Origin: a virus
Direction: 5' to 3' (one strand)
Length of the DNA stretch: 64,000 bases
Virus record (IMG/VR): IMGVR_UViG_3300036770_008166
Location: 32,001-96,000 of that record
The position numbers were made by a program, and so were the translations under genes. Below are positions 1 to 64,000 of the stretch, piece by piece. The notes below the pieces were generated by a model, which ran no database searches, had not been told where the DNA came from, and was given only the letters and a program-made list of their open reading frames with translations. Each line of letters starts with the position of its first letter. Position 1 is the first letter of the stretch.

Positions 1-1
1 C

Positions 2-136
2 TTGCTGAAAAATTTTCAGCAAGTATCAATCAAACAGTATGAACCTCTGTTGGCAAAAAATGGTTTGACTGTCACGCGTGCATTCAAAGAAGTTTTTAGC
101 CCGTCCTTGTGGTATCTTGAACTAGGTCGGATCTAA
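2..136 (+). CDS. 3' end of a hypothetical protein running in from the window edge (LLKNFQQV...LELGRI*)
   Basis: Frame is open from nt 2 to TAA at 134-136, which overlaps the next ATG (TAATG), a typical translational-coupling junction. Confidence 0.55.
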   Translation: MLKNFQQVSIKQYEPLLAKNGLTVTRAFKEVFSPSLWYLELGRI

Positions 137-648
137 TGCTGCGTATGGCGAGGATCGACGTCGTGACAGAACACTGCGTGATTGATGTCATCATCGACAA
201 TGCACTGTATCACAATCAGGTGGTGTCGTCTGGCATGAACAGTGTACAAATCCAATTGCCCACTCTCACTGCAACTTTCTGCCGCATGCAAATCAATTGT
301 TCAGAGGGGAGTTGCCAGATTGGTAAAGTTCAGTTCAATCATAGTTGGACAATGAACACTGTGTTTGCTCAACTTCATCCGTCTCTATATGACTTGATCT
401 TGGATAACGATTTTGATATCAGTAGATTGACCGCAGCCGAGCTGGACTTGGTTGAACGATACGGTATGTTCATGTGCTCTGGCCATAATGATTATCAAGG
501 ATGGTCTGAGTTCAGATTAAATGTTTGTATCGACGGTCAGTCACAACCTTTGCGGGATATAAATGATAATTCACATCATTACGCACTGAATCAAGGCCAG
601 AGCATGACGTTCGATCTAACTGTGCCAAGGGCGGCATGCTCGATCTAG
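136..648 (+). CDS. hypothetical protein
   Basis: 170-aa ORF overlapping both neighbours; no motif recognised. Confidence 0.6.
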   Translation: MLRMARIDVVTEHCVIDVIIDNALYHNQVVSSGMNSVQIQLPTLTATFCRMQINCSEGSCQIGKVQFNHSWTMNTVFAQLHPSLYDLILDNDFDISRLTAAELDLVERYGMFMCSGHNDYQGWSEFRLNVCIDGQSQPLRDINDNSHHYALNQGQSMTFDLTVPRAACSI

Positions 649-1385
649 ATTCCAGGTTCGCTCATTTTGTGCGCGGCAAAATGCAGAATCCACACTTGCA
701 ATACGCGCAGATAGCGCAGAGTGCTTGCAAATGGGCCTACAGCGATCGGTTGCGTATCAAGACGCAACTGATAGATAATATTGAGCTCATCAAGAATCGA
801 AGAGTATTAGATTTAGGTTGCCATGATGGAATTCTAAGTGAAGCCATGGATCAATTGGGAGCTAGGTCGGTGATAGCTACCAATGTAAGACAAGACATGA
901 TTGATCTGGTAAATCAATGTCTCAAAGAACTTCCGGTACCCACACTGGTCACAGTGATCAAACACGACCTGTATGATCTAGACACATTGGACCTGTTGCT
1001 GGAACAAAGCGACACTATACATTTCTCTGGCACAGTCATGCATCTCAATCATCATTATCAGCTTTTTTATCATCTGTGTAATAATCGACCAGATCACATG
1101 ATTTTGGACTCTATCTATTATGATCAATCATGGCATCATGCCACGCCTTTACAGACATGGCGTCTTGAATCTATGGAAGATGTGCTCTTCGGACATGACC
1201 AAAAATCGCAAACAACTGATGGCAAAATCTTTGTAGGCACGCCTAATCTTTGCTGGTATCGACAGATGTTAGACATGTTCGGGTGGCAATTGGTCGAGCA
1301 TCATGACCTCGCTTATGTCCACTTTGAAGAAAAGCTGCGCCGGAGATCTGTGATGGTATGTCAAAGACGTAAGAAATCGCCATGA
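636..1385 (+). CDS. class I SAM-dependent methyltransferase
   Basis: Motif I VLDLGCHDG; 249 aa. Confidence 0.8.
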   Translation: MLDLDSRFAHFVRGKMQNPHLQYAQIAQSACKWAYSDRLRIKTQLIDNIELIKNRRVLDLGCHDGILSEAMDQLGARSVIATNVRQDMIDLVNQCLKELPVPTLVTVIKHDLYDLDTLDLLLEQSDTIHFSGTVMHLNHHYQLFYHLCNNRPDHMILDSIYYDQSWHHATPLQTWRLESMEDVLFGHDQKSQTTDGKIFVGTPNLCWYRQMLDMFGWQLVEHHDLAYVHFEEKLRRRSVMVCQRRKKSP

Positions 1386-2626
1386 GCAAAATTAATCGTA
1401 TCACCTTTGCCAGCGCATTTGGAACGCTGTTTGAATGGTATGATTTTTTGATCTATGGTATTGCGGCTGCACTGGTTTTCAACACCCTGTTTTTTCCACA
1501 GGTAGATCCAATCACCGGAATGTTAGCATCATTGCTGACATTTTCAGTGGGATTTATTGCTCGACCAGTAGGAGGTATCTTGTTTGGGCATTTGGGAGAT
1601 CGCATCGGCCGGAAAAAAACCCTGATGTTAACGATGTTAATCATGGGCATGGCCACATTTGGCATTGGGATTTTGCCCACATATCAAAGTATCGGAGTAT
1701 GGGCGGCGGTGTTGCTGGTAGTGTTGCGATTACTGCAAGGACTAGCATTTGGTGGCGAATGGTCTGGAGCCAGTGTCATGATTCTCGAGCATGCTCCGCT
1801 GCGCCGTCGGGGGTTTTATACCAGTTTTATACAAATGGGTTATCCATTGGGGTTGCTGTGTGCCACTGGAATATATGCCTTGATCACTAGGCTTCCAGAA
1901 CAAGAATTTTTAGAATGGGGTTGGCGCATTCCGTTTATATTGAGCATGCTATTGGTGGCCATTGGAATCTGGGTGCGCTGGGGACTGGATGAAACTCCGG
2001 CCTTCCAAGAATTGTCATCTACTGGTGCCATTTCCAAAACGCCATTGTTAGACGTATTGCAACAGCCCAAAGATCTATTGATTGCAATGGGACTCAAAAT
2101 AACCGAAGTCTCTTGGGCGTATCTATTGACAGTGTTCGCCGTGGTGTACGCTGTCAACAATTTATCAATAGCTCGCAGCGATATGATGCATGCCATATTG
2201 ATAGCCAGCGTTATCAATGTCATTGCTATTCCGGTGTTTGGATGGTTGAGTGACGTGGTAGGCCGTAGACAAATCTATATCATGGGATCGATCATCACTG
2301 TGATAATAGCCTTTCCAGTCTGGCAGGCATTGTCCAGTGGACACTTGTTGGAAGCAATGATAGCGGGACTGGTTCTAGGCAATGCTTTGATGATGGCACC
2401 ATTGGCTGCATACCTTCCAGAGTTATTTCCGGCCAGCACGAGATATACCGGTAGTGGTATAGGATGTCAGATGGCAGCAGCCTTGGGTGGCGGAATCTTG
2501 CCAGTCGCTGCCACTGCTTTGGCCACTACCTATGGAATATCAACAGTGAGTATACTGATGATTGTGCTTGGATTGATCACTCTGTATTCGGCGTATCATG
2601 CGCCGAGGCAGATAGACAAATCTTAA
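1382..2626 (+). CDS. MFS transporter, metabolite:H+ symporter (ShiA/ProP/KgtP-like) family
   Basis: GTLFEWYDF in TM1, GDRIGRK and SDVVGRR loop motifs, GGEW, ETPAF, ELFP..RYTG; about 11-12 hydrophobic segments. Confidence 0.9.
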   Translation: MSKINRITFASAFGTLFEWYDFLIYGIAAALVFNTLFFPQVDPITGMLASLLTFSVGFIARPVGGILFGHLGDRIGRKKTLMLTMLIMGMATFGIGILPTYQSIGVWAAVLLVVLRLLQGLAFGGEWSGASVMILEHAPLRRRGFYTSFIQMGYPLGLLCATGIYALITRLPEQEFLEWGWRIPFILSMLLVAIGIWVRWGLDETPAFQELSSTGAISKTPLLDVLQQPKDLLIAMGLKITEVSWAYLLTVFAVVYAVNNLSIARSDMMHAILIASVINVIAIPVFGWLSDVVGRRQIYIMGSIITVIIAFPVWQALSSGHLLEAMIAGLVLGNALMMAPLAAYLPELFPASTRYTGSGIGCQMAAALGGGILPVAATALATTYGISTVSILMIVLGLITLYSAYHAPRQIDKS

Positions 2627-2636
2627 ATCACCACTG

Positions 2637-3797
2637 ATGTATCATTACAATCACAAAGGTATCTATCGAGTTGGCAATCACACATATGCCAACAAATTAG
2701 CAGCGTGCTTGGAACTTAATGCCATAAATCACGATCTCAAGACTGGGCATCAACTGCACTGGGATTATCATGAACATGCATTTGATCAAGCCCAATGGCA
2801 ACAGGAACCCCCGGTGGCGATAAAGGACCTTTACAGAGAGCGGGCTCTGCAGTTGAGAGAAAACTATGATCATTTGGTGTTGTTCTATTCAGGAGGTGCT
2901 GACAGCCATACCATATTGAATACTTTTGTCACGAATAACATACATCTGGATGAGATTTTCTTGTATGGAGCATTCAAAGCTGAAGAAAAAATAAATCAAA
3001 AATTGGGCTGGTCGCGAAATCCTGGGTATTTCACACGCGAAGTCGCTTACATCGCTAAGCCTATGTTAGAACGCTTACAAAACACTCACAAGTTCAAAAT
3101 TACAGTTTGGGATTGGACCGACAGGACGATAGAAGCACTGAACAATCCAGATTGGTTTTGGGATGTAGGCACTAGATTCGCGCCCGATGCTGTACCTCGT
3201 CAATACCTGCACGAAGCCTTTAGACACAATGACAGATTTGAAGGCAAGGGCAAAAAAGTAGCATTCATATTTGGGGTCGATAAACCTCGATTGTTTCGTG
3301 ACGATACGTCGGTGTATTTCGCATTCATTGACACCATGTTGACCACTGCAGTTGGCAACAACAGCGACATCCACGGCCGTTATTGGGAAAACGATGAGTA
3401 TTTTTATTGGACACCAAACTTGCCAGCCATTCCCATCAAGCAGGCTCATCTGATTTACAACTACCTAAAACAACACAATCGATTGCACGAACTGACCCAT
3501 GTCAACAACAAAAATCAATTCCACATGGCTGACTACTATCACATGATCCACCCCATCATATATCCGGATTGGAACAATAGCACGTGGCAAATCAAAAAAA
3601 GCACCAACTCAGTGACCGATGAATTTGGCCAATGGTTTTTTGACCTGGCGCCCGATCACAGTAAAAAACAATGGCGAAACGGAATTTTGCAAATGGAGCG
3701 ATTGATCGGTCAAAGGCATTTCAATGATCAAACGGTTTGGCAAGGTCTGGTGGGCTGTTATAGCAAACTTTATCGAATTGGAGCGGTTGACCAATAA
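2637..3797 (+). CDS. PP-loop (adenine nucleotide alpha-hydrolase-like) protein of unknown function
   Basis: LFYSGGADS PP-loop motif; later G.DKP motif; 386 aa. Confidence 0.65.
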   Translation: MYHYNHKGIYRVGNHTYANKLAACLELNAINHDLKTGHQLHWDYHEHAFDQAQWQQEPPVAIKDLYRERALQLRENYDHLVLFYSGGADSHTILNTFVTNNIHLDEIFLYGAFKAEEKINQKLGWSRNPGYFTREVAYIAKPMLERLQNTHKFKITVWDWTDRTIEALNNPDWFWDVGTRFAPDAVPRQYLHEAFRHNDRFEGKGKKVAFIFGVDKPRLFRDDTSVYFAFIDTMLTTAVGNNSDIHGRYWENDEYFYWTPNLPAIPIKQAHLIYNYLKQHNRLHELTHVNNKNQFHMADYYHMIHPIIYPDWNNSTWQIKKSTNSVTDEFGQWFFDLAPDHSKKQWRNGILQMERLIGQRHFNDQTVWQGLVGCYSKLYRIGAVDQ

Positions 3798-3816
3798 ATG
3801 TCCGTCCGGCTATAAT
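3787..3816 (+). promoter_or_regulatory. sigma70-type promoter TTGACC-N18-TATAAT
   Basis: -35 at 3787-3792 and -10 at 3811-3816, entering the intergenic region. Confidence 0.6.
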
Positions 3817-3888
3817 ATATACATGCTTCAAACACTATGTCTTAGGTGCCGGTTATAAATCTTTCAATACGCACATCCGGGATCACTG

Positions 3889-3917
3889 TTGACCAACAAT
3901 TAGCTGTTCAGTATAGT
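3889..3917 (+). promoter_or_regulatory. sigma70-type promoter TTGACC-N17-TATAGT upstream of the AAA ATPase
   Basis: -35 at 3889-3894 and -10 at 3912-3917, followed by an AAAGGA SD-like sequence before ATG 3954. Confidence 0.7.
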
Positions 3918-3953
3918 TTATACACAACAACCAACTAGAAAAGGATTGATTCT

Positions 3954-5045
3954 ATGTCCGTAGAAACCCGTACCGTGACCGCGGTTGGTGCCCGCCGTGC
4001 TGTAATGAAGTGCTTCGCCAAAAAACGTCCCATGTTCCTGTGGGGGCCTCCTGGCATTGGCAAATCGGAAGTGGTGGCCCAGATCACCCAAGAACTGGGT
4101 GGCTTCATGATCGATCTGCGCCTGGGCCAGATGGATCCCACCGACATCCGCGGCATTCCGTTTTTCAATCGCGAGCTCAACAAGATGGACTGGGCACCGC
4201 CCATTGATCTGCCGGATGCGGAATTGGCCAGCCAGTATCCCATCGTGGTGTTGTTCATGGACGAGATGAACTCGGCTGCACCTGCGGTGCAGGCAGCGGC
4301 CTATCAGTTGGTGCTGAATCGGCGCATCGGCAAATATGTGTTGCCGGACAATGTCGTGATGGTGGCCGCAGGCAACCGCGAGTCAGACAAAGGCGTCACG
4401 TACCGCATGCCCACGCCCTTGGCCAATCGTTTTGTGCATGTGGAGATGCGAGCAGATTTCGCGACCTGGCAGGACTGGGCAGTGACACACGGGATCCACA
4501 AGGATGTAGTGGGCTACCTTTCGTTCGCCAAGCAGGATCTCTACGACTTTGATGCCAAATCCTCCAGCCGTGCCTTTGCCACACCACGATCCTGGTGCTT
4601 TGTCAGCGAACTCCTGGAAGACGAAGATCTCGACGACGTCACAGCCACTGATCTCATTGCTGGTACCATCGGTGAAGGTCTGGCTGTCAAGTTCCAGGCT
4701 CATCGCCGGATCTCGGGCAAATTGCCCCGGCCCGAGGACATCCTTTCAGGCAAAGAAAAAGAACTACAGGTCAAAGAAGTGTCGGCCATGTACAGCCTGG
4801 TGATCAGCCTGTGCTACGAACTCAAGGATGCTCTGGAAGTTCGCAAGGTGGACCAAAAAGAGTTCCATGCCATGGCAGACAACTTCTTCGGCTACATGAT
4901 GAAGAACTTCGAGACCGAACTGGTTGTTATGGGTGCTCGCATCGCGCTGACCACTTACAATCTGCCGTTCCAGCCCACCAAGCTCAAGAACTTTGATGAG
5001 TTCCACCAGCGGTACGGCAAATACATCCTGCAAGCTAACAGTTGA
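3954..5045 (+). CDS. MoxR-like AAA+ ATPase
   Basis: Walker A GPPGIGKS, Walker B LFMDEMN, AAGN sensor 1, LANRF arginine finger, TPRSW sensor 2. Confidence 0.9.
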   Translation: MSVETRTVTAVGARRAVMKCFAKKRPMFLWGPPGIGKSEVVAQITQELGGFMIDLRLGQMDPTDIRGIPFFNRELNKMDWAPPIDLPDAELASQYPIVVLFMDEMNSAAPAVQAAAYQLVLNRRIGKYVLPDNVVMVAAGNRESDKGVTYRMPTPLANRFVHVEMRADFATWQDWAVTHGIHKDVVGYLSFAKQDLYDFDAKSSSRAFATPRSWCFVSELLEDEDLDDVTATDLIAGTIGEGLAVKFQAHRRISGKLPRPEDILSGKEKELQVKEVSAMYSLVISLCYELKDALEVRKVDQKEFHAMADNFFGYMMKNFETELVVMGARIALTTYNLPFQPTKLKNFDEFHQRYGKYILQANS

Positions 5046-5053
5046 ATTAGGAT

Positions 5054-5815
5054 ATGAAAGATACCATACTGATTGTGGGTGACAGTTGGGGTATCGGCGA
5101 ATGGGATGGCCCAGACGGTATGGACAGGATCTGGCAGGTTCCTGTCTCGCATGCCGGTCTACAACACTTCTTATCGGAAAAAAACCAAAAAGTGATCAAT
5201 CTTTGTAGGCCAGGCGGAAGTAATGCCGATAGTTGGCACACTTGCTTGGCGGCGTTGACCAACAATCCAGATCTACAGAATGCTTTAAGATTCATAATCG
5301 TGTTTCAAACAGAATGGCAACGAGATATCTGTGAACATTGGCACATTGCCGAGGCTAAAGATTTTTGCCTCAAAGAGTTGAAATCTCGATGGATTTCAAG
5401 GATGTATTTAAAGATGTCTCAGCTCAGTGTAAGATATGATCTGCCGATATATTTTATAGGAGGGGCAAGCGACACTGTCTGGATGTCAAATTTTGAACAT
5501 GAATACCCAGGTCTCCAGATAGCCTGCCAAAGCATGACTAATTTTATGATCAATGATGACCACCGGATTGAGCATCCTATCATGATCAGTGTACACGCAC
5601 CATTGTTAGACAGCATTTGTTCGCTGAAGTCTGACAATCTATCTGCTATTGACAAAGAATTTGTGCTTCACGAAATTGAACAAAGTCGACGCAGACTGGA
5701 TATCTGGAGTCGCTATCCCCAATGGTTCTGGCCAGACAGTACACATGCCAATCGTCGTGGTCATAAAAAACTTTTTGATTATCTTTGCGCAACCATACCA
5801 AACTTTTTAATTTAG
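5054..5815 (+). CDS. SGNH/GDSL hydrolase-like protein
   Basis: N-terminal IVGDSW, GGSN, and C-terminal DSTH (DxxH) followed by GH. Confidence 0.7.
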
Positions 5816-6051
5816 ATCAAACTGCGCGGCTCGCATCCAGGGTCCGGATCGAATTCCGACCCTACAGCCACGGTGAAGTCCATGATCTACTAAGAGAGGT
5901 CGCTTTGGATTTTGGTCCACCCGGTGACCGTCGCCGATGGCGATTTGAAACTGCACAGACTCCGGACACCCAAATCAATGCGTGGATCATAGATTTCCTG
6001 TTCCCAGATCCTCATGATGCCATGATATTTGGTCTAAAATATTCGAGATGA
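5785..6051 (+). CDS. small hypothetical protein
   Basis: 88-aa ORF filling the gap and abutting the convergent gene; start uncertain. Confidence 0.6.
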
Positions 6052-7221
6052 TCAGCCCAACAATGTTTGTTTCGCTTTTTCAAAATCTGCCGGTATGGGT
6101 AGATCTCGACCGTCAATCCGACCATTGTTCCAGATTCTAAGGCACTGACCAAAATTGTCTACCAGCTCGCTGACAATGAGGCTGGGAAACACATTATAGA
6201 AATGCCAGCGATTGTGTTCCAGTACCGGCAGCATGTCTTGATAGAGATCACGTAGTTGACAGGTGGGCATGCTGGAGATTCGGACTATTTCGTTGGCTAT
6301 GGCATCCAGTCTTTGATCGTGATCCAACATGCGATCATAACTTTCGTCGATCCATTTATCAAAGGTCTGGAATCCGTACTGTCTCAGATACTGCAGGTTG
6401 CCCGGTGCGGCCACCAACAGGAAAGGCCGTTTGGCCACGATGGGCTTGAAAACTTTTTCAGTGAGATGTTGTTTTGGCTCGTAAAAAACCGTTTCGTTGA
6501 CCACATGAAACAGAGAAGTCTGCCAAAGTTGATATTCTCGAGCCCCAAATCTAGCACTGAGATTCCCGTTTGCCGTGATGCGATCCAACTGCCAAGGCAG
6601 ACGCAAGGTGGAATCAAGGTGTCGTTCGATTAGATTCCGGCTTTGGACAGATACTTGAGTATACATGCTGGCTAGTTCTGTCATGACATCACGCGAATCT
6701 GCATGAAAACTGATCGATCCCTTGTGGGCCACTTCTCGGTCCAGCAGTCTTGCCAACAATGAAATACGATATGATCTACGATGTGATATGAGATGATTGA
6801 GCGATAAGAATGCATTTTGTATGGCATGATCGACGTCAACATGCCGTGCATCACGATACCAATCCAGCGCGGCAAATCCATGATAGAAAAAATACCAATC
6901 CAACATGGATCGATCTTTACAGATCTGGCGCTTGATCTCAGAATGTTCGCTGTTAGCTAAAATTTTCAATTTCTTTACAGACCATGATGCGTGCAGTGCT
7001 ATACCGAGATCATATGCATGGCCTAGATCATGGTTCCAGAGCGGCTCTTGATCAAAATGGAACAACACATGATTAAGATCTGCCTGGCTGTGATACGGAA
7101 ACCATTCTTTTTGACTGAGATGATCCTGTGTACCCCAGGGATAATAATACCAACAGTCCAATCCGGCAGGCTGCAGGAGATTTTGGAACAGCACCCAATA
7201 GAAATTCTCAACTGAAATCAT
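6052..7221 (-). CDS. GT10-like (fucosyltransferase-fold) putative glycosyltransferase, paralogue 1
   Basis: VVNETVF...LTEKVFKPI...PF...GFQTF...DESYD...HN motif string. Start taken at ATG 7221 (MISVENFY), which parallels the MIRIDELY start of paralogue 2. Confidence 0.6.
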   Translation of the reverse strand: MISVENFYWVLFQNLLQPAGLDCWYYYPWGTQDHLSQKEWFPYHSQADLNHVLFHFDQEPLWNHDLGHAYDLGIALHASWSVKKLKILANSEHSEIKRQICKDRSMLDWYFFYHGFAALDWYRDARHVDVDHAIQNAFLSLNHLISHRRSYRISLLARLLDREVAHKGSISFHADSRDVMTELASMYTQVSVQSRNLIERHLDSTLRLPWQLDRITANGNLSARFGAREYQLWQTSLFHVVNETVFYEPKQHLTEKVFKPIVAKRPFLLVAAPGNLQYLRQYGFQTFDKWIDESYDRMLDHDQRLDAIANEIVRISSMPTCQLRDLYQDMLPVLEHNRWHFYNVFPSLIVSELVDNFGQCLRIWNNGRIDGRDLPIPADFEKAKQTLLG

Positions 7222-7266
7222 ATCAATATGTACCACAAGGGCGCACACCACGTAATAATACAGCAC

Positions 7267-7295
7267 TTGACCAGAAAATCCCAATATCATATAAT
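7267..7295 (+). promoter_or_regulatory. sigma70-type promoter TTGACC-N17-TATAAT upstream of the VWA/peptidase gene
   Basis: -35 at 7267-7272, -10 at 7290-7295, then AGGAGA SD before ATG 7318. Confidence 0.75.
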
Positions 7296-7317
7296 AATTA
7301 CAATATAGGAGAGATCA

Positions 7318-8595
7318 ATGACTGCTGCCGCAACAGATACCACCAACAAAGACGACGCCAAACGCTTTGCCAATCTCATTGGGCCCATGGATGCCAAAGT
7401 GGATCGCGAAGTGCGTGAACTCCTGGTCACTGCCCGCGTGGGCATGTTGCTCCGGGCTTCGTTCTTTGGCAACCTGGCCACCCGACTCAAGCTGGTGAAT
7501 GCGGACGAATGGTGCGCCACTGCTGCCACCGACGGCAGAAACTTTTACTACAACAGCCGCTTCATCAAGATGTTGAAGCCCAAAGAGATCGAATTCTTGT
7601 TCGGTCATGAGGTCTTGCATTGTGTGTATGATCATTTTGGTCGCCGTGGTGAGCGCGATCCACAGCTCTGGAACGTGGCCAACGATTTCTGTGTGAACGG
7701 CGATCTAAAGAAACATAGAGTGGGTGAATTCATCACGTCGGTGCCTTGTCTGTACGATCAGAAATACGAAGGCAAATCGTCGGAAGAGATCTATGACATC
7801 CTGTATGAAAATGCCGAAAAGATTTCCATCGATGACCTCATCGATCGTGTGCTGGACGAACACATGGATGGTGAAACCGAAAGTAATGGCTCTGGCAAAA
7901 AGTCGGGAGAAGGCAAAGGACGTCCGCGGCTGAGCGAAGAAGAAAAAGCCAAGATCCGTGACGAGATCAAGGAAGCCATGCTCAGTGCCGCACAGACCTG
8001 CGATGCCGGCAACTTGCCCGCAGGCATTAAGCGCCTGATCCAAAATCTCACTGAGCCCAAGATGAACTGGCGCGAACTGCTCCGCATGCAGTTGGAGAGC
8101 ACCATCAAGTCAGACTACACCTTTGCCCGGCTCAGCCGCAAGGGCTGGCATCATGAGGCCATCCTGCCTGGCATGAAGACCACCGATGCCATCGACATAG
8201 CCATCGGCATCGACATGTCAGGTTCGATCTCTGACGCCCAGGGTCGAGACTTCCTGGCCGAAGTGCAGGGCATCATGGAAGCATTTGATAGTTATCGCAT
8301 CCATGTGGTGTGCTTTGACACTGAAATCTACAATCCCCGGCAATATGATTCAGACAATCTCGAAGACATCACGGACTATGAATTGGCCGGCGGTGGTGGC
8401 ACGGACTTCGAGTGTGTATTCAACTATCTCAAAGACAATGACATCGAGCCCAAGAAACTGGTGATGTTCACAGATGGCTATCCATTCGGATCCTGGGGTG
8501 ATGAGAACTACGCGGATACCGTATGGATCATCCATGGCAATCCCACGCCAGATCCTCCGTTTGGCGTCTGGGCCAAGTACGGCGACACCGACTGA
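7318..8595 (+). CDS. DUF2201-type putative metallopeptidase with C-terminal VWA-like domain
   Basis: TAATDG, HEVLH zincin motif, WNVANDF, MIDAS DMSGS, GGGGTDF, FTDG. Confidence 0.85.
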   Translation: MTAAATDTTNKDDAKRFANLIGPMDAKVDREVRELLVTARVGMLLRASFFGNLATRLKLVNADEWCATAATDGRNFYYNSRFIKMLKPKEIEFLFGHEVLHCVYDHFGRRGERDPQLWNVANDFCVNGDLKKHRVGEFITSVPCLYDQKYEGKSSEEIYDILYENAEKISIDDLIDRVLDEHMDGETESNGSGKKSGEGKGRPRLSEEEKAKIRDEIKEAMLSAAQTCDAGNLPAGIKRLIQNLTEPKMNWRELLRMQLESTIKSDYTFARLSRKGWHHEAILPGMKTTDAIDIAIGIDMSGSISDAQGRDFLAEVQGIMEAFDSYRIHVVCFDTEIYNPRQYDSDNLEDITDYELAGGGGTDFECVFNYLKDNDIEPKKLVMFTDGYPFGSWGDENYADTVWIIHGNPTPDPPFGVWAKYGDTD

Positions 8596-8613
8596 TTTCG
8601 CCAGAATCACTCT

Positions 8614-8647
8614 AAACCCTGCTGATTTCCGTTGGCAGGGTTTTTTT
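8614..8647 (+). terminator. Rho-independent terminator
   Basis: Stem AAACCCTGCTGA / TTGGCAGGGTTT (two G-U pairs) followed by T7, 19 nt after the stop codon. Confidence 0.85.
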
Positions 8648-8653
8648 GTGGCG

Positions 8654-8659
8654 TAAATA
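8654..8659 (+). promoter_or_regulatory. putative T4-like late promoter core TAAATA
   Basis: Directly after the terminator and 5 nt before ATG 8665. Confidence 0.6.
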
Positions 8660-8664
8660 TCTAT

Positions 8665-8847
8665 ATGGAACCCCAACAATTGACTGTGGCCGATATCGCT
8701 TCTATCAAAAGCTTGATTGAGGCCGCCTGTGGTCGAGGCACATTTCGAGCATCCGAGCTGAGCACTGTAGGTGCTCTGTACGACAAACTGGATGCTTTTT
8801 TAAACCAAGCCGCGGCAGCGGCCACTCAAGGAGATCAAAATGCTTAA
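8665..8847 (+). CDS. small hypothetical phage protein (MEPQQLTVADI...RGTFRASEL)
   Basis: 60-aa ORF; start moved to ATG 8665 because the longer start lies within the terminator. Confidence 0.7.
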   Translation: MEPQQLTVADIASIKSLIEAACGRGTFRASELSTVGALYDKLDAFLNQAAAAATQGDQNA

Positions 8848-9529
8848 ACACATAGGCCGACACGGAGACCGCAAAGTAGCTATCGTATTCAGAGAAATAC
8901 CCGGTGAAGATCACATGTGTCTGGTGATCTATCCCGATGTGCTACCAACTCCTATCCACGATACTGTGATGAAAGTGTTAGAAAGCCCGGTAGGACAACA
9001 AGAAAGTGTGTTAGCTGATGCTCTGCACCGGAACCTGTTGCCGGACGGCCGAGCCATCCTGGAGGCTCTGCACAAGGAAGGCATGCTCAAAAAGGTCAGC
9101 ACAGAGCATATCATCATGACACCCACGGCCAACAGCACCGTGAGACTGGATGAGCTTAATCGACTGGTACGAGAAATGGAGCAAGGTGAAGGCGCCCGCA
9201 AACGCATGGCTGAATTAGACGCCAGTGCCGGTCTGGTAGATCCACAGACCAAACGCCGGGCAGAAGCCGAATTCAAATCACAACAGCAGCAAAAGGCAAC
9301 CAATCCCACTGATACCCTGGATGATAAAACCCTGGCTACAAACATGCTATCACAGGCAAAACGCATGGAAGTAGAGGCTCGAGGCTTGATAGCTGAAGCT
9401 GCTCGAATGAAGAAAGAAGCCGAACGCATGTTTCCTGGAGTGATGGTCACTGAAATCTCAGAAGCTCCAGCAGTTCAAACCAAAGCACGTGGACGAAAAC
9501 GAGCGGTGGCTGCAGATGCAGTTCAGTGA
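8840..9529 (+). CDS. hypothetical protein, helical/coiled-coil C-terminal half
   Basis: 229 aa, with GGAGA SD upstream. Confidence 0.75.
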   Translation: MLKHIGRHGDRKVAIVFREIPGEDHMCLVIYPDVLPTPIHDTVMKVLESPVGQQESVLADALHRNLLPDGRAILEALHKEGMLKKVSTEHIIMTPTANSTVRLDELNRLVREMEQGEGARKRMAELDASAGLVDPQTKRRAEAEFKSQQQQKATNPTDTLDDKTLATNMLSQAKRMEVEARGLIAEAARMKKEAERMFPGVMVTEISEAPAVQTKARGRKRAVAADAVQ

Positions 9530-9818
9530 TGAATTCATAACCAAATGGGAACACATTATCAAAGGTGTTGACGCCACTGAGGTGCCCATTGAATGCATCA
9601 AAAAAGTTGTGATCAAACTGTCAAATCGCAGACAACGTACCATCAACATAACGTCTCTAAAAAAACAGGGTCTAGCATTCGACGAGATAGAGATGGTGTT
9701 GGCTCGAAATTTAATGGACTATGATGACGAGCTCAGGGACATTGACTTTATACTGGACGTAGGTGCAGTGGCCGAAATTATACAGCCAGAAACAGATAAA
9801 TTGCTTAAGAATTTGTAA
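9516..9818 (+). CDS. hypothetical protein
   Basis: 100-aa ORF from ATG 9516, coupled to thyX by TAATG. Confidence 0.7.
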   Translation: MQFSDEFITKWEHIIKGVDATEVPIECIKKVVIKLSNRRQRTINITSLKKQGLAFDEIEMVLARNLMDYDDELRDIDFILDVGAVAEIIQPETDKLLKNL

Positions 9819-10501
9819 TGCATGTTCGCCTGGTATCCTATTCACGACCCACAGAGGAATTTGCCGAACACGGTATCACAGATGCGCAGGAACTTATTGC
9901 GTATTGCGCCCGTGTCAGCAACCCCGCCAACCAATTCAATACAGAGACATCAGAGAAGCTTATCCGATATCTTATCAAACACGCACACTGGAGTCCCCTC
10001 GAGATGGTGTCTGCTTGCATGGAGATCACTACAACCAGAGACATCGCGCGGCAGATACTGCGACACAGATCGTTTTCCTTCCAAGAGTTCTCACAGCGAT
10101 ATGCCGACCCGGTACAAGACCTCGAGTTTGAATTGCGGCCTGCCCGACTGCAAGACGCCAAAAACAGACAGAACAGCGTGGAACTGGACCTCCGAGATCC
10201 AGATCAAAGAGAATTGGCACGTCTATGGGTGGAAAAACAACAGGCTGTCATTAGAGCCGCTCGAGATGCCTATACCTGGGCTATCACGAATGGCATAGCC
10301 AAAGAGCAGGCTCGTGCCGTGTTGCCCGAAGGAAACACCCAGAGCCGCCTGTACATGAATGGCACCCTGCGATCATGGGTGCATTTCATCGAACTCAGGA
10401 GTGCCAACGGCACGCAGTTGGAGCACCAGGCAGTGGCGCGATCCTGTGCAGAGGTGATCGCTACTGTGTTCCCCATGGCCGCCGAATTCGTAGGCCAGTA
10501 G
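9818..10501 (+). CDS. thyX: flavin-dependent thymidylate synthase
   Basis: ThyX motif RHRSFSFQEFSQRY, HWSPLE, EQARAVLP, NGTLRSW.HFIELR. Confidence 0.95.
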   Translation: MHVRLVSYSRPTEEFAEHGITDAQELIAYCARVSNPANQFNTETSEKLIRYLIKHAHWSPLEMVSACMEITTTRDIARQILRHRSFSFQEFSQRYADPVQDLEFELRPARLQDAKNRQNSVELDLRDPDQRELARLWVEKQQAVIRAARDAYTWAITNGIAKEQARAVLPEGNTQSRLYMNGTLRSWVHFIELRSANGTQLEHQAVARSCAEVIATVFPMAAEFVGQ

Positions 10502-10525
10502 CACAGTATCTGCTATACTGTGAGC

Positions 10526-10777
10526 ATGAAGATCACTTTCCATACCTTTACCATGGGCGACGTGGAAGATCCTGACATCTATGCGGCCGAACCTATCTAT
10601 CGATGGCAACAGACTGAGCAGGGAACATGGGCGATGGAGCACGCGCATGATCTCACCTATTACACAGGAGCCGATCCTCACGGTTTTGGATATCTGATCA
10701 GCATCAGAGGCACTGTCAATGACCCCCGACGAGTCACGGAGTATTTCCTAAGATGGCCCAAGCAAGAAAAATCCTAG
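10526..10777 (+). CDS. small hypothetical phage protein
   Basis: 83-aa ORF preceded by extended -10 TGCTATACT (10511-10519). Confidence 0.7.
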   Translation: MKITFHTFTMGDVEDPDIYAAEPIYRWQQTEQGTWAMEHAHDLTYYTGADPHGFGYLISIRGTVNDPRRVTEYFLRWPKQEKS

Positions 10778-11742
10778 TCACAGGAGGTCTTGGCCTGATT
10801 GGACACAATGTAGTCCGGCGACTGCACGACCAAGGTCACGAAGTCATCGTGACAGATATCTGCACCAACTACGGCATCGTGCCGCAGAGCGAAATCGACT
10901 ATCTTGTCCGAGAACGCAGGCAAAGATTAGATCCTAACACGCGAGTTTATGACATAGACATCGCGGATCAGGTAGGCATGGACAACCTCATGCGCAGCCA
11001 TCGATTTGATACCGTGATACACATGGCCAGCTTTCCCCGGCAGAAAGTTGTGAACGCTGATCCCATGCGTGGCAGCCGCACCATGAGCGAAGGGCTACTG
11101 AATCTCCTAGAACTAAGCTCAAGGCATGGGGTAGACAGATTCGTGTACATCTCATCCAGCATGGTGTATGGCGACTTTGCGGATCAGATGCGCGAGGATG
11201 CTGTGTGCAGACCTCAAGGTCAATATGGCATCATGAAACTGGCAGGAGAGTGGTTGGTGCGTGACTACACCCGGCGAGGCAGTTTTGATCATGTCGTAAT
11301 TCGTCCCAGTGCTGTTTATGGTGAACTGGACGTGGAGGATCGCGTGATTTCTCGGTTTATGCTCACGGCCCTGCGTGGAGGGGTATTGAAAGTCAACGGC
11401 GCCACCGAAACCTTGGATTTTACCTATGTAGAGGACGCCGCTGATGGCATCGTGAGTGCTGCCCTGCTACCAGTAGCCCGCAACAAGACCTACAACATCA
11501 CCAAGAGTCATTCCTGGAGCCTGCTAGATGCTGCCCGGCTGGCAGTAAGTATAGCTGGTCAAGGCTCAGTAGAAGTAAGAGACAAGGATGCTGATTTCCC
11601 CAGTCGAGGAGCGCTCAACATTGATGCTGCACGACGAGACCTCGGGTTCAATCCCCGGGTAGACATCGAAGAAGGATTCCAAAGATATCATGACTGGTTC
11701 CGAGGTTCCACTTACTGGAAGCAGCAGTTGAAACAATCATGA
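10753..11742 (+). CDS. NAD-dependent nucleotide-sugar epimerase/dehydratase (extended SDR)
   Basis: TGGLGLIG, SSSMVYG, YGIMK (YxxxK), DFTYVED. Confidence 0.92.
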   Translation: MAQARKILVTGGLGLIGHNVVRRLHDQGHEVIVTDICTNYGIVPQSEIDYLVRERRQRLDPNTRVYDIDIADQVGMDNLMRSHRFDTVIHMASFPRQKVVNADPMRGSRTMSEGLLNLLELSSRHGVDRFVYISSSMVYGDFADQMREDAVCRPQGQYGIMKLAGEWLVRDYTRRGSFDHVVIRPSAVYGELDVEDRVISRFMLTALRGGVLKVNGATETLDFTYVEDAADGIVSAALLPVARNKTYNITKSHSWSLLDAARLAVSIAGQGSVEVRDKDADFPSRGALNIDAARRDLGFNPRVDIEEGFQRYHDWFRGSTYWKQQLKQS

Positions 11743-12845
11743 CGGGACTGACGATACCGTTTGTAGGTCTGACCAAGCAATACAACAATCTCCGCACCGA
11801 GATCCTGGATGTCACCGATGAGGTCTTGCGATCAGGATCTCTCATGGACGGCAACTTCACGGCCGAATTTGAAAACTGGTTGGCCAGGCGCAACAGTGTA
11901 AAATATGCTGTGACCTGCCACTCCGGTACCCAGGCCTTGGAAATCATCGCTCACTATTACGGCACACAACACACTATGCCTAACCCGCCCACAGTGCTCA
12001 TCCCCGCGGTTACCTATGTGGCCACCGCCAATGCGTTCATGCGCGCAGGCTGGTCGGTACATTTTGTTGATGTAGATGCTTTGGGTATTTTTGACATGCG
12101 GTCGATACCAGATATAAGTTATCAGGCCATGGTCTTGGTAGGACTATATGGTGCTGCCATCACGCACATCGGCGATACCAAGATCTGGCGACAGACAGTG
12201 CTACGTGATGGCCTGGTGATAGAGGACGCTGCACAGCACTGGCTCTCCAGCGGTGCCATCAGGATCGGCCAGGCCGCGGCCATCAGTTTCGATCCCATGA
12301 AGAATCTCGCGGCATATGGCAACGGCGGTGCTGTTGTGACCAATGATGCTGATCTTTATCGGTATGCCAAGGCCTGGCGCAACAACGGCAAACCCGACCA
12401 TCATCATGCTGGTACCAACAGCAGGATGAGCGAGATAGACTGTGCCGGGCTCTTGGTCAAAACCCGCCATATCGACGATTGGCAGCAGCGTCGAGCCAAG
12501 ATAGCGCAGTTCTGGATAGACAAGTTGCAGTCATCCACTGTACGCTGTCTTATTAATCGTGACAACTGGCACGACCATTGTTATCACAAGTTCGTGATTG
12601 ATGTGGAAGCCCGCGACATCCTTCAACGCAATCTGGCCATACGAGGCATAGAAACACGCGTGCATTACAGCCAACCCCTGCACGAAATAGATATCTATCG
12701 CCAGTGGCCAGGGCCTTCATTCCTTAGTTCTGCTTCGGCACTGTGTCGCCGGGTGCTAAGCCTGCCGATTTATCCTGAGCTCACTGATCTACAGGTAGAA
12801 TACATAGCAGATCAGGTACGAGACTGCGTGACCAGTTCAGGATGA
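11739..12845 (+). CDS. DegT/DnrJ/EryC1/StrS-family PLP-dependent sugar aminotransferase
   Basis: SGTQAL, IEDAAQH, SFDPMKNL (PLP lysine), GNGG, LSLPIYP. Confidence 0.92.
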   Translation: MTGLTIPFVGLTKQYNNLRTEILDVTDEVLRSGSLMDGNFTAEFENWLARRNSVKYAVTCHSGTQALEIIAHYYGTQHTMPNPPTVLIPAVTYVATANAFMRAGWSVHFVDVDALGIFDMRSIPDISYQAMVLVGLYGAAITHIGDTKIWRQTVLRDGLVIEDAAQHWLSSGAIRIGQAAAISFDPMKNLAAYGNGGAVVTNDADLYRYAKAWRNNGKPDHHHAGTNSRMSEIDCAGLLVKTRHIDDWQQRRAKIAQFWIDKLQSSTVRCLINRDNWHDHCYHKFVIDVEARDILQRNLAIRGIETRVHYSQPLHEIDIYRQWPGPSFLSSASALCRRVLSLPIYPELTDLQVEYIADQVRDCVTSSG

Positions 12846-15844
12846 ATCATCATGGCATATGCACTCAACCATGACCATTCGTAGCTCTTTTTTAATTCTG
12901 CGAAATCCCCGTCTACTTGATCGTAGTAGGCCAATGCATCTTGTGCGCCACAGGCGCTCCATGATGCGAAATTTCCTGCACCCTCAGAACACCAACGGCG
13001 GATACGATATTCGCTTTCCACGTCTGGCAAGCTGGCACGCAGCTTGAGTACTTCTCGGAAAGCTGTGCGCCATGTGGTCCAGGCATCCACATCGTAGCGA
13101 GCCACGCCTGACAGTATCGGCACCACTTCATGCGCATCATCTAGGGTAAAGTCTAGCCCGCGGCCAGGGTTTCTCAAGGTCAGTCGTCGGTTGTAGGCGA
13201 TCATGGCCTGGTGCCCGTACTCCAATTGATTCACAGGATTGTAGGCATGGAAGATGTAGTGTTTGGCCTGCTGCAGCCGATCTGGCTGCCATGCCCAGTC
13301 AAAATCGGCCATGACCTCCAGCTTGGCAAACACCGCAAAGAACCATGGCGTTTGGCTGGCATCAGCGGCAGCATGATAGGCAGCCACTCTGCCTTTGACT
13401 CCATCTACTCTTACACACCGATTTGGTTGCCCTTGCTTGTGATGCAGCAGCGCGCCCCAGTTCAGATCGGCATTGGCTTCCCCGTTGGATATGAATACTA
13501 TGTCCAAGGGCTCGCAGGCATTGTCGCCAAGGTGTGTTTTGTCGATCACAGCATAGTCATAGACCTGTTGTCGTATGCGACCTGTGACTTCTCTGGGCAC
13601 AATCACAGCACAGCTGCCTGGATCCAATGGAGTCACGGCCTTGACATCATCACGCCAGAGATTCACAGCGGGTATCCGAGCTGGTCGATCTTGCGTCGTA
13701 GTAAACAGCGTCAACGGCGCACGCAAAATAGCTGTTCGGATGGGCTCTACATGTGAATCTTCTTGATGTACCATCACTGGTATGGATCTGCGCGGCACAG
13801 ACACACTGACAAAATTCACATCGTACCATTCCAACAGTTTGCATTTGGCTGCTCGTTCTCGGAAAGTGGGCACATGCATGAAAAACGTATCGCCGAACTT
13901 TTGATCGTCCGAGGCAAATACATGCAGCATGCTAGCCTGCCATTGCTCAGGATACCATGTCCAATCAAATTTTGTGTAGTCACAGATACTGCTCACTATC
14001 CAGATCCATTCTGCATCAACTGTGGCAGCTACGCGACGCAGGGTGTCCAGATAGTTGTTCACATATCTCACACATTTTATCACGGGCACTGTTTTGACCA
14101 ATGCCTGTGCCAGTTCAGGCGCGTGTCCATCCAGATGATCCAACACTACCACAGGTGCCCGGCTGGCAACTACTTCTACTCGTACCTGCTCAACATACTT
14201 GCGTTCAGTGGCCCCTGGCACATGATATTCGGGCCCACCGGTTTTTTGATGTTGGCTACCAAACTCATAGATGAAAGGCTGCTCTGTGGCATCTGGATGC
14301 CAGGTCCAGTCAAAATCCGCTATTAGCGCGGCAAGATCTCCGGGCAATTGCCAGTACGGATCCTGCGAAGTTTTTCGGCATCTAAACGCCGATGCATATT
14401 TTACTTCTGTGGCTCTTGGCATATTGTACACTGCCCCGCCGGTCTTCTGCCACTGTGTACCAAACTGATAGATATAGGGCGGCGAACCTGGGTCAGGCCT
14501 CCAAGTGGTATCTACCGAATCCGGATCAATACCTTGGGGCACTGTCCAGGCAGCGGGATTTGGTAAAAGATTTGCTCGCACGTTTGCCACGTACTTGCGT
14601 TCAGTGGCTCCGGGCATCCGGTATTCCAGGGTGGGCCAGATTTCTGCCGGCCACCATTGATTACCGAACACATAGATATAGGGCGGATCTCCGGGATCGG
14701 GTTGCCACGAAGGATCCCAGACGCATGATTCTATAGGGTACCAATAATCATTGGGATTCCTAGTGAGCCTGGCCTGTGGCGAAGGCATGAACTTTCGCTC
14801 AGTGGCTCCGGGTACCCGGAATTCTACAGTGGGCATCTTTTCTGCTGGCCACCACTGATTTCCGAACACATAGATGTAAGGCGGATCTCCCGGATCTGGT
14901 TCCCAAGAAAAATCAAACTCACAATCTATCAGTACCTGAAACAAGGATGGATCAGATTGGCGCTGTGCTCGAGGAGCGGCAAGATATTTTGTTTGCGTGG
15001 CTCCGGGCACAGTGTACATGGCACTGATCCTTTTTTCAGCTGGCCACCACTGATTGCCAAACACATAGGTCATGGGTGGATCGCTGGGATCGGGCCGCCA
15101 ACGGCGCACAGGATCATCGGCCGCAAGATCGTCTAAGATTCGCATGCCTTGATCAGGCCGGGTACGAACAGAAAAATCTGTCGCATATTTTATTTGTGTA
15201 GCACCGGGCACATGATACTGTGCACCACCTGTGCGGTTCCATCCCCACTCTACCGGAAATTCATAGATATAGGGTGGTGCGACAGGATTAGGAACCCATG
15301 ATCTGTCGATGCTGTCTGGATCGATCCAATCTGGTATGTGCCACAGTGCAGGATCGCTGCGTGTGCGGTAAGTGACCAAATCGCTATGTTTGACTTGTGT
15401 GGCTCCCTCGACACGATAGACCACGCCACCGATGTTGTCCCAATGCCACGGTGACGCAAAATGCCACACATAGGGCGGGTCTGCTGGATCTGGATGCCAG
15501 GAGAAATCCACAGATTCTGGGTCCACATACGGAGGCACTTCCCATGCAGCAGGATCCGGCCTTCGTTGGATGGTGTTGGCATGATAGTGGGTATCAACAT
15601 AGCCTGCAGCCGGAACAAGATATATACCGGCATCTTTTTGATGCTGGCTGGCCCAGGCATGCCGTTGGGTGGCCTGCCATGGTGGTGGTTCCCAAAGCCA
15701 ATCCCAGTCAGTGAGATCCGCTAAGTAATGCACCCACCAAAAAAATCTAGTTCGAGCCCGTGACTGTGCATCCGTTATACTTTCAGCAGACTGTTCATGC
15801 AGACCTAACCGCGGTGATCGACCATGATAAAAAATATCAAACAT
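12812..15844 (-). CDS. 1010-aa protein with tandem W-x-P-D-P-x-D-P-P-Y repeats and degenerate GT-A-like domains
   Basis: Internal repeats visible in the translation; C-terminal ~230 aa align by eye with 35535-36461. Confidence 0.75.
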   Translation of the reverse strand: MFDIFYHGRSPRLGLHEQSAESITDAQSRARTRFFWWVHYLADLTDWDWLWEPPPWQATQRHAWASQHQKDAGIYLVPAAGYVDTHYHANTIQRRPDPAAWEVPPYVDPESVDFSWHPDPADPPYVWHFASPWHWDNIGGVVYRVEGATQVKHSDLVTYRTRSDPALWHIPDWIDPDSIDRSWVPNPVAPPYIYEFPVEWGWNRTGGAQYHVPGATQIKYATDFSVRTRPDQGMRILDDLAADDPVRRWRPDPSDPPMTYVFGNQWWPAEKRISAMYTVPGATQTKYLAAPRAQRQSDPSLFQVLIDCEFDFSWEPDPGDPPYIYVFGNQWWPAEKMPTVEFRVPGATERKFMPSPQARLTRNPNDYWYPIESCVWDPSWQPDPGDPPYIYVFGNQWWPAEIWPTLEYRMPGATERKYVANVRANLLPNPAAWTVPQGIDPDSVDTTWRPDPGSPPYIYQFGTQWQKTGGAVYNMPRATEVKYASAFRCRKTSQDPYWQLPGDLAALIADFDWTWHPDATEQPFIYEFGSQHQKTGGPEYHVPGATERKYVEQVRVEVVASRAPVVVLDHLDGHAPELAQALVKTVPVIKCVRYVNNYLDTLRRVAATVDAEWIWIVSSICDYTKFDWTWYPEQWQASMLHVFASDDQKFGDTFFMHVPTFRERAAKCKLLEWYDVNFVSVSVPRRSIPVMVHQEDSHVEPIRTAILRAPLTLFTTTQDRPARIPAVNLWRDDVKAVTPLDPGSCAVIVPREVTGRIRQQVYDYAVIDKTHLGDNACEPLDIVFISNGEANADLNWGALLHHKQGQPNRCVRVDGVKGRVAAYHAAADASQTPWFFAVFAKLEVMADFDWAWQPDRLQQAKHYIFHAYNPVNQLEYGHQAMIAYNRRLTLRNPGRGLDFTLDDAHEVVPILSGVARYDVDAWTTWRTAFREVLKLRASLPDVESEYRIRRWCSEGAGNFASWSACGAQDALAYYDQVDGDFAELKKSYEWSWLSAYAMMIHPELVTQSRT
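14190..15530 (-). repeat. seven coding tandem repeats of ~65 aa (D.SW.PDP.DPPYIY.FG.QW...Y.VPGAT..KY)
   Basis: Seven clear copies, plus degenerate copies on either side; boundaries approximate. Confidence 0.85.
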
Positions 15845-16937
15845 GATCAGGATAGACGAACTTTATAATCACACCTTCTGGCCTTGGATCGAAAAAAACT
15901 GCCCTGGTACCAGAGTATTTTTTTGTGACCCGTTCGGTTATACCCAACCAGAAAATCTTTTCAATCATGGCAGCGATCTCATCCAGGAAGCTGACTATGT
16001 TTTTTTCCATGATCAAGAACCTATCCAGATAGAAGCTCACCGTGCGTTGTTTGATGATGTGGTGCGCAGGAACATGGACATCCAGCCCGCACCTCAGGGT
16101 CGTGTGGTGGTGAGTGAAAAGGGAGATCATGTTGCTGAACTGTGCGATATTTACGGTTGGAAGTCCAGTTATTATTTTTTCCACGGATGGGCCTGTCTTG
16201 ATTGGTATCGCGGATATGACCGCACGTTCCTTTTTCCGCCGCCTGACAGTCGCCGCCGGCCCACACGCACTTTCATGAGTCCCAATCGCATCGTCGGAGG
16301 ACAGAGAGATCATAGGGTTCTTTTCATTTATCACTGTATCAAAAAAAATCTTTTGCAAAACAATATATCTGCTCCAAAAATCTGCCCACATGAAAACGTT
16401 CACATCAAAGATCTGGCTCTGCGTTATGTTAACACATATCCTGACATTGTGCAAGCACTCCAATCTGCCGAGCTACCTTGGTTATTTCCTGACGAAGTCA
16501 CACAGGAAATGACCAGCTGCTGGTTGGACAATTTTGATGTGGCCATGGACAGCATGATCTATGTGCCTACAGAAACTGTGTATTTTGGCAATCGCACTCA
16601 TCTCACTGAAAAAACTTTCAAGGCCATAGCATTGGGCATGCCATTCATTCTGATAGCGGCTGCTGGCAGCCTGGACTATCTCAAACACTATGGATTCCAG
16701 AGTTTTGGCACAGTTTGGGACGAAAGCTATGATCAAGAAACCAACGATCTACGACGTCTCGAGATGGTGACAGATCTTTTGCGTGACATAGAACAGCAGA
16801 GCGACCGAGAAAAACATCAGATCTGGCGCTATGCCATGCACGTGGCCCAGCACAACTGGAATCATTTTTATCATGGCGGTTTCGAACGGGTGCTCTGGCA
16901 GGAAATGACCAACATGCTGAGCGAGTTCAATGCTTAA
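15843..16937 (+). CDS. GT10-like putative glycosyltransferase, paralogue 2
   Basis: VPTETVY...LTEKTFKAI...PF...GFQSF...DESYD...HN. Also shares HDQEP and YFFHGWA.LDWYR with paralogue 1. Confidence 0.6.
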   Translation: MIRIDELYNHTFWPWIEKNCPGTRVFFCDPFGYTQPENLFNHGSDLIQEADYVFFHDQEPIQIEAHRALFDDVVRRNMDIQPAPQGRVVVSEKGDHVAELCDIYGWKSSYYFFHGWACLDWYRGYDRTFLFPPPDSRRRPTRTFMSPNRIVGGQRDHRVLFIYHCIKKNLLQNNISAPKICPHENVHIKDLALRYVNTYPDIVQALQSAELPWLFPDEVTQEMTSCWLDNFDVAMDSMIYVPTETVYFGNRTHLTEKTFKAIALGMPFILIAAAGSLDYLKHYGFQSFGTVWDESYDQETNDLRRLEMVTDLLRDIEQQSDREKHQIWRYAMHVAQHNWNHFYHGGFERVLWQEMTNMLSEFNA

Positions 16938-18117
16938 CTTGGTCACCGATTCCATCATCAAGGGTCGTATCTATCCTGCAGGAGCTAAATGGCAGGCACG
17001 ACCTTACACCCAAGCCTGGCGACAGTTTGGCAATCATTGGCCCTATACCACGCCATTGCGCATGCAGGAGTATTGCGAACAACACGGCGTGGCTTTGAAT
17101 ATTTTTTACCCCGAACAGGTATTGCCGTCAAACACCTTTTACGCTGTATGTCTGGGTTTTTTTGATTTCTCCATAGACTATGTGAATCTGCTGCCAAAAA
17201 ACATAATGGCATTGCTCCGATCCAGCCGGATCAAACTGTTGTTCATGTATCATGAAGGGGACAATCCTTCACAAATCAAACAAAGATTAGATGCTCTATG
17301 CCAACTTCATGACCTCCCCAATCGTTGTTATGTGTTTGTGAGCTCTAATTCATCCGCGGCACGTTTACCAGGGTTTGTGCATTTTGATGATTTTGAGCTC
17401 TGGTATTGGCAACGCAATCGTGATCAAGTGGCCACAGAGATACACCGCGGGGCAAGGCCATATGATTTCACCGTACTGTGTCGCGAACACAAATGGTGGA
17501 GGGCCACAGTGATGGCGGATCTCTGGCGACATCATCTACTGGATCGCAGCCTCTGGAGCTACTGCCATACACCAGACGACGATAATGATCATGACTGTCC
17601 TATCGAAATAGATCGCATATCTCAGCTGAGATACCATCGCGCAAAATTTTTAGAGATCTTGCCCAAATTTTGCGACAGTCTGACCGATCATCAAAGGAAC
17701 GATCATTCACAATCTCCTGAATCTTTGTTTTCCCAGTCTTATATGAATGTGATAATTGAGAGTCAGTTTGATGTCGACAACAGCAGCGGAGTTTTCCTTA
17801 CTGAAAAAACATTCAAACCCATCAAACACGGACAACCTTTTTTCATTGCTGGTGCTGTAGGCAGTTTGCAACAACTGCGTGCGTTGGGCTACAGGACGTT
17901 TGATTCCGTGCTAGACAATGCTTATGACGAAGAGCGTGATCATACCCAGCGGTGGTGCCTGCTGCTACAGGCTATCCAGCGTGCCTACAAAATTGGTCTA
18001 GATCGTATCTTTGCTGCCTGCCTGCCAGACATTGAACACAATCAACAGCTATTCTTGCAACACAAAAAAGACAGATTAAATACCGCGATACAACAGATCA
18101 ATGACCAATACTGTTAA
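16930..18117 (+). CDS. GT10-like putative glycosyltransferase, paralogue 3
   Basis: VIIESQF...LTEKTFKPI...PF...GYRTFD...YD...HN. Confidence 0.6.
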   Translation: MLNLVTDSIIKGRIYPAGAKWQARPYTQAWRQFGNHWPYTTPLRMQEYCEQHGVALNIFYPEQVLPSNTFYAVCLGFFDFSIDYVNLLPKNIMALLRSSRIKLLFMYHEGDNPSQIKQRLDALCQLHDLPNRCYVFVSSNSSAARLPGFVHFDDFELWYWQRNRDQVATEIHRGARPYDFTVLCREHKWWRATVMADLWRHHLLDRSLWSYCHTPDDDNDHDCPIEIDRISQLRYHRAKFLEILPKFCDSLTDHQRNDHSQSPESLFSQSYMNVIIESQFDVDNSSGVFLTEKTFKPIKHGQPFFIAGAVGSLQQLRALGYRTFDSVLDNAYDEERDHTQRWCLLLQAIQRAYKIGLDRIFAACLPDIEHNQQLFLQHKKDRLNTAIQQINDQYC

Positions 18118-19129
18118 TTCCTATACCAGCTGGCAACCGTTGGAGACCGTGATAGTGGGCAGAGCATACAGCCCCGACTACTTTGACTTCATCGATGATG
18201 TCCAGGTCAGGAACCAACTGCAACAGATCTTGACCGAGACCGAAGAAGATCTGGACAATCTCGCACGTGTGATCCAGAGTTTTGGTGCCGAAGTGCTGAG
18301 GCCAGATCTCCCTGACAAAGATCAGTTCGTGTGGTTCCAGACCGAAGGTGGAGGTGCACCGCTACCACCACTGACACCCAGAGACTGGCAGATTACCTTG
18401 GGTGATCGGTTATTGCGTGTATTGGCCATGCCCGAACTGGACAGCATTTGCGACAGATATGGTGATCAGGTAATCAATCCGCACCGTGAGCAATGGGACG
18501 CAGATTGCATCTTGAATGGAGCATCAGCATCTTGTATTGTGCGAGTAGGGCGTGACGTATTTTTTGATAATTCTGATTTCCTACGCCCGGAGCAAACTCA
18601 ATGGATAGTGGACAACGTGCTGGATTCTCGCTATCGAGTCCACGAAGCAGTAACAGATGGTCACGGGGATGCTGTGTTTGCTATACTGAAACCCGGAGTC
18701 ATACTTTCCAGCAAACATGATGTCAATCTAGATCTTGCCAGAGACTTCCCAGGATGGGATGTGTGCAAAATCTGGGATGCCAGCATCTGGGCGGCCATGG
18801 AAGTAGGGAAATTCAAATACGAATCTAACCCCGGAGCATGGTATGTGCAAGGCCAGACACCCACCGCAGAGTTTACCCAGTTTGTTGACACCTATCTCGC
18901 CAAGTGGACTGGCTTTGTGGCAGAAACTGTGTTTGATGTAAACTGCCTGGTGTTAGACGAGAACCATGTGATATTCAGCGCCTATAATCGAGATGTTTTT
19001 GAGTTTTGCAAACGGCATCGCATAGAACCAATCATCTGCGAATTGCGTCACAGTTATTTCTGGGACGGTGGTATCAGTTGTTGCACGCAGGATCTTTGTC
19101 GTCGTGGCGGTCTTGAAACTTATCTATAG
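18101..19129 (+). CDS. amidinotransferase (glycine/inosamine-phosphate amidinotransferase family)
   Basis: VNSYTSWQPLETVIVG N-terminus, TPRD, GHGD, C-terminal DGGISCCTQDL carrying the nucleophilic Cys. Confidence 0.85.
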   Translation: MTNTVNSYTSWQPLETVIVGRAYSPDYFDFIDDVQVRNQLQQILTETEEDLDNLARVIQSFGAEVLRPDLPDKDQFVWFQTEGGGAPLPPLTPRDWQITLGDRLLRVLAMPELDSICDRYGDQVINPHREQWDADCILNGASASCIVRVGRDVFFDNSDFLRPEQTQWIVDNVLDSRYRVHEAVTDGHGDAVFAILKPGVILSSKHDVNLDLARDFPGWDVCKIWDASIWAAMEVGKFKYESNPGAWYVQGQTPTAEFTQFVDTYLAKWTGFVAETVFDVNCLVLDENHVIFSAYNRDVFEFCKRHRIEPIICELRHSYFWDGGISCCTQDLCRRGGLETYL

Positions 19130-19332
19130 GTCTTTCTACCCCATTGAACTAGGTTCCAGATCCGCTCGTGAAAATAATACAAGATTGTATTAGCTATCAA
19201 CTGGATCATAGCAATTGTACCCGCGGTTCCAATGCTGCCGCCAATAATCCACGCTATAACGAACGTAGCAAAACTGCCCGTGAACCGCCAGGTCAAGGCC
19301 TTCGCTATGCTACGACCACGTGTGTCATTCAA
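19120..19332 (-). CDS. DUF2061-like small membrane protein
   Basis: RSIAKALTWR...YYFHERIW..V.WG pattern. Confidence 0.8.
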   Translation of the reverse strand: MNDTRGRSIAKALTWRFTGSFATFVIAWIIGGSIGTAGTIAMIQLIANTILYYFHERIWNLVQWGRKTYR

Positions 19333-20158
19333 GTCCCATCTCTTTTCTTATCTTCGTGGCGGAAATAGCGTGTGTAGCATCGTCAAATCTTTCTTGCTCT
19401 ATCCGGTAACCCACGTCTCTACCGTAAGTTATATTGACGATGTTGGGCACTACCTGGATCTCATATTGTCCTTGATAGAGAGGGTCCAGGTCTCGCCTGA
19501 TAGCGTCTTTTACTGTAGACCACGAAAAAGGATTTGACTGATTCCAGCCCTGGCAATCACGGATCATGATACAGACTTGTCCGGTTTTCGCTATGGCTCG
19601 CTCAAACAATGCCCTGTGGCCGGCATGCCAAGGTTGCCAGCGACCCAACATCTGTACAGTTTCTTTCTTCCAGTCAAACACCGGCCTGCGGCGCCGTTCC
19701 AGGATATGCTCGCCCACGAATTCTGCCCACTTCTCGGCACGCTGTTCCGTGATGCGGAAGTCATACACTTCAGGTGGCACAAACATTCGGTTTGTGTCCA
19801 CAAATCTGCCAGCATCAATGGTATCCATCCATATAGTCCAATCGGCTTTGAAATTGTGACGCATCTCGGCCAAGGGTGCCACGAAGTCCACTACAACAAA
19901 ATCGGCCCAACTTTTGCCTGCCAATTCACGCATGCGATGGCTCTGACGTATGCGACCGTCTTGGCTGAAATCCCAGTCATTGAATCTTTGCCGGACCTCG
20001 TCGGCATTGAACCGTTCCACTGTTGCTCGACTGTCAAATAGACTTTCAGACTCGGAATGGTAAAAATCACTGTGAGCCTCGAGATATTGTTTGAGGTGGT
20101 CCGCAAAATAGGTTTTACCTGATCCTGGCAGACCCATTACTAGTATTTTTTGTGTCAT
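19325..20158 (-). CDS. fusion of an adenylylsulfate-kinase-like P-loop domain and an HxGH nucleotidyltransferase-like domain
   Basis: GLPGSGKT, NADEVR...DFS..GRIRQ, DFVAP in the N-terminal half; LGRWQPWHAGH and ISATKIR in the C-terminal half. Confidence 0.8.
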   Translation of the reverse strand: MTQKILVMGLPGSGKTYFADHLKQYLEAHSDFYHSESESLFDSRATVERFNADEVRQRFNDWDFSQDGRIRQSHRMRELAGKSWADFVVVDFVAPLAEMRHNFKADWTIWMDTIDAGRFVDTNRMFVPPEVYDFRITEQRAEKWAEFVGEHILERRRRPVFDWKKETVQMLGRWQPWHAGHRALFERAIAKTGQVCIMIRDCQGWNQSNPFSWSTVKDAIRRDLDPLYQGQYEIQVVPNIVNITYGRDVGYRIEQERFDDATHAISATKIRKEMGLE

Positions 20159-21639
20159 GAAAATACCTTTACGTTATAAAGTTGTTGAAATTTGTCAGCA
20201 TCCTCGCGATCATTGACCATGGGTTCGCCACGGATGTTGAGGCTGGTGTTCAGCAGCATGGGACAACCAGTGAGCGCATACCAAGCTTCCAGCAGCCTTC
20301 GTATGCCAGATCCATCCTGCGGCACAGTCTGCACACGCGCTGTACCATCCGCATGCGTAATTGCTGGGAATGATCGCGCGTCTCGTACCCGGGCCACGGT
20401 CTGCATGTATCTGCTGGTGGTAAAACCGCGTGGCATGTCAAAATAGTCCGTGACATGCTCTTCCAGGATGGCAGGAGCGAAAGGTCGGAACTTTTGCCTG
20501 CGTTTGATCTCGTTCACTCGATCTTTGATTTCCGGTCCTCTGGGGTCTGCGAGCAGACTGCGATTGCCCAATGCGCGCGGACCAAACTCAGCACGGCCGC
20601 TAGCCACACCAGCAATAGCATGGGCACAGAGATGATCAACAACAGCACGCACAGGATAAGGCCCAGGGATATCATGGCCAAGATAAGCATGGCGCCACCT
20701 AAGTCTTCCGCCATGAGAAAGAGCCGCTGCGCCCAAGCTTGACCCTGCGTCTCCGGGGTTGGGCATGATCCAGATGTTTTCATAGATATCTCCTATTCTT
20801 GCGTTGGCCACACAGTTCAGGGCCACTCCGCCCATGTATACCAGATTATCACTGCTCACAAGGCTGCGGGCCCGTATCATGACATTGCGTATCATCTGTT
20901 CCGTGAGATGTTGTGCAGCCGCGGCCAAATCTTCGGGCTTGTAGAAATCAAGTTCGTACTCGTCAAATCCTATGTGCAGATTGCGTCGCATGGTCAGATC
21001 GATCATGCTTTCCACGCATTGATCTCGCAGCCAGGCAGTGCCGAGACCATTGCCATAGGCTGCCATGCCCATGGTGATGTATTCTTCTTCCATGGGTTTA
21101 AGTCCCACAGCCCGGGTTATGGCGCTGTAAAACAATCCAATGCTGTGCGGATAACCTTGGCGCCACACGCGCCGATAATGTGCGCGACCACGCTCATCAT
21201 ACCAGGCTCGAAATATACTGATGGTGTCCATCTCTCCGATGGCATCTATGACCACTACCGCAGCATCTCGGAACGGCGAAGTTTGGAATCCTGCAGCGGC
21301 ATGGCTGAGATGATGCGGCCACGAGCGTTCACGATTGGCCGCACGCTGATACCAGGCACCTAGATGCCGTCTGATGGCTTGACCGGTGGTCCAAGGACCA
21401 TACTGTCTCTGGCCGCTGCGCCATTGTTGCCAGTTGTGCAACCATGGACGTTCATAGAATGCCACATCGTTTATGTCAAAATCGCAGCATTCACGCAAAA
21501 GGTCTGGATGTATGTTTGGATCATTCTTGATCTTGCTGTATCTCTCTGAATGGCCGGCAAATAGGATATCCCCTCGATCACTCAGCACAGTCACGGCAGC
21601 ATCATGAAATCCTGCGCTGATGCCTAGTATGGTTTTCAT
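20155..21639 (-). CDS. O-carbamoyltransferase, NodU/CmcH/TobZ family
   Basis: HDAA, HHLSHAA, DAIGE, GGVALN, GDAG, EFGPRALGNRS, RPFAP, LLNTSLN. Confidence 0.93.
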   Translation of the reverse strand: MKTILGISAGFHDAAVTVLSDRGDILFAGHSERYSKIKNDPNIHPDLLRECCDFDINDVAFYERPWLHNWQQWRSGQRQYGPWTTGQAIRRHLGAWYQRAANRERSWPHHLSHAAAGFQTSPFRDAAVVVIDAIGEMDTISIFRAWYDERGRAHYRRVWRQGYPHSIGLFYSAITRAVGLKPMEEEYITMGMAAYGNGLGTAWLRDQCVESMIDLTMRRNLHIGFDEYELDFYKPEDLAAAAQHLTEQMIRNVMIRARSLVSSDNLVYMGGVALNCVANARIGDIYENIWIMPNPGDAGSSLGAAALSHGGRLRWRHAYLGHDIPGPYPVRAVVDHLCAHAIAGVASGRAEFGPRALGNRSLLADPRGPEIKDRVNEIKRRQKFRPFAPAILEEHVTDYFDMPRGFTTSRYMQTVARVRDARSFPAITHADGTARVQTVPQDGSGIRRLLEAWYALTGCPMLLNTSLNIRGEPMVNDREDADKFQQLYNVKVFS

Positions 21640-21777
21640 GTTGCAATCTTTTCATGATATGCTGTCTTTCTTGATCGCTATAACTGGTCCACGATGCGAT
21701 TTCTTGCAAGGTCTTTCCTCCACATCCGAGGCAACGATTGTTGGCATTTGAAAGAGCTTGATACACGACGTGATCAT
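21602..21777 (-). pseudogene. frameshifted DUF1289-like (Cys-rich) gene remnant
   Basis: ATG 21777 gives MITSCIKLFQ; an adjacent frame continues NNRCLGCGGKTLQEIASWTSYSDQERQHIMKRL, matching the DUF1289 pattern C.GC.RT..EI..W......R..I. Confidence 0.55.
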
Positions 21778-21875
21778 TTATAGATGAATGGATCTCGTTT
21801 GCGCAATTCCTTCAGTTTTTTGCGATACCGTATTTCAAGACGTATACGATCTATGATTTTTTTGATCCAATTCAT
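21774..21875 (-). CDS. 33-aa basic peptide MNWIKKIIDRIRLEIRYRKKLKELRKRDPFIYK (below the ORF-track cut-off)
   Basis: GAGGAG SD upstream and ATGA overlaps at both ends. Confidence 0.75.
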   Translation of the reverse strand: MNWIKKIIDRIRLEIRYRKKLKELRKRDPFIYK

Positions 21876-22957
21876 TTCTGTCTCCTCAGGGCCATTTCCT
21901 GTATTTGCCGATGCTGATAATCTCGATCACTCCAGTGATACGGATACTCGTTTGACGCATCATTGGTACGGATAGCCAACACGTCTGTGTAGTTAGTCAA
22001 CATTTGCACTATGGTTGCATGATCCTGGGTACCAAATGACGCTACAAGATCCACCTGGCCGATCTTGGGATGACCAATGGTGAGTTCTGGATCACCTGGA
22101 TCAAAACCATTGTGACTCAGCCAAGATCTAAAGTTTTGCAGCTGGGTTTGGCGCCACTCAAATTTTTGTGGATTCCGGCCCCATTCGATATCAAAGTCAC
22201 CCGCGGCTTCGGTCTGTCCACGCATGGTGGTACTGACCAATTCAGCAACGTTCCGTCCCTCATCACAGAAGACTTCCCAATGGTGTTTTCCAACAGCTTT
22301 GTTGACGCCAACATATACTGCTCCAGTATCGCGATTTAGGGTGCCAATACCGAACAGTTCAAAATCCTGTGAGTCAAGCGCAAATCTGGGTGCTTCTAGC
22401 CAACACATCAGTTGGCTAGGGCATAACCAATCTGGAGCTTCGCGCTGTTTTCGATAGCTCAGTGCCCAGGATTCAAATTCGTGACACAACAAATTCAACT
22501 GTCTGATATGCCATCTGGTGTCATCGTTGGCACGTAGATAAAATTTGCTGGGATTGCCACTGATACCTTGTAGATCTTCGAAATATCGATGCAACCAGTT
22601 AAGACGATCTTGTATGACGTTTCTACCGCAGGCACGTCCGTACCTGGGATCATCACTTATGGTGTTGGCCAGTAAAAATTCATCATCAATGCGATACCCT
22701 ATGTCAGCTTGGTTGATGGCCTGGATGCTCTGATTGATCCGGTCACAGATGAACGCACCATTTCTATCACTGTCTGGGAACCCCATGAAGCAAAAATTTT
22801 TTTCAAGATGGAAATTATCTCGCAACAAATGATTCAAAGCCTGCAACCATTTGCCGGCCAGAGAATTATCTGCAACATCTATGAAAATCGACAGTGGCAC
22901 CGACTGCCTATTACGCAGCACCATTTCGATTCTATCTAATGTTTTGCCACCATCCAT
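21872..22957 (-). CDS. hypothetical protein with two His/Glu motifs (LHRYFE, CHEFE)
   Basis: Long ORF within the operon; ATG 22957 chosen as start to minimise overlap. Confidence 0.7.
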   Translation of the reverse strand: MDGGKTLDRIEMVLRNRQSVPLSIFIDVADNSLAGKWLQALNHLLRDNFHLEKNFCFMGFPDSDRNGAFICDRINQSIQAINQADIGYRIDDEFLLANTISDDPRYGRACGRNVIQDRLNWLHRYFEDLQGISGNPSKFYLRANDDTRWHIRQLNLLCHEFESWALSYRKQREAPDWLCPSQLMCWLEAPRFALDSQDFELFGIGTLNRDTGAVYVGVNKAVGKHHWEVFCDEGRNVAELVSTTMRGQTEAAGDFDIEWGRNPQKFEWRQTQLQNFRSWLSHNGFDPGDPELTIGHPKIGQVDLVASFGTQDHATIVQMLTNYTDVLAIRTNDASNEYPYHWSDRDYQHRQIQEMALRRQK

Positions 22958-24263
22958 ATATGTCCTGATCTTGTTGTAAAATATCTTGCATGGTATATCG
23001 GTCATCGCGGATCGACTCTAGCCGCAAAATCCGGGCTTTGCCTCGACGCAATGCCTGCTCATAATCATGGGGCCATTGTTCTGCGAAGGTAGGTCGTGTT
23101 TTCAATTGCTGTAGGGTATCACGCAGGGCACCCGTGACATAGGCCGACAACGAATCTACTTTTTGATCCAGCACGGTCCTGGGCAAGGCCAACGGACTCA
23201 AGATGATGTCGGGTGAAAAACTGAATATGACCTTGCTTAACACATCAACACCAAACCGCTGAGCCAGTGCCTGTACGTTCCTGACTTCGAACAGACCTGG
23301 CAAAGTCAGGGTAAAATCGATCCTCATCTGCCGGGGGGATTTTTGTTGGTCCACGCCTCGTTGGAAATTCTCACACCAGTGCGCAAAATCAAGCCCTGTG
23401 CGTATATATTCACCTGTTGCTCCGGTTCCGTCGAGGCTGGCACAGATCTGCCAGTCCCGTAAATGCGAGAGAATATCCTGGTAAAGATCCAGGCCGCGAT
23501 AGCGCACACGGCTAAGATTAGTGTTGTAACGAGCATAAACATTGGCACCATCCCCCAGTTCTATTATGCGGCGCATGTACCGCCAGTGCTGTTCATACAT
23601 CAAGGGTTCGCCGCCTACCCAGTACACTTCTTCCACACGATGCTGTTCTACTGCTTCAGCAAATTCTTGTTCGACCTGTGTGTCTTGGAATTTGCTGATT
23701 TGGTCTCGCACTTCGGGCATCATCCAGGCATTCTTAGGATTGCTCCAGTCGATCATGTCATGCTGACGTTGTTCACTCTCCCAAGCGCTGCTCAACATGT
23801 CCCCGCACATGCGACATTTGAAATTACAAAGATTTGAGAAACGATAGTCCCAACTCACTGGCAACATGGTTGTATAACCATCTGGTTCGGTAGCTGCCAT
23901 GGCATCATGATATTTGTGGTCGAACAGACGATTAAAATACGTGCGATATACATCGGTATTGAGCAGTTTGTTGTTGCACACATCGCATTCGGGCAATGTT
24001 TCACCTGCCATCATGCGACGACGCACACTGCGCATATGATCGCTGTTCCAATGTTGCACGAGAGTCATGGGGTGATATCGACCCGTGCCAGATTCAGTAT
24101 CAATGTATTGACGGAAATTCTGCGCTGGCTCACGACTGGCACAGCACATTCTACGCTCGGTCTGGGGGCTGAGATAGGTATGTGTCCAGGGTGCCATGCA
24201 CAGAGTTTCGGGTCTACTGGCTGTCAAAGTCGTATCCGTATATCTTGGCCAGCTCGGGCTCAA
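22932..24263 (-). CDS. radical SAM enzyme with N-terminal twitch/SPASM-like Cys domain
   Basis: CMAPW...MCC...CDVC, then CNFKCRMC, GGEP, YNTN; start may be TTG 24227. Confidence 0.88.
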   Translation of the reverse strand: MSPSWPRYTDTTLTASRPETLCMAPWTHTYLSPQTERRMCCASREPAQNFRQYIDTESGTGRYHPMTLVQHWNSDHMRSVRRRMMAGETLPECDVCNNKLLNTDVYRTYFNRLFDHKYHDAMAATEPDGYTTMLPVSWDYRFSNLCNFKCRMCGDMLSSAWESEQRQHDMIDWSNPKNAWMMPEVRDQISKFQDTQVEQEFAEAVEQHRVEEVYWVGGEPLMYEQHWRYMRRIIELGDGANVYARYNTNLSRVRYRGLDLYQDILSHLRDWQICASLDGTGATGEYIRTGLDFAHWCENFQRGVDQQKSPRQMRIDFTLTLPGLFEVRNVQALAQRFGVDVLSKVIFSFSPDIILSPLALPRTVLDQKVDSLSAYVTGALRDTLQQLKTRPTFAEQWPHDYEQALRRGKARILRLESIRDDRYTMQDILQQDQDIYGWWQNIR

Positions 24264-25434
24264 CTAGGGCCATGTTCTGATTCCGTTTGCGATCTAGATC
24301 GCGTATCTTCATGCGCAGCATGAAGCCATCGGTACTGGCACCGGCCTGCATGAAGTCTATCACACGATCAAATTCTGCTTTGAACTGTTCCGGTACAGCA
24401 GACGATCTAATTTTGTGTTCGATAAGTTTTTTAGCATGATCAGGTAATGTAGCGATACTGAAATACCATGCATCATGCATCATGTTCCAGTGAACGAAAT
24501 CAAACTGTTGCTGCTGTGCCCATTCGGCAAACTCCGGCAAATAAAAAACATTGAACACATTGATGGTGCAGCACGCCTGCAATGTAATGTTGTTTGATCG
24601 GGCCTTGAGTTCCTGAAACCGGTGTATGTTGTCGAGCACCACGGACCACTCAGCATTGGTGCGTTGATATTCAAATCGCTTGCCGAGATCGTCAAGGCTG
24701 AATGCTATTTCTACCAGGCGGAAATGCGGCCAGATCTCTAGAGCTTGCTGGGGGAAATGTGTGCCATTGGTGTTGTAATGTATCTCGATGTTGCCGGCAA
24801 CACCTTGGTCCACCAGGCTTTTCAACATGTCGAAATGTTCGGATATCATGAAAGGCTCGCCACCGGTAAATTCGATGTATTTTATGTCCTTGGATATTCG
24901 TGCAATCTCGGGCCAAAAATCTGAATTCTCGCGCGGCCAGGCCCCGGCTCTGAGCATCTGATAAGCGAAGGATTTTTTCCTATCGGCATCTGGCGGCATA
25001 TCATTGATTTCTTCTGCGGCAATCTGGCTGCTGCTCCATGAACCACAGATGCGGCATTTGAGATTGCAGATATTGCCCAGTTTAAGATCAAGAAACATCA
25101 AGGGCTTGGCCTCGGTGCTCCACTCTTGATCAGTGATCATGTGCTTGAGTCTGTCCAGAGTGTGCATGCGCTTGCTGGTACGACCCGAGCGTTCTTCGTT
25201 CCAGCATTTTCGACAGGTCTGGGGGCGTTGGCCGGCCAAGAACTGCGATCTAAGATTTTGCATGTAGGCACTGTTGCGGATACGATCAAATTGAGTATTC
25301 TGCAGTTGGAACTTGTTGCCATCTTCGTCGGTGATTTCGTCATCGGTCAAACAGCAAGGCCTCACTGTGCCGATGGGGCTGGCCTCTAGGCTGACCCAGG
25401 GCAGAACACAGAATTTATCGTTGGGCAGTTTCAT
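24214..25434 (-). CDS. radical SAM enzyme with N-terminal twitch/SPASM-like Cys domain
   Basis: CVLPW...PCC...CRKC, then CNLKCRIC, GGEP, YNTNG. Confidence 0.9.
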   Translation of the reverse strand: MKLPNDKFCVLPWVSLEASPIGTVRPCCLTDDEITDEDGNKFQLQNTQFDRIRNSAYMQNLRSQFLAGQRPQTCRKCWNEERSGRTSKRMHTLDRLKHMITDQEWSTEAKPLMFLDLKLGNICNLKCRICGSWSSSQIAAEEINDMPPDADRKKSFAYQMLRAGAWPRENSDFWPEIARISKDIKYIEFTGGEPFMISEHFDMLKSLVDQGVAGNIEIHYNTNGTHFPQQALEIWPHFRLVEIAFSLDDLGKRFEYQRTNAEWSVVLDNIHRFQELKARSNNITLQACCTINVFNVFYLPEFAEWAQQQQFDFVHWNMMHDAWYFSIATLPDHAKKLIEHKIRSSAVPEQFKAEFDRVIDFMQAGASTDGFMLRMKIRDLDRKRNQNMALVEPELAKIYGYDFDSQ

Positions 25435-26690
25435 AACAAGGCCTCTAGCTCCGGTACAGCATCACGCCAGTTTTCACGGCGTAGATTATCTAATTGATTG
25501 GTCTTTTTCCAAAATGTTTCCAGCAACCTGGTGTTATCTGTGGCCATGAGAAAATTGATCGAGGATTCGAACCCCACAGTGGCACGAGTAAGTCGGTCCT
25601 GAGGTCTCAGCCATTCCAGATGCTCTTCAAATTTGACACGTAATCTCTGTTTGTATTTCATGGGTGCGATATCTATGCGATAATGCACCGGATCTTGCAA
25701 AAGATTCACATTGAGATCTTGTGCCCGTATCAATCCACGTTCTGTCCAAGCTCGATGAAAGTCCGGCAGGTGCCAAGCATTCATGATTGACAGCGTAGGA
25801 GAGATATAAAAATCTACGTTGGGGCACATATCCAGCATCCTGCGACGATTATCCTCTACCACTACCCAGTCCGTACCCTTGCGGATGTATTCGGCTCTTG
25901 GTCCCATGGCGTCCAGACTGGCTCCAACTGCCACGCTGTGGAATTTCCGCCAGTAATCAAACACCGAACGCTCTTTGAGTTTCGTCTGTGTGAAGTTGGT
26001 ATTGTAGATCAAGCGTACATCAAATCGTTCTCTGCGTTCCAGTTCTTCCAGGATGCGATAGTGCTCGTCCATCATGAGAGGTTCGCCGCCAGCGAAATAG
26101 ATCTGTTCCACATAGTCAATGTGGGGCAACAACTGTTCCCACATGTCGGTCTCTGTCTGTCCGGCATAGTTCAAGGGAACATTGTTGCCGCGCCATTCTG
26201 GTCCGGCCAATCGTGCTTGATCCTGATACCACGAACTGGAAAAAATATGACCACAACTGCGACAACGTAGATTGCAGAGATTACTGAAGCGTATGTCCCA
26301 ATAGGTCATCTCGAACGGAGTGGTAGACAATTTCTTGATGTGATGTCCATGATGCTTGTTGGCACTGCGTCGTCCGCTGAAGAAACCCGACTGCTCTTGT
26401 TCGTAGCATCTGGTGCAGGCAGCATTAGGCGTTTCTGATAGCATGTCCTGCCGCAACTTTTTCATGGCGTCGCCATGCCATATCTCCTCCAATGTGTTTT
26501 CTTTGCAGTGTCCTACTGGGTATGCCATTTCGGCGTGGCAACAAGGATAGGCTTCCCCAGTGGGATAGGCATGAAGGTGTATCCAGGGATAGATACAGAA
26601 TGTTTTGGATTTTTTTAGCAGGAACTCTTCGCGTTCGGTGAGTTCTATGGGTTTCACTAAATCACTGCTGTTGTAATTATAAGCTATCAT
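25431..26690 (-). CDS. radical SAM enzyme with N-terminal twitch/SPASM-like Cys domain
   Basis: CIYPW...PCC...CTRC, then CNLRCRSC, GGEP, YNTN. Confidence 0.9.
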   Translation of the reverse strand: MIAYNYNSSDLVKPIELTEREEFLLKKSKTFCIYPWIHLHAYPTGEAYPCCHAEMAYPVGHCKENTLEEIWHGDAMKKLRQDMLSETPNAACTRCYEQEQSGFFSGRRSANKHHGHHIKKLSTTPFEMTYWDIRFSNLCNLRCRSCGHIFSSSWYQDQARLAGPEWRGNNVPLNYAGQTETDMWEQLLPHIDYVEQIYFAGGEPLMMDEHYRILEELERRERFDVRLIYNTNFTQTKLKERSVFDYWRKFHSVAVGASLDAMGPRAEYIRKGTDWVVVEDNRRRMLDMCPNVDFYISPTLSIMNAWHLPDFHRAWTERGLIRAQDLNVNLLQDPVHYRIDIAPMKYKQRLRVKFEEHLEWLRPQDRLTRATVGFESSINFLMATDNTRLLETFWKKTNQLDNLRRENWRDAVPELEALL

Positions 26691-28017
26691 ACCATTCTTT
26701 CAGTCGGGGAAACGTAGACGTGAAATCTTTGTCTCTGCGATTGTCATACTGCTGATAGAACTCCCTGAAATCATTATGCAGTTTCGGCATTTCAAACGCG
26801 TCCGAATGTGGAGTTTTCACAGTGTCAAGATAGTCTATCAAACGTTGCACATGATTGATCTCGTGCTCCTGTAATACAGGATCATCGCGATTGAGCTCCA
26901 GCCAGGTTATGAGATTGATACGATGACGATCTCGTATCTCTCTTGGCAGCACCAACGGGCTCTGGAAGCTGGGAAAACGCAGGATGTTCAAGGTAAAGTT
27001 CACCCGATTCCGGCCGTAGATTTTTTTCAACAGCAACAGGTGGTCGAGATATTCGGGGAGGCTTTCCAAACACAGCGCATTGATGGTACACATGCTGTGT
27101 ACTGCCCGCACAGGTGAATCCTCTGCCATGAGGATGTTCTGCACATTGTGATTCCAGGTCTGCCAATCCAGACCATCTCGGATGTATTCGGCCTGATCAC
27201 CTACAGCTTCATTAGAGGTGTAGATATCTAGTTCGATTCCCTGGCAGCTGTCCAGGAGCCTCTGCACTGTGCTCCAATCCAGGCTGAGATTACTATTGAT
27301 AGCAAGACGCGTCTTGCTTCGGCCAGGATTCGCGCGGAACCAGTCCAGGAGCTGCCAGGTGTAGCCAGACATGAGAGGTTCCCCACCGGTGATACGCAGT
27401 TCCTCCAGCGTGCGATGAAGATCGGTTTCCCACCACGCAAAGAAAGCATCCACGTACGGATTAGGTTCTCCAAAACGAAAAAGTTGAGCACTATCATGAC
27501 TGTGAGTGAAATGGTTTCGGCCATCAGAAATGAGATTCTGGTAGGGTCCACGGTTCCTGATGTCCTTAACCCATGTGCTAGAAAAAGCAGGATTACAGTA
27601 AGAGCAAGCGAGCTGGCAAGTGCGATCAAAGCTGATCTCCAGGGTCTTGAGATCGATATCCTGATCTGCTGGCGTGCCAGCAGCCTCGCGTAGGTCATGT
27701 ATTTCATAGATCTTTGATTTATATATGCGATCGCTCACAGCATCGCGGCCCATGTCTTCGATCTTCCAGCAGTATTCGCAACCAGCAGGTCTACGCCCGG
27801 CCTGCATGTCCGCTCGATCCTGTTTCTTTTGTGGTGTATTGTGCAGCAGTCGAGGATTGGTTTTCACTGCTTCGAGGTCCACCTGGTGTGCCGGTGGATG
27901 ATGGCAGCTGGTGGTCTGACCAGAACCCAGCCAGATAGTGGCATTGTACCATTTGGCTGCGCAGAAACTGGCGGAGATAGGATCCAGCACCTGCTGGCGG
28001 AATTCAATGTCTTGCAT
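26677..28017 (-). CDS. radical SAM enzyme with N-terminal Cys/His domain (subtype B)
   Basis: CAAKW...SCHHPP...CEYCW, then CQLACSYC, GGEP. Confidence 0.9.
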   Translation of the reverse strand: MQDIEFRQQVLDPISASFCAAKWYNATIWLGSGQTTSCHHPPAHQVDLEAVKTNPRLLHNTPQKKQDRADMQAGRRPAGCEYCWKIEDMGRDAVSDRIYKSKIYEIHDLREAAGTPADQDIDLKTLEISFDRTCQLACSYCNPAFSSTWVKDIRNRGPYQNLISDGRNHFTHSHDSAQLFRFGEPNPYVDAFFAWWETDLHRTLEELRITGGEPLMSGYTWQLLDWFRANPGRSKTRLAINSNLSLDWSTVQRLLDSCQGIELDIYTSNEAVGDQAEYIRDGLDWQTWNHNVQNILMAEDSPVRAVHSMCTINALCLESLPEYLDHLLLLKKIYGRNRVNFTLNILRFPSFQSPLVLPREIRDRHRINLITWLELNRDDPVLQEHEINHVQRLIDYLDTVKTPHSDAFEMPKLHNDFREFYQQYDNRRDKDFTSTFPRLKEWYDSL

Positions 28018-29113
28018 CTAGGAAATCAATGATTGTTTGGGGTAAAATTGCGCGCTCTCTTTGATTGTGATAGCGCAAGTGCTGTTGGTTATATTTACAG
28101 GTTTCCTCAGTAGCGTCCAAAAAACTGGCAGCACCATTGGACACGATGTCTTTGATCACTTTCACAATGTCTTGCATACGCTGCTCTGGATCTGTGACAG
28201 AATCGAAACTTTCGTCAATCAGATGTCCAAATGTGCGAAATCCTGCACGGTGCAGATCGCGATAATATCCGGCATTGGCCGCTACCACAAAGGGATGCGC
28301 CATAATCATGGGTTTCCAGATTTTTTCGGTGCGAAATGTGTAAGGATAATCGTAAATGGTTTCCGTGACTACACTGAAATAGGTATCGGTATAAGCCTGC
28401 GGATTGATTATGGCATCACCCCATGTGTTATTGAACAGTTGGTGCTTGACAAATCCACCATCTAGTAGATTTGCAGTGAGATTAGGGCGAGCTCGTTCTA
28501 TTTCGTATTCAGGCGGGAGCAAACGTATTGGTTCGAGTTTTGTAGTTTGCAATGTGCTGGTAAATTGCATCTCTACACGACTGCCAAGATTGGTCCACAG
28601 CGCTCGCTGCAAGAGTCCCTGATCTCGTAGCACATCGATGAGATATTTCCTGTGTGGGCGCAAACGACCATTAAGAAACAGGAAATCATAAGGTCGGCCA
28701 TGGCCGTGACGAACATCCTGTTGTGCAGCCGCGAGATTTTCTGTGTACTCACAAATATTGCTGAAATAACAATCGGTTTTGATGTAGTCAAATTCGCATG
28801 CCATGTCTCCCGATGTTAACAGCAAGATCTGCCCCGCACGCACCAGATTTTCTATCCTTAGTCGCTGGAGTTGCAAAAGCACAGTTTCGCTTCCTTCGGC
28901 AGGATTACAAAACACGATGCGTCCTGGATATCGCTCTGCGAGCTCACACACTCGATACCAATTTTCTTTGATTTGTACGCGACCTAGTATGGTCACGCTA
29001 TCAGCATCGAATTCCAGTTCAGAAAACCGCCAAAATTCAACATCGGCGTAGTGTTTGAGTAAATCGTAGACTTCACTCCATTGATCTAACACAATGCGAT
29101 GATTACCTAGCAT
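28004..29113 (-). CDS. GT10-like putative glycosyltransferase, paralogue 4
   Basis: FLFLNGR.RPHR, VVTETIY...TEKIWKPM...PF...GFRTF...DESFD; start at ATG 29113. Confidence 0.6.
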   Translation of the reverse strand: MLGNHRIVLDQWSEVYDLLKHYADVEFWRFSELEFDADSVTILGRVQIKENWYRVCELAERYPGRIVFCNPAEGSETVLLQLQRLRIENLVRAGQILLLTSGDMACEFDYIKTDCYFSNICEYTENLAAAQQDVRHGHGRPYDFLFLNGRLRPHRKYLIDVLRDQGLLQRALWTNLGSRVEMQFTSTLQTTKLEPIRLLPPEYEIERARPNLTANLLDGGFVKHQLFNNTWGDAIINPQAYTDTYFSVVTETIYDYPYTFRTEKIWKPMIMAHPFVVAANAGYYRDLHRAGFRTFGHLIDESFDSVTDPEQRMQDIVKVIKDIVSNGAASFLDATEETCKYNQQHLRYHNQRERAILPQTIIDFLDARH

Positions 29114-30506
29114 GATACTCACATTGTTGCCACCAGTCGCGCATTTCTGGAAACGTGGCAAGAAAATCTGTATTACGACGCCTATCGTGCTCAGAGAAAA
29201 ATCTGTAGAAATCGGCTCGGCACCGTTTGAGATATTGTGCGTCTAGTTTTGCTCCATCTCTCATCCAGGCAATGTCTCGTTCTAATCTTTGTATCTCGAA
29301 ATCTTTGAATCCTTGAAACGGGGCGTCAGGCCGTTCATGTTGACGTATCATCCAAGCCCAAAGGTGGTCCAGCCGATCTGCATAACTTTCTGGCAAGATC
29401 TGTAGGCTCTGCCATTCGGGCTTCCTCAGTACCGGAGTATCAAACCACACACGTTGATATGTTTGATTATAGGTGCGGCGGAGTCCTAGTATACCGGCAA
29501 ACAGTTTGTCTAGGCTGGTCACAGATAGATTGTTCATGGTCACGATAAAGGTCAGGCTATTTCTGTATGGTATCTCATTGAGAAACTGATTCACTCGATC
29601 CCATAAAAGTTCAAAATCCAAACCGTGCCGCATATACTCGGCTTGCAGGGCCCATCCGTCGATGCTGACATACTGCATAAAATGTTCAAGAATCGGTTGG
29701 TCACACAATCGCTTCACGTAGTCTTTGTAGCGTTGCCACAATTTCTCTTCCACAGAGAAATTGCTGGTCACACAGAGATGCAGATCAAGTTTAGGATTGG
29801 CCAGCACATAATCAAACACACGGTAGGTATTGCGATCCATGAGTGGTTCTCCGCCTGTCATGCGAAAGTGTGTTAGTTCAGGATACAGGTCGGGCCACCA
29901 ATCCCAGAAAGCTTCGACCCAGGGATTATGTTCACGAGCAGGAATAGGACGGCGGTCGCCTAGAAAATGATCTGGATGATTGTGCGGGGTGCTGGTAGGA
30001 TAAGCACCTAGGCGTTGAATTTCGTCTTGCCAGGTGGATGAAAATTGTGGACTACAATAGCTGCACCGGAGATTGCAAACATGATTGAAGTTGACTTCTA
30101 CATAGCTGGGTGTCACATCATTCTCATCTCCGGTGAAAGCAATGATCCGATCAAAATCTCGACTCGCCCAGGGTTCTCCTGATCTGTAATGACGATCACT
30201 CATCTGTCCAAGATCTTCCATGTTCCAACAGTATTGGCATTCAGCAGGACGCTGGCCCTCTAGCATCATCTTTCGCTGTAGTTTCTTGTGTGTGGTATTG
30301 TGCAAAGCGCTGGGACGACGCCCGATTTCGGTCACGGGTATACGGTGCAGAGGCGGATGATAGCAGGAATTGTTAAGACCGGTTGGGAGATGGAGACTGA
30401 CCTGCTTCCATTTGGCTAAACATAACGCAGATCCTAGTTTCTCTTTCATTACATGTGCAGCAGATAGAAAATCACTGGATTTTGTTGGCGAAGCAAGATC
30501 AGACAT
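29103..30506 (-). CDS. radical SAM enzyme with N-terminal Cys/His domain (subtype B)
   Basis: CLAKW...SCYHPP...CQYCW, then CNLRCSYC, GGEP. Confidence 0.9.
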   Translation of the reverse strand: MSDLASPTKSSDFLSAAHVMKEKLGSALCLAKWKQVSLHLPTGLNNSCYHPPLHRIPVTEIGRRPSALHNTTHKKLQRKMMLEGQRPAECQYCWNMEDLGQMSDRHYRSGEPWASRDFDRIIAFTGDENDVTPSYVEVNFNHVCNLRCSYCSPQFSSTWQDEIQRLGAYPTSTPHNHPDHFLGDRRPIPAREHNPWVEAFWDWWPDLYPELTHFRMTGGEPLMDRNTYRVFDYVLANPKLDLHLCVTSNFSVEEKLWQRYKDYVKRLCDQPILEHFMQYVSIDGWALQAEYMRHGLDFELLWDRVNQFLNEIPYRNSLTFIVTMNNLSVTSLDKLFAGILGLRRTYNQTYQRVWFDTPVLRKPEWQSLQILPESYADRLDHLWAWMIRQHERPDAPFQGFKDFEIQRLERDIAWMRDGAKLDAQYLKRCRADFYRFFSEHDRRRNTDFLATFPEMRDWWQQCEYHAR

Positions 30507-31680
30507 AGGCTTTACCCATCTCTTGATTTATTAAAGCATTCCATGTTCGGTAGATTTGGTTAGGTATTTGTTTGCATATTTCATCCATTTTCAGACAATT
30601 GTTTGCAAATCTGTCTTTTTTTGCTTGCCACAATTTGTCAAGATCTGTGGAACCATCCAGCAAGTGCAAGTTATCATCCAACGCCTTCAATAACCTAACG
30701 CCCGGATCCTTGATTCGATCGTACTCATGATTGATCACATCATCAAACGTATCTATTCCGAGATCCCGCAAATATTGCACCGTCCCTGTGCAGTTAATAT
30801 GGATTAAAAAATTACATCCATAAACGGCCTGCAATTCTTTTTCCGTGACAAACAACCCCGGTTCACCAAACAGCGTGCCTGTCACTATTTCTAATCTGGT
30901 TTGCTGTCGGATCGGCGCTAAATGTTTTTCTCCGTTGATTCTAACGGCATCGGTCAATCGAATGTTGTCGAAGATTGCAGAATCCCCAAACGGTGGAAGT
31001 CGTGACCTGTTGAACGAATTTTGAATCAAACGCTGATACCCTTGATCTAGATATTCATAGACATCTCGGTCCCATGTGTATGTGAGAAAATTATATATGT
31101 GTTCGAATTGTTGGCATCTTTTTACGAAGACATCGCTGGCGGTAATAAAAGCCATACGGTCCAGTTGTCTGGCTAACAAATATGATAAAACTCCTACACG
31201 ATGCCACCAGATGTCGTTGTTGCACATCACATAGGAATATTGATTTGGCATTTTGTCGCAGGCGTACATAGGTACGGACTTTCTTGCAAGGCCATTCCAC
31301 CAATAAGGGCCTGCTACTACCTTGAGATTATTGACATCAACCATGGCCTGCGTGATGAGATGTTCCGTAAGCAGCAAAAAAGTTTTATCCGGATTCGCGC
31401 TACAGATCTTTTCAAGTTCCAAAAGACCGAGAGGTTTTGAATCCTGATACCAATTATATTCACGATCGATACACAATGCATCACTGGTGATAAGGATCAC
31501 GATTGGTTTGCAGAAAGCCTGTCTGCACAAATTCGGCCAGACATCTGTGCCTGGACCGTGATGCACAGCATAACACTCAGCTTTTGTCCAGTCTACCCCT
31601 GCCAGCAATAAGTCAATGTCCAATGAGTCCTCGATCGTGGACATCACCGCACTATCAATATAAGTGCAATCTATTTTCAT
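30499..31680 (-). CDS. GT10-like putative glycosyltransferase, paralogue 5 (divergent)
   Basis: IVTGTLF...VTEKELQAV...LRDLGIDTFDD...YD; the usual Glu in VxxET is replaced by Gly. Confidence 0.5.
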   Translation of the reverse strand: MKIDCTYIDSAVMSTIEDSLDIDLLLAGVDWTKAECYAVHHGPGTDVWPNLCRQAFCKPIVILITSDALCIDREYNWYQDSKPLGLLELEKICSANPDKTFLLLTEHLITQAMVDVNNLKVVAGPYWWNGLARKSVPMYACDKMPNQYSYVMCNNDIWWHRVGVLSYLLARQLDRMAFITASDVFVKRCQQFEHIYNFLTYTWDRDVYEYLDQGYQRLIQNSFNRSRLPPFGDSAIFDNIRLTDAVRINGEKHLAPIRQQTRLEIVTGTLFGEPGLFVTEKELQAVYGCNFLIHINCTGTVQYLRDLGIDTFDDVINHEYDRIKDPGVRLLKALDDNLHLLDGSTDLDKLWQAKKDRFANNCLKMDEICKQIPNQIYRTWNALINQEMGKAYV

Positions 31681-31681
31681 A

Positions 31682-32722
31682 TCAACAAAAAATCTCTCTT
31701 AGTTTTTCATACCTCAATTGCATAAAAATCTCATAATTATGCTCCAGCACAGATTGCATATCATTTAAAATGACACGACATTTTTCATGATTCCAATCTG
31801 CAATTTCATCCAAGAGCTCAACTATCATCTTGATCCTGGTTTGATCCGTCTGTCCATCATAATCTTCAGACCACCACCGACCAAAAGTCTGGAATCCCAA
31901 TTTTCGTAAATGATACAAATAACTACCTGTACCTAGCACTATGAAAGGACGACGCGCAATGATGCAGCGCCAGAGTTTTTCTGTGACTAAAAAATTATTG
32001 CCAGAAACATTGGGTTCAGTCACTATATCCACAAAAATATCGTAATAGAAATTGATCAGATTTAGATTGGCCGGTACCTGTATTGGATAATAACTACCGG
32101 GATGTTGGAAAATAGATTGGCTGGTGTCTGCATGCTTGAGAAAATCTAGATCGATGGTGCGAGGACAGTTTGTCAAAAACGCAGCGCATTCTGGTATTAT
32201 ATCACAATCACGTTGAAAAAGATCATCTAACCCCACATATCCGTTGCGGTTGTAGTTTTCTCTTTGCCTATCGTAATGATATGTCTGCAAGGTGCGATCT
32301 CGATGTCGCAGATCGAGATAGGTAGCAATCCATAATCGAGCCCAGGTGGTGCGACTCACGAAACAACCAAAATGTCGTGTAGGATTGTCGCCTGTGTCTA
32401 CACTGTTGGAGCGATGCCAATCCTGCACTTGTTGGACTTCATACCAGTAGTCTGGACATCGCACTACACGATAATCGGAATGAGCTTCTAGCATGTTGGC
32501 GGTTTGTATCGTCACGCGAGTCCGGTCAAAAGCCAGTCGGTCACAAAATTCGTCCAACATCCTGTAAAGGCCAAGTTGTTCTGCACAGCTGCCTTCGGGA
32601 TAAAAATCTATCACAACGTCACGATCCTCTTGGGCAGCTTGACACAATGTAGCAGTCAATCTATCTTTGCGATAAATTTTGCGGTCTTGTGTTTGAACAG
32701 ATATCGTCAATGGCTTATTCAT
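31682..32722 (-). CDS. GT10-like putative glycosyltransferase, paralogue 6
   Basis: IVTEP...VTEKLWRCI...PF...GFQTF...EDYD...HN. Confidence 0.6.
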   Translation of the reverse strand: MNKPLTISVQTQDRKIYRKDRLTATLCQAAQEDRDVVIDFYPEGSCAEQLGLYRMLDEFCDRLAFDRTRVTIQTANMLEAHSDYRVVRCPDYWYEVQQVQDWHRSNSVDTGDNPTRHFGCFVSRTTWARLWIATYLDLRHRDRTLQTYHYDRQRENYNRNGYVGLDDLFQRDCDIIPECAAFLTNCPRTIDLDFLKHADTSQSIFQHPGSYYPIQVPANLNLINFYYDIFVDIVTEPNVSGNNFLVTEKLWRCIIARRPFIVLGTGSYLYHLRKLGFQTFGRWWSEDYDGQTDQTRIKMIVELLDEIADWNHEKCRVILNDMQSVLEHNYEIFMQLRYEKLREIFC

Positions 32723-33570
32723 ATTTTGGTCTTTTGTCGTTTGACATTGGCCAGATGTTGAATTCGCGACGCGAGGTCTCGACTACTGGGACACTGTCTG
32801 CATACAGCATCAGGGCGACCGAAATTGCTCAGGAATTGATCTAGATCTTGATCACTGCAATCCGGAGCGATGCCATCTCTGAGAAAAGGCTGCCACAGTT
32901 CCGCATTGGGCATGCCAAATTTGATCAATATGTCTTTCAATAGTCCCACGGTGCTACATTTGTACACACGACCTTGATAGAGCAAAGGACAAGTTTGCTG
33001 GCAACATACCTCAAACGCGGCTTTGGGCTCGTTGTCATGTGGTCGCATGTTGATATAAGAACCTTGGAAAGTCTTCCAAAATACATCAGGCCTGCTGACC
33101 TGGAATCTGAATCTATTGCCAGTTTCGAACCTATCGATACCGTATTCTTTGACAGGCCGCCAGTTGAACCTGTTCATGATGTACTGGATGGTGTTTTCTA
33201 AGGCCTGGTCATTGACATGAACACCGATCTTGAACACTATGTTGCCCACATCTGCTGCCAAATCCACAATGTCGAGATTGCGTTCTAAAAGCAATCCATT
33301 GGTTGTGAAACGTATCTGAGCTGTTGGCATCAAAGACCGGATTCCCTGTATCCACTGTCGGATTTCGGGATTGAGCAAGGGTTCGCCACCCAAGATACCA
33401 AAATCTGGTATGTCTACTCTGACCAACCAGGCCTGTATCTCTTTCTGGGCTTGTGACCATGGAATCCATCCTTTGTGCGCCACATCGCTGTAGTTGGTAC
33501 AACCTGAGCATGCAAGATTACAAGACTGGGTAGCCATCATTTCTACAAATGGCAGCAAGGGTAGATTCAT
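32719..33570 (-). CDS. short radical SAM enzyme with C-terminal Cys-rich region
   Basis: CNLACSGC near the N-terminus, GGEP, TTNG; C-terminal CCQQTC...YKC...CRQC. Confidence 0.88.
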   Translation of the reverse strand: MNLPLLPFVEMMATQSCNLACSGCTNYSDVAHKGWIPWSQAQKEIQAWLVRVDIPDFGILGGEPLLNPEIRQWIQGIRSLMPTAQIRFTTNGLLLERNLDIVDLAADVGNIVFKIGVHVNDQALENTIQYIMNRFNWRPVKEYGIDRFETGNRFRFQVSRPDVFWKTFQGSYINMRPHDNEPKAAFEVCCQQTCPLLYQGRVYKCSTVGLLKDILIKFGMPNAELWQPFLRDGIAPDCSDQDLDQFLSNFGRPDAVCRQCPSSRDLASRIQHLANVKRQKTKI

Positions 33571-33577
33571 CTCGAGC

Positions 33578-34588
33578 TCAAAACAATTGTTGGGTCCATG
33601 CCGCCGGAGTTTTATTTGATCTGATTTCTATCGGCAAATGATACACAAAAGGTTTGCTCCCTTTTTTCTTGATATAATCTACCAACTTTATTAATGAATT
33701 ACGAATCGGCACAGTTTCCTTATAGCCAAAATACTGTCTAATTTTGTCGGAAGAACATACCGCATGTTTTACTTCCTGGGGGCGTGGTGCTACAAAAATG
33801 GGATCCAGGTCGATTCCGATAATTTCCGCCAACAGGGTTGCCAAGTCCATTATGGTGATAGGATCTCTGTCTGGACCAATGTTAAAAGTCTGGTTGATAG
33901 ACATTTCATCAGTCGCCAATCGCCCCAGACAATCTACGGCGTCTGCTATGTCAGTAAAACATCTGGTTTGCGATCCATCGCCATAGATTATGGGTTGGCG
34001 ACCTTGCAACATGAGATTGGTCATTATGCTGGCCACATTGCGGAAAGGATCATCATATTTTTGCCTGGGACCAATGATGTTGTGCGGTACTGCGATCACC
34101 AGATCAAGACCGTGTATGGTTGATAGATTTTGTAACAAAAGTTCAGAGCTGTATTTGGCTATACCATATGGATCTTGCGGACGACACATCATGTGTTCTT
34201 GAAAAGGCTGGCCATCAAAGTTGCCATATCTAGCCATGCTGGAACAATGCACGAACCTTGTCACTCCGGCCATGATCGCAGCAGTAAAAGCATTCACCGA
34301 AATTTGCACTGTATTTTCCACGATCAAACTAGGTGAAAACACAGACAATCCTTCGTACGCTGTACACGCAGTATGATAGACAATGTCACAGTCATGCATC
34401 AACTTATCGAGACCTGACAGAGATCTGAGATCGTGGTCATAAAATTCCACGTCATCGCTTACATTAGATCTATATCCGCCCAGCAGGTTATCACAACCGG
34501 TTACCTGATGTCCTTGTTGCAAAAAGTGATCCGCAAGATGACTGCCTACAAATCCGGCTACACCCGTAATAAAAATTTTCTTGGTCAT
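33578..34588 (-). CDS. NAD-dependent nucleotide-sugar epimerase/dehydratase (extended SDR)
   Basis: TGVAGFVG, SSMARYG, YGIAK, GDGSQTRCF. Confidence 0.92.
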   Translation of the reverse strand: MTKKIFITGVAGFVGSHLADHFLQQGHQVTGCDNLLGGYRSNVSDDVEFYDHDLRSLSGLDKLMHDCDIVYHTACTAYEGLSVFSPSLIVENTVQISVNAFTAAIMAGVTRFVHCSSMARYGNFDGQPFQEHMMCRPQDPYGIAKYSSELLLQNLSTIHGLDLVIAVPHNIIGPRQKYDDPFRNVASIMTNLMLQGRQPIIYGDGSQTRCFTDIADAVDCLGRLATDEMSINQTFNIGPDRDPITIMDLATLLAEIIGIDLDPIFVAPRPQEVKHAVCSSDKIRQYFGYKETVPIRNSLIKLVDYIKKKGSKPFVYHLPIEIRSNKTPAAWTQQLF

Positions 34589-35541
34589 GTACCTATTTCT
34601 AAGATCTGTAAGTTGTAGTCAAAGTTCTTGGCTACCATGTAGTTATGTTCCAACTGGAATCGCATGCACATATACAATTCTTCCAGTTCTTCACGAGATT
34701 TCGAGGCCAACCAATCTATCAAATTTAGGATTTTGATATATCTGTCGCCTTCTGCAAATCCATCATAGTCTTCGTTCCAAAATTCATTGAATGTATAAAA
34801 TCCCAACTGTCTTACATATTCTAGATAATTTTCCGAAGCCATCGCTATAAACGGTTTTTTCATCAGAATAGGTCGCACCAATTTTTCGGTAGGAAAAAAC
34901 GTTCGCCCCTTGATATTGGGTTCGCTAATGATGTCAACAAAAATGTTGGCATACAATTGTAAAAGACCTTTATCGTAGGTAAAGAGATGTCCGTGAGGTT
35001 GATAACCTAGATTTTTTGGTTCGTGCATGTCGATCCAGTTAGCTAGATAGGTCAAGCTGTCGGGGTCATATACAAACAATTTATTGACTTCGCATAGCGC
35101 ACGCTGATCTGGATCGCGGAAATCTACAGGAAATATTATTTCAGAATCGGCTCTATATTGATTGCACAGATAGGCTGCAATGCCTAATCTGTTGGCCGTT
35201 GGGCGGCCAAAAAAAGCTCCAAATATCTTGGTTTGATTCCATACACCCGACGTGTTGAGATCGTATTTTTCAATGTCCAGAAAAAATCTACCTACATTGA
35301 CTTTTGATATACCATATCGATCATGCGCTTCCAATTGATTATGTGTCATGATTTGCACTGAGGTGAAGTTGAATTTATCAAGTATGTCATAGAATCCTGA
35401 CGCTCTAAGACAGTGTGCTTCTGGGTTGACTATGATACAGATATCACTGCCTTGATTGTCATTCAAGAACGCAATCAGATCTGGGATGTTCCACAGCATA
35501 TCATTGGTTACTGTGACAGTGAATTCTTTGTGATCTACCAC
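34585..35541 (-). CDS. GT10-like putative glycosyltransferase, paralogue 7
   Basis: IISEP...PTEKLVRPI...PF...GFYTF...EDYD...HN; N-terminal PEA.C motif shared with paralogue 6. Confidence 0.6.
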   Translation of the reverse strand: MVDHKEFTVTVTNDMLWNIPDLIAFLNDNQGSDICIIVNPEAHCLRASGFYDILDKFNFTSVQIMTHNQLEAHDRYGISKVNVGRFFLDIEKYDLNTSGVWNQTKIFGAFFGRPTANRLGIAAYLCNQYRADSEIIFPVDFRDPDQRALCEVNKLFVYDPDSLTYLANWIDMHEPKNLGYQPHGHLFTYDKGLLQLYANIFVDIISEPNIKGRTFFPTEKLVRPILMKKPFIAMASENYLEYVRQLGFYTFNEFWNEDYDGFAEGDRYIKILNLIDWLASKSREELEELYMCMRFQLEHNYMVAKNFDYNLQILEIGT

Positions 35542-36461
35542 CCCTCTTGTCTCCGTATCACATCAATCTCTCTTACCATGATACCTTGATTTTGCCAGTT
35601 TGAGCGATAGTGGCGCTTGAAAAAAGCACTCTGTTCGGCCTCCAACATGGCTACTGGAAGGTCCAGCTGATCATGCAATTCGACGCCGATCTTGCCGGCC
35701 ATGACTCTGGGGTCCGACGTTTCCACCGTGGTCCATAGAGCCTGCAAAGAATCAAAATCCTGCACTTCACGATGATCCCAATTGGTCAACATGGTCATGT
35801 AGGTACCTTGACGAGCTCCGGCTATGGCCCAGATGCCATGCTCCACGTCAGTACCTACGTTATGCCATATGGTGAGATGATCAAGATTGCGTTGGTGCAC
35901 GCGGTCTCGGAATTCTGCTGCAGAAGGTCGTCGACCTTGGTCTAGGCACATCTTGACACCCTCTCGGAATCCGGCACGCCAGGCCTGGAAGGCGGATCCA
36001 TTGGGATAAGTCACTGACCAACAGTCGTGCATGGCCCAATAAAGCGGATCGAAACAGAATTCTACCTGTGTGGCATCCGATCCGTCCGTGTTTTCGTGGG
36101 TGGTCATGTTGGCAACAAAGGTACGAGTCCATGAGCTGAGGCCGCCATTGCCATACATGAGGCCATTGATGGTGTTGTAAGCTCTCCAACGCAGCACAGC
36201 AGATTCCCAGGTCACATCTGGAAACTCTAGCACCTGATTGAAAAACACCGGATCTGGCAGGTTGTCCCCATCAATCAAGATAAAACGCTCTGTGGCACTG
36301 GCCTCGCCGGCTGCCTTGTGTGCTGCATCTGATCCTTTGATGCCATGCACTCTCTGAGCCCAAGGTACCATGTTCCGGATGGTGATCCAGAACTCTTCAC
36401 ACTGAGGCTCATCATAGGTCAGATAGATACAGTCTAAATCTGCCACGTCAATCTTGGTCAT
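35535..36461 (-). CDS. putative GT-A fold glycosyltransferase
   Basis: YLTYDEP, GIKGSDAAHKAA, FILIDGDN (DxD), YGNGG, AWRAGFREGVKM. Confidence 0.6.
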   Translation of the reverse strand: MTKIDVADLDCIYLTYDEPQCEEFWITIRNMVPWAQRVHGIKGSDAAHKAAGEASATERFILIDGDNLPDPVFFNQVLEFPDVTWESAVLRWRAYNTINGLMYGNGGLSSWTRTFVANMTTHENTDGSDATQVEFCFDPLYWAMHDCWSVTYPNGSAFQAWRAGFREGVKMCLDQGRRPSAAEFRDRVHQRNLDHLTIWHNVGTDVEHGIWAIAGARQGTYMTMLTNWDHREVQDFDSLQALWTTVETSDPRVMAGKIGVELHDQLDLPVAMLEAEQSAFFKRHYRSNWQNQGIMVREIDVIRRQEGW

Positions 36462-36783
36462 AGGTTTTCATGCTCCACTTTTGTACGTCGCCATGCGATC
36501 TCACGATCATGACATCGTAAACATCACAACTTGTGCCCTGTTCGCTTGGCACCAGTTTGGCGGGTTGTAGCCAAGGATGATACTGGTGCAGCCGTCCGTC
36601 TCTTACTCGAATCCATTTGCTGCCACGTGCATAGGTGGCTTGATCGATGTCTATGTATGTACCAGGCAGATCCTCCATGCTGTAGCATATGAGTCGACCA
36701 CGGTCATCGTGATACAATCGATAAAACACAGGCTGAGCCGTGGGTGCTGCATGCAGGATCTGCCAAAATTCTTCGGGGGTCAT
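36448..36783 (-). CDS. hypothetical protein
   Basis: 111 aa from ATG 36783, which overlaps the upstream stop (ATGA). Confidence 0.7.
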   Translation of the reverse strand: MTPEEFWQILHAAPTAQPVFYRLYHDDRGRLICYSMEDLPGTYIDIDQATYARGSKWIRVRDGRLHQYHPWLQPAKLVPSEQGTSCDVYDVMIVRSHGDVQKWSMKTYDQD

Positions 36784-37544
36784 GGTAGCCAGTTCTTTTC
36801 GTGGTAGTGAAAAGCGCCCCATTGCACCACGGTATCAATGCGCAGTCGTCCGTTATCATGTTCCCATACCAGATTTTTTGACCAAGGTCCCACGGTACCA
36901 GCAGTGCGAGGTTTCATATGCACTATCTGCGGATACGAAGCAAAAGGCATGGTCACACGTTCCGGACCCATGACAGCTGCAGCTATGGCGTAGACCAGGT
37001 CGGTGCTGGCCTGATCTTCCGCGAATCGCAGGAGTTGTTTTACCTGTGGCCAAGTCTGGAATATCTGCCGTACCAGATCAAAAAATTCTTTGGCTGTGGC
37101 AGACAGGCGCCAATAGGTCACAGCATTGTACACATCTGGCAAGTGGTTTTCACGGAAACATCTACGATACGGAGAATTCGTTACTAGCTGATCGTGCCAA
37201 TCTCGGCATCCTGTGCTGATCACTAGATCACGATGCCGGAGCATGTTCCACCAATGATCTATGGCGCTGACAATCAGCATGTCAGCTTCCAGCTTGATGG
37301 TCTCGCGGAAAGGTGTGTGTCGGAATACAGCAGCATCATTGGCATAGGCCGTGGCGGCTGGATCTATCAGGCGCACATGATCAAATTCAGGCGCCGACAC
37401 TATCTGGTCTGTGATCAGACAGGTCCGGGCTGCTGGGTGCCACGATTTCAAACTGGCAAACAGGCGCTGTGCCATGGACACATAGTCCGCGGTGTCGGTG
37501 TTCACTGCCACACACACATATCCCTGCTCTTCAATGGGCCGCAA
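36780..37544 (-). CDS. GT8-like GT-A fold protein (ExD variant)
   Basis: TPFRETIKLEADML, H.K near the C-terminus; TTG start at 37544 after GGAGA SD. Confidence 0.6.
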   Translation of the reverse strand: MRPIEEQGYVCVAVNTDTADYVSMAQRLFASLKSWHPAARTCLITDQIVSAPEFDHVRLIDPAATAYANDAAVFRHTPFRETIKLEADMLIVSAIDHWWNMLRHRDLVISTGCRDWHDQLVTNSPYRRCFRENHLPDVYNAVTYWRLSATAKEFFDLVRQIFQTWPQVKQLLRFAEDQASTDLVYAIAAAVMGPERVTMPFASYPQIVHMKPRTAGTVGPWSKNLVWEHDNGRLRIDTVVQWGAFHYHEKNWLP

Positions 37545-38316
37545 CGATGTCTCCCAGCTGGCGCTTGCACATGGCATGGAAATCTTGATCCTGCAGCGAG
37601 CATCGGCGCGGACGGTCCGCTGGACCATATTGCACAATAAATTGGTCCTGATCTTGTTGCACGAGTTTGTGTTCAGGCAACACATTTATCATGGCACACA
37701 CTCGAGGCATCACAGGATCTACATGCCCGTTGACCAAAGGCAGTGCCATGCTGAGTGCATAATCATTTCGATACAGGGGCGAGTCTACGTGGAAAAGATC
37801 TCGATAGTGCTGCCAGTTATCGCGTATCATGCGCATGCTGTCAAATATGAATCGAGCTTGATTGTCACGATTGAACGCTACCACCGTGGCCCAGTATTGG
37901 GGGTGGTGATGCCGGCCAAATGTGTTCCAACTGTGAGAACCACCTGCAGCGATGGCATGTCGGAAACACCACAATCTGTCATGATCCATGATGACTCTCA
38001 GTGCATCGCTGGCGATAACATAGTCAGCATCCAACAACAGTGTACGATCATAAGGAGAAAGATCAAACGCATCACAGCGATCACGATTGTGCCAGGGCAC
38101 TGTATGACCTAGATCTTCGAACCATCTGTCACGATGGCCCGACGGCGCTGCTATCTTGATTACCCGATCAAATACTGCGTCATTGACATCTTGATCGGTA
38201 ATCAGCGTGGTAGGCAGATCCAAGTGCCTGAGGATGCGCTGTGCGCTCCAGGCCGCCATGGCCACATAGTCCAAGGCGCCGGCTCCTACAGCGAAAATCA
38301 CTGCGCCCTGTGTCAT
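37531..38316 (-). CDS. GT8-like GT-A fold glycosyltransferase
   Basis: SPYDRTLLLDADY (DxD), RNDYALS, HAMCK. Confidence 0.65.
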   Translation of the reverse strand: MTQGAVIFAVGAGALDYVAMAAWSAQRILRHLDLPTTLITDQDVNDAVFDRVIKIAAPSGHRDRWFEDLGHTVPWHNRDRCDAFDLSPYDRTLLLDADYVIASDALRVIMDHDRLWCFRHAIAAGGSHSWNTFGRHHHPQYWATVVAFNRDNQARFIFDSMRMIRDNWQHYRDLFHVDSPLYRNDYALSMALPLVNGHVDPVMPRVCAMINVLPEHKLVQQDQDQFIVQYGPADRPRRCSLQDQDFHAMCKRQLGDIVAAH

Positions 38317-38618
38317 CGTTGACTACGCAGGCCTTCTGATTCAGTCAACCAGGCTGCCAGTTGTTCTTGCCAGCGCTGTTGGCTCAGCTGCATAAGTTCT
38401 GTCACTGTCACACGCACAGGATTTTGGTATAGATCCAGCAGCACTGCCTCTGTATCAGGACAGGTCAGCAGCGTGGTCTGCAGTTCGGGTCCAGCTCGCC
38501 ACATACCTCCGGCATGGGCGAACAGCATCTTGGCTTCGTATTTTTCTCGCAGGATGCGTTTCTGGCTTTCATGATCGAATCGGCTGCGGATGTGTTGGGT
38601 CAAGGCATCAGTATCCAT
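38313..38618 (-). CDS. hypothetical protein, first gene of the minus-strand modification operon
   Basis: 101-aa ORF directly after a consensus promoter. Confidence 0.75.
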   Translation of the reverse strand: MDTDALTQHIRSRFDHESQKRILREKYEAKMLFAHAGGMWRAGPELQTTLLTCPDTEAVLLDLYQNPVRVTVTELMQLSQQRWQEQLAAWLTESEGLRSQR

Positions 38619-38623
38619 GCCTT

Positions 38624-38652
38624 ATTATATATGGTTTTTTTGGCTAGGTCAA
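38624..38652 (-). promoter_or_regulatory. sigma70-type promoter TTGACC-N17-TATAAT heading the 38618-19120 gene run
   Basis: -35 at 38652-38647, -10 at 38629-38624, 5 nt before the ATG. Confidence 0.75.
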
Positions 38653-39618
38653 CTAGACTGTGGTGGCTGCCACAGTGGGCGTGCCCCAGGTATTGCTGAG
38701 ATAGGTGGTACTGGGTGGGAAATAGGTAACGATGGTACAGGGCGCTGTGCCCGGAGTGGCACCAGATGCGGCTGTTCCACCCGAGATAGCATCTCCGTCT
38801 GATGCAGACCAAAGCGTGGTTATCACCAGCTCAGTGGATGCTGCGTTTTTGGCCAGGCTATGCTGGATGAAGTTTGCGGTATAAGGTGCTGTGTCCGCAA
38901 ACTGCTTATACACTATGGTGGCCGCAGCACCCGCGGTAAGATCAAACCAGCCAGTGGTAGTCAGCAGGATATCAGGTGTGCCAGTACCGCCGATCTTGGT
39001 GGTTCCGGTGTAAGTTGTACCTGCGATGGTCTGGCTGTAGTCGCCACCGGTGATGTAGATGTCACCACAGAGAGTGTTGGCCAGATCGTTCCATTCAGGA
39101 TCTCCGACGTCACCAGTGGCTGTTTTGCTCACGTCGATCTTGATGGTGCCGCCGGCGTTGAAGAAATAACGGGCGGCATCGGCTGAAGCAAAAGTCACGG
39201 TGTTGGTAAAAGTGATGGTCCAAGTGGCGCCTGAAGTGGCAGTGGTCTTGGAGTTGGTACCGGTATAACCAGTGAATTGGCTGCCCTGAGCAGCAGCATT
39301 TCCACGATTGTTGTAGCAGTTGGTGATGTCTGTGTTCACAGCAGCCAGTATGGTTATTGTATCACCTGTGATCGGGGCAGAACGACTGGTGATGGTGGTT
39401 CCCTGATGATTAGCCATGGCAGCCACGGTGTTGACCAAGCTGGCCCACTGTGTGGCAGTGACTGTGCCTCCGGCAGACACAGTGGCAAGAGCAGTCTGGC
39501 CATAGCCTGCGCTGGTGGTGCCGGTGCTCCAGGTAGCATTGATATTTGCCCCTACCGTGGTACTCACAAAGCCGTTGTAGTCGGTGGCTTCGATTAGGCT
39601 GCCTGAAGTGTATGTCAT
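38653..39618 (-). CDS. Thr/Ala/Gly-rich putative virion (tail/fibre-associated) protein
   Basis: Composition, position after the fibre gene, and ARYFFNAGG motif. Confidence 0.6.
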   Translation of the reverse strand: MTYTSGSLIEATDYNGFVSTTVGANINATWSTGTTSAGYGQTALATVSAGGTVTATQWASLVNTVAAMANHQGTTITSRSAPITGDTITILAAVNTDITNCYNNRGNAAAQGSQFTGYTGTNSKTTATSGATWTITFTNTVTFASADAARYFFNAGGTIKIDVSKTATGDVGDPEWNDLANTLCGDIYITGGDYSQTIAGTTYTGTTKIGGTGTPDILLTTTGWFDLTAGAAATIVYKQFADTAPYTANFIQHSLAKNAASTELVITTLWSASDGDAISGGTAASGATPGTAPCTIVTYFPPSTTYLSNTWGTPTVAATTV

Positions 39619-39627
39619 GAGTCGCTC

Positions 39628-41430
39628 TTACTTGATAGTTACCACGGCTTCTACCGGACCCACATCTTCTGCGTGCTTGGATTCCAGTGCTCGACCGATC
39701 ACGTTGAAAGGAGTGGCTTCGCCTGGTCGTGCAGCACGTGCTATACCATCTCCGGCGGAGACCAATCTATCACCTTTGGCAACTGTACCAATGACCTTGA
39801 CCGGAACCCGGCCTGTCATGGCCACTGGAGGATGCGTATCATCCGCACCGGCACCACCATTCATGAGATAGGCAGCCCGGGTGCTGATCACACCAAACAC
39901 TTCATCGCTGAGTTCTCGGCGGGCACGTGTGATTTCTTGTGTGCCGCCCAGTTCTACCACTGTGCCTGGCTCCAGATACTCGTCCGCAGCGAAGCGTTCA
40001 GCCACGTCAGCGTACAAGGCAGATGTAGAAGTGGCGAATACCCTGTTGAAATAGTTAGAGGCCGATCCAATGTTGCCCACTGCATTGGCGCCGGTCTTGT
40101 CGATGCCGGCCACGGTGACATTGCCCACACTGAACACTGGTCCTGTTTGAGTGAACACAGCCACGTTTGATACGCCACCGATGGTGATATTGGCGTTGCC
40201 ACCGGGTGCACCAATGTTGCCTTCTGATGTACCATTGGAGAATTTGGTCACTGATACAGCAGCACTGAGTCCGGTGAGCTGGCTGCCGTTGCCAATGAAG
40301 AAAAACCCTGACCCTGCGGTGATGTTGCCTGCACTGGCTGTTATACTACCAGCGGCAGATACGAGTCCAGCTGTGCGTATGTTTCCGCCCTGCACATTGC
40401 CAGTGGCACTGATCACGGTGCCGTTAACAGTGGCACCGGTCACATTAGCCGCTGAGGTAATAGCGCCTGTGGCAGTGACCTGACCGGCCGTGATGATGTT
40501 GCCGCCGGTGATGTTGCCTGTGACTCCCAGTGTGGTACCCACTGTGGCAGCATTGCCTACAGCAAAGGTGCCGTTGCTGCCCAGGGCTTGGGCCACATTG
40601 TGTACGGTTCCGCCTACATTGGCTCGGAATACAAGATTGCCGCCGGATATGTTGGCCCCAACCAAGGCATCATTGCTGCTCTGAGATACGCTGACTGCAT
40701 TGGTTGCACCCACAAACAGGCCGGAATTGTTCAACACACTCAACACGCCCGTGGTGCTGGTGGTAGTATCGCTGCGCATGAATTGGCTGCTGGCCAGGCT
40801 GTTCAAGAACGAAGCGTTGTTGGCAGTGCCTTCGTAGCGTGCACCAGACACCGAAGAACTCAACGTGATGCCGGGATAAATGGTTGGGAATGCGGCCAGC
40901 AGGCTGACCTGTGGTACGAATTGCGCTTCTTTGGAAACCATGCCCACTCTGATGTTGTCCACATAGAGGCTGGTCACTTCCTTGTCGGCTCCAACTGAGT
41001 CTTGTATGGTCTCGGGTATAGCACCGCTGACGCCTTGGCTGGCACTGTAGGCAGGGCCAATCACTATGAATGCGGCTCCGGTCCAGGCCTTGAGCTGTTG
41101 ATTGGTGGTGTCATACCAAAGATCACCTGTGACGTTGGATGTGGGCGCTGATGCTGACGCTGTAGCAGCTGAAATTGTCTTGAATGTGGAACCGTTGTAG
41201 ACTTTGAGCAGACCATTGGCCTTGTCCCACCAGAGCTGGCCGGTCAAGGGTGCGGGCGGTGCTGTGTTGTTGGAGCTGTTTTCCAGCAGATGTATGAAGT
41301 TGGTATCAAGGAAGTCACCATAACCTGCGTAGTTTTTACCTATCAAGGTCATGGAACTGCTGGTGTTGACAGTGCCATCTGCCACAGTAGCAAAAACTGT
41401 GCCGTCGGTCAGTGTGATCGTATATGCCAT
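39628..41430 (-). CDS. tail fibre protein with C-terminal intramolecular chaperone/autocleavage (peptidase G2-like) domain
   Basis: GQLWWD/GDLWYD motifs, GN(I/V)xGGN beta-repeats, C-terminal YADVAERF...GVIST...GRVPVKV.G.V.KGD.LVS. Confidence 0.8.
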   Translation of the reverse strand: MAYTITLTDGTVFATVADGTVNTSSSMTLIGKNYAGYGDFLDTNFIHLLENSSNNTAPPAPLTGQLWWDKANGLLKVYNGSTFKTISAATASASAPTSNVTGDLWYDTTNQQLKAWTGAAFIVIGPAYSASQGVSGAIPETIQDSVGADKEVTSLYVDNIRVGMVSKEAQFVPQVSLLAAFPTIYPGITLSSSVSGARYEGTANNASFLNSLASSQFMRSDTTTSTTGVLSVLNNSGLFVGATNAVSVSQSSNDALVGANISGGNLVFRANVGGTVHNVAQALGSNGTFAVGNAATVGTTLGVTGNITGGNIITAGQVTATGAITSAANVTGATVNGTVISATGNVQGGNIRTAGLVSAAGSITASAGNITAGSGFFFIGNGSQLTGLSAAVSVTKFSNGTSEGNIGAPGGNANITIGGVSNVAVFTQTGPVFSVGNVTVAGIDKTGANAVGNIGSASNYFNRVFATSTSALYADVAERFAADEYLEPGTVVELGGTQEITRARRELSDEVFGVISTRAAYLMNGGAGADDTHPPVAMTGRVPVKVIGTVAKGDRLVSAGDGIARAARPGEATPFNVIGRALESKHAEDVGPVEAVVTIK

Positions 41431-41456
41431 ATCGGTTTACCTATTCCTGTGTTGCG

Positions 41457-41464
41457 TATTTATA
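41457..41464 (-). promoter_or_regulatory. T4-type late promoter TATAAATA
   Basis: Exact T4 late consensus 26 nt upstream of the fibre ATG. Confidence 0.75.
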
Positions 41465-42065
41465 CAGCATTGATGTTGCTCAGCGTTTGGATGCGCAGAG
41501 TGTAGTCAATCTGTATCTGCCTGTTGAGGCTCTTTTGTACCGGGTGGAAGATCACATGTGTGATCAGGCGCAGATCTGTGACGCTGCCGTTCCAGGCCTT
41601 TAGGCCCAGCTCGTCAAACACAAATTCACCGTTGAAATTGGTTGAATTGTCAAAGGCCTGCTGCTGCGGAGGTTCTCCGTAGTCCAACAGGCACTGCACC
41701 AGGATGTCAGTGTAGACTGTGCCCGATGTGTGCAGCACAGTCATTTTATTGTTGAGCGGATCTGTGTCTGCGGCCGAATTATCGTTGACCACTTTGGCAT
41801 AGGTTTCGTTGTAGAGATCCGCGTTCTGACCAGTGGTATTGGGTGGCAGATACGTGATCACACCAGTGGGATCAACCGAACTTCCGCCGTTGCCGAACGC
41901 CATTTCGTAGATGTAGCCCACATTGCGATCGCCGAGAGTCTGTGCCAGCGCGATGCTCATGTTTTCGTAGTGTATGGCATTTTTTTTGTCTACCAGCACT
42001 TCACCGGTGTTTGGGTCGTGGATGCGCACGAAACCCTCTATCTTGCACAGTCCTGGCAGGATCAT
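41460..42065 (-). CDS. putative baseplate/tail structural protein
   Basis: 201 aa in the structural module; MAFGNGG and FDELGL motifs. Confidence 0.6.
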   Translation of the reverse strand: MILPGLCKIEGFVRIHDPNTGEVLVDKKNAIHYENMSIALAQTLGDRNVGYIYEMAFGNGGSSVDPTGVITYLPPNTTGQNADLYNETYAKVVNDNSAADTDPLNNKMTVLHTSGTVYTDILVQCLLDYGEPPQQQAFDNSTNFNGEFVFDELGLKAWNGSVTDLRLITHVIFHPVQKSLNRQIQIDYTLRIQTLSNINAV

Positions 42066-42211
42066 GCCCGACCCTCCACGATGGTGCGCTGGGTCTTGGG
42101 GTCAAAAATGCGGAAATGCGCTTGCACAGCGATCACACCCGCGTCGTTGGGGCGTGCCTGTGGTGACCCGGCCGGGCTGTTAGGGTGTTGACTAGGTTGT
42201 TGATGTGCCAT
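42062..42211 (-). CDS. 49-aa protein MAHQQ...PNDAGVIAVQAHFRIFDPKTQRTIVEGRA (not in the ORF track)
   Basis: Fills the gap between two genes, has TAAATA 7 nt upstream and an ATGA overlap with the next gene. Confidence 0.7.
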   Translation of the reverse strand: MAHQQPSQHPNSPAGSPQARPNDAGVIAVQAHFRIFDPKTQRTIVEGRA

Positions 42212-42218
42212 GATCGTT

Positions 42219-42224
42219 TATTTA
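42219..42224 (-). promoter_or_regulatory. putative late promoter core TAAATA
   Basis: In the 20-nt intergenic gap. Confidence 0.6.
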
Positions 42225-42231
42225 TCCTGCG

Positions 42232-45200
42232 TTATCTGTCGGTCAAGAACCTGGCTGCTGCGCTTGGATTTTCTTGCAAGGCCTGCTCTCGTTCAGCCTG
42301 GGTCCTGATATCATACCACCAAAGGCCGCGGCGCTGCAATATGGTGACTTCCACTCCCGATGGTGGAGCCAAATCTGGATCCACTGGGCTGTCATCTGTG
42401 ATGAATTCCACAGCCAGCGGCCCAAAATCTGTCACGATCCAGGGGTATTCGCTCACAGTGCCGGAACCGAATCTGTACTGTCTCACACCACCCACAAATA
42501 CCTCGATGCTGTCTACATAGGTAGTGCTGCTGTCTCCGTAGTCAGTGATATCAATGCTGGGCGCATAGAATATGGTGGTGCTGCCATCGCCCACAGATGC
42601 GTCGCTAACGACCTGATCTTGATATGCACCATTCAAGAGATTGCCGTTGCCGATGTTGTACACCGTGGAGCCTGTGGCATGGTCCGCGATGGCAGTTCCA
42701 GATGCTCCCCTGCGCAGGCCAGACAGCGTGTTGGTTGCCTGGTCTCGCACACGATAGGTTATGCGTTCTGCACCAATGGTGATCTGACCGAACACGCCCA
42801 CACTCAGCTGTGGTTCGGTCATGCCTAACACGGACACAACATGGATCACATCATCTGAGATGCTCAAAGGTTGTGTGAGCTGGGTAGTGGTGGCCGCTGT
42901 CATACGATAAGTGGCCTGTAGGCCTCGCATGTCCTGGAATATACGGAAAGCAGCTGCCTCGGGCACTATGGAAGGGGTAAATTCTGTCACCACCAAGATC
43001 TGATCGCTGGCGATGGCACCAGAGGCCAACACCAGCTCTGTGCCTACCACGGTGAAATCCTGGCCTTCATACTTTCGCAAACCATCCAACGTGACCAACA
43101 AGCGGTTGGCCGTGATGTCAGATCTGCCTAGATCGAATCGATTTTGTGTGGTGACAGTTGCGGTACTGAAGTCAAAAGAGCCCGGCGTGTTGTTGGTGTT
43201 GGCCGCATCAAAAGGCTGGCTGTCGTAGGGTTCCACGATGGGGAAAGAAGTCTGCACCGGCCCGTAGAACACCAAGGTCACGATGTCTTGCTCTGCGGTG
43301 TCGTTCCAAGTGGTCACTGCGTAAAGATCACCCAGATTGGGTCGAGTCACCAATACCAAATCATTGCCCACGATGTTGTAGTCGGCTTCGGTAGACACTG
43401 TGATCAAGATACGGGCACCCGGCGTGGGAGGTTCGGTGAACACAACCTGGCGTCCAGGTGTATTGCTGCCCGTCCAAGGTGTCACGCTGTAATCGCCGAT
43501 AAATGCTCCAATGCTCTGGGTCTGCAGCACATCATCCACCCAGACCTGGATGTCGGTTATGGCATTGATCGAGCTCTGCAAGAAGGATTCACCAAGACGC
43601 TGGGGTAATCCATATGAAACATTGAGGGTGCTGTCGTCCTGAGGTTCATCGTCTGCCCGCCACTGTATGCCTGCCGGAGGTGTCAGTCTCTCGCCATTGC
43701 GTGTGACGATCATGTTGGCAGGATTGGTGCCGCCGATGTAGTTTGACAGTTCAAAACCAAAGTTGGTCACAGTGGCAGCAGTGGCCACATGATACTGGCG
43801 CTGCGGTGTGCTCCAAGAGTAGACACTGGTGGCTGTGCCAGATCCCGAACCGGGTCCAGTGGCCACAAATGATTCGCCCACTGTGTTGGTAGCAGCGCCT
43901 ACAGCAGTAAAATCTGTGTTGCCCAAGCTCTCTATGGTGTAACTGCGTCCGGTGACGAAATCTCCCGCGGTAGTGGTCTGGGCACCCAACACTACCACAG
44001 CGATGCCATCTGTGGCTGCAGGCGGCAGCGCCATGATCACTTCGCTCTGTAAGGTGGGCACAAAGTTCAGCCAATAGGCCGTGTCTGTGATGACTTCTCC
44101 GGCGGGCACGGCCTGGACGGATCTGTAATACTGACCTGCGTTGTTGACCACGGTGTTGCGTGGATAGGCCACCAAGATATTCCAGGCCACAGAATCGATG
44201 TAAGGCTGCCAGGTAGCCGGGGTGATCACTTCTTCACCGTTCTGCAGTATGGCCACTGACTGTATCTGTTCGGCATCCACGGGTACCAGGAACCTACCTG
44301 TGGGTATTTGGCTGCCCACGTAGTTGGCACGGTACAGCTGGCTTCCACCGCCTAACTCGAACGCTATCACATTCACCAGATCGCCATCCAGAACACCGGC
44401 TCCAGCGATGATGTCCACGGTCTGCGCTGTCCAGTCTATGGTATAGTCTACATCCAAGGCCAAGGCCAGGCCAGTGGTCTGATTGCTGACCAAGACCTGT
44501 GCTGGAAATTCCACCAGATTGGCAAAACTGATGGATGACGCCAAGATAGCATCATACACTGCGTTCACCGCTGACAGCTGGAATCCGTGACCATCCAACT
44601 GCCAGTCTGAACCTGGTCTGGTAAACACGCGTATGTCTACAGTGTCGTATTCGCTGCCGTTGACCAGTTCTTCGGGTGCATGCCCTTCATAGGGTCCGAT
44701 GAATTCGCCTCCGTTCACGTTGATGTCAGACACCCTGGTGCCCAACAGTTGATCAGTGAAGCTGCTGCGATAGTCTGCATCCAACAACAGATCATAGTAG
44801 TAGATCTGCCAGTATTCCTGATCGGTGGGCAGGCGTGCCGGTGGTACTTCGCGCAGACTGAGATAGTACGAACCCAGATACAGCACTATGGCACGCGCAG
44901 GATAGCTGTTGGCCGGATCGTAAGCGGGTGCATTAATGGGAGCGAAATGACGGCCAAAGACCTGTACTCCAGGATAATCCACGCCGGTGATCAGTTGTGC
45001 CAGCTCCAGGCCTGGTGAATTCACACCTGGCTGATACAGTCCCATGGTGCGATCTGGGCCTGTGATATAAGGAGTTATGGGCAGGCCTGTGTCAGGATTG
45101 ATGGCCAATTCATAGTAGTTTTCCTGTGCATTGAAAGCCAATACCAGCTGAGCCGGGTCTACCAAGGTCCAATCCTCTAGGCTGAATTCCGGACCGATCA

Positions 45201-48200
45201 CAGCGCTGCTGCCGTCCGCACTGTCGGCGCGCCAGATCTGATCTAGATAACGGGCCAAGGTGCCATTGATATAGAGCTGATCTGGACTCCATTCCTGTAT
45301 CAAGGACAGATACTGTATGCGATCGTAGCGCATAGTGGTGCGGAATTGTCGGATCACTGCATTGCTGAGACGCGCATAGGCGGCTGCACCCGAGCCGTTG
45401 CCGCCCGTGAACGTTATCACAGGGCTGTCACGATAGCCAGATCCTGTGGATGTCACGTTGACCGCTATCACTTGACCACTGCTGTTGATCACGGCCACTG
45501 CCGTGGCCGGTACCGTGGCGTCGCCGGTGATCGAAACCACCGGCGCTTCGGTATAGCCCGATCCACCGCTGGTCACGGCTATGGTATCTAGATCCAGCAG
45601 ATAGTTGTTGAACCACTGGGTATAGGGCCAGGTCTGCCATACTGAGGATGTGGCAGGTGTGTCGCTGAGGTTGTTGCTGACCTGTGCAGTGCCGGCCTCA
45701 TAGGGCAGCAAGATAGGGCTGGTAAACTGCGGTACCGTGAGACTGGTATTGAAATAGGCCGGCACATCAAAGTCAGTGACATCGCCTTGATACTGGTCAA
45801 ATCCAAAATATTTGAGATTGAATTCACGAATCTGTACATGATAGGGCTTGACTTCCTGGATGTAGTCCAGCACGAATTCTTGGTTGTCTCTCACGAAATT
45901 CTGGAACGGAAACAGTTCACGTATGCGATGGTCAACGTCTATCAAGCTGGTTTTTACCAACCATTCTGGCGCAGCAAATTCTGTGAGCACATAATTGAAA
46001 GTCAGGGTCAGCAGGCGATTGCGTTCTATCAACAGGTCATCGATAAAGATCTCCTGATTGAGAGCCTGCAGTATGCGACGCGTTTCTGTGGTGGGTTCTG
46101 CATCAAAATACTGCAGATCAAACACTTCGGTGTCAAAACCAAACACGTTGGTACCGTTGCCGCCAAAACTGTAGTCGTAGATCACGGGCGATATCTCGAT
46201 GGTACCTTGTTCCAATCCTACCCTTTGCCAACCAGTGTCGGTGCGCAGATAGATTTCAAACCGGCCCTGCGCGTTGGCCGTGACCTTGACGCTGCTGCCG
46301 GTGGGCACAGTGATGGTTTCCAGGCTGGCAACATTGGGCACTTCCAGCACAGGTTTGATCGATGAGTTGTAGCCGGGTTGATACCAGTCAATGAAGTCCC
46401 AATAAAACGGTGTATAGTAGTTCTGCACCTTGGTCAGCGTGAGCACACGATTGCCGGGCACAGAGCCGGAATCCACAGTGTAGATGGTCCACAGTCCACG
46501 CTGGCTGCTGTCCGACTCTACCAGATAACGATAGCCCAGCGGCACGGCATAGATGTCCTGGAAACCCAGGATCTCGAGATTGGCCACCCTTTGGTTCCAT
46601 TCGCCCGAGCTGGCAGTGGGTTCAGGATCGGTGCTGTTCAACAAGGCCAGAGAACGCGTCTCAGTGATGGGATAGCGTCGCATCACTTCGTTGGCCCTGG
46701 TGATATAGTTGCGCAAGGCAGCAAATCGATCAGTGAACATGCTCTGGCGAGGCCGGAACTGCACCCCATATCTTTCAGCCGGACTCAGACCAAGATCAGG
46801 CACTCGGTTGCCCGCGGTGTCGAATCCAGTGAAACTGTCCAGCAGCTTGCGATAGAGATTGTCACTGAGGAATCCGTCGGCGCGATCCTGCGGTATCAGT
46901 TCGTATTCCACATGCACATTGTCGCTGTTGAGTTCGCGATCAAATTCTATGTGCAGCACAGTGTCCTGTGCTTCGATCAAGGTCTCGCAGTTGTAGATGG
47001 CCACAGTGCTGGCGTTCAATGGAGCCAGGTAAGCGATACCGGTGGATCTTGGATCTTGGATGTAGCGAGCCACAGTGTCCACGCTGAGGGTTTTTCCTTG
47101 CCGGGTTGCCACGGTGGTGAGACCTCGCACCCAGAAGAAATATCTGGTCAGGAACGTGCCCTCTTGGCTCAGCAGGGTTTTGACACTGAAACTTACGGTG
47201 CTGAAAGGCGTTCCGGGACCGGTGTATTCTGCCGGAGATTGATCGCTTTCGATCCACTGGTACACATCTATGCTGCTGCCGGGGAACACCTGGCCCCAGC
47301 GTCGCGCTGTATAGGTGATGTTGTCTTGATTGGGATCAATGAACCGCACACTGGAAGTATCCCACCAGACTTGTCCAACATTTGTTTCGGACCAGGTAGT
47401 GCCCAACAACCTGGCGGGTCCTGCGTTGTATGAAGCAGGATCTACGCTGCCGATGTAGTCAATGTTCTGGCGCGCAGCGCCCAGGATCTTGCCCTGCAGC
47501 GGATTGAAAAAGTCCAGGAATTCTGTCGTGGCCGAGGTCACACGATCGTACAAGAAAACAGAATTCAGCAGCCGTATGTCCACTGTGTCCTGCTGTACAT
47601 AGATAGGCACCCAGGCCGCTGACCTAGACGCATTCTCGAAAATGTATACCTGGCCAAAATCTGCCTGTTGCGAATCACCGATGTCGCTGCCCGGCGCACC
47701 CACCCACAGCAGACCATCTCGGTAGTCTAGCGCGGTGCCAAATTCTGCGAGATAATCCACGCTGTTCACGAAGATCTGCTGCGCGAAAACCAGCTGTGCT
47801 GGATTGGTAATACCTGGTGCCACACTGCCGGCGAGATTGAACACATAGACCACGCCGCTCTGATCTATGTCAGTAAAGAATTCTGTGGCGCCCAGATCGA
47901 AAACAGTGGTGCCGTCGTCGAAGATCTGGATGATGTACATGGTGCCGGCGGGCGTTCCCACTGCCAGTTCGCTGGCATCCGAGGACACCGAAAGGCTTGA
48001 ACCAAAAGCCGCATATTCTCTGGCATAGGGACTCTGCACAGTCTGTGTGAAATAGTAAACTTCAAAGCCGAGATCGTAGAATGCGGTGCCTTGGCTGCCG
48101 GGCAGTACCTGCAGTTTGTTGAAAGGCTCAGCGGCTGACACATTGGTCACGCTGAGCTGCAGGAGACCGTCGATCACGCTGGCAGTCACATTGGGCACAT

Positions 48201-51200
48201 CTTCGTTGATCACGGCGGCCAGGCCAGCCACAGTATTCGATGGCGCAGCGGGCACTGCTACATCAATATCATTGATGCGTATGGTATCGCCTGCGCCAAG
48301 ACTGGACACCGACACAGTGGAACGGATCACACCGTACAGCCTGGCTTGATTGACATGCCTTTCGATCACACCACCTTTGTAGATCTGGAGACTGCTCTGC
48401 GGCGCTGCGATGTAGAGGCTGCAGTTATTGGGGCAGATCTCCAAGGCCTGTCCAAAGTTGCTAAATTCAGCTGGCACGTCCTGCTCTATGGTCTGGATCG
48501 GTCTGAACTGATTGGTTTCGATCTCGATCACGTCACCGATCGAGAGATCGGTGTTCAAGGTCACGATGTTGCCATTTACACTGAATGTTTCCGGAGCATT
48601 AATCAAACTGTCCTGTTCGTTCACCAGGAATCTGCTGTTCACGGACACAGACACCGGCTCAGTCACGGAACCTAGCACAGTGAACTGCACTGAGCTGTCG
48701 GAATTGGGATGCTGACCATACACGAATTTCTGCACATTCCTGTCAAACACATACACTGTACCGGCTTCTGTCTCACCGTTGACTATGCGATTCGGTGTGC
48801 CAATCATGACCTGGCGACCATCAGTAGTGCAGCTCACCATGGTACCAAAGGCAGCATCACTGGCCAGACCTGCCACTGTTATGTCGGTGACCTGCTGCCA
48901 ATATGCCTGGGCGCGCACCAAGATCTCAGAACCGATGGGCGGAACCGTGATAAAAGTGAGATCTTGTCCCACCGAAGAATCGTCCGCATTGAAATCGTAA
49001 TCGATATTGGGCCTGTAGAGTTCGCCGTCGACCACTACAGAAAAACTGTCAATGGATCCCAAGGTAAAGAAATATTCATTGAGAGACCAAGTGTTGATCA
49101 AGGGCGGTGGATCGTACAGCACAGAAGCGCCTAATATTCCTGATATCACGCCGGTCGTGGCCGTGACGTCAAATACCAAATCATTGGCAGGAGTGGTGCC
49201 ATTGGGCCATATGTCATCACCTGCTATGGTCAGCGTTTCGCCGTTGACATAACCAGTACCGCCGGCCTGCACTTCCACAGACACTGTGCCGCGCCGGCGT
49301 GTCACAGTAAACAGTGCACCTGTTCCAGATCCTCCTGTGGCCGTGACGTCCAAATAGATTTCACTGTCTAGATTGACCTGCTTGATGCGCTGAATGATCA
49401 CAGCCGATGCTGCTGCAGGTGCCGACACAAAAGTCACGGTTCCAAAACTGCTGTCCACAGTGTAATCCGTGCCCAATGTCTGCAGTTGTCCATCCACAGT
49501 CACCGATATCTGCGTGGCTTCGTCAATCTGTATGCTGTTGTTGATCACGAACTGGGTAGTAATACCGTCTCCGGTGGCTTGGACCACTTGATCTTCATAA
49601 TTCACCCGACCATAGGCGTAGACCCGGTTGGCTCCTGGTGCACCCACGTACAACCATCTTTCGTCTTCGCTCATGGCTACACTGCGACCAAATTCAGCAG
49701 CACCTGCTGTGACTCCTCCAGGATTGGTCAGCAGCTGCCAGTTGCTGTAAGGATTGGTGTTGGGTAGGTAGCTGGCAGTGTCTCGGTAAATCACTGACAC
49801 ATAACCTGTGCTGCTGTTGGTGTCTATGCCCAGTGCAGTGCCCGACCCAGTGCCTGGGCCCGACGCTGTGAATTGCACACCCACCTCCATGCCAAATATG
49901 GTCGTGCTTCCTACAGTCTGGCTGGGATAGACATGATATGTTCCGGTGAGACCTGTGCCTGACACAAATTTGGTAATATAGGTTCCTGCTGTGACTCCTG
50001 ACCCCGACAGCACTGTGCCCAGCGACAACGATCCTGATGTGATACCAGTGACTGTGAGCGTGGAGCTCGCGATGGAACCAGTAACTTCTGCTGTGGGTGC
50101 AGCTCCTATGGCTGCAAAGTCAGTGGTGCCCACTGACTGTACGATGTAATCGGCACCGGGCACAAAATTGCCGGCGAAAGTGACACCCAGACTGAAATCC
50201 GCACCTGCCGCAGCCCAGTCTTGATAACCAAAGGTCACGGCATTACCAAAGTTCCTGGTGCCCAGATTTGCCAGTTTCAGGATGGCATCTGCTTGATTTA
50301 CAGGGCTCACAGGATCATATTGCTGTGTGTCTGATCGAACATAGGTGTACACCGCTCCCTGTCTCACAGGCTCAGTGTCACGGAAATAGCTGGGACTGCC
50401 TACCAAGGCTGCAAATCTATTGGCAGCTTGTGCTACGCTGCTACCAAAGGTCTGGGTAGCATCAGGATCTCTGGGTTCTAAGGTCAGCAGCGCATCGTAC
50501 ACGGCCTGTTTTTCCAGCACCGTCCATCTGCCATCACCGCGATCGTCGATCCAGACTCTGGCACCGGGGCCCAGCTGATTGGCATAAGGCAGATCAACGA
50601 TGTCGCTGAACTGGGCCACACGCATGGTTTCCAGCGTAAGACCAATGCCCACACCATTGGCCACGGTTCGATCACCGCTAAAACTGAATGCGATGGTGAC
50701 CTTGGTCAGAGAAGGAACAGTAAGCACTTCATACACTCCGTTCACTTCCGAATCAAAACCCTTGATGATCAACTTGTCGCCTGCAGACAATCCATGCTGT
50801 TGGGTGAAAATCACCAGGCTGGTGCCGTTGAGGTTGTCGCAAACATGATTGATGAATCCTGGCACAGCATCTGCACGGTATATGTTCCAGTCATATTCAT
50901 TGACTCTGGCAGCCCAAATAGTGGTGTCCACTTCAATGTCGTCTATGACATCGTTGAGAACGCCGGGTTCGTTGATGTCAAACACCGTGACGTCAGCGTC
51001 TTCTATGTTCACATAACCCGCGGTAGGCAAAGAAATGTCTGTGGGCAGTTCATTGGTCACAGGCAGTATGTCTGGCGAATTGATGCGGAAACTTTCGCGC
51101 CAGATATCACTGACCAACACTGTCTGATCTGCCTGGCTGGTCTGCTGCGGAACCACGACCTGTACGGTGCTGGGATTGGCATCCAGCAGCGCACGATTGA

Positions 51201-54200
51201 GACGCAGTTCAAAAAAGCTGCGGTTGGCATTGGCACCGTAAACTGCGCGTTGTACCGCCCAGTTTTCGTAGATGTCGTATTCTGCGGCCTCCTTGCCAAG
51301 ATCGGCCTGGCTAAACACACGCGCACTCTGGATGGTGCCTTTGTCGCCCAGGAACTGTCGGTACACATTGACCTGGCTCACATCGTCGAGATTGAGCGAT
51401 GTCATGTACTGGCGAGGCCGGAAACCAATGAGACCATAGCTCAAGAGATCGTTGTCTGTTTCCAGATTCAAAGAATTGATGTCATAGCTATTGGTCAGCT
51501 GGTTGGCCTTGGTGGCCAGATTGGGCAACAGACCCAGCTGTATCTTGGTGTAGTCGCTCTGTATCCAGGCGTTGTAGTTGAATTCCACCGACGGCTGCAC
51601 GATGGTAGCAGCGCTCCAGTAGTTGCCTTTGTAGAGCACAATCTCGCCCTTGGCATAGCTGCGATTGCCATCCCATTCCTGGATGTTGTCTTGATTGAGG
51701 ATGAATCCTTGGGCATCAATGCTGCCATTCCATTCCGTGGTGGTAAAGGCCACTAGATCCAATCGGCTCTGCCGCGCACCGGTCACAGGATCGTAGATAA
51801 GATCGCCAAACACACTGCTGTTATCCAACACGATGATGTGTTCAAACGCAGTGTACTTGAGATCTATGAAACTGAGGGTCTGATCAGTGGCCGGTTCTAC
51901 TGTGAATGTGTTGTCTAGGCGCGTGATGTTGAGATTGCGCGCCGGCAACTCTCTGCGATTTTGATCCAGCAACACATTTTCGCTGGTCTGCACGTCGATG
52001 CTGTCCACCACGGCCTGCGGTCTAGTCACAGACAGACGGAACGCCAAAGGATTCAGTGCTATGATGGCCTGTTCGTCCCATCCCTGTTGGCTCCAGTACA
52101 GGAACTCATTGGCCATCTGTGTCCAGTCCAACACAATTCCGTTGTCGGTATTGGTAAAGATCAAACCTTGGGTGTCAAGGAATTGGCCATAGCTCAGCAG
52201 GAAGTCAGCCACAGCAGTTTCGTTGGACAACACAGTGCCATAGGGTATCTGCAGCACCCTGTCAGTGTAGGCTGTGGGCACCTGCACCGTGATACCGGGC
52301 ACTGAAATGGTCTGCAGCCGGCCGCCTGCCTGGCTCTGCAGCGTGTTAAAATAGGGCTGGTATGTGCTGTAGCCAAACACTGCATACCCGCCGGCGGTTT
52401 TTTGTACCAACACAGCGCTATAACTAGCTCTGGCAAAAGGTTGGTTTTTGTACAGCAAGAGATCGTAGCTCTCGTCGGGGATCAAGAACGAAGTGTTGGT
52501 GCTGCGTGGGCTGGTCTTGTCTGTGAAAATCTTGATGTACTGTTTGTCGCTGTACGAAGCCATGCGATAGGCCAATCTCACATCCAGGCTTCCCAGATTG
52601 TCCTGCAGATCCTGGGTGCTGTCTTGTCCACTTTCGCGGTTGTAGTCCACAATCCAGTTAATAAAGCTGGCCTTGCTCACACCATTGCCATAGACCACCA
52701 CACCATCTGCGTCTAGACGATACCTGTCGTCCAGCAGATACTGTTGGAACTCGGTGTTGAAACGATATCGATCTCGGTCGGCAAACAAGGAAAAGAACTG
52801 CGCTGGTCTGGTCACGGCCAGCAGCCTCATCACGGCAAAAGGATAAGAACTGGAATTCCACCAGGACGCTTCCACTGGGCCACCATCACCGATGCTCCAT
52901 GACCGACGGAACGAATTGTTGGCGAAGGTACCTACCACAGAGTTCAGCGGACTCAACAGATCTCCTTGAGGCCCTACTGGCAGTACCCGAGTCAGGCCCG
53001 GACGTGCAAATTCGGGTAGCACGTATGCGCCCAGAGGATCTCTCACGATGCCGGCTTCTAGATCATCCCACAGCACCAGGTTGCCGTCAGTGTATGGTGC
53101 GGTACCATAGGTGTCTTCCCACCACAGTGGCGGTTCAGTGAAGCCCAGCATCTCCCAGGGTGTCAGTTGAGGTTGTTGGGTATCAAAAAAGTAGCGATTG
53201 ATACCGCGCCAAGCACCCAGTAGATTTTGGTTGTCCAGTCGATTAGTGGATCGGCTGTAGTTGTAGGTGAACTCGTTGGCCGCACTGAAATCCTGGGTGC
53301 GATAGTCCAATTTGTTCCAGGCCACATAGGCCAAGAAATCCTGCGCCAGGATGGAAGTGATTTCCTGGAAACTGTATCCAGTGGATCTGAACTGGCCGGG
53401 CAGCACATCATACACAGTCAATGGCACAGGATTGCCGTCCAGTTTGAGATTGTTGTATATGCGTGTTTCAAATTCCAACAACACTTCGTCTCGGATGTCT
53501 CCAAACACCGGCGTAAGGCTGCCATCGTGCCCTTGCACAAACTGCTGCGTGCCAGTGGTAGTGGCTTCAGTGATCAAACCAGGCCTCCAGGCCGGATAGA
53601 GACCCAGTTTGGTAGGTGTGTTTGGAATGAAACTGCCTACCGTGGTGGTGTATTCTCGTATGGTCACTGTGTTGCCTGGAACCAGCGACACCAGCACAGT
53701 GATCCTGGGTCCATCAGTGGCTACCACATAATCTCTGCCTCGTGTGAGTATAGAGCCATTGACATAAACGTTCATGCCCAGATAGTTTGCGGATTCGTAA
53801 TCATAGACCTGCACAGTGTCAAAGGTCTGGCCTGTGGTCACGCTAACTGTGTAGGTGTTCTCTATGTAGACTGCGCCCGAAGGCAGCATGTCGCTCCAGT
53901 AAAACGGCTGTGTTTCTCCGCGACCCTGCGTGAGAGTGTCTATAGCAGTGTCCAGTATGGCAGCAGCGGTCTGGAAATTTATGGTCTGCTTGGTGACATC
54001 ATCCAGGATGAGATTCTTGATCTTGGTGTATTCTCTGCTATTGAATGTCAGGCTGTTGAACACATTGTACTGCTCGCTGCGCATGAAATAGCCGGCCAGG
54101 GTCAGGGGAGCGCTCTGTTGTAGGATGGTCAATCCATAGGGCACGATGTTGCCAAGATCTCGGGTGTTATTGGCACCGTTGATCGTGCCCTGAAGTGCGG

Positions 54201-57200
54201 GCAGATTTTCACAGATACTCTGATAGTGTTGGCGCATGGTGCCCAGCGTGAATTCGCTGCTGTTCACATTGAATGGGTTGTTTTCAAGATTGATTGGCAC
54301 CTGATAGAAAGCCACGCGACTGGTCTGGTCGCTTAGGGCTAACACCTCAATCACCTGGCCTGCGGCCGTGGCGGTTGACAAAGTTATGGTGGTAGAATCT
54401 GTGCCAATTTCGTATGTGTAGCTTCCGGGATCCTGGAACACTGATCCCACGTAGACCTTGACACTGGGCACTGTGCGCTGCCCAGACACTGCCACATCCA
54501 GCACCAGCGGAGCACCGTCGTACTGGAATTTGAACTGTTGATATACCTGCGCCGCAGTGACAGCAGTTTGCCAACCCAGTAAGCGGCTGAATTGTGTGCG
54601 CGATCTGTACTGTCTTGGAGTGCCGTTGCTGATAGATTCAGTGGTGCTGGCATTCTCACGCGTGTACACGAATTGATCTGTGTAAAGGTAGTTGTCAAAC
54701 ACGATATCGCCGATGTTGGCAATGTTGAGATATTCAAGAGGAATCTGCAGCACCGAGTCGATCACACCGGCATCATTGACCGCATATCCAAACAGCCGGC
54801 TTCCCCGGAAATCTGTGCTGGGGTACTTGGTGGGGTCGCCGAAACTGACTCCGTCACTGTCATACACATTGAACAGCGGTGCCTGTTGCACACTGGTTTT
54901 TTGTTGAGCCAGCAGCCATGCACTGCCATCGAACCAGAAAGTTTTACCAGCATTCTCGTCACCAAACAGGCACACAGTGGCCTGATCGGCCAAGACCACA
55001 CCGTCGGAGGCCAAGGTCAGATTGATGATGGGTTGACCAGTGAACGGCGGATCTATAGGCGGGTCTGAATCCGGAATCACAAATTCTACCTGCCATATTT
55101 TGTTGGCCACATCTGGATCTTCATCAGCGGCAAAGATCACTCGAGTTCCGTTGACAAAACTGTAGCCATCCACAGAATAGCTGGTACTGCCTTGGATGTC
55201 ACTGAAGGCATCCGTGGCCGAAAAATCAATGATATCCACTGGCTGTTTGCCCTGGGTGCCCATGTCATAGAGTCGTAGACCGGCACGGAACTGTACAATG
55301 GGCCGTTTGGCACGGAAACGATTGTCCAGCACCGGTACAGTTTCGTTGTAGTCAGCAGTTGCGTTGATCACATCAATATGGAACCATCGATTGCTGCGGC
55401 TCCAGGCATTGAGATCTTGACCAGCTCTATCGATAGTGATATAGTCAGGATCAGCCGGTTCAGACGCCACGGCGCTGTCATCCTCATCAACCACATAGGC
55501 TTCTGGAGTGATGAAATCAGTGACCGGCAACAGCTGGATGGCTGTGCCAACTCCGGCCACGTAGTATTCGCGATAGTTTATGGCAGTGGCCGACATGGTG
55601 CCCAGACCATTCTGCAACGACACGGCCGAGCCCGAAGGTGTAAGACTCACAGTGAACTGGAATCCATTCACAATGGTTTGAACGTAGTAGTCTGTGCCGG
55701 CCGTGAGACCCCCCAGCGTAGGAGCAGCGAACACGATGCGCTGTCCCACGTAGAGATCTTCCGTGGTAAAGGTCGTTATAGTATCGAACTCGCTGTCGGT
55801 CTGGGTGCAGTCGAATGAAAAATTTCCAGAACCAAAACTGGCAGGTACCACATCACCTTCAAATATCACTTTTAGGCCGTTGGTGAATACCACTCCGTTG
55901 GGCGATGTGTAGTTGGTGCTGTTCAGGATGTCTTCAACAAAAATCGTTTCGCTGTCAGAAGGCTCAATGATCTTGAACACGCCGAAGATTTCTGGATCTG
56001 TGCCGTCCTGATAATACAAGGTATCCAAATTGGCGGTCAGCAAGGGAATCTGTTGGAACTGGTCTTGATCGGTCTTGAACCATCCGGTGTTGCTGAACTG
56101 ATTGCCGTATCTAATGGTGAACTTGTTCAGCACCGGGATTGTGGCCACAGACGAAAGATTGATATAGGTTATGCCATTTATCACTGGCAGAGTGATCTGC
56201 CACAGCTGACGGCGCTGGTCCAGGGGTATTTCAGTGACTTGGTCAAACAGCGTGGTATCATAGCTGCCGATTTGGCCATTGTTGGCTGTGATCTGTGCCA
56301 AGGGATCAAAAAAGGTGGTTCTCAACCAACCGCCGGCCACGGCATCATCCACGGGCACATCAAACACCAAGGTTCGGTTGGCCAGGTAGGTTATGCCATC
56401 TATGCCTCCGTACTGGGCGATAAAAGTATCCAGGCGCTGATTGTTGATCTGATCAAATTTTAAATTGGTTATGAGATCGACCGGAGTCGCGAATTCTGCG
56501 AGATCGAAATAGAACTGCTGCGCTGTCTTGGTTGGTACATCGAAGGTGACTGTGCCAAGATCTGTGCCGTTGTTGATCACACCAAACACGTCTCGGCTGC
56601 TGATATTGGGTGTGGTAGGAATGCGTCCGCTGATGCCAGGATTGGTCTGGATCCAGAATCCTGGCCCTGTGCCGCTGTCTCCGTCCACTATGTTCAATAT
56701 GCCTTGCATGTTGCTTTGATTTTGGCTCACATAGTACAGGGTGTCTGGAGCGTCTTGGGGTACCACGAAAGTGACCAGCCCTGTGATGCTGCCGTTGCGC
56801 GTGACTCCTACTGAGTAGGCATCCTGTGTGCCCAGTGTGGGCGCTGTCTTGATCCAGAATGGGAAATCACCGCGCAGGGTGAGATTGAACACATAGGTAT
56901 TGCCGCGCGCCAAGGTCAAGGTAGGATTGGGCTGTGCATCTATGAGATAGGCCGCGGTCTGTTGATTGGTCACACGGTAGTTTACAGTCTCCTTGGCATT
57001 CTGTGCCACGGAAAATGTGTAGGTTCCTCCGCGCACCAGTTCGATCTGAGGATTTTCTCCGGGAACACCACTGAAGGTGTACACACCATTGGCCCTGGTC
57101 ACTGTAAAGTTGTCAGTGATGGGCACCCCTGTTGAGCGCACAGACACTGCATCCGGCCCGCCTGGCAGCCAAAAATACTGACTGTAGTTGATCAAGGTAT

Positions 57201-57573
57201 CAAAATCAACCATGGGATCCCAGGCATAATATTCACTGGTGAACAGTCGGTCTGGTCTTGTCTGGGTGCCGCCTTGATAGCCAATGGCATCCAGCAAACC
57301 GGGATAGGTGATGAGATCCTGCACATCATCGGTATCAGGTTTGAGACTGATCACTGCCGGCTCAAGCTGATAATCGGCGCGTGTTTTGTCAGGCTCTACG
57401 ATGTAGCGATCATCTGGATCAACGCCTGGTCCCACCGAGCGTCCAATGTAGCCTTCACTTTTGCGGAACCTGGGTTCTTGTATCAGTGTGTCCAGAGTGG
57501 CAGCCAGGAACTGTCTGTTGGCCGGTGTCTGGAAAATCTCTGGCAGGAAATCTACTGAACGGGTGCGAGCCAT
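42232..57573 (-). CDS. 5113-aa modular virion protein, probable baseplate wedge/adhesin
   Basis: Uninterrupted 15.3-kb ORF directly after the gp6-like gene; seven FG-GAP-like repeats, CBM5/12-like motifs, cupredoxin-like modules, GSGY..AP repeats, EVKPYHV motif. Confidence 0.8.
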
Positions 57574-60500
57574 TAAATCACTCCACTGCCGGGCGCAGTG
57601 CGTAGATTGGTGCTAGTCAAGGCCTCTATCACATCAATGTTATCAACCGTAGCTCCATTGGCGAAAATCTCGTTGGGTTGGCTGCGTATCTCGTAAAGGT
57701 CTCCAAAGGATTTCTGCGGATCCAGAGGCACCAGCACCACCGATGAGATGATGCTGCCCAGCACGCGATGCAGATAGCCAGCCAGCTCTGAAAAGTAAAA
57801 AGTATCCCCAAAGTTCCACTTGTCTATGCTGAAATAACTGTTCATTTCTGCCAACACTGAACTCTTGATCTCTGAAGAACTGGCTGTGGAGTTCTGGGCT
57901 CGGATGACCTTGATGGTGGCCCGCAGCTCCGGTGACGCCTTGGCGCCGAACAGGGGCTTGAAATTCACAGAGTTCAATACCACATTGTCCGAAATCATCT
58001 TAAAGTCCTGCAGTCCTTGATAGGCTGTGGTCAGTTCCGAGATGGTTGGTTGTTGGGGCTGAGGCACAGTGCCCGTGGTATCTCGCAGCCAGTTCTGATA
58101 CGCTGTGTAATATTGCTGTGTGACCACGTAGATATCGATGATGTTGGTAGTGCCTGGATCGATGCGATTGGTCAAGGGAGCATTGTGTCGATACTGATAG
58201 TAGAGAGCCTGGCGACCAGTGCGTGCGATCCAGCCTGTGACCGGTATCACGTTGAGGTCGCCTGTGACTGCCAATTCCAGTTCATAGAATGCTGCTTCGT
58301 CATAGGCATAGAATACCTGGCCCGGAGTCCATTCTGATTTTACCAGTTCAATTTCGTCCAAGGTAGCATAGTCACTGGTCACGCGACCAGGTTCGGCCAA
58401 TAGATAGCGTTGGAGATTGTCAAAGTCTACTGTCTGCTCCAGGAAGATCAGTTTTTGATTTGGGTTGACATCCGGTGCCACGATTTCTTCAAAGAAATCG
58501 GGATCATCCGGTATGCCGTCACGATCCACATCTCTGTAGCTGACCAAGACTTGGAAATCATCCACATAGCCGTCGCTTTCCACTGGCTGGCCAATGATGT
58601 TCATCACGATATCGCTGGGCAAGTTTTGTGTGCTGTCGGGCTGTGTGTTCACGGCCAACACATTGATGAAATCCTTGATAACAGTGGCAGTGCGACTGTC
58701 GTAGATCAATTGCCCATCATAGAAGAAAAAGCGTGTCTGCAACACGCTGCCAAAATAATAGGTCAGGCCACGGAAGGTGATGGTGTAGTTTTGATTCTGC
58801 ACCGTGAACTGCACCATCCAACTGGCGTCAAGGTTAGCGCCAGATTGGTTGCCGGCGTACTGCTGACTCCAAGGCGCATCTTGATCTAGATTGTTGCTGT
58901 TGATCAAGTACCAGGTGTAGGGTGTACCGGTGATAGCGCCATCGTTGTCGTAGCCCAGTCCAAAACTGCGGAACAGCACTATCTGCTCGCTCATCTGCTG
59001 GATCACCGACAAGGGCAAATCCGTTATGAACAAGGGTATGATGCTGTCCACTATGGCACCAGTGGGCACGAAGTTGTTGAGACTCACCGGTCCAACACCA
59101 GTGCTGAGATTGCCTATGCCACCGTTGCTGCCATCTCCTGTGACACTGAGCGGTGAAGCCCATATCGTGAGTTTTTCGTCGGCTCGGGTAGGAGCACCGA
59201 GCTGCAAGCGATTGTTGGCATCGAAAAAATATCCAGCTGGTGCCACAAATTTTATCAAGGCTCCGACCACTGCATACTGGAATACCGAAGTGGTGGATGT
59301 GCCCACAGCGATGGGAGCACCCAGGCTGTTGCGGAAATAGCCCGTGGTTTCGTTGGTCAGCGTGGTGCTCTGATTCCAGGTGGTGTTGTAGGTGGCCAGA
59401 TTGGCCGTGGCCTGCATGGTACCAGATGCGCTGGTCAGTGTCACGGCTGCTCCGTTGGGAGCAGTGCTCACAGAAAACTGCGAGTTCACGGAATCTAGGC
59501 TGACCACGTAATAGGGCAGACCTGCTATCAGCCCACCAATCACATCCGAAAACACGATCTGTTGTCCCAGGAACGCAGTGGCAAAAAACTCTGAGCTGGC
59601 TGTGGTGATCAAGTTCACAGTGGCTGTGGTGGCTGTGCAAACGAACTCCAGCTGGTTGGCCAGCTGGCGAGGAAAGTTGGCATAGTAAAACTGTCGCACC
59701 GTGGCGTCAGCGATCTGTGGTTGCACCTGATTGGTGATCACATCCGCGATTTCGTTGCGATTGGTCCAGCTGAACAGTATGGTGGGCAAGACATTTTCTC
59801 GCCAGAGTCCACCATCACTGCCAAAGGTATTGGTGCTGGAATACTTGCCGGTGTTGTCCACGAGATCGAGATAGCGGCTGGTACCGATGCTGGCACGGTT
59901 CAGTGCCTTGCTCTTGATGATGCTGTTGTAAGTGGTAAATGGAAAGAGATTGTAGTCCTCGCCGTTGACCATCCTGTTCTGGGTATAATAGCGTGCAGGT
60001 GCGCGCTGTTTGATGGCTTCTATGGGTTCACGGCTCTGGGCGTTGCTCACAGGTCGGGTGATACCGCAGGTAAACGTGATAGTTTCAAGATTGCCGTTGC
60101 GGCTGATGTAGCTGATGGGCAGCACCACGTTCTGCATCTCTTCCGGATTGATGATGTACTGCAGGCCATTGGATGCGCGCACATAGGCGCGAAAAGTGCC
60201 CACCGGAATCTCCGAAAACACCCCGTCGCCAAACACCATGGTGATCTGGTCATTGGCACGGCTGGTAGTGGTATAGATAGCACGCAGGCCGGGTTCTTGT
60301 TCGGCTGCTGCGGCATAGATATTCTCCACATAGTCCCATTCGCGAGCCACTGTGCCCACATCGTCCAGCTGAAACAGCCAACGATCTTCGTTGTTGATGC
60401 CCTCGATGTTGATGTTCACTGTGCGATTGGCGATGCGTTCGGCCAAGTTGAAGTCCTGGTTCTGCAGGCTACCCTGTTTGAACAGGAAAAAATATCCTGT

Positions 60501-61253
60501 ATCGGCACTGTTGAACCCCAGCTGATCGTTGCGGAACAGCACATTGAAACTGGTGCTTGGCACCGGTGCCGGTTCGTAGATGTAGTCCTCAGCCACGGTG
60601 GTGCTGGTCACAGCTTCAAACGGCATGTTGATGCCATCCACTGTGGCTGTGTAAGGGATCACAGGCAGGAATCCTGGCACCAGATTGATGGCGTATTCGT
60701 CGGTGCGCACACCCAGGATGGTCTGCCTGTTGCCAGGACGTCCGATCTTTTGGCTGTCTACCAAGGCAGCATTCAAGATTGCAGTGAACTGTTCTTGCCA
60801 ATCAGGGTTGGTAGGGTCTGCCCAGTCCACAGTGACATTGGAGAGATTTACGCCTTGGTAGTCCACTACATTTTCTGTGGTGGTCACATTGAATACCTTG
60901 AGCAGGCCCTGGGCTGCTGTGTTGCGCTTGGCAGTGTAGCTCACCAAGTTGGCCAAGCGCACCACTGAATCTCGGCGCTCGGCGGTGTCGATGTAGTTTT
61001 CTCTCGTGTTAAGGTCGGTACGGAACGCCAGGCTCTGGCCCATGAATGCGATCACGTCCAGGAGTGCGATGAATTCTGACGATTCTATGTAGTCGTTGAA
61101 TGTTTCCGGGTAGTACAGGCGGAGATAGTCCACAAAACTCTTGCGCAGCGTTTCAAAATCGTAGCTTTGGAAATCCGCTTCGCGATAGGTTTGGTAGATC
61201 TGTTTCCAGTCTTCTACGCCAAATATCGCGGTCTGTCTTGTGGTGTTTGCCAT
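57573..61253 (-). CDS. baseplate wedge subunit, T4 gp6-like
   Basis: DFETLR, E.YIDTA.RRDSV.RLA.LVSY, FGDG.F, E.IE.IK.RAP..Y.TQNRMV..EDY. Confidence 0.85.
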
Positions 61254-61275
61254 GCGTCTGAGCCTCTGTGTGTTT

Positions 61276-61281
61276 TATTTA
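61276..61281 (-). promoter_or_regulatory. putative late promoter core TAAATA
   Basis: Intergenic, upstream of a GAGG SD and the gp6-like ATG. Confidence 0.6.
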
Positions 61282-61302
61282 TTTGCTGCGAAAACGGCTC
61301 AG

Positions 61303-61677
61303 TTATACGTAGGTAGCGCGTCGCTGCTGCAGGTCAAAAAAGATAGCCAATCGTTCAGCGTTGGTAGATGGTACCACGGTGATCTGCAGTTGCAACAAGA
61401 TGCCATTTTCCTGCGGGTAGGCCTGCACATTGCTGATGGAGATGCGAGGATCGCCGCCGGCCACACGTTGCACTTCGTTTTCTATGGCGGTCTGCAATTG
61501 CTCCACTTGGTTTTCAAACAGTAGATCCCACAGTATGGTACCATAACCTGGGCGACCCGGCAAGGTACCCTGGCGTATGTTGAAAGCATTCAGGAGATCG
61601 CGCTGGATCAATGCAAAATCAGTGAGCGTGAACTTTTTGAATCTACCAATGGTGCTGAAGCCGATGAACGTGGTCAT
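61303..61677 (-). CDS. baseplate wedge protein, T4 gp25-like
   Basis: GFST, LLN.F.IRQG..PG.P.YGT.LWDLLFE, DPRI; 124 aa. Confidence 0.9.
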   Translation of the reverse strand: MTTFIGFSTIGRFKKFTLTDFALIQRDLLNAFNIRQGTLPGRPGYGTILWDLLFENQVEQLQTAIENEVQRVAGGDPRISISNVQAYPQENGILLQLQITVVPSTNAERLAIFFDLQQRRATYV

Positions 61678-61681
61678 GCTG

Positions 61682-61687
61682 TATTTA
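61682..61687 (-). promoter_or_regulatory. putative late promoter core TAAATA
   Basis: Overlaps the upstream stop codon, 4 nt before the gp25-like ATG. Confidence 0.55.
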
Positions 61688-63256
61688 TTGGTTCACTGCT
61701 TCCACACCGCGGCGCTTCAAGCCATCGATGGCTCCTTCATAGGCCTTGATCAATCTGGCCACAAAAGTCCTGGCTTTTTCTATACGAGCAGCCAGCGATG
61801 TGTCTGGCGGCTCTAGATTTTCCGCGCGTCTGATCAGACCCTGCATGGTGGTGTCCAGCACTTCAAGATCGCCGATGAGATAGGATATAGCTACGATACC
61901 TTCAGCGATGAGATCAGGATCTTTGGTATTGATCAAGGGTTGAGATAAGGCCTTGAATTTGTCCGCGATGGCACCAAAAGTATCGGCTGCCTGATTGAAA
62001 GCTTCTTCGATTTCTGCGGATGAAACAGCAGGCACAGCATTGGAATAGCTGACTGCAGGAATCTTCTCGTCGCCTACCACGCGCGAACTGGCCGCATCCA
62101 CGGTCTGCCGATCAACCGTGTCTTGCACCGGCTCGCCAGGAGCAGTCTGTGTCATGGCATCGGACAGCTTGGTATCGGATAGATTCACCGCGAACGCTGC
62201 GTCGCGAGACACTGCGTCCAGTGCTCCTTTGACGCCGCTGGGCAGCGGCAGGCCTTGGGCCCATGACAGCGCATCAGCTGGCGATTTGGCCGCGTTCAGC
62301 AGGGCTCCGCTGAGACTGCTGGCGCTGAGAGAATCAACAGGTACACCAAACTCTTTCAGCGTAGACAGCCCCTTGCTCATGAGATCCTGCTGTATTAGGT
62401 CCTGCTTGGGTGCCGATGCCAACAAATCTGTCACACCAGACACACCATTTTTGCCGGTCCACACCGCCGGACTCTGCAGCACAGAAGTGACAGAATTAGC
62501 GGCCTGACCAAGATAAGCGGCTGCTGTGCCGGGCTTGACATAGCCGGCACGTTCCAGTTGCGTGGTATCTAGGCCATACTTGCCTAGGCCCTTGGTGTCT
62601 GACAACACAGCAGCACCTTGGCTGACCAGTTTGGCGGCCTGACCGGCAGCGGCTCTGACCTGGGTGGTGTCCAGATTGCCGATGTCTTTGACAGCAGGTA
62701 TCTGCTTGGCAAAGTCTGCGATGTTGATACCGTCGGTCACTGGCAGATTCTGTGTGAGATTTGACAGTCGCGCGCCCACAGAAGACAGTCCAGATCCCAG
62801 CTGATCTCCGATACCGGCGATGTTGGTACCAAATCCTGCACCAATGTCCGGCAATTGTAAGCCTTGTCCCAACTGTGCCAGAGCACCAGGCACTCCGTCG
62901 CGAGCCTGTGTGAGACTTGATATGGTGGCACCGGGCTTGAGGCCTACCAGGCTGCCGGCCTTTTGCTGTTGTTGAAAAATTTCAAAGGCCTGTTCGCGCG
63001 TGAGGCCAGGAGGTCCTTCCACAGTGAATTCTTGGCTGCTGCCAGCAGTGGACACATCGGCAGTTTCTTCTGGAGGCCTCGGAAATCCCAGCGTGGTAAG
63101 GCTGTCCAGACCTCGACGCACACGCTCGCTGTTCACACGGTCCCACACGATGGAATCATCTCCGGTGTAGGTCAGTTGATCGTCGGGTGTGTTAGAGTAA
63201 ACAGACCGATCTATCAAAGAACCAGTGCTGGCCAACGAAAAAGTGAACTTGCTCAT
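61685..63256 (-). CDS. hypothetical baseplate-region protein with possible lysozyme-like segment
   Basis: Lies between the gp5-like and gp25-like genes; GLGKYGL...QLE.AGY.KPG...W.GK.G...QD..Q segment. Confidence 0.5.
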   Translation of the reverse strand: MSKFTFSLASTGSLIDRSVYSNTPDDQLTYTGDDSIVWDRVNSERVRRGLDSLTTLGFPRPPEETADVSTAGSSQEFTVEGPPGLTREQAFEIFQQQQKAGSLVGLKPGATISSLTQARDGVPGALAQLGQGLQLPDIGAGFGTNIAGIGDQLGSGLSSVGARLSNLTQNLPVTDGINIADFAKQIPAVKDIGNLDTTQVRAAAGQAAKLVSQGAAVLSDTKGLGKYGLDTTQLERAGYVKPGTAAAYLGQAANSVTSVLQSPAVWTGKNGVSGVTDLLASAPKQDLIQQDLMSKGLSTLKEFGVPVDSLSASSLSGALLNAAKSPADALSWAQGLPLPSGVKGALDAVSRDAAFAVNLSDTKLSDAMTQTAPGEPVQDTVDRQTVDAASSRVVGDEKIPAVSYSNAVPAVSSAEIEEAFNQAADTFGAIADKFKALSQPLINTKDPDLIAEGIVAISYLIGDLEVLDTTMQGLIRRAENLEPPDTSLAARIEKARTFVARLIKAYEGAIDGLKRRGVEAVNQ

Positions 63257-63258
63257 GA

Positions 63259-63999
63259 TCAGTTGGCCCTGATCTGCACACCAGCCGGTATCACTGGTGC
63301 GCCTGGCGGAGATGATGTGGGGCCGGGTTCAAAGTTTACCTTGACATCCACGCCCTTGTTGTGATACGGATAAGGTTCGTGGGTAGGAGCACGACTAACG
63401 ATGCTCGTCAGCGCATCTTTTTGCACTTGCCAACCAGTGCTGGTGTTGAAAGTGGTATCGTCGCTGACTATTTTTTCTATGGGCTGCGGAGCAGCCACTG
63501 AGGCAGCAGCAGGACCATTGAGATCGATGCCACCTGCAGTGGCCACTAGACTGGAACCTGCGTTCCAAGAACCTGAAGAGCTCTGTATGGCCAAGCTGCC
63601 ATCGGCCTTGACACCTATGGTGTTTTTGCTGTAGATGGCCAAATTCTGTTGAGCCGTGACTGAAAAATCCACATCAGCTTCTATGGCGATGTTGTTGCTG
63701 GCCTTCATCTTGATGTCGCGTCCAGCAAACATGTTGATGTCACGGTCAGCGTGCAGATTGATGTCGCCCTGGGTACGGATGTTCACACTGTTGGTGCTGA
63801 ATATGTCTACTGTGCCTTCTGCGCCAAATTCTATCCAGACCTGGCCGTTGGCATGGATCATGTAGAAGAAGTTTTCGCTGTCGTTCATCATGATCTGATG
63901 GCCTTTGGCCGTGCGCAGGCGGAACAAGGCATTGCGGCCGTCAATGTCGCCGTCGTCCATGACCAGGCTATGGCCGCCCATGCGGCCTATAACCTTGAC
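63259..63999 (-). CDS. 3' part of a baseplate hub/spike protein (gp5/VgrG-like beta-helix), 5' end outside the window
   Basis: GHSLVMDDG, RLRT.KGHQI.M.D, 8-residue periodic repeats (INLHADRD INMFAGRD IKMKASNN), PTHEPY; frame open to the window edge. Confidence 0.75.
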   Translation of the reverse strand, partial: VKVIGRMGGHSLVMDDGDIDGRNALFRLRTAKGHQIMMNDSENFFYMIHANGQVWIEFGAEGTVDIFSTNSVNIRTQGDINLHADRDINMFAGRDIKMKASNNIAIEADVDFSVTAQQNLAIYSKNTIGVKADGSLAIQSSSGSWNAGSSLVATAGGIDLNGPAAASVAAPQPIEKIVSDDTTFNTSTGWQVQKDALTSIVSRAPTHEPYPYHNKGVDVKVNFEPGPTSSPPGAPVIPAGVQIRAN

Positions 64000-64000
64000 G

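Follow-up and report, generated by a model that had tools for sequence, protein, structure and literature searches.

What does a giant phage build with a dense run of sugar-modifying and radical enzymes set beside its tail-fiber genes, and onto what is the product loaded? The question is raised by the window analyzed here, a 64,000-nucleotide stretch of IMG/VR record IMGVR_UViG_3300036770_008166 (positions 32,001 to 96,000), in which an island of ~28 kb (10753-38618) adjoins the tail-fiber genes of an uncultured giant phage fragment. The island encodes two SDR enzymes, a DegT aminotransferase, an amidinotransferase, a NovN/TobZ-type O-carbamoyltransferase, five NF033640 radical SAM paralogs and one other radical SAM enzyme, three DxD-motif proteins, and a 33-residue peptide. 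An earlier sequence-only reading had seen here a phage-encoded, multienzyme system for sugar tailoring and glycosyl transfer; our analysis supports that view, while confirming its observations in part and its wider interpretation in part.

A Conserved Island in Jumbo Phages

Collinearity of the island extends to more than 200 contigs of uncultured phages (315-353 kb), and two terminal-repeat-complete relatives (G001 and G004) match it over its full extent. Given this collinearity and a core present in 54/54 full loci, the genes cluster far above chance, and the co-occurrence across related large phages that had been named as a check is found. The region is best explained as an autonomous, conserved biosynthetic island of a ~350-kb jumbo myovirus; ThyX lies directly upstream of it in all relatives. 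Its enzymes are soluble only; we found no transmembrane protein in the island and no membrane machinery, with an initiating phosphoglycosyltransferase, flippase, polymerase, and ligase all absent from it. Among loci, the glycosyltransferase (GT)-like genes are 42-55% identical, versus 62-81% for the tailoring enzymes. The minus-strand block (19325-38618), previously described as almost gap-free, starts 34 nt past the fiber gene and is gap-free except at 21640-21871, where the 232-nt "gap" is occupied by a conserved 33-codon gene. One part of this block varies:

30499-35541, minus strand: variable slot, expanded in this phage, with three family A genes (see below), a radical SAM gene, and an SDR gene

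The slot genes of this phage occur in 0 to 29/54 relatives, whose own slots span 6-4352 nt; these contain an AMP-binding enzyme, methyltransferases of the FkbM and class I types, and additional N-twitch radical SAM and family A genes.

The boundary with the tail genes is marked by two features:

38619-38652, minus strand: predicted intergenic sigma70-type promoter, TTGACC-N17-TATAAT (11/12 match)
38653-41430, minus strand: two Ser/Thr-rich fiber-like proteins of 321 and 600 aa, outside the island (phrog_14394)

The promoter is the best match within 20 kb and ends 5 nt before the ATG. In seven relatives, the gap retains TGTAYAAT, a T-run, and a GC stem whose base changes are compensatory, and an intrinsic terminator precedes the promoter in relatives. 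The system does lie next to the tail module, as claimed earlier, but its transcriptional fusion to that module finds no support: the minus-strand unit has its own predicted sigma70-type promoter. Tail genes have T4-late-like ATAAATA motifs (TATAAATA lies upstream of 41430), and this difference in promoter and terminator signals suggests that the island is expressed earlier than the virion genes. The fiber-like pair contains 29.0% and 20.5% Ser+Thr and matches the virion structural protein family phrog_14394 at 5e-10; the sequence-only reading had put these proteins forward as candidate acceptors.

Predicted Sugar Synthesis and Tailoring Enzymes

10753-11742, plus strand: SDR NAD-dependent epimerase/dehydratase (PF01370 2.6e-43, PF16363 1.1e-34)
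11739-12845, plus strand: DegT/DnrJ/EryC1-type PLP sugar aminotransferase (PF01041 8.7e-60)
18101-19129, plus strand: amidinotransferase, AGAT/StrB1/SxtG/HsvA family (AGAT 5.2e-12, StrB1 8.2e-10, SxtG 7e-10)
19325-20158, minus strand: P-loop kinase and HxGH nucleotidyltransferase fusion (GxxGxGKT and HxGH motifs)
20155-21639, minus strand: O-carbamoyltransferase, NodU/CmcH/TobZ/NovN type (PF16861 8e-50, PF02543 1.7e-32)
33578-34588, minus strand: second SDR (PF01370 1.8e-46)

Matches to HMMs or PDB sequences bear out the SDR, DegT, and carbamoyltransferase assignments. The first SDR has a 65% identical ortholog at the same position in G001 and G004, DegT stands at the island edge in 5/5 near-complete relatives, and the carbamoyltransferase, found in 54/54 loci, matches NovN (1.3e-52), GdmN (6e-43), and TobZ (2e-31). 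The proposed amidinotransferase also holds: beyond its AGAT and StrB1 matches, 18101-19129 aligns with conserved catalytic Cys and His positions, and its identity in relatives is 81% at the median (54 loci). The kinase-nucleotidyltransferase fusion does carry both motifs, but its best matches are weak ones to NMN adenylyltransferase (models 5e-6; PDB NMNAT 0.009), next to APS_kinase at 4e-5 and CTP_transf_like at 2e-3, and 0/54 relatives have an ortholog. It is a strain-specific insert that may serve NadR-like NAD salvage and stand outside the sugar pathway. Across the 54 loci, the island shows no conserved nucleotidyltransferase that would activate sugars.

The six radical SAM enzymes reported earlier are all present, each with a CX3CX2C motif; five are paralogs scoring 286-392 bits against NF033640 ("N-terminal twitch" radical SAM; cut-off 170 bits):

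22932-24263, minus strand: N-terminal-twitch (N-twitch) paralog 1 (285.8 bits; 54/54 loci)
24214-25434, minus strand: paralog 2 (346.7 bits; 54/54 loci)
25431-26690, minus strand: paralog 3 (392.1 bits)
26677-28017, minus strand: paralog 4 (297.2 bits; 54/54 loci)
29103-30506, minus strand: paralog 5 (306.8 bits)
32719-33570, minus strand: sixth radical SAM enzyme, 283 aa, of a different type

Paralog 1 has its CX3CX2C at residue 146 plus an N-terminal Cys cluster, paralog 3 has orthologs 72-87% identical in 214 viral contigs, and paralog 5 is the one with an ortholog in Ralstonia phage RsoM2USA (ORF349, 34% identity). Their proposed role as sugar tailors like BtrN or NeoN is unsupported. The N-twitch family is uncharacterized and not sugar specific, since on a bacterial chromosome a member lies in a non-sugar oxidative cluster beside PhyH dioxygenases, a WelO5-like halogenase, and a methyltransferase.

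Glycosyltransferase-Like Proteins

Proteins with a TEK motif form an unannotated viral family (family A), whose count of seven paralogs, six of them within the island, agrees with the earlier one:

6052-7290, minus strand: seventh paralog, outside the main island (BLASTP 7e-26 to 15843-16937)
15843-16937, plus strand: modeled member (AF2 pLDDT 92, pTM 0.90)
16930-18117, plus strand: GT-B-like by family alignment (49/54 loci)
28004-29161, minus strand: GT-B-like, inside the radical SAM array (50/54 loci)
30499-31680, minus strand: member in the variable slot
31682-32722, minus strand: member in the variable slot
34585-35541, minus strand: member in the variable slot

The outlying paralog, too, has the invariant columns of the family (T-E-K, G, F, D, and R). 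In an unbiased comparison of the 15843-16937 model with the PDB, the best 50 matches were all GT-B glycosyltransferases, and the AlphaFold model thus bears out the expected glycosyltransferase fold, with family A predicted to be GT-B enzymes. The label "GT10-like" is not borne out: the Pfam GT10 HMM gave no match to family A, and Z-scores for T4 BGT (11.2-11.8), T4 AGT (10.5), and HpFucT (10.2-11.2) tie with one another and with many GT-B enzymes at 5-9% identity, which fixes the fold only as GT-B. In other viruses, the family A fold is fused to SDR epimerase, methyltransferase, or UDP-glucose dehydrogenase.

Three DxD-motif proteins and a repeat protein complete this group:

12812-15844, minus strand: repeat protein, 1010 aa (C-terminal part BLASTP 2.6e-5 to 35535-36461)
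35535-36461, minus strand: 308-aa protein with a DxD-like LIDGDN motif (52/54 loci, 73% identity)
36780-37685, minus strand: GT-A-like candidate, paralog of 37531-38316 (phrog_1903 3.8e-8 from residue 54)
37531-38316, minus strand: GT-A-like candidate; LDADYVV (DxD) motif invariant in the alignment

The 308-aa protein, in which D64-G-D66 is invariant in the alignment, is probably a GT-A-like transferase: an Atlas neighbor is labeled "GT 2-like" (0.99), 7/10 fused bacterial forms join a GT1/GT28 domain, and RsoM2USA ORF350 is 37% identical. The two candidates match each other at 6e-7 (BLASTP) and have RsoM2USA homologs in ORF352 and ORF353 (2e-25 for the latter, to 37531-38316); the annotated start of 36780-37685 is probably too far upstream, tblastn of its N terminus running into stop codons in relatives. 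For the claim of three GT-A proteins, the motifs, Atlas label, and fusion partners speak in favor, but the GT-A fold itself is not borne out, PDB and hhalign searches having given no link for 37531-38316. The repeat protein has four strict DWxWxP units (residues 47, 511, 626, and 848), a C-terminal part homologous to 35535-36461 that lacks the DGD motif, and orthologs ~50% identical in relatives; it had no match in Pfam or PHROG.

An Invariant Peptide and Other Conserved Proteins

21774-21875, minus strand: basic peptide, 33-codon ORF, C-terminal half invariant (RYRKKLKELRKRDPFIYK)
21872-23005, minus strand: conserved 377-aa protein (54/54 loci)
36448-36822, minus strand: conserved 124-aa protein (44/54 loci)
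38313-38618, minus strand: 101-aa protein, first gene of the minus-strand unit (~58% identity in relatives)

Nothing else in the island is as conserved as the 33-residue peptide, found in 74/80 related loci with its C-terminal 18 residues, ending in DPFIYK, invariant there; across 73 loci, codons 16-33 show 662 synonymous versus 19 non-synonymous differences. The ORF, which the sequence-only reading had missed, shares 4 nt with the 377-aa gene at the stop of the latter, lies between that gene and the carbamoyltransferase in 65 of its 74 loci, and is translationally coupled to these two and not to the radical SAM genes. It has no Pfam family, and it is missing from RsoM2USA and the bacterial loci, which have an N-twitch radical SAM but no carbamoyltransferase. 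The 377-aa protein, whose true start is probably ~17-20 codons downstream, gave an AF2 model (pLDDT 78, N terminus disordered) with no Foldseek match and only a borderline resemblance (Z ~8) to a cyclophilin-like barrel that carries a helical insert. Family searches gave no match for the 124-aa protein, and no family was found for the 101-aa protein.

Proposed Function and Acceptor

Most likely, the island builds a heavily decorated sugar chain; sugar tailoring and glycosyl transfer are, in our judgment, its highly probable function. The SDR and DegT enzymes would supply NDP-amino-deoxy sugars, whose amino and hydroxyl groups the amidino- and carbamoyltransferases, and in relatives methyl- and acyltransferases, would decorate, with the radical SAM enzymes performing C-H chemistry on the sugars (epimerization, dehydration, oxidation, or C-methylation). 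The GT-B and GT-A-like proteins would then assemble an oligosaccharide on an acceptor that, because the island has no transmembrane protein, would be available in the cytoplasm, most likely a virion protein from the adjacent fiber or giant-protein module. A conserved core with variable slots would make the final glycan differ among phage lineages, as the lower conservation of GT-like genes than of tailoring enzymes and the slot contents suggest. The glycosylation of mycobacteriophage virions offers a precedent (Freeman 2023, as cited in PMC12619734). We regard a virion protein as a possible but doubtful acceptor when this step is taken by itself; the explanation as a whole, that acceptor included, is tentative and falls somewhat short of an even chance. 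Several findings weigh against it: the terminator and promoter that part the island from the fiber operon, with the earlier expression that they suggest; the non-sugar setting of the bacterial N-twitch enzymes; the two T4 DNA glucosyltransferases among the best structural neighbors of family A; the only putative GT-A fold of three proteins; and the lack of a conserved sugar-activating nucleotidyltransferase. The invariant peptide and the 377-aa core protein fall outside this model.

An unlikely though not negligible alternative is remodeling of the host envelope, in which the soluble transferases act on lipid-linked host intermediates (LPS core, Und-PP O-units, or capsule precursors), host flippases and ligases export the altered glycan, and an early surface change blocks superinfection by competing phages. 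The LPS-core enzymes WaaG and WaaB, both soluble GT-B enzymes, are among the fold matches of the family A model, the sigma70-type promoter is consistent with early expression, variable slots suit surface diversification, and the same function was proposed for glycosyltransferases in the fiber-side hypervariable cluster of pelagimyophages (PMC7029224). However, none of the island's genes encodes a membrane protein, an initiating phosphoglycosyltransferase, a flippase, a polymerase, or a ligase, and the pathway would need to engage host machinery throughout a very wide phage clade; seroconversion pays a strictly lytic jumbo phage less than a temperate one, and this reading does not explain why the fiber-side placement is conserved in two distant lineages.

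Radical SAM enzymes of the SPASM/twitch kind usually act as peptide maturases, and the 33-residue peptide could be the scaffold or precursor for the five radical SAM paralogs, RiPP-like as with mycofactocin or PQQ. Decoration by the carbamoyl-, amidino-, and glycosyltransferases would then yield either a peptide bearing glycans or a small molecule derived from the peptide. The peptide's conservation, weak matches to several peptide-maturase-type SPASM/twitch NCBIfam models, the natural-product-like rather than sugar setting of the bacterial N-twitch enzymes, and the AMP-binding enzyme in relatives' slots agree with this; but HMM searches of the island found no RRE/PqqD-like domain or peptidase, the coupling and absences described above go against it, a highly basic helix resembles a partner or regulatory peptide more, and short uncharacterized ORFs likewise flank the carbamoyltransferase SxtI (PMC2885083). 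On balance, we consider it quite improbable. Least probable, and in our view very much so, is DNA hypermodification, with family A glycosylating phage bases and the tailoring enzymes decorating DNA-linked sugars as protection from restriction and other nucleic-acid-targeting defenses. T4 β- and α-glucosyltransferase are the top structural neighbors of family A, ThyX lies immediately upstream, and the promoter is consistent with early or middle timing; on the other hand, these Z-scores are tied, family A fusion partners are sugar-nucleotide and not DNA enzymes, and about ten transferases with five radical SAM enzymes exceed any DNA glycan pathway known to us. The earlier argument that ~10 transferases speak against DNA is weak in itself, since phage glycosyltransferases reportedly attach glycans of diverse kinds to DNA (Pyle 2024, as cited in PMC12619734). 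The better argument is that a ThyA-type dCMP/dUMP hydroxymethylase and TGT/DpdA are absent from five relatives that are 91-100% complete, which disfavors DNA as the acceptor; a Tet/JBP search of these five gave no match, its control being silent as well.

Comparison with Known Systems

The preferred reading, a decorated glycan built beside the fiber genes, can be set against several known systems. In mycofactocin, a radical-SAM-processed peptide tail is then oligoglycosylated by a glycosyltransferase; the peptide-based alternative resembles it in this pairing. The distant, cultured Ralstonia phage RsoM2USA carries a minimal version of the island, a module of an SDR, two GT-A-like genes, two genes like 35535-36461, and one N-twitch radical SAM gene that follows baseplate, giant-protein, and fiber genes. 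Pelagimyophages and cyanomyophages, too, have glycosyltransferase and radical SAM cassettes among their fiber genes (PMC7029224).

A conserved sugar-tailoring and glycosyl-transfer island in a jumbo phage clade

The gene block at window positions 10753-38618, beside the tail-fibre-like genes, encodes a genuine and autonomous system for sugar tailoring and glycosyl transfer that is widely conserved. Pfam, NCBIfam and PDB sequence searches bore out the two SDR enzymes, the DegT aminotransferase, the O-carbamoyltransferase, the amidinotransferase and the six radical SAM enzymes that the sequence-only reading had named, and the sugar chemistry of the island is well supported.

Enzymes named in the sequence-only reading, in window coordinates, with their matches
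10753-11742 and 33578-34588: SDR epimerase/dehydratases (Pfam, NCBIfam and PDB sequence searches)
11739-12845: DegT aminotransferase (match 9e-60)
18101-19129: amidinotransferase (AGAT 5e-12, StrB1 8e-10, SxtG, HsvA)
19325-20158: "kinase-nucleotidyltransferase" (P-loop and HxGH motif; weak NMN adenylyltransferase matches only)
20155-21639: O-carbamoyltransferase (NovN 1.3e-52, TobZ 2e-31)
32719-33570: sixth radical SAM enzyme, distinct and shorter (NF033640, 27.6 bits, below the 170-bit cut-off)

The O-carbamoyltransferase carries both domains of the NodU/CmcH/TobZ type (Carbam_trans_N, 1.7e-32; Carbam_trans_C, 8.3e-50). The amidinotransferase matches five solved amidinotransferases at E-values of 5e-12 to 3e-9, with a Cys aligned to Cys407 of AGAT and a His to His303, and the Asp position falling outside the aligned stretch; the 377-aa protein encoded at 21872-23005 was also considered for this role and was rejected in favor of 18101-19129. 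The proposed kinase-nucleotidyltransferase fared less well: its P-loop and HxGH motif are present, but its matches are limited to weak ones to NMN adenylyltransferases and it occurs in 0 of 54 related loci; it may be a NadR-like NAD-salvage insert instead of a sugar-activating enzyme. Family searches of the island proteins detected no aminocyclitol-forming enzyme.

As the sequence-only reading had anticipated, the genes co-occur in related large phages. Every one of 54 fully flanked loci encodes the carbamoyltransferase, the five paralogous N-twitch radical SAM enzymes and the 377-aa protein; the 35535-36461 gene is found in 52, the embedded family A (glycosyltransferase-like) gene in 50 and the amidinotransferase (81% identity) in 40. 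The DegT gene lies at the island edge in 5/5 near-complete relatives, and the whole region is collinear in two terminal-repeat-complete genomes (353 and 347 kb). The gene order runs from MoxR, a VWA protein and ThyX through SDR, DegT, a 1010-aa protein, two family A genes and the amidinotransferase to the carbamoyltransferase, the 377-aa protein, the radical SAM array and a variable slot, followed by the 35535 module, fibre, giant protein and baseplate genes. Identity between relatives is 62-81% for the tailoring enzymes and 42-55% for the transferase-like genes. Gene content varies at two slots, where relatives encode FkbM and class I methyltransferases, an AMP-binding enzyme, and additional radical SAM and family A paralogues; the window phage has an enlarged main slot (30499-35541).

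Upstream of ThyX and the island, the MoxR-type AAA ATPase and the DUF2201 metallopeptidase/VWA protein (3954-5045 and 7318-8595, plus strand) are 69-83% identical in relatives, and a strong intrinsic terminator with a 13-bp stem and T-run (8614-8643, plus strand) lies directly 3' of the VWA gene. Farther upstream, 1382-2626 (plus strand) encodes an MFS/sugar-transporter-like protein (PF00083, 8e-30; nine hydrophobic segments); it has no homologue in the 80-kb regions around the island in the complete relative genomes G001 and G004 and is not conserved at that position.

The window is taken from one contig of 115,246 bp, of which it spans bases 32001-96000; the contig lacks terminal repeats. 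CheckV places its completeness at 33%, and its baseplate wedge protein (57573-61253) shares 34-41% identity with counterparts in Phosso, SCTP-2, Atu_ph07 and Rak2-like phages, which are jumbo myoviruses of 350-490 kb; together these indicate that the contig is about a third of a genome of ~350 kb. A DNA search of a cultured-phage collection with the fibre region gave no match, and scans of the window against Rfam and for tRNAs found nothing. One of the radical SAM proteins alone recovers 214 IMG/VR contigs of up to 353 kb at 72-87% identity. The clade of ~350-kb phages is very abundant in metagenomes, with >8,000 clusters at 90% identity for a single island protein, and each phage devotes ~7-8% of its genome to the island.

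Among cultured phages, the module occurs only in the Ralstonia jumbo phage RsoM2USA (ORF348-353 and ORF358), in which a baseplate wedge gene, the giant virion protein ORF361, an SDR and fibre-like genes precede homologues of 37531-38316 and 36780-37685, two homologues of 35535-36461 and one N-twitch radical SAM gene. ORF361 has been identified as a virion protein by mass spectrometry (PMC8504454). In the window, a single ORF of 5113 aa (42232-57573, minus strand) with a very acidic net charge of about -279 lies between the fibre genes and the baseplate wedge; portions of it match ORF361 (2541 aa), and its orthologues in G001 and G004 are 39-58% identical.

Family A proteins adopt a predicted GT-B fold

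Family A comprises seven unannotated viral paralogues, six within the island and one at 6052-7290, with T-E-K, G, F, D and R invariant across the alignment. None of them matches a sequence model in Pfam, PHROGs or the PDB, and a profile of the seven paralogues run against PDB sequences gave no meaningful match and no FucT. More than 3,900 metagenomic relatives, all annotated as hypothetical, occur on contigs of up to 353 kb. An AlphaFold model of the paralogue at 15843-16937, built from a 41-sequence input, has a pLDDT of 92 and a pTM of 0.90. In an unbiased search of 48,161 PDB representatives, all of the top 50 matches to this model are GT-B glycosyltransferases (Z 7.5-11.2), and the best structural matches span 235-289 aligned residues at 5-8% sequence identity. 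The model thus confirms the suspicion that these TEK-motif proteins have a glycosyltransferase fold, with two Rossmann-like domains (GT-B); the fold is read from this one paralogue, and the other six are assigned by alignment to it.

Their earlier description as GT10-like is not confirmed. The Z-score of the H. pylori GT10 fucosyltransferase (10.2-11.2) ties with those of the T4 beta-glucosyltransferase (11.2-11.8) and alpha-glucosyltransferase (10.5), and PF00852, the GT10 model, matches no family A paralogue even at E<=10 and nothing in a six-frame search of the whole contig at the same threshold. A GT10 neighbor in the Atlas scores only 0.81. Bacteroidota genomes searched for GT10 genes to use in a profile-profile comparison (121 genomes) yielded none at E<=1e-20. 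The tied scores and the silence of PF00852 therefore leave the GT-B fold established and the GT10 label not. Other viruses have the family A fold joined to an SDR epimerase, to a methyltransferase or to a UDP-glucose dehydrogenase, which ties the family to nucleotide-sugar chemistry. At 15843/15844, the divergent genes 12812-15844 (minus strand) and 15843-16937 (plus strand) overlap by 2 nt at their start codons, with no intergenic promoter space; one start may be mis-set, or the promoters may lie inside coding sequence.

Candidate GT-A proteins carry invariant DxD motifs

Three further proteins had been read as GT-A glycosyltransferases. The motif side of this assignment stands: for the metal- and donor-binding DxD that GT-A enzymes carry after a beta-strand, LIDGDN is invariant in 22 orthologues of 35535-36461, and LDADYVV is invariant in 15 orthologues of 37531-38316, of which 36780-37685 is a paralogue. 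On the structural side, no GT-A family model or solved structure matches; all three lack a Pfam, PHROG-function or PDB sequence match, hhalign gives no link between the 35535 and 37531 groups, and homologue searches with the two families return mostly close orthologues that bear no Pfam label. An Atlas neighbor of 35535-36461 is labeled GT 2-like (0.99). At 50% identity, the 35535 family forms 1,356 clusters; of 10 longer or fused forms that were scanned, 7 have a GT1/GT28-type domain ahead of the 35535 domain, and for the two of these fusions whose source is named, that source is a Pseudomonadota MAG and the annotation is of glycosyltransferase type. The Atlas label and the fusions support a GT-A fold indirectly, and such a fold is plausible for all three proteins.

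The 1010-aa protein (12812-15844), earlier called a repeat pseudo-glycosyltransferase, partly answers to that name: it has four or more DWxWxP units, and a segment at its C terminus shows homology to 35535-36461. The longest-ORF starts of 36780-37685 and 21872-23005 (minus strand) overlap their upstream genes by 155 and 74 nt, respectively, and the relatives and model confidence suggest true starts further downstream.

Five radical SAM enzymes belong to an N-twitch family

Five of the six radical SAM enzymes are mutual paralogues that score 285.8, 346.7, 392.1, 297.2 and 306.8 bits against NF033640 (N_Twi_rSAM, twitch domain-containing radical SAM protein), a full-length HMM with a curated cut-off of 170 bits; on these scores their membership is clear, and the sixth (32719-33570), at 27.6 bits, falls outside. 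All five carry CX3CX2C at residues 123-146, preceded by a twitch-like auxiliary-cluster domain with four invariant Cys columns (C32, C50, C92 and C95), and the Pfam SPASM match lies N-terminal of the Radical_SAM match. The family has no characterised member, and full-text searches by family name, by accession and by N-terminal twitch/SPASM wording found no paper.

These enzymes are rare in bacteria, occurring in 4 of 401 Bacteroidota. In one Bacteroidota chromosome (locus L093, G085:C2:1208500-1228400), two tandem N-twitch genes share an uncharacterised oxidative tailoring cluster with genes for five PhyH-type dioxygenases, a WelO5-like halogenase, a methyltransferase and a dehalogenase-like Fe-S protein. 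Because N-twitch enzymes also occur in this neighborhood, their substrate class may extend beyond sugars; for those of the island, we infer a role in sugar chemistry. A single-protein scan of bacterial genome contigs gave as its sole match a phage-like contig binned in a Haliscomenobacter MAG. Two contigs of the Haliscomenobacter MAG NZ_JBBAKG01 (locus L082, G006 contigs C1 and C3) each carry an array of five to six N-twitch genes and the 33-aa peptide described below; they resemble two pieces of jumbo-phage DNA that ended up in the bacterial bin, which is either a contamination flag or a weak host hint. The 255-kb Vibrio phages K566 and K567 (OZ196521, OZ196593) each have three loci with distant (24% identity) N-twitch relatives.

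A 33-residue peptide is the most conserved island element

The sole apparent gap in the minus-strand block holds a 33-codon ORF (21774-21875) overlapping the 377-aa gene at that gene's stop. Of 80 loci, 74 encode the peptide, 65 of them right between the 377-aa and carbamoyltransferase genes, and its last 18 residues (RYRKKLKELRKRDPFIYK), which end in the tail ...DPFIYK, are essentially invariant. Codons 16-33 show 662 synonymous versus 19 non-synonymous differences across 73 loci, demonstrating strong purifying selection, and the peptide is the most conserved element of the island. It has no Pfam match, and a DUF5989/SxtK-like identity was rejected on that ground; RsoM2USA and bacterial N-twitch loci lack it. 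For the model of the 377-aa protein, Foldseek returned nothing, and a wide structural search gave only matches of Z ~8 to a cyclophilin-like barrel and helical bundles, from which no function was assigned.

The island is a transcription unit separate from the tail operon

The minus-strand unit begins 34 nt from the fibre gene (fibre-like pair 38653-41430), and glycosyltransferase genes likewise adjoin virion genes in G001, G004 and RsoM2USA. Within these 34 nt lies TTGACC-N17-TATAAT, whose end is 5 nt short of the ATG. Seven relatives have an intrinsic terminator in the gap, with compensatory stem changes, followed by a TTTACT-N17-TGTATAAT promoter. A promoter within the gap and a terminator in the relatives make the island a unit separate from the adjoining tail operon. 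The proposal that it is fused to the tail module therefore holds for adjacency but not for transcription. Sigma70-like promoters of the TTGACC type also precede the MoxR and VWA genes, and by its promoter sequence island transcription is probably dependent on host sigma70. T4-late-like (T/A)ATAAATA motifs lie 10-30 nt upstream of fibre and baseplate genes (39628-41430, 57573-61253 and 61303-61677), which suggests a T4-style late transcription programme in this phage. Taking the contig as a whole, TATAAATA and TGTAYAAT occur about as often as chance predicts; the contrast between early and late promoters therefore rests on position and conservation, not on enrichment.

Candidate acceptors and products

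We tentatively favor a virion protein as the acceptor of the glycan, an assignment that we hold as a possibility short of an even chance. Remodeling of the host envelope is unlikely: no island protein has a credible membrane span, and the island thus lacks a self-contained pathway of lipid-linked export. DNA is the most improbable acceptor, since ThyA-type hydroxymethylases (PF00303) and TGT/DpdA are absent from five relatives that are 91-100% complete; as a control, the PF00303 search found its target in 10 of 14 genomes, and the window contig itself is 33% complete. A Tet/JBP search gave no match in the relatives and its control was silent too, so that it carries no weight. A literature search found no paper on a jumbo phage combining radical SAM enzymes with glycosyltransferases, or on a phage that has a carbamoyltransferase, a radical SAM enzyme and DNA modification together.

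A different product, which we regard as quite doubtful, though less so than DNA, would arise if the 33-residue peptide were itself the true substrate or scaffold, its ...DPFIYK tail being rebuilt by the five N-twitch enzymes and then glycosylated, carbamoylated and amidinated. As a RiPP precursor gene would be, the ORF is short, conserved, under strong purifying selection and located in the cluster; against this scheme, no island protein has a Pfam match to an RRE/PqqD-like element, a search in which HMM sensitivity for RREs is limited, and neither RsoM2USA nor the bacterial N-twitch loci encode the peptide. If true, a whole jumbo-phage clade would, while infecting, produce a peptide-derived and glycosylated molecule along mycofactocin-like lines, which would be the first virus-encoded RiPP-type pathway of such complexity and the first function for NF033640.

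No function has been described for the proteins that characterise the island: the N-twitch radical SAM enzymes, the GT-B proteins of family A, the 35535 family, the peptide and the 377-aa protein. Knowing the product would give a chemical role to the radical SAM family, which is uncharacterised, and to a large family of viral glycosyltransferases that lacks annotation, would tell whether large phages coat virions, the host surface, DNA or a peptide with guanidino- and carbamoyl-bearing sugars, and would account for a conserved trait of the regions beside the fibre genes in aquatic myophages. The minimal module in cultured RsoM2USA makes the question experimentally tractable.

Comparison with known systems

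Aminoglycoside and aminocoumarin tailoring shares enzyme families with the island (StrB1, 8e-10; TobZ, 2e-31; NovN, 1e-52; DegT, 9e-60). In contrast to that chemistry, the island is viral, its radical SAM enzymes are not of the BtrN type, given their N-terminal twitch domain and different family, and its ~10 transferases point to an oligosaccharide instead of a pseudo-trisaccharide. NF033640 enzymes in bacteria are rare and sit in a dioxygenase/halogenase cluster, whereas the island has five copies amid sugar enzymes. The tight linkage of an O-carbamoyltransferase to small uncharacterised ORFs recalls the SxtI-type case, by analogy only; the 33-aa peptide and the 377-aa protein have no sequence family in common with SxtJ or SxtK.

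Among phage systems, the T4 alpha- and beta-glucosyltransferases (GT72 and GT63), together with HpFucT (GT10), are compact GT-B enzymes of ~350 aa like family A, although no Pfam model of these matches; unlike in T4 DNA glucosylation, enzymes that make the acceptor base are absent from relatives of the island phage. In mycobacteriophage virion O-glycosylation, as cited in PMC12619734 (Freeman et al. 2023, Cell Host Microbe), phage glycosyltransferases encoded next to structural genes act on a virion protein. The island glycosyltransferase genes similarly adjoin virion genes, with a virion glycan here a candidate only; the mycobacteriophage system uses few glycosyltransferases and host sugars, with no radical SAM, carbamoyl or amidino chemistry, while the island lies outside the late operon. 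The "moraphage" lineage (PMC12619734), also considered, is a different clade.

In the literature, the nearest description is that of the "host recognition cluster" beside the fibre genes of aquatic T4-like myophages (PMC7029224), a hyperplastic region of pelagimyophages and cyanomyophages that mixes glycosyltransferase and radical SAM cassettes and is known from genomics only. Both are large blocks in the structural region by tail-fibre genes, with glycosyltransferases, sugar-nucleotide enzymes and radical SAM enzymes, and both vary between relatives. That paper does not describe the island's enzyme set, and the island differs in having its own promoter and in residing in Rak2/Atu_ph07-like phages of 315-353 kb instead of T4-likes of 150-250 kb. 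Its core of five N-twitch radical SAM enzymes, carbamoyltransferase, 377-aa protein, peptide and amidinotransferase is, unlike the host recognition cluster, strictly conserved, with variation confined to defined slots.
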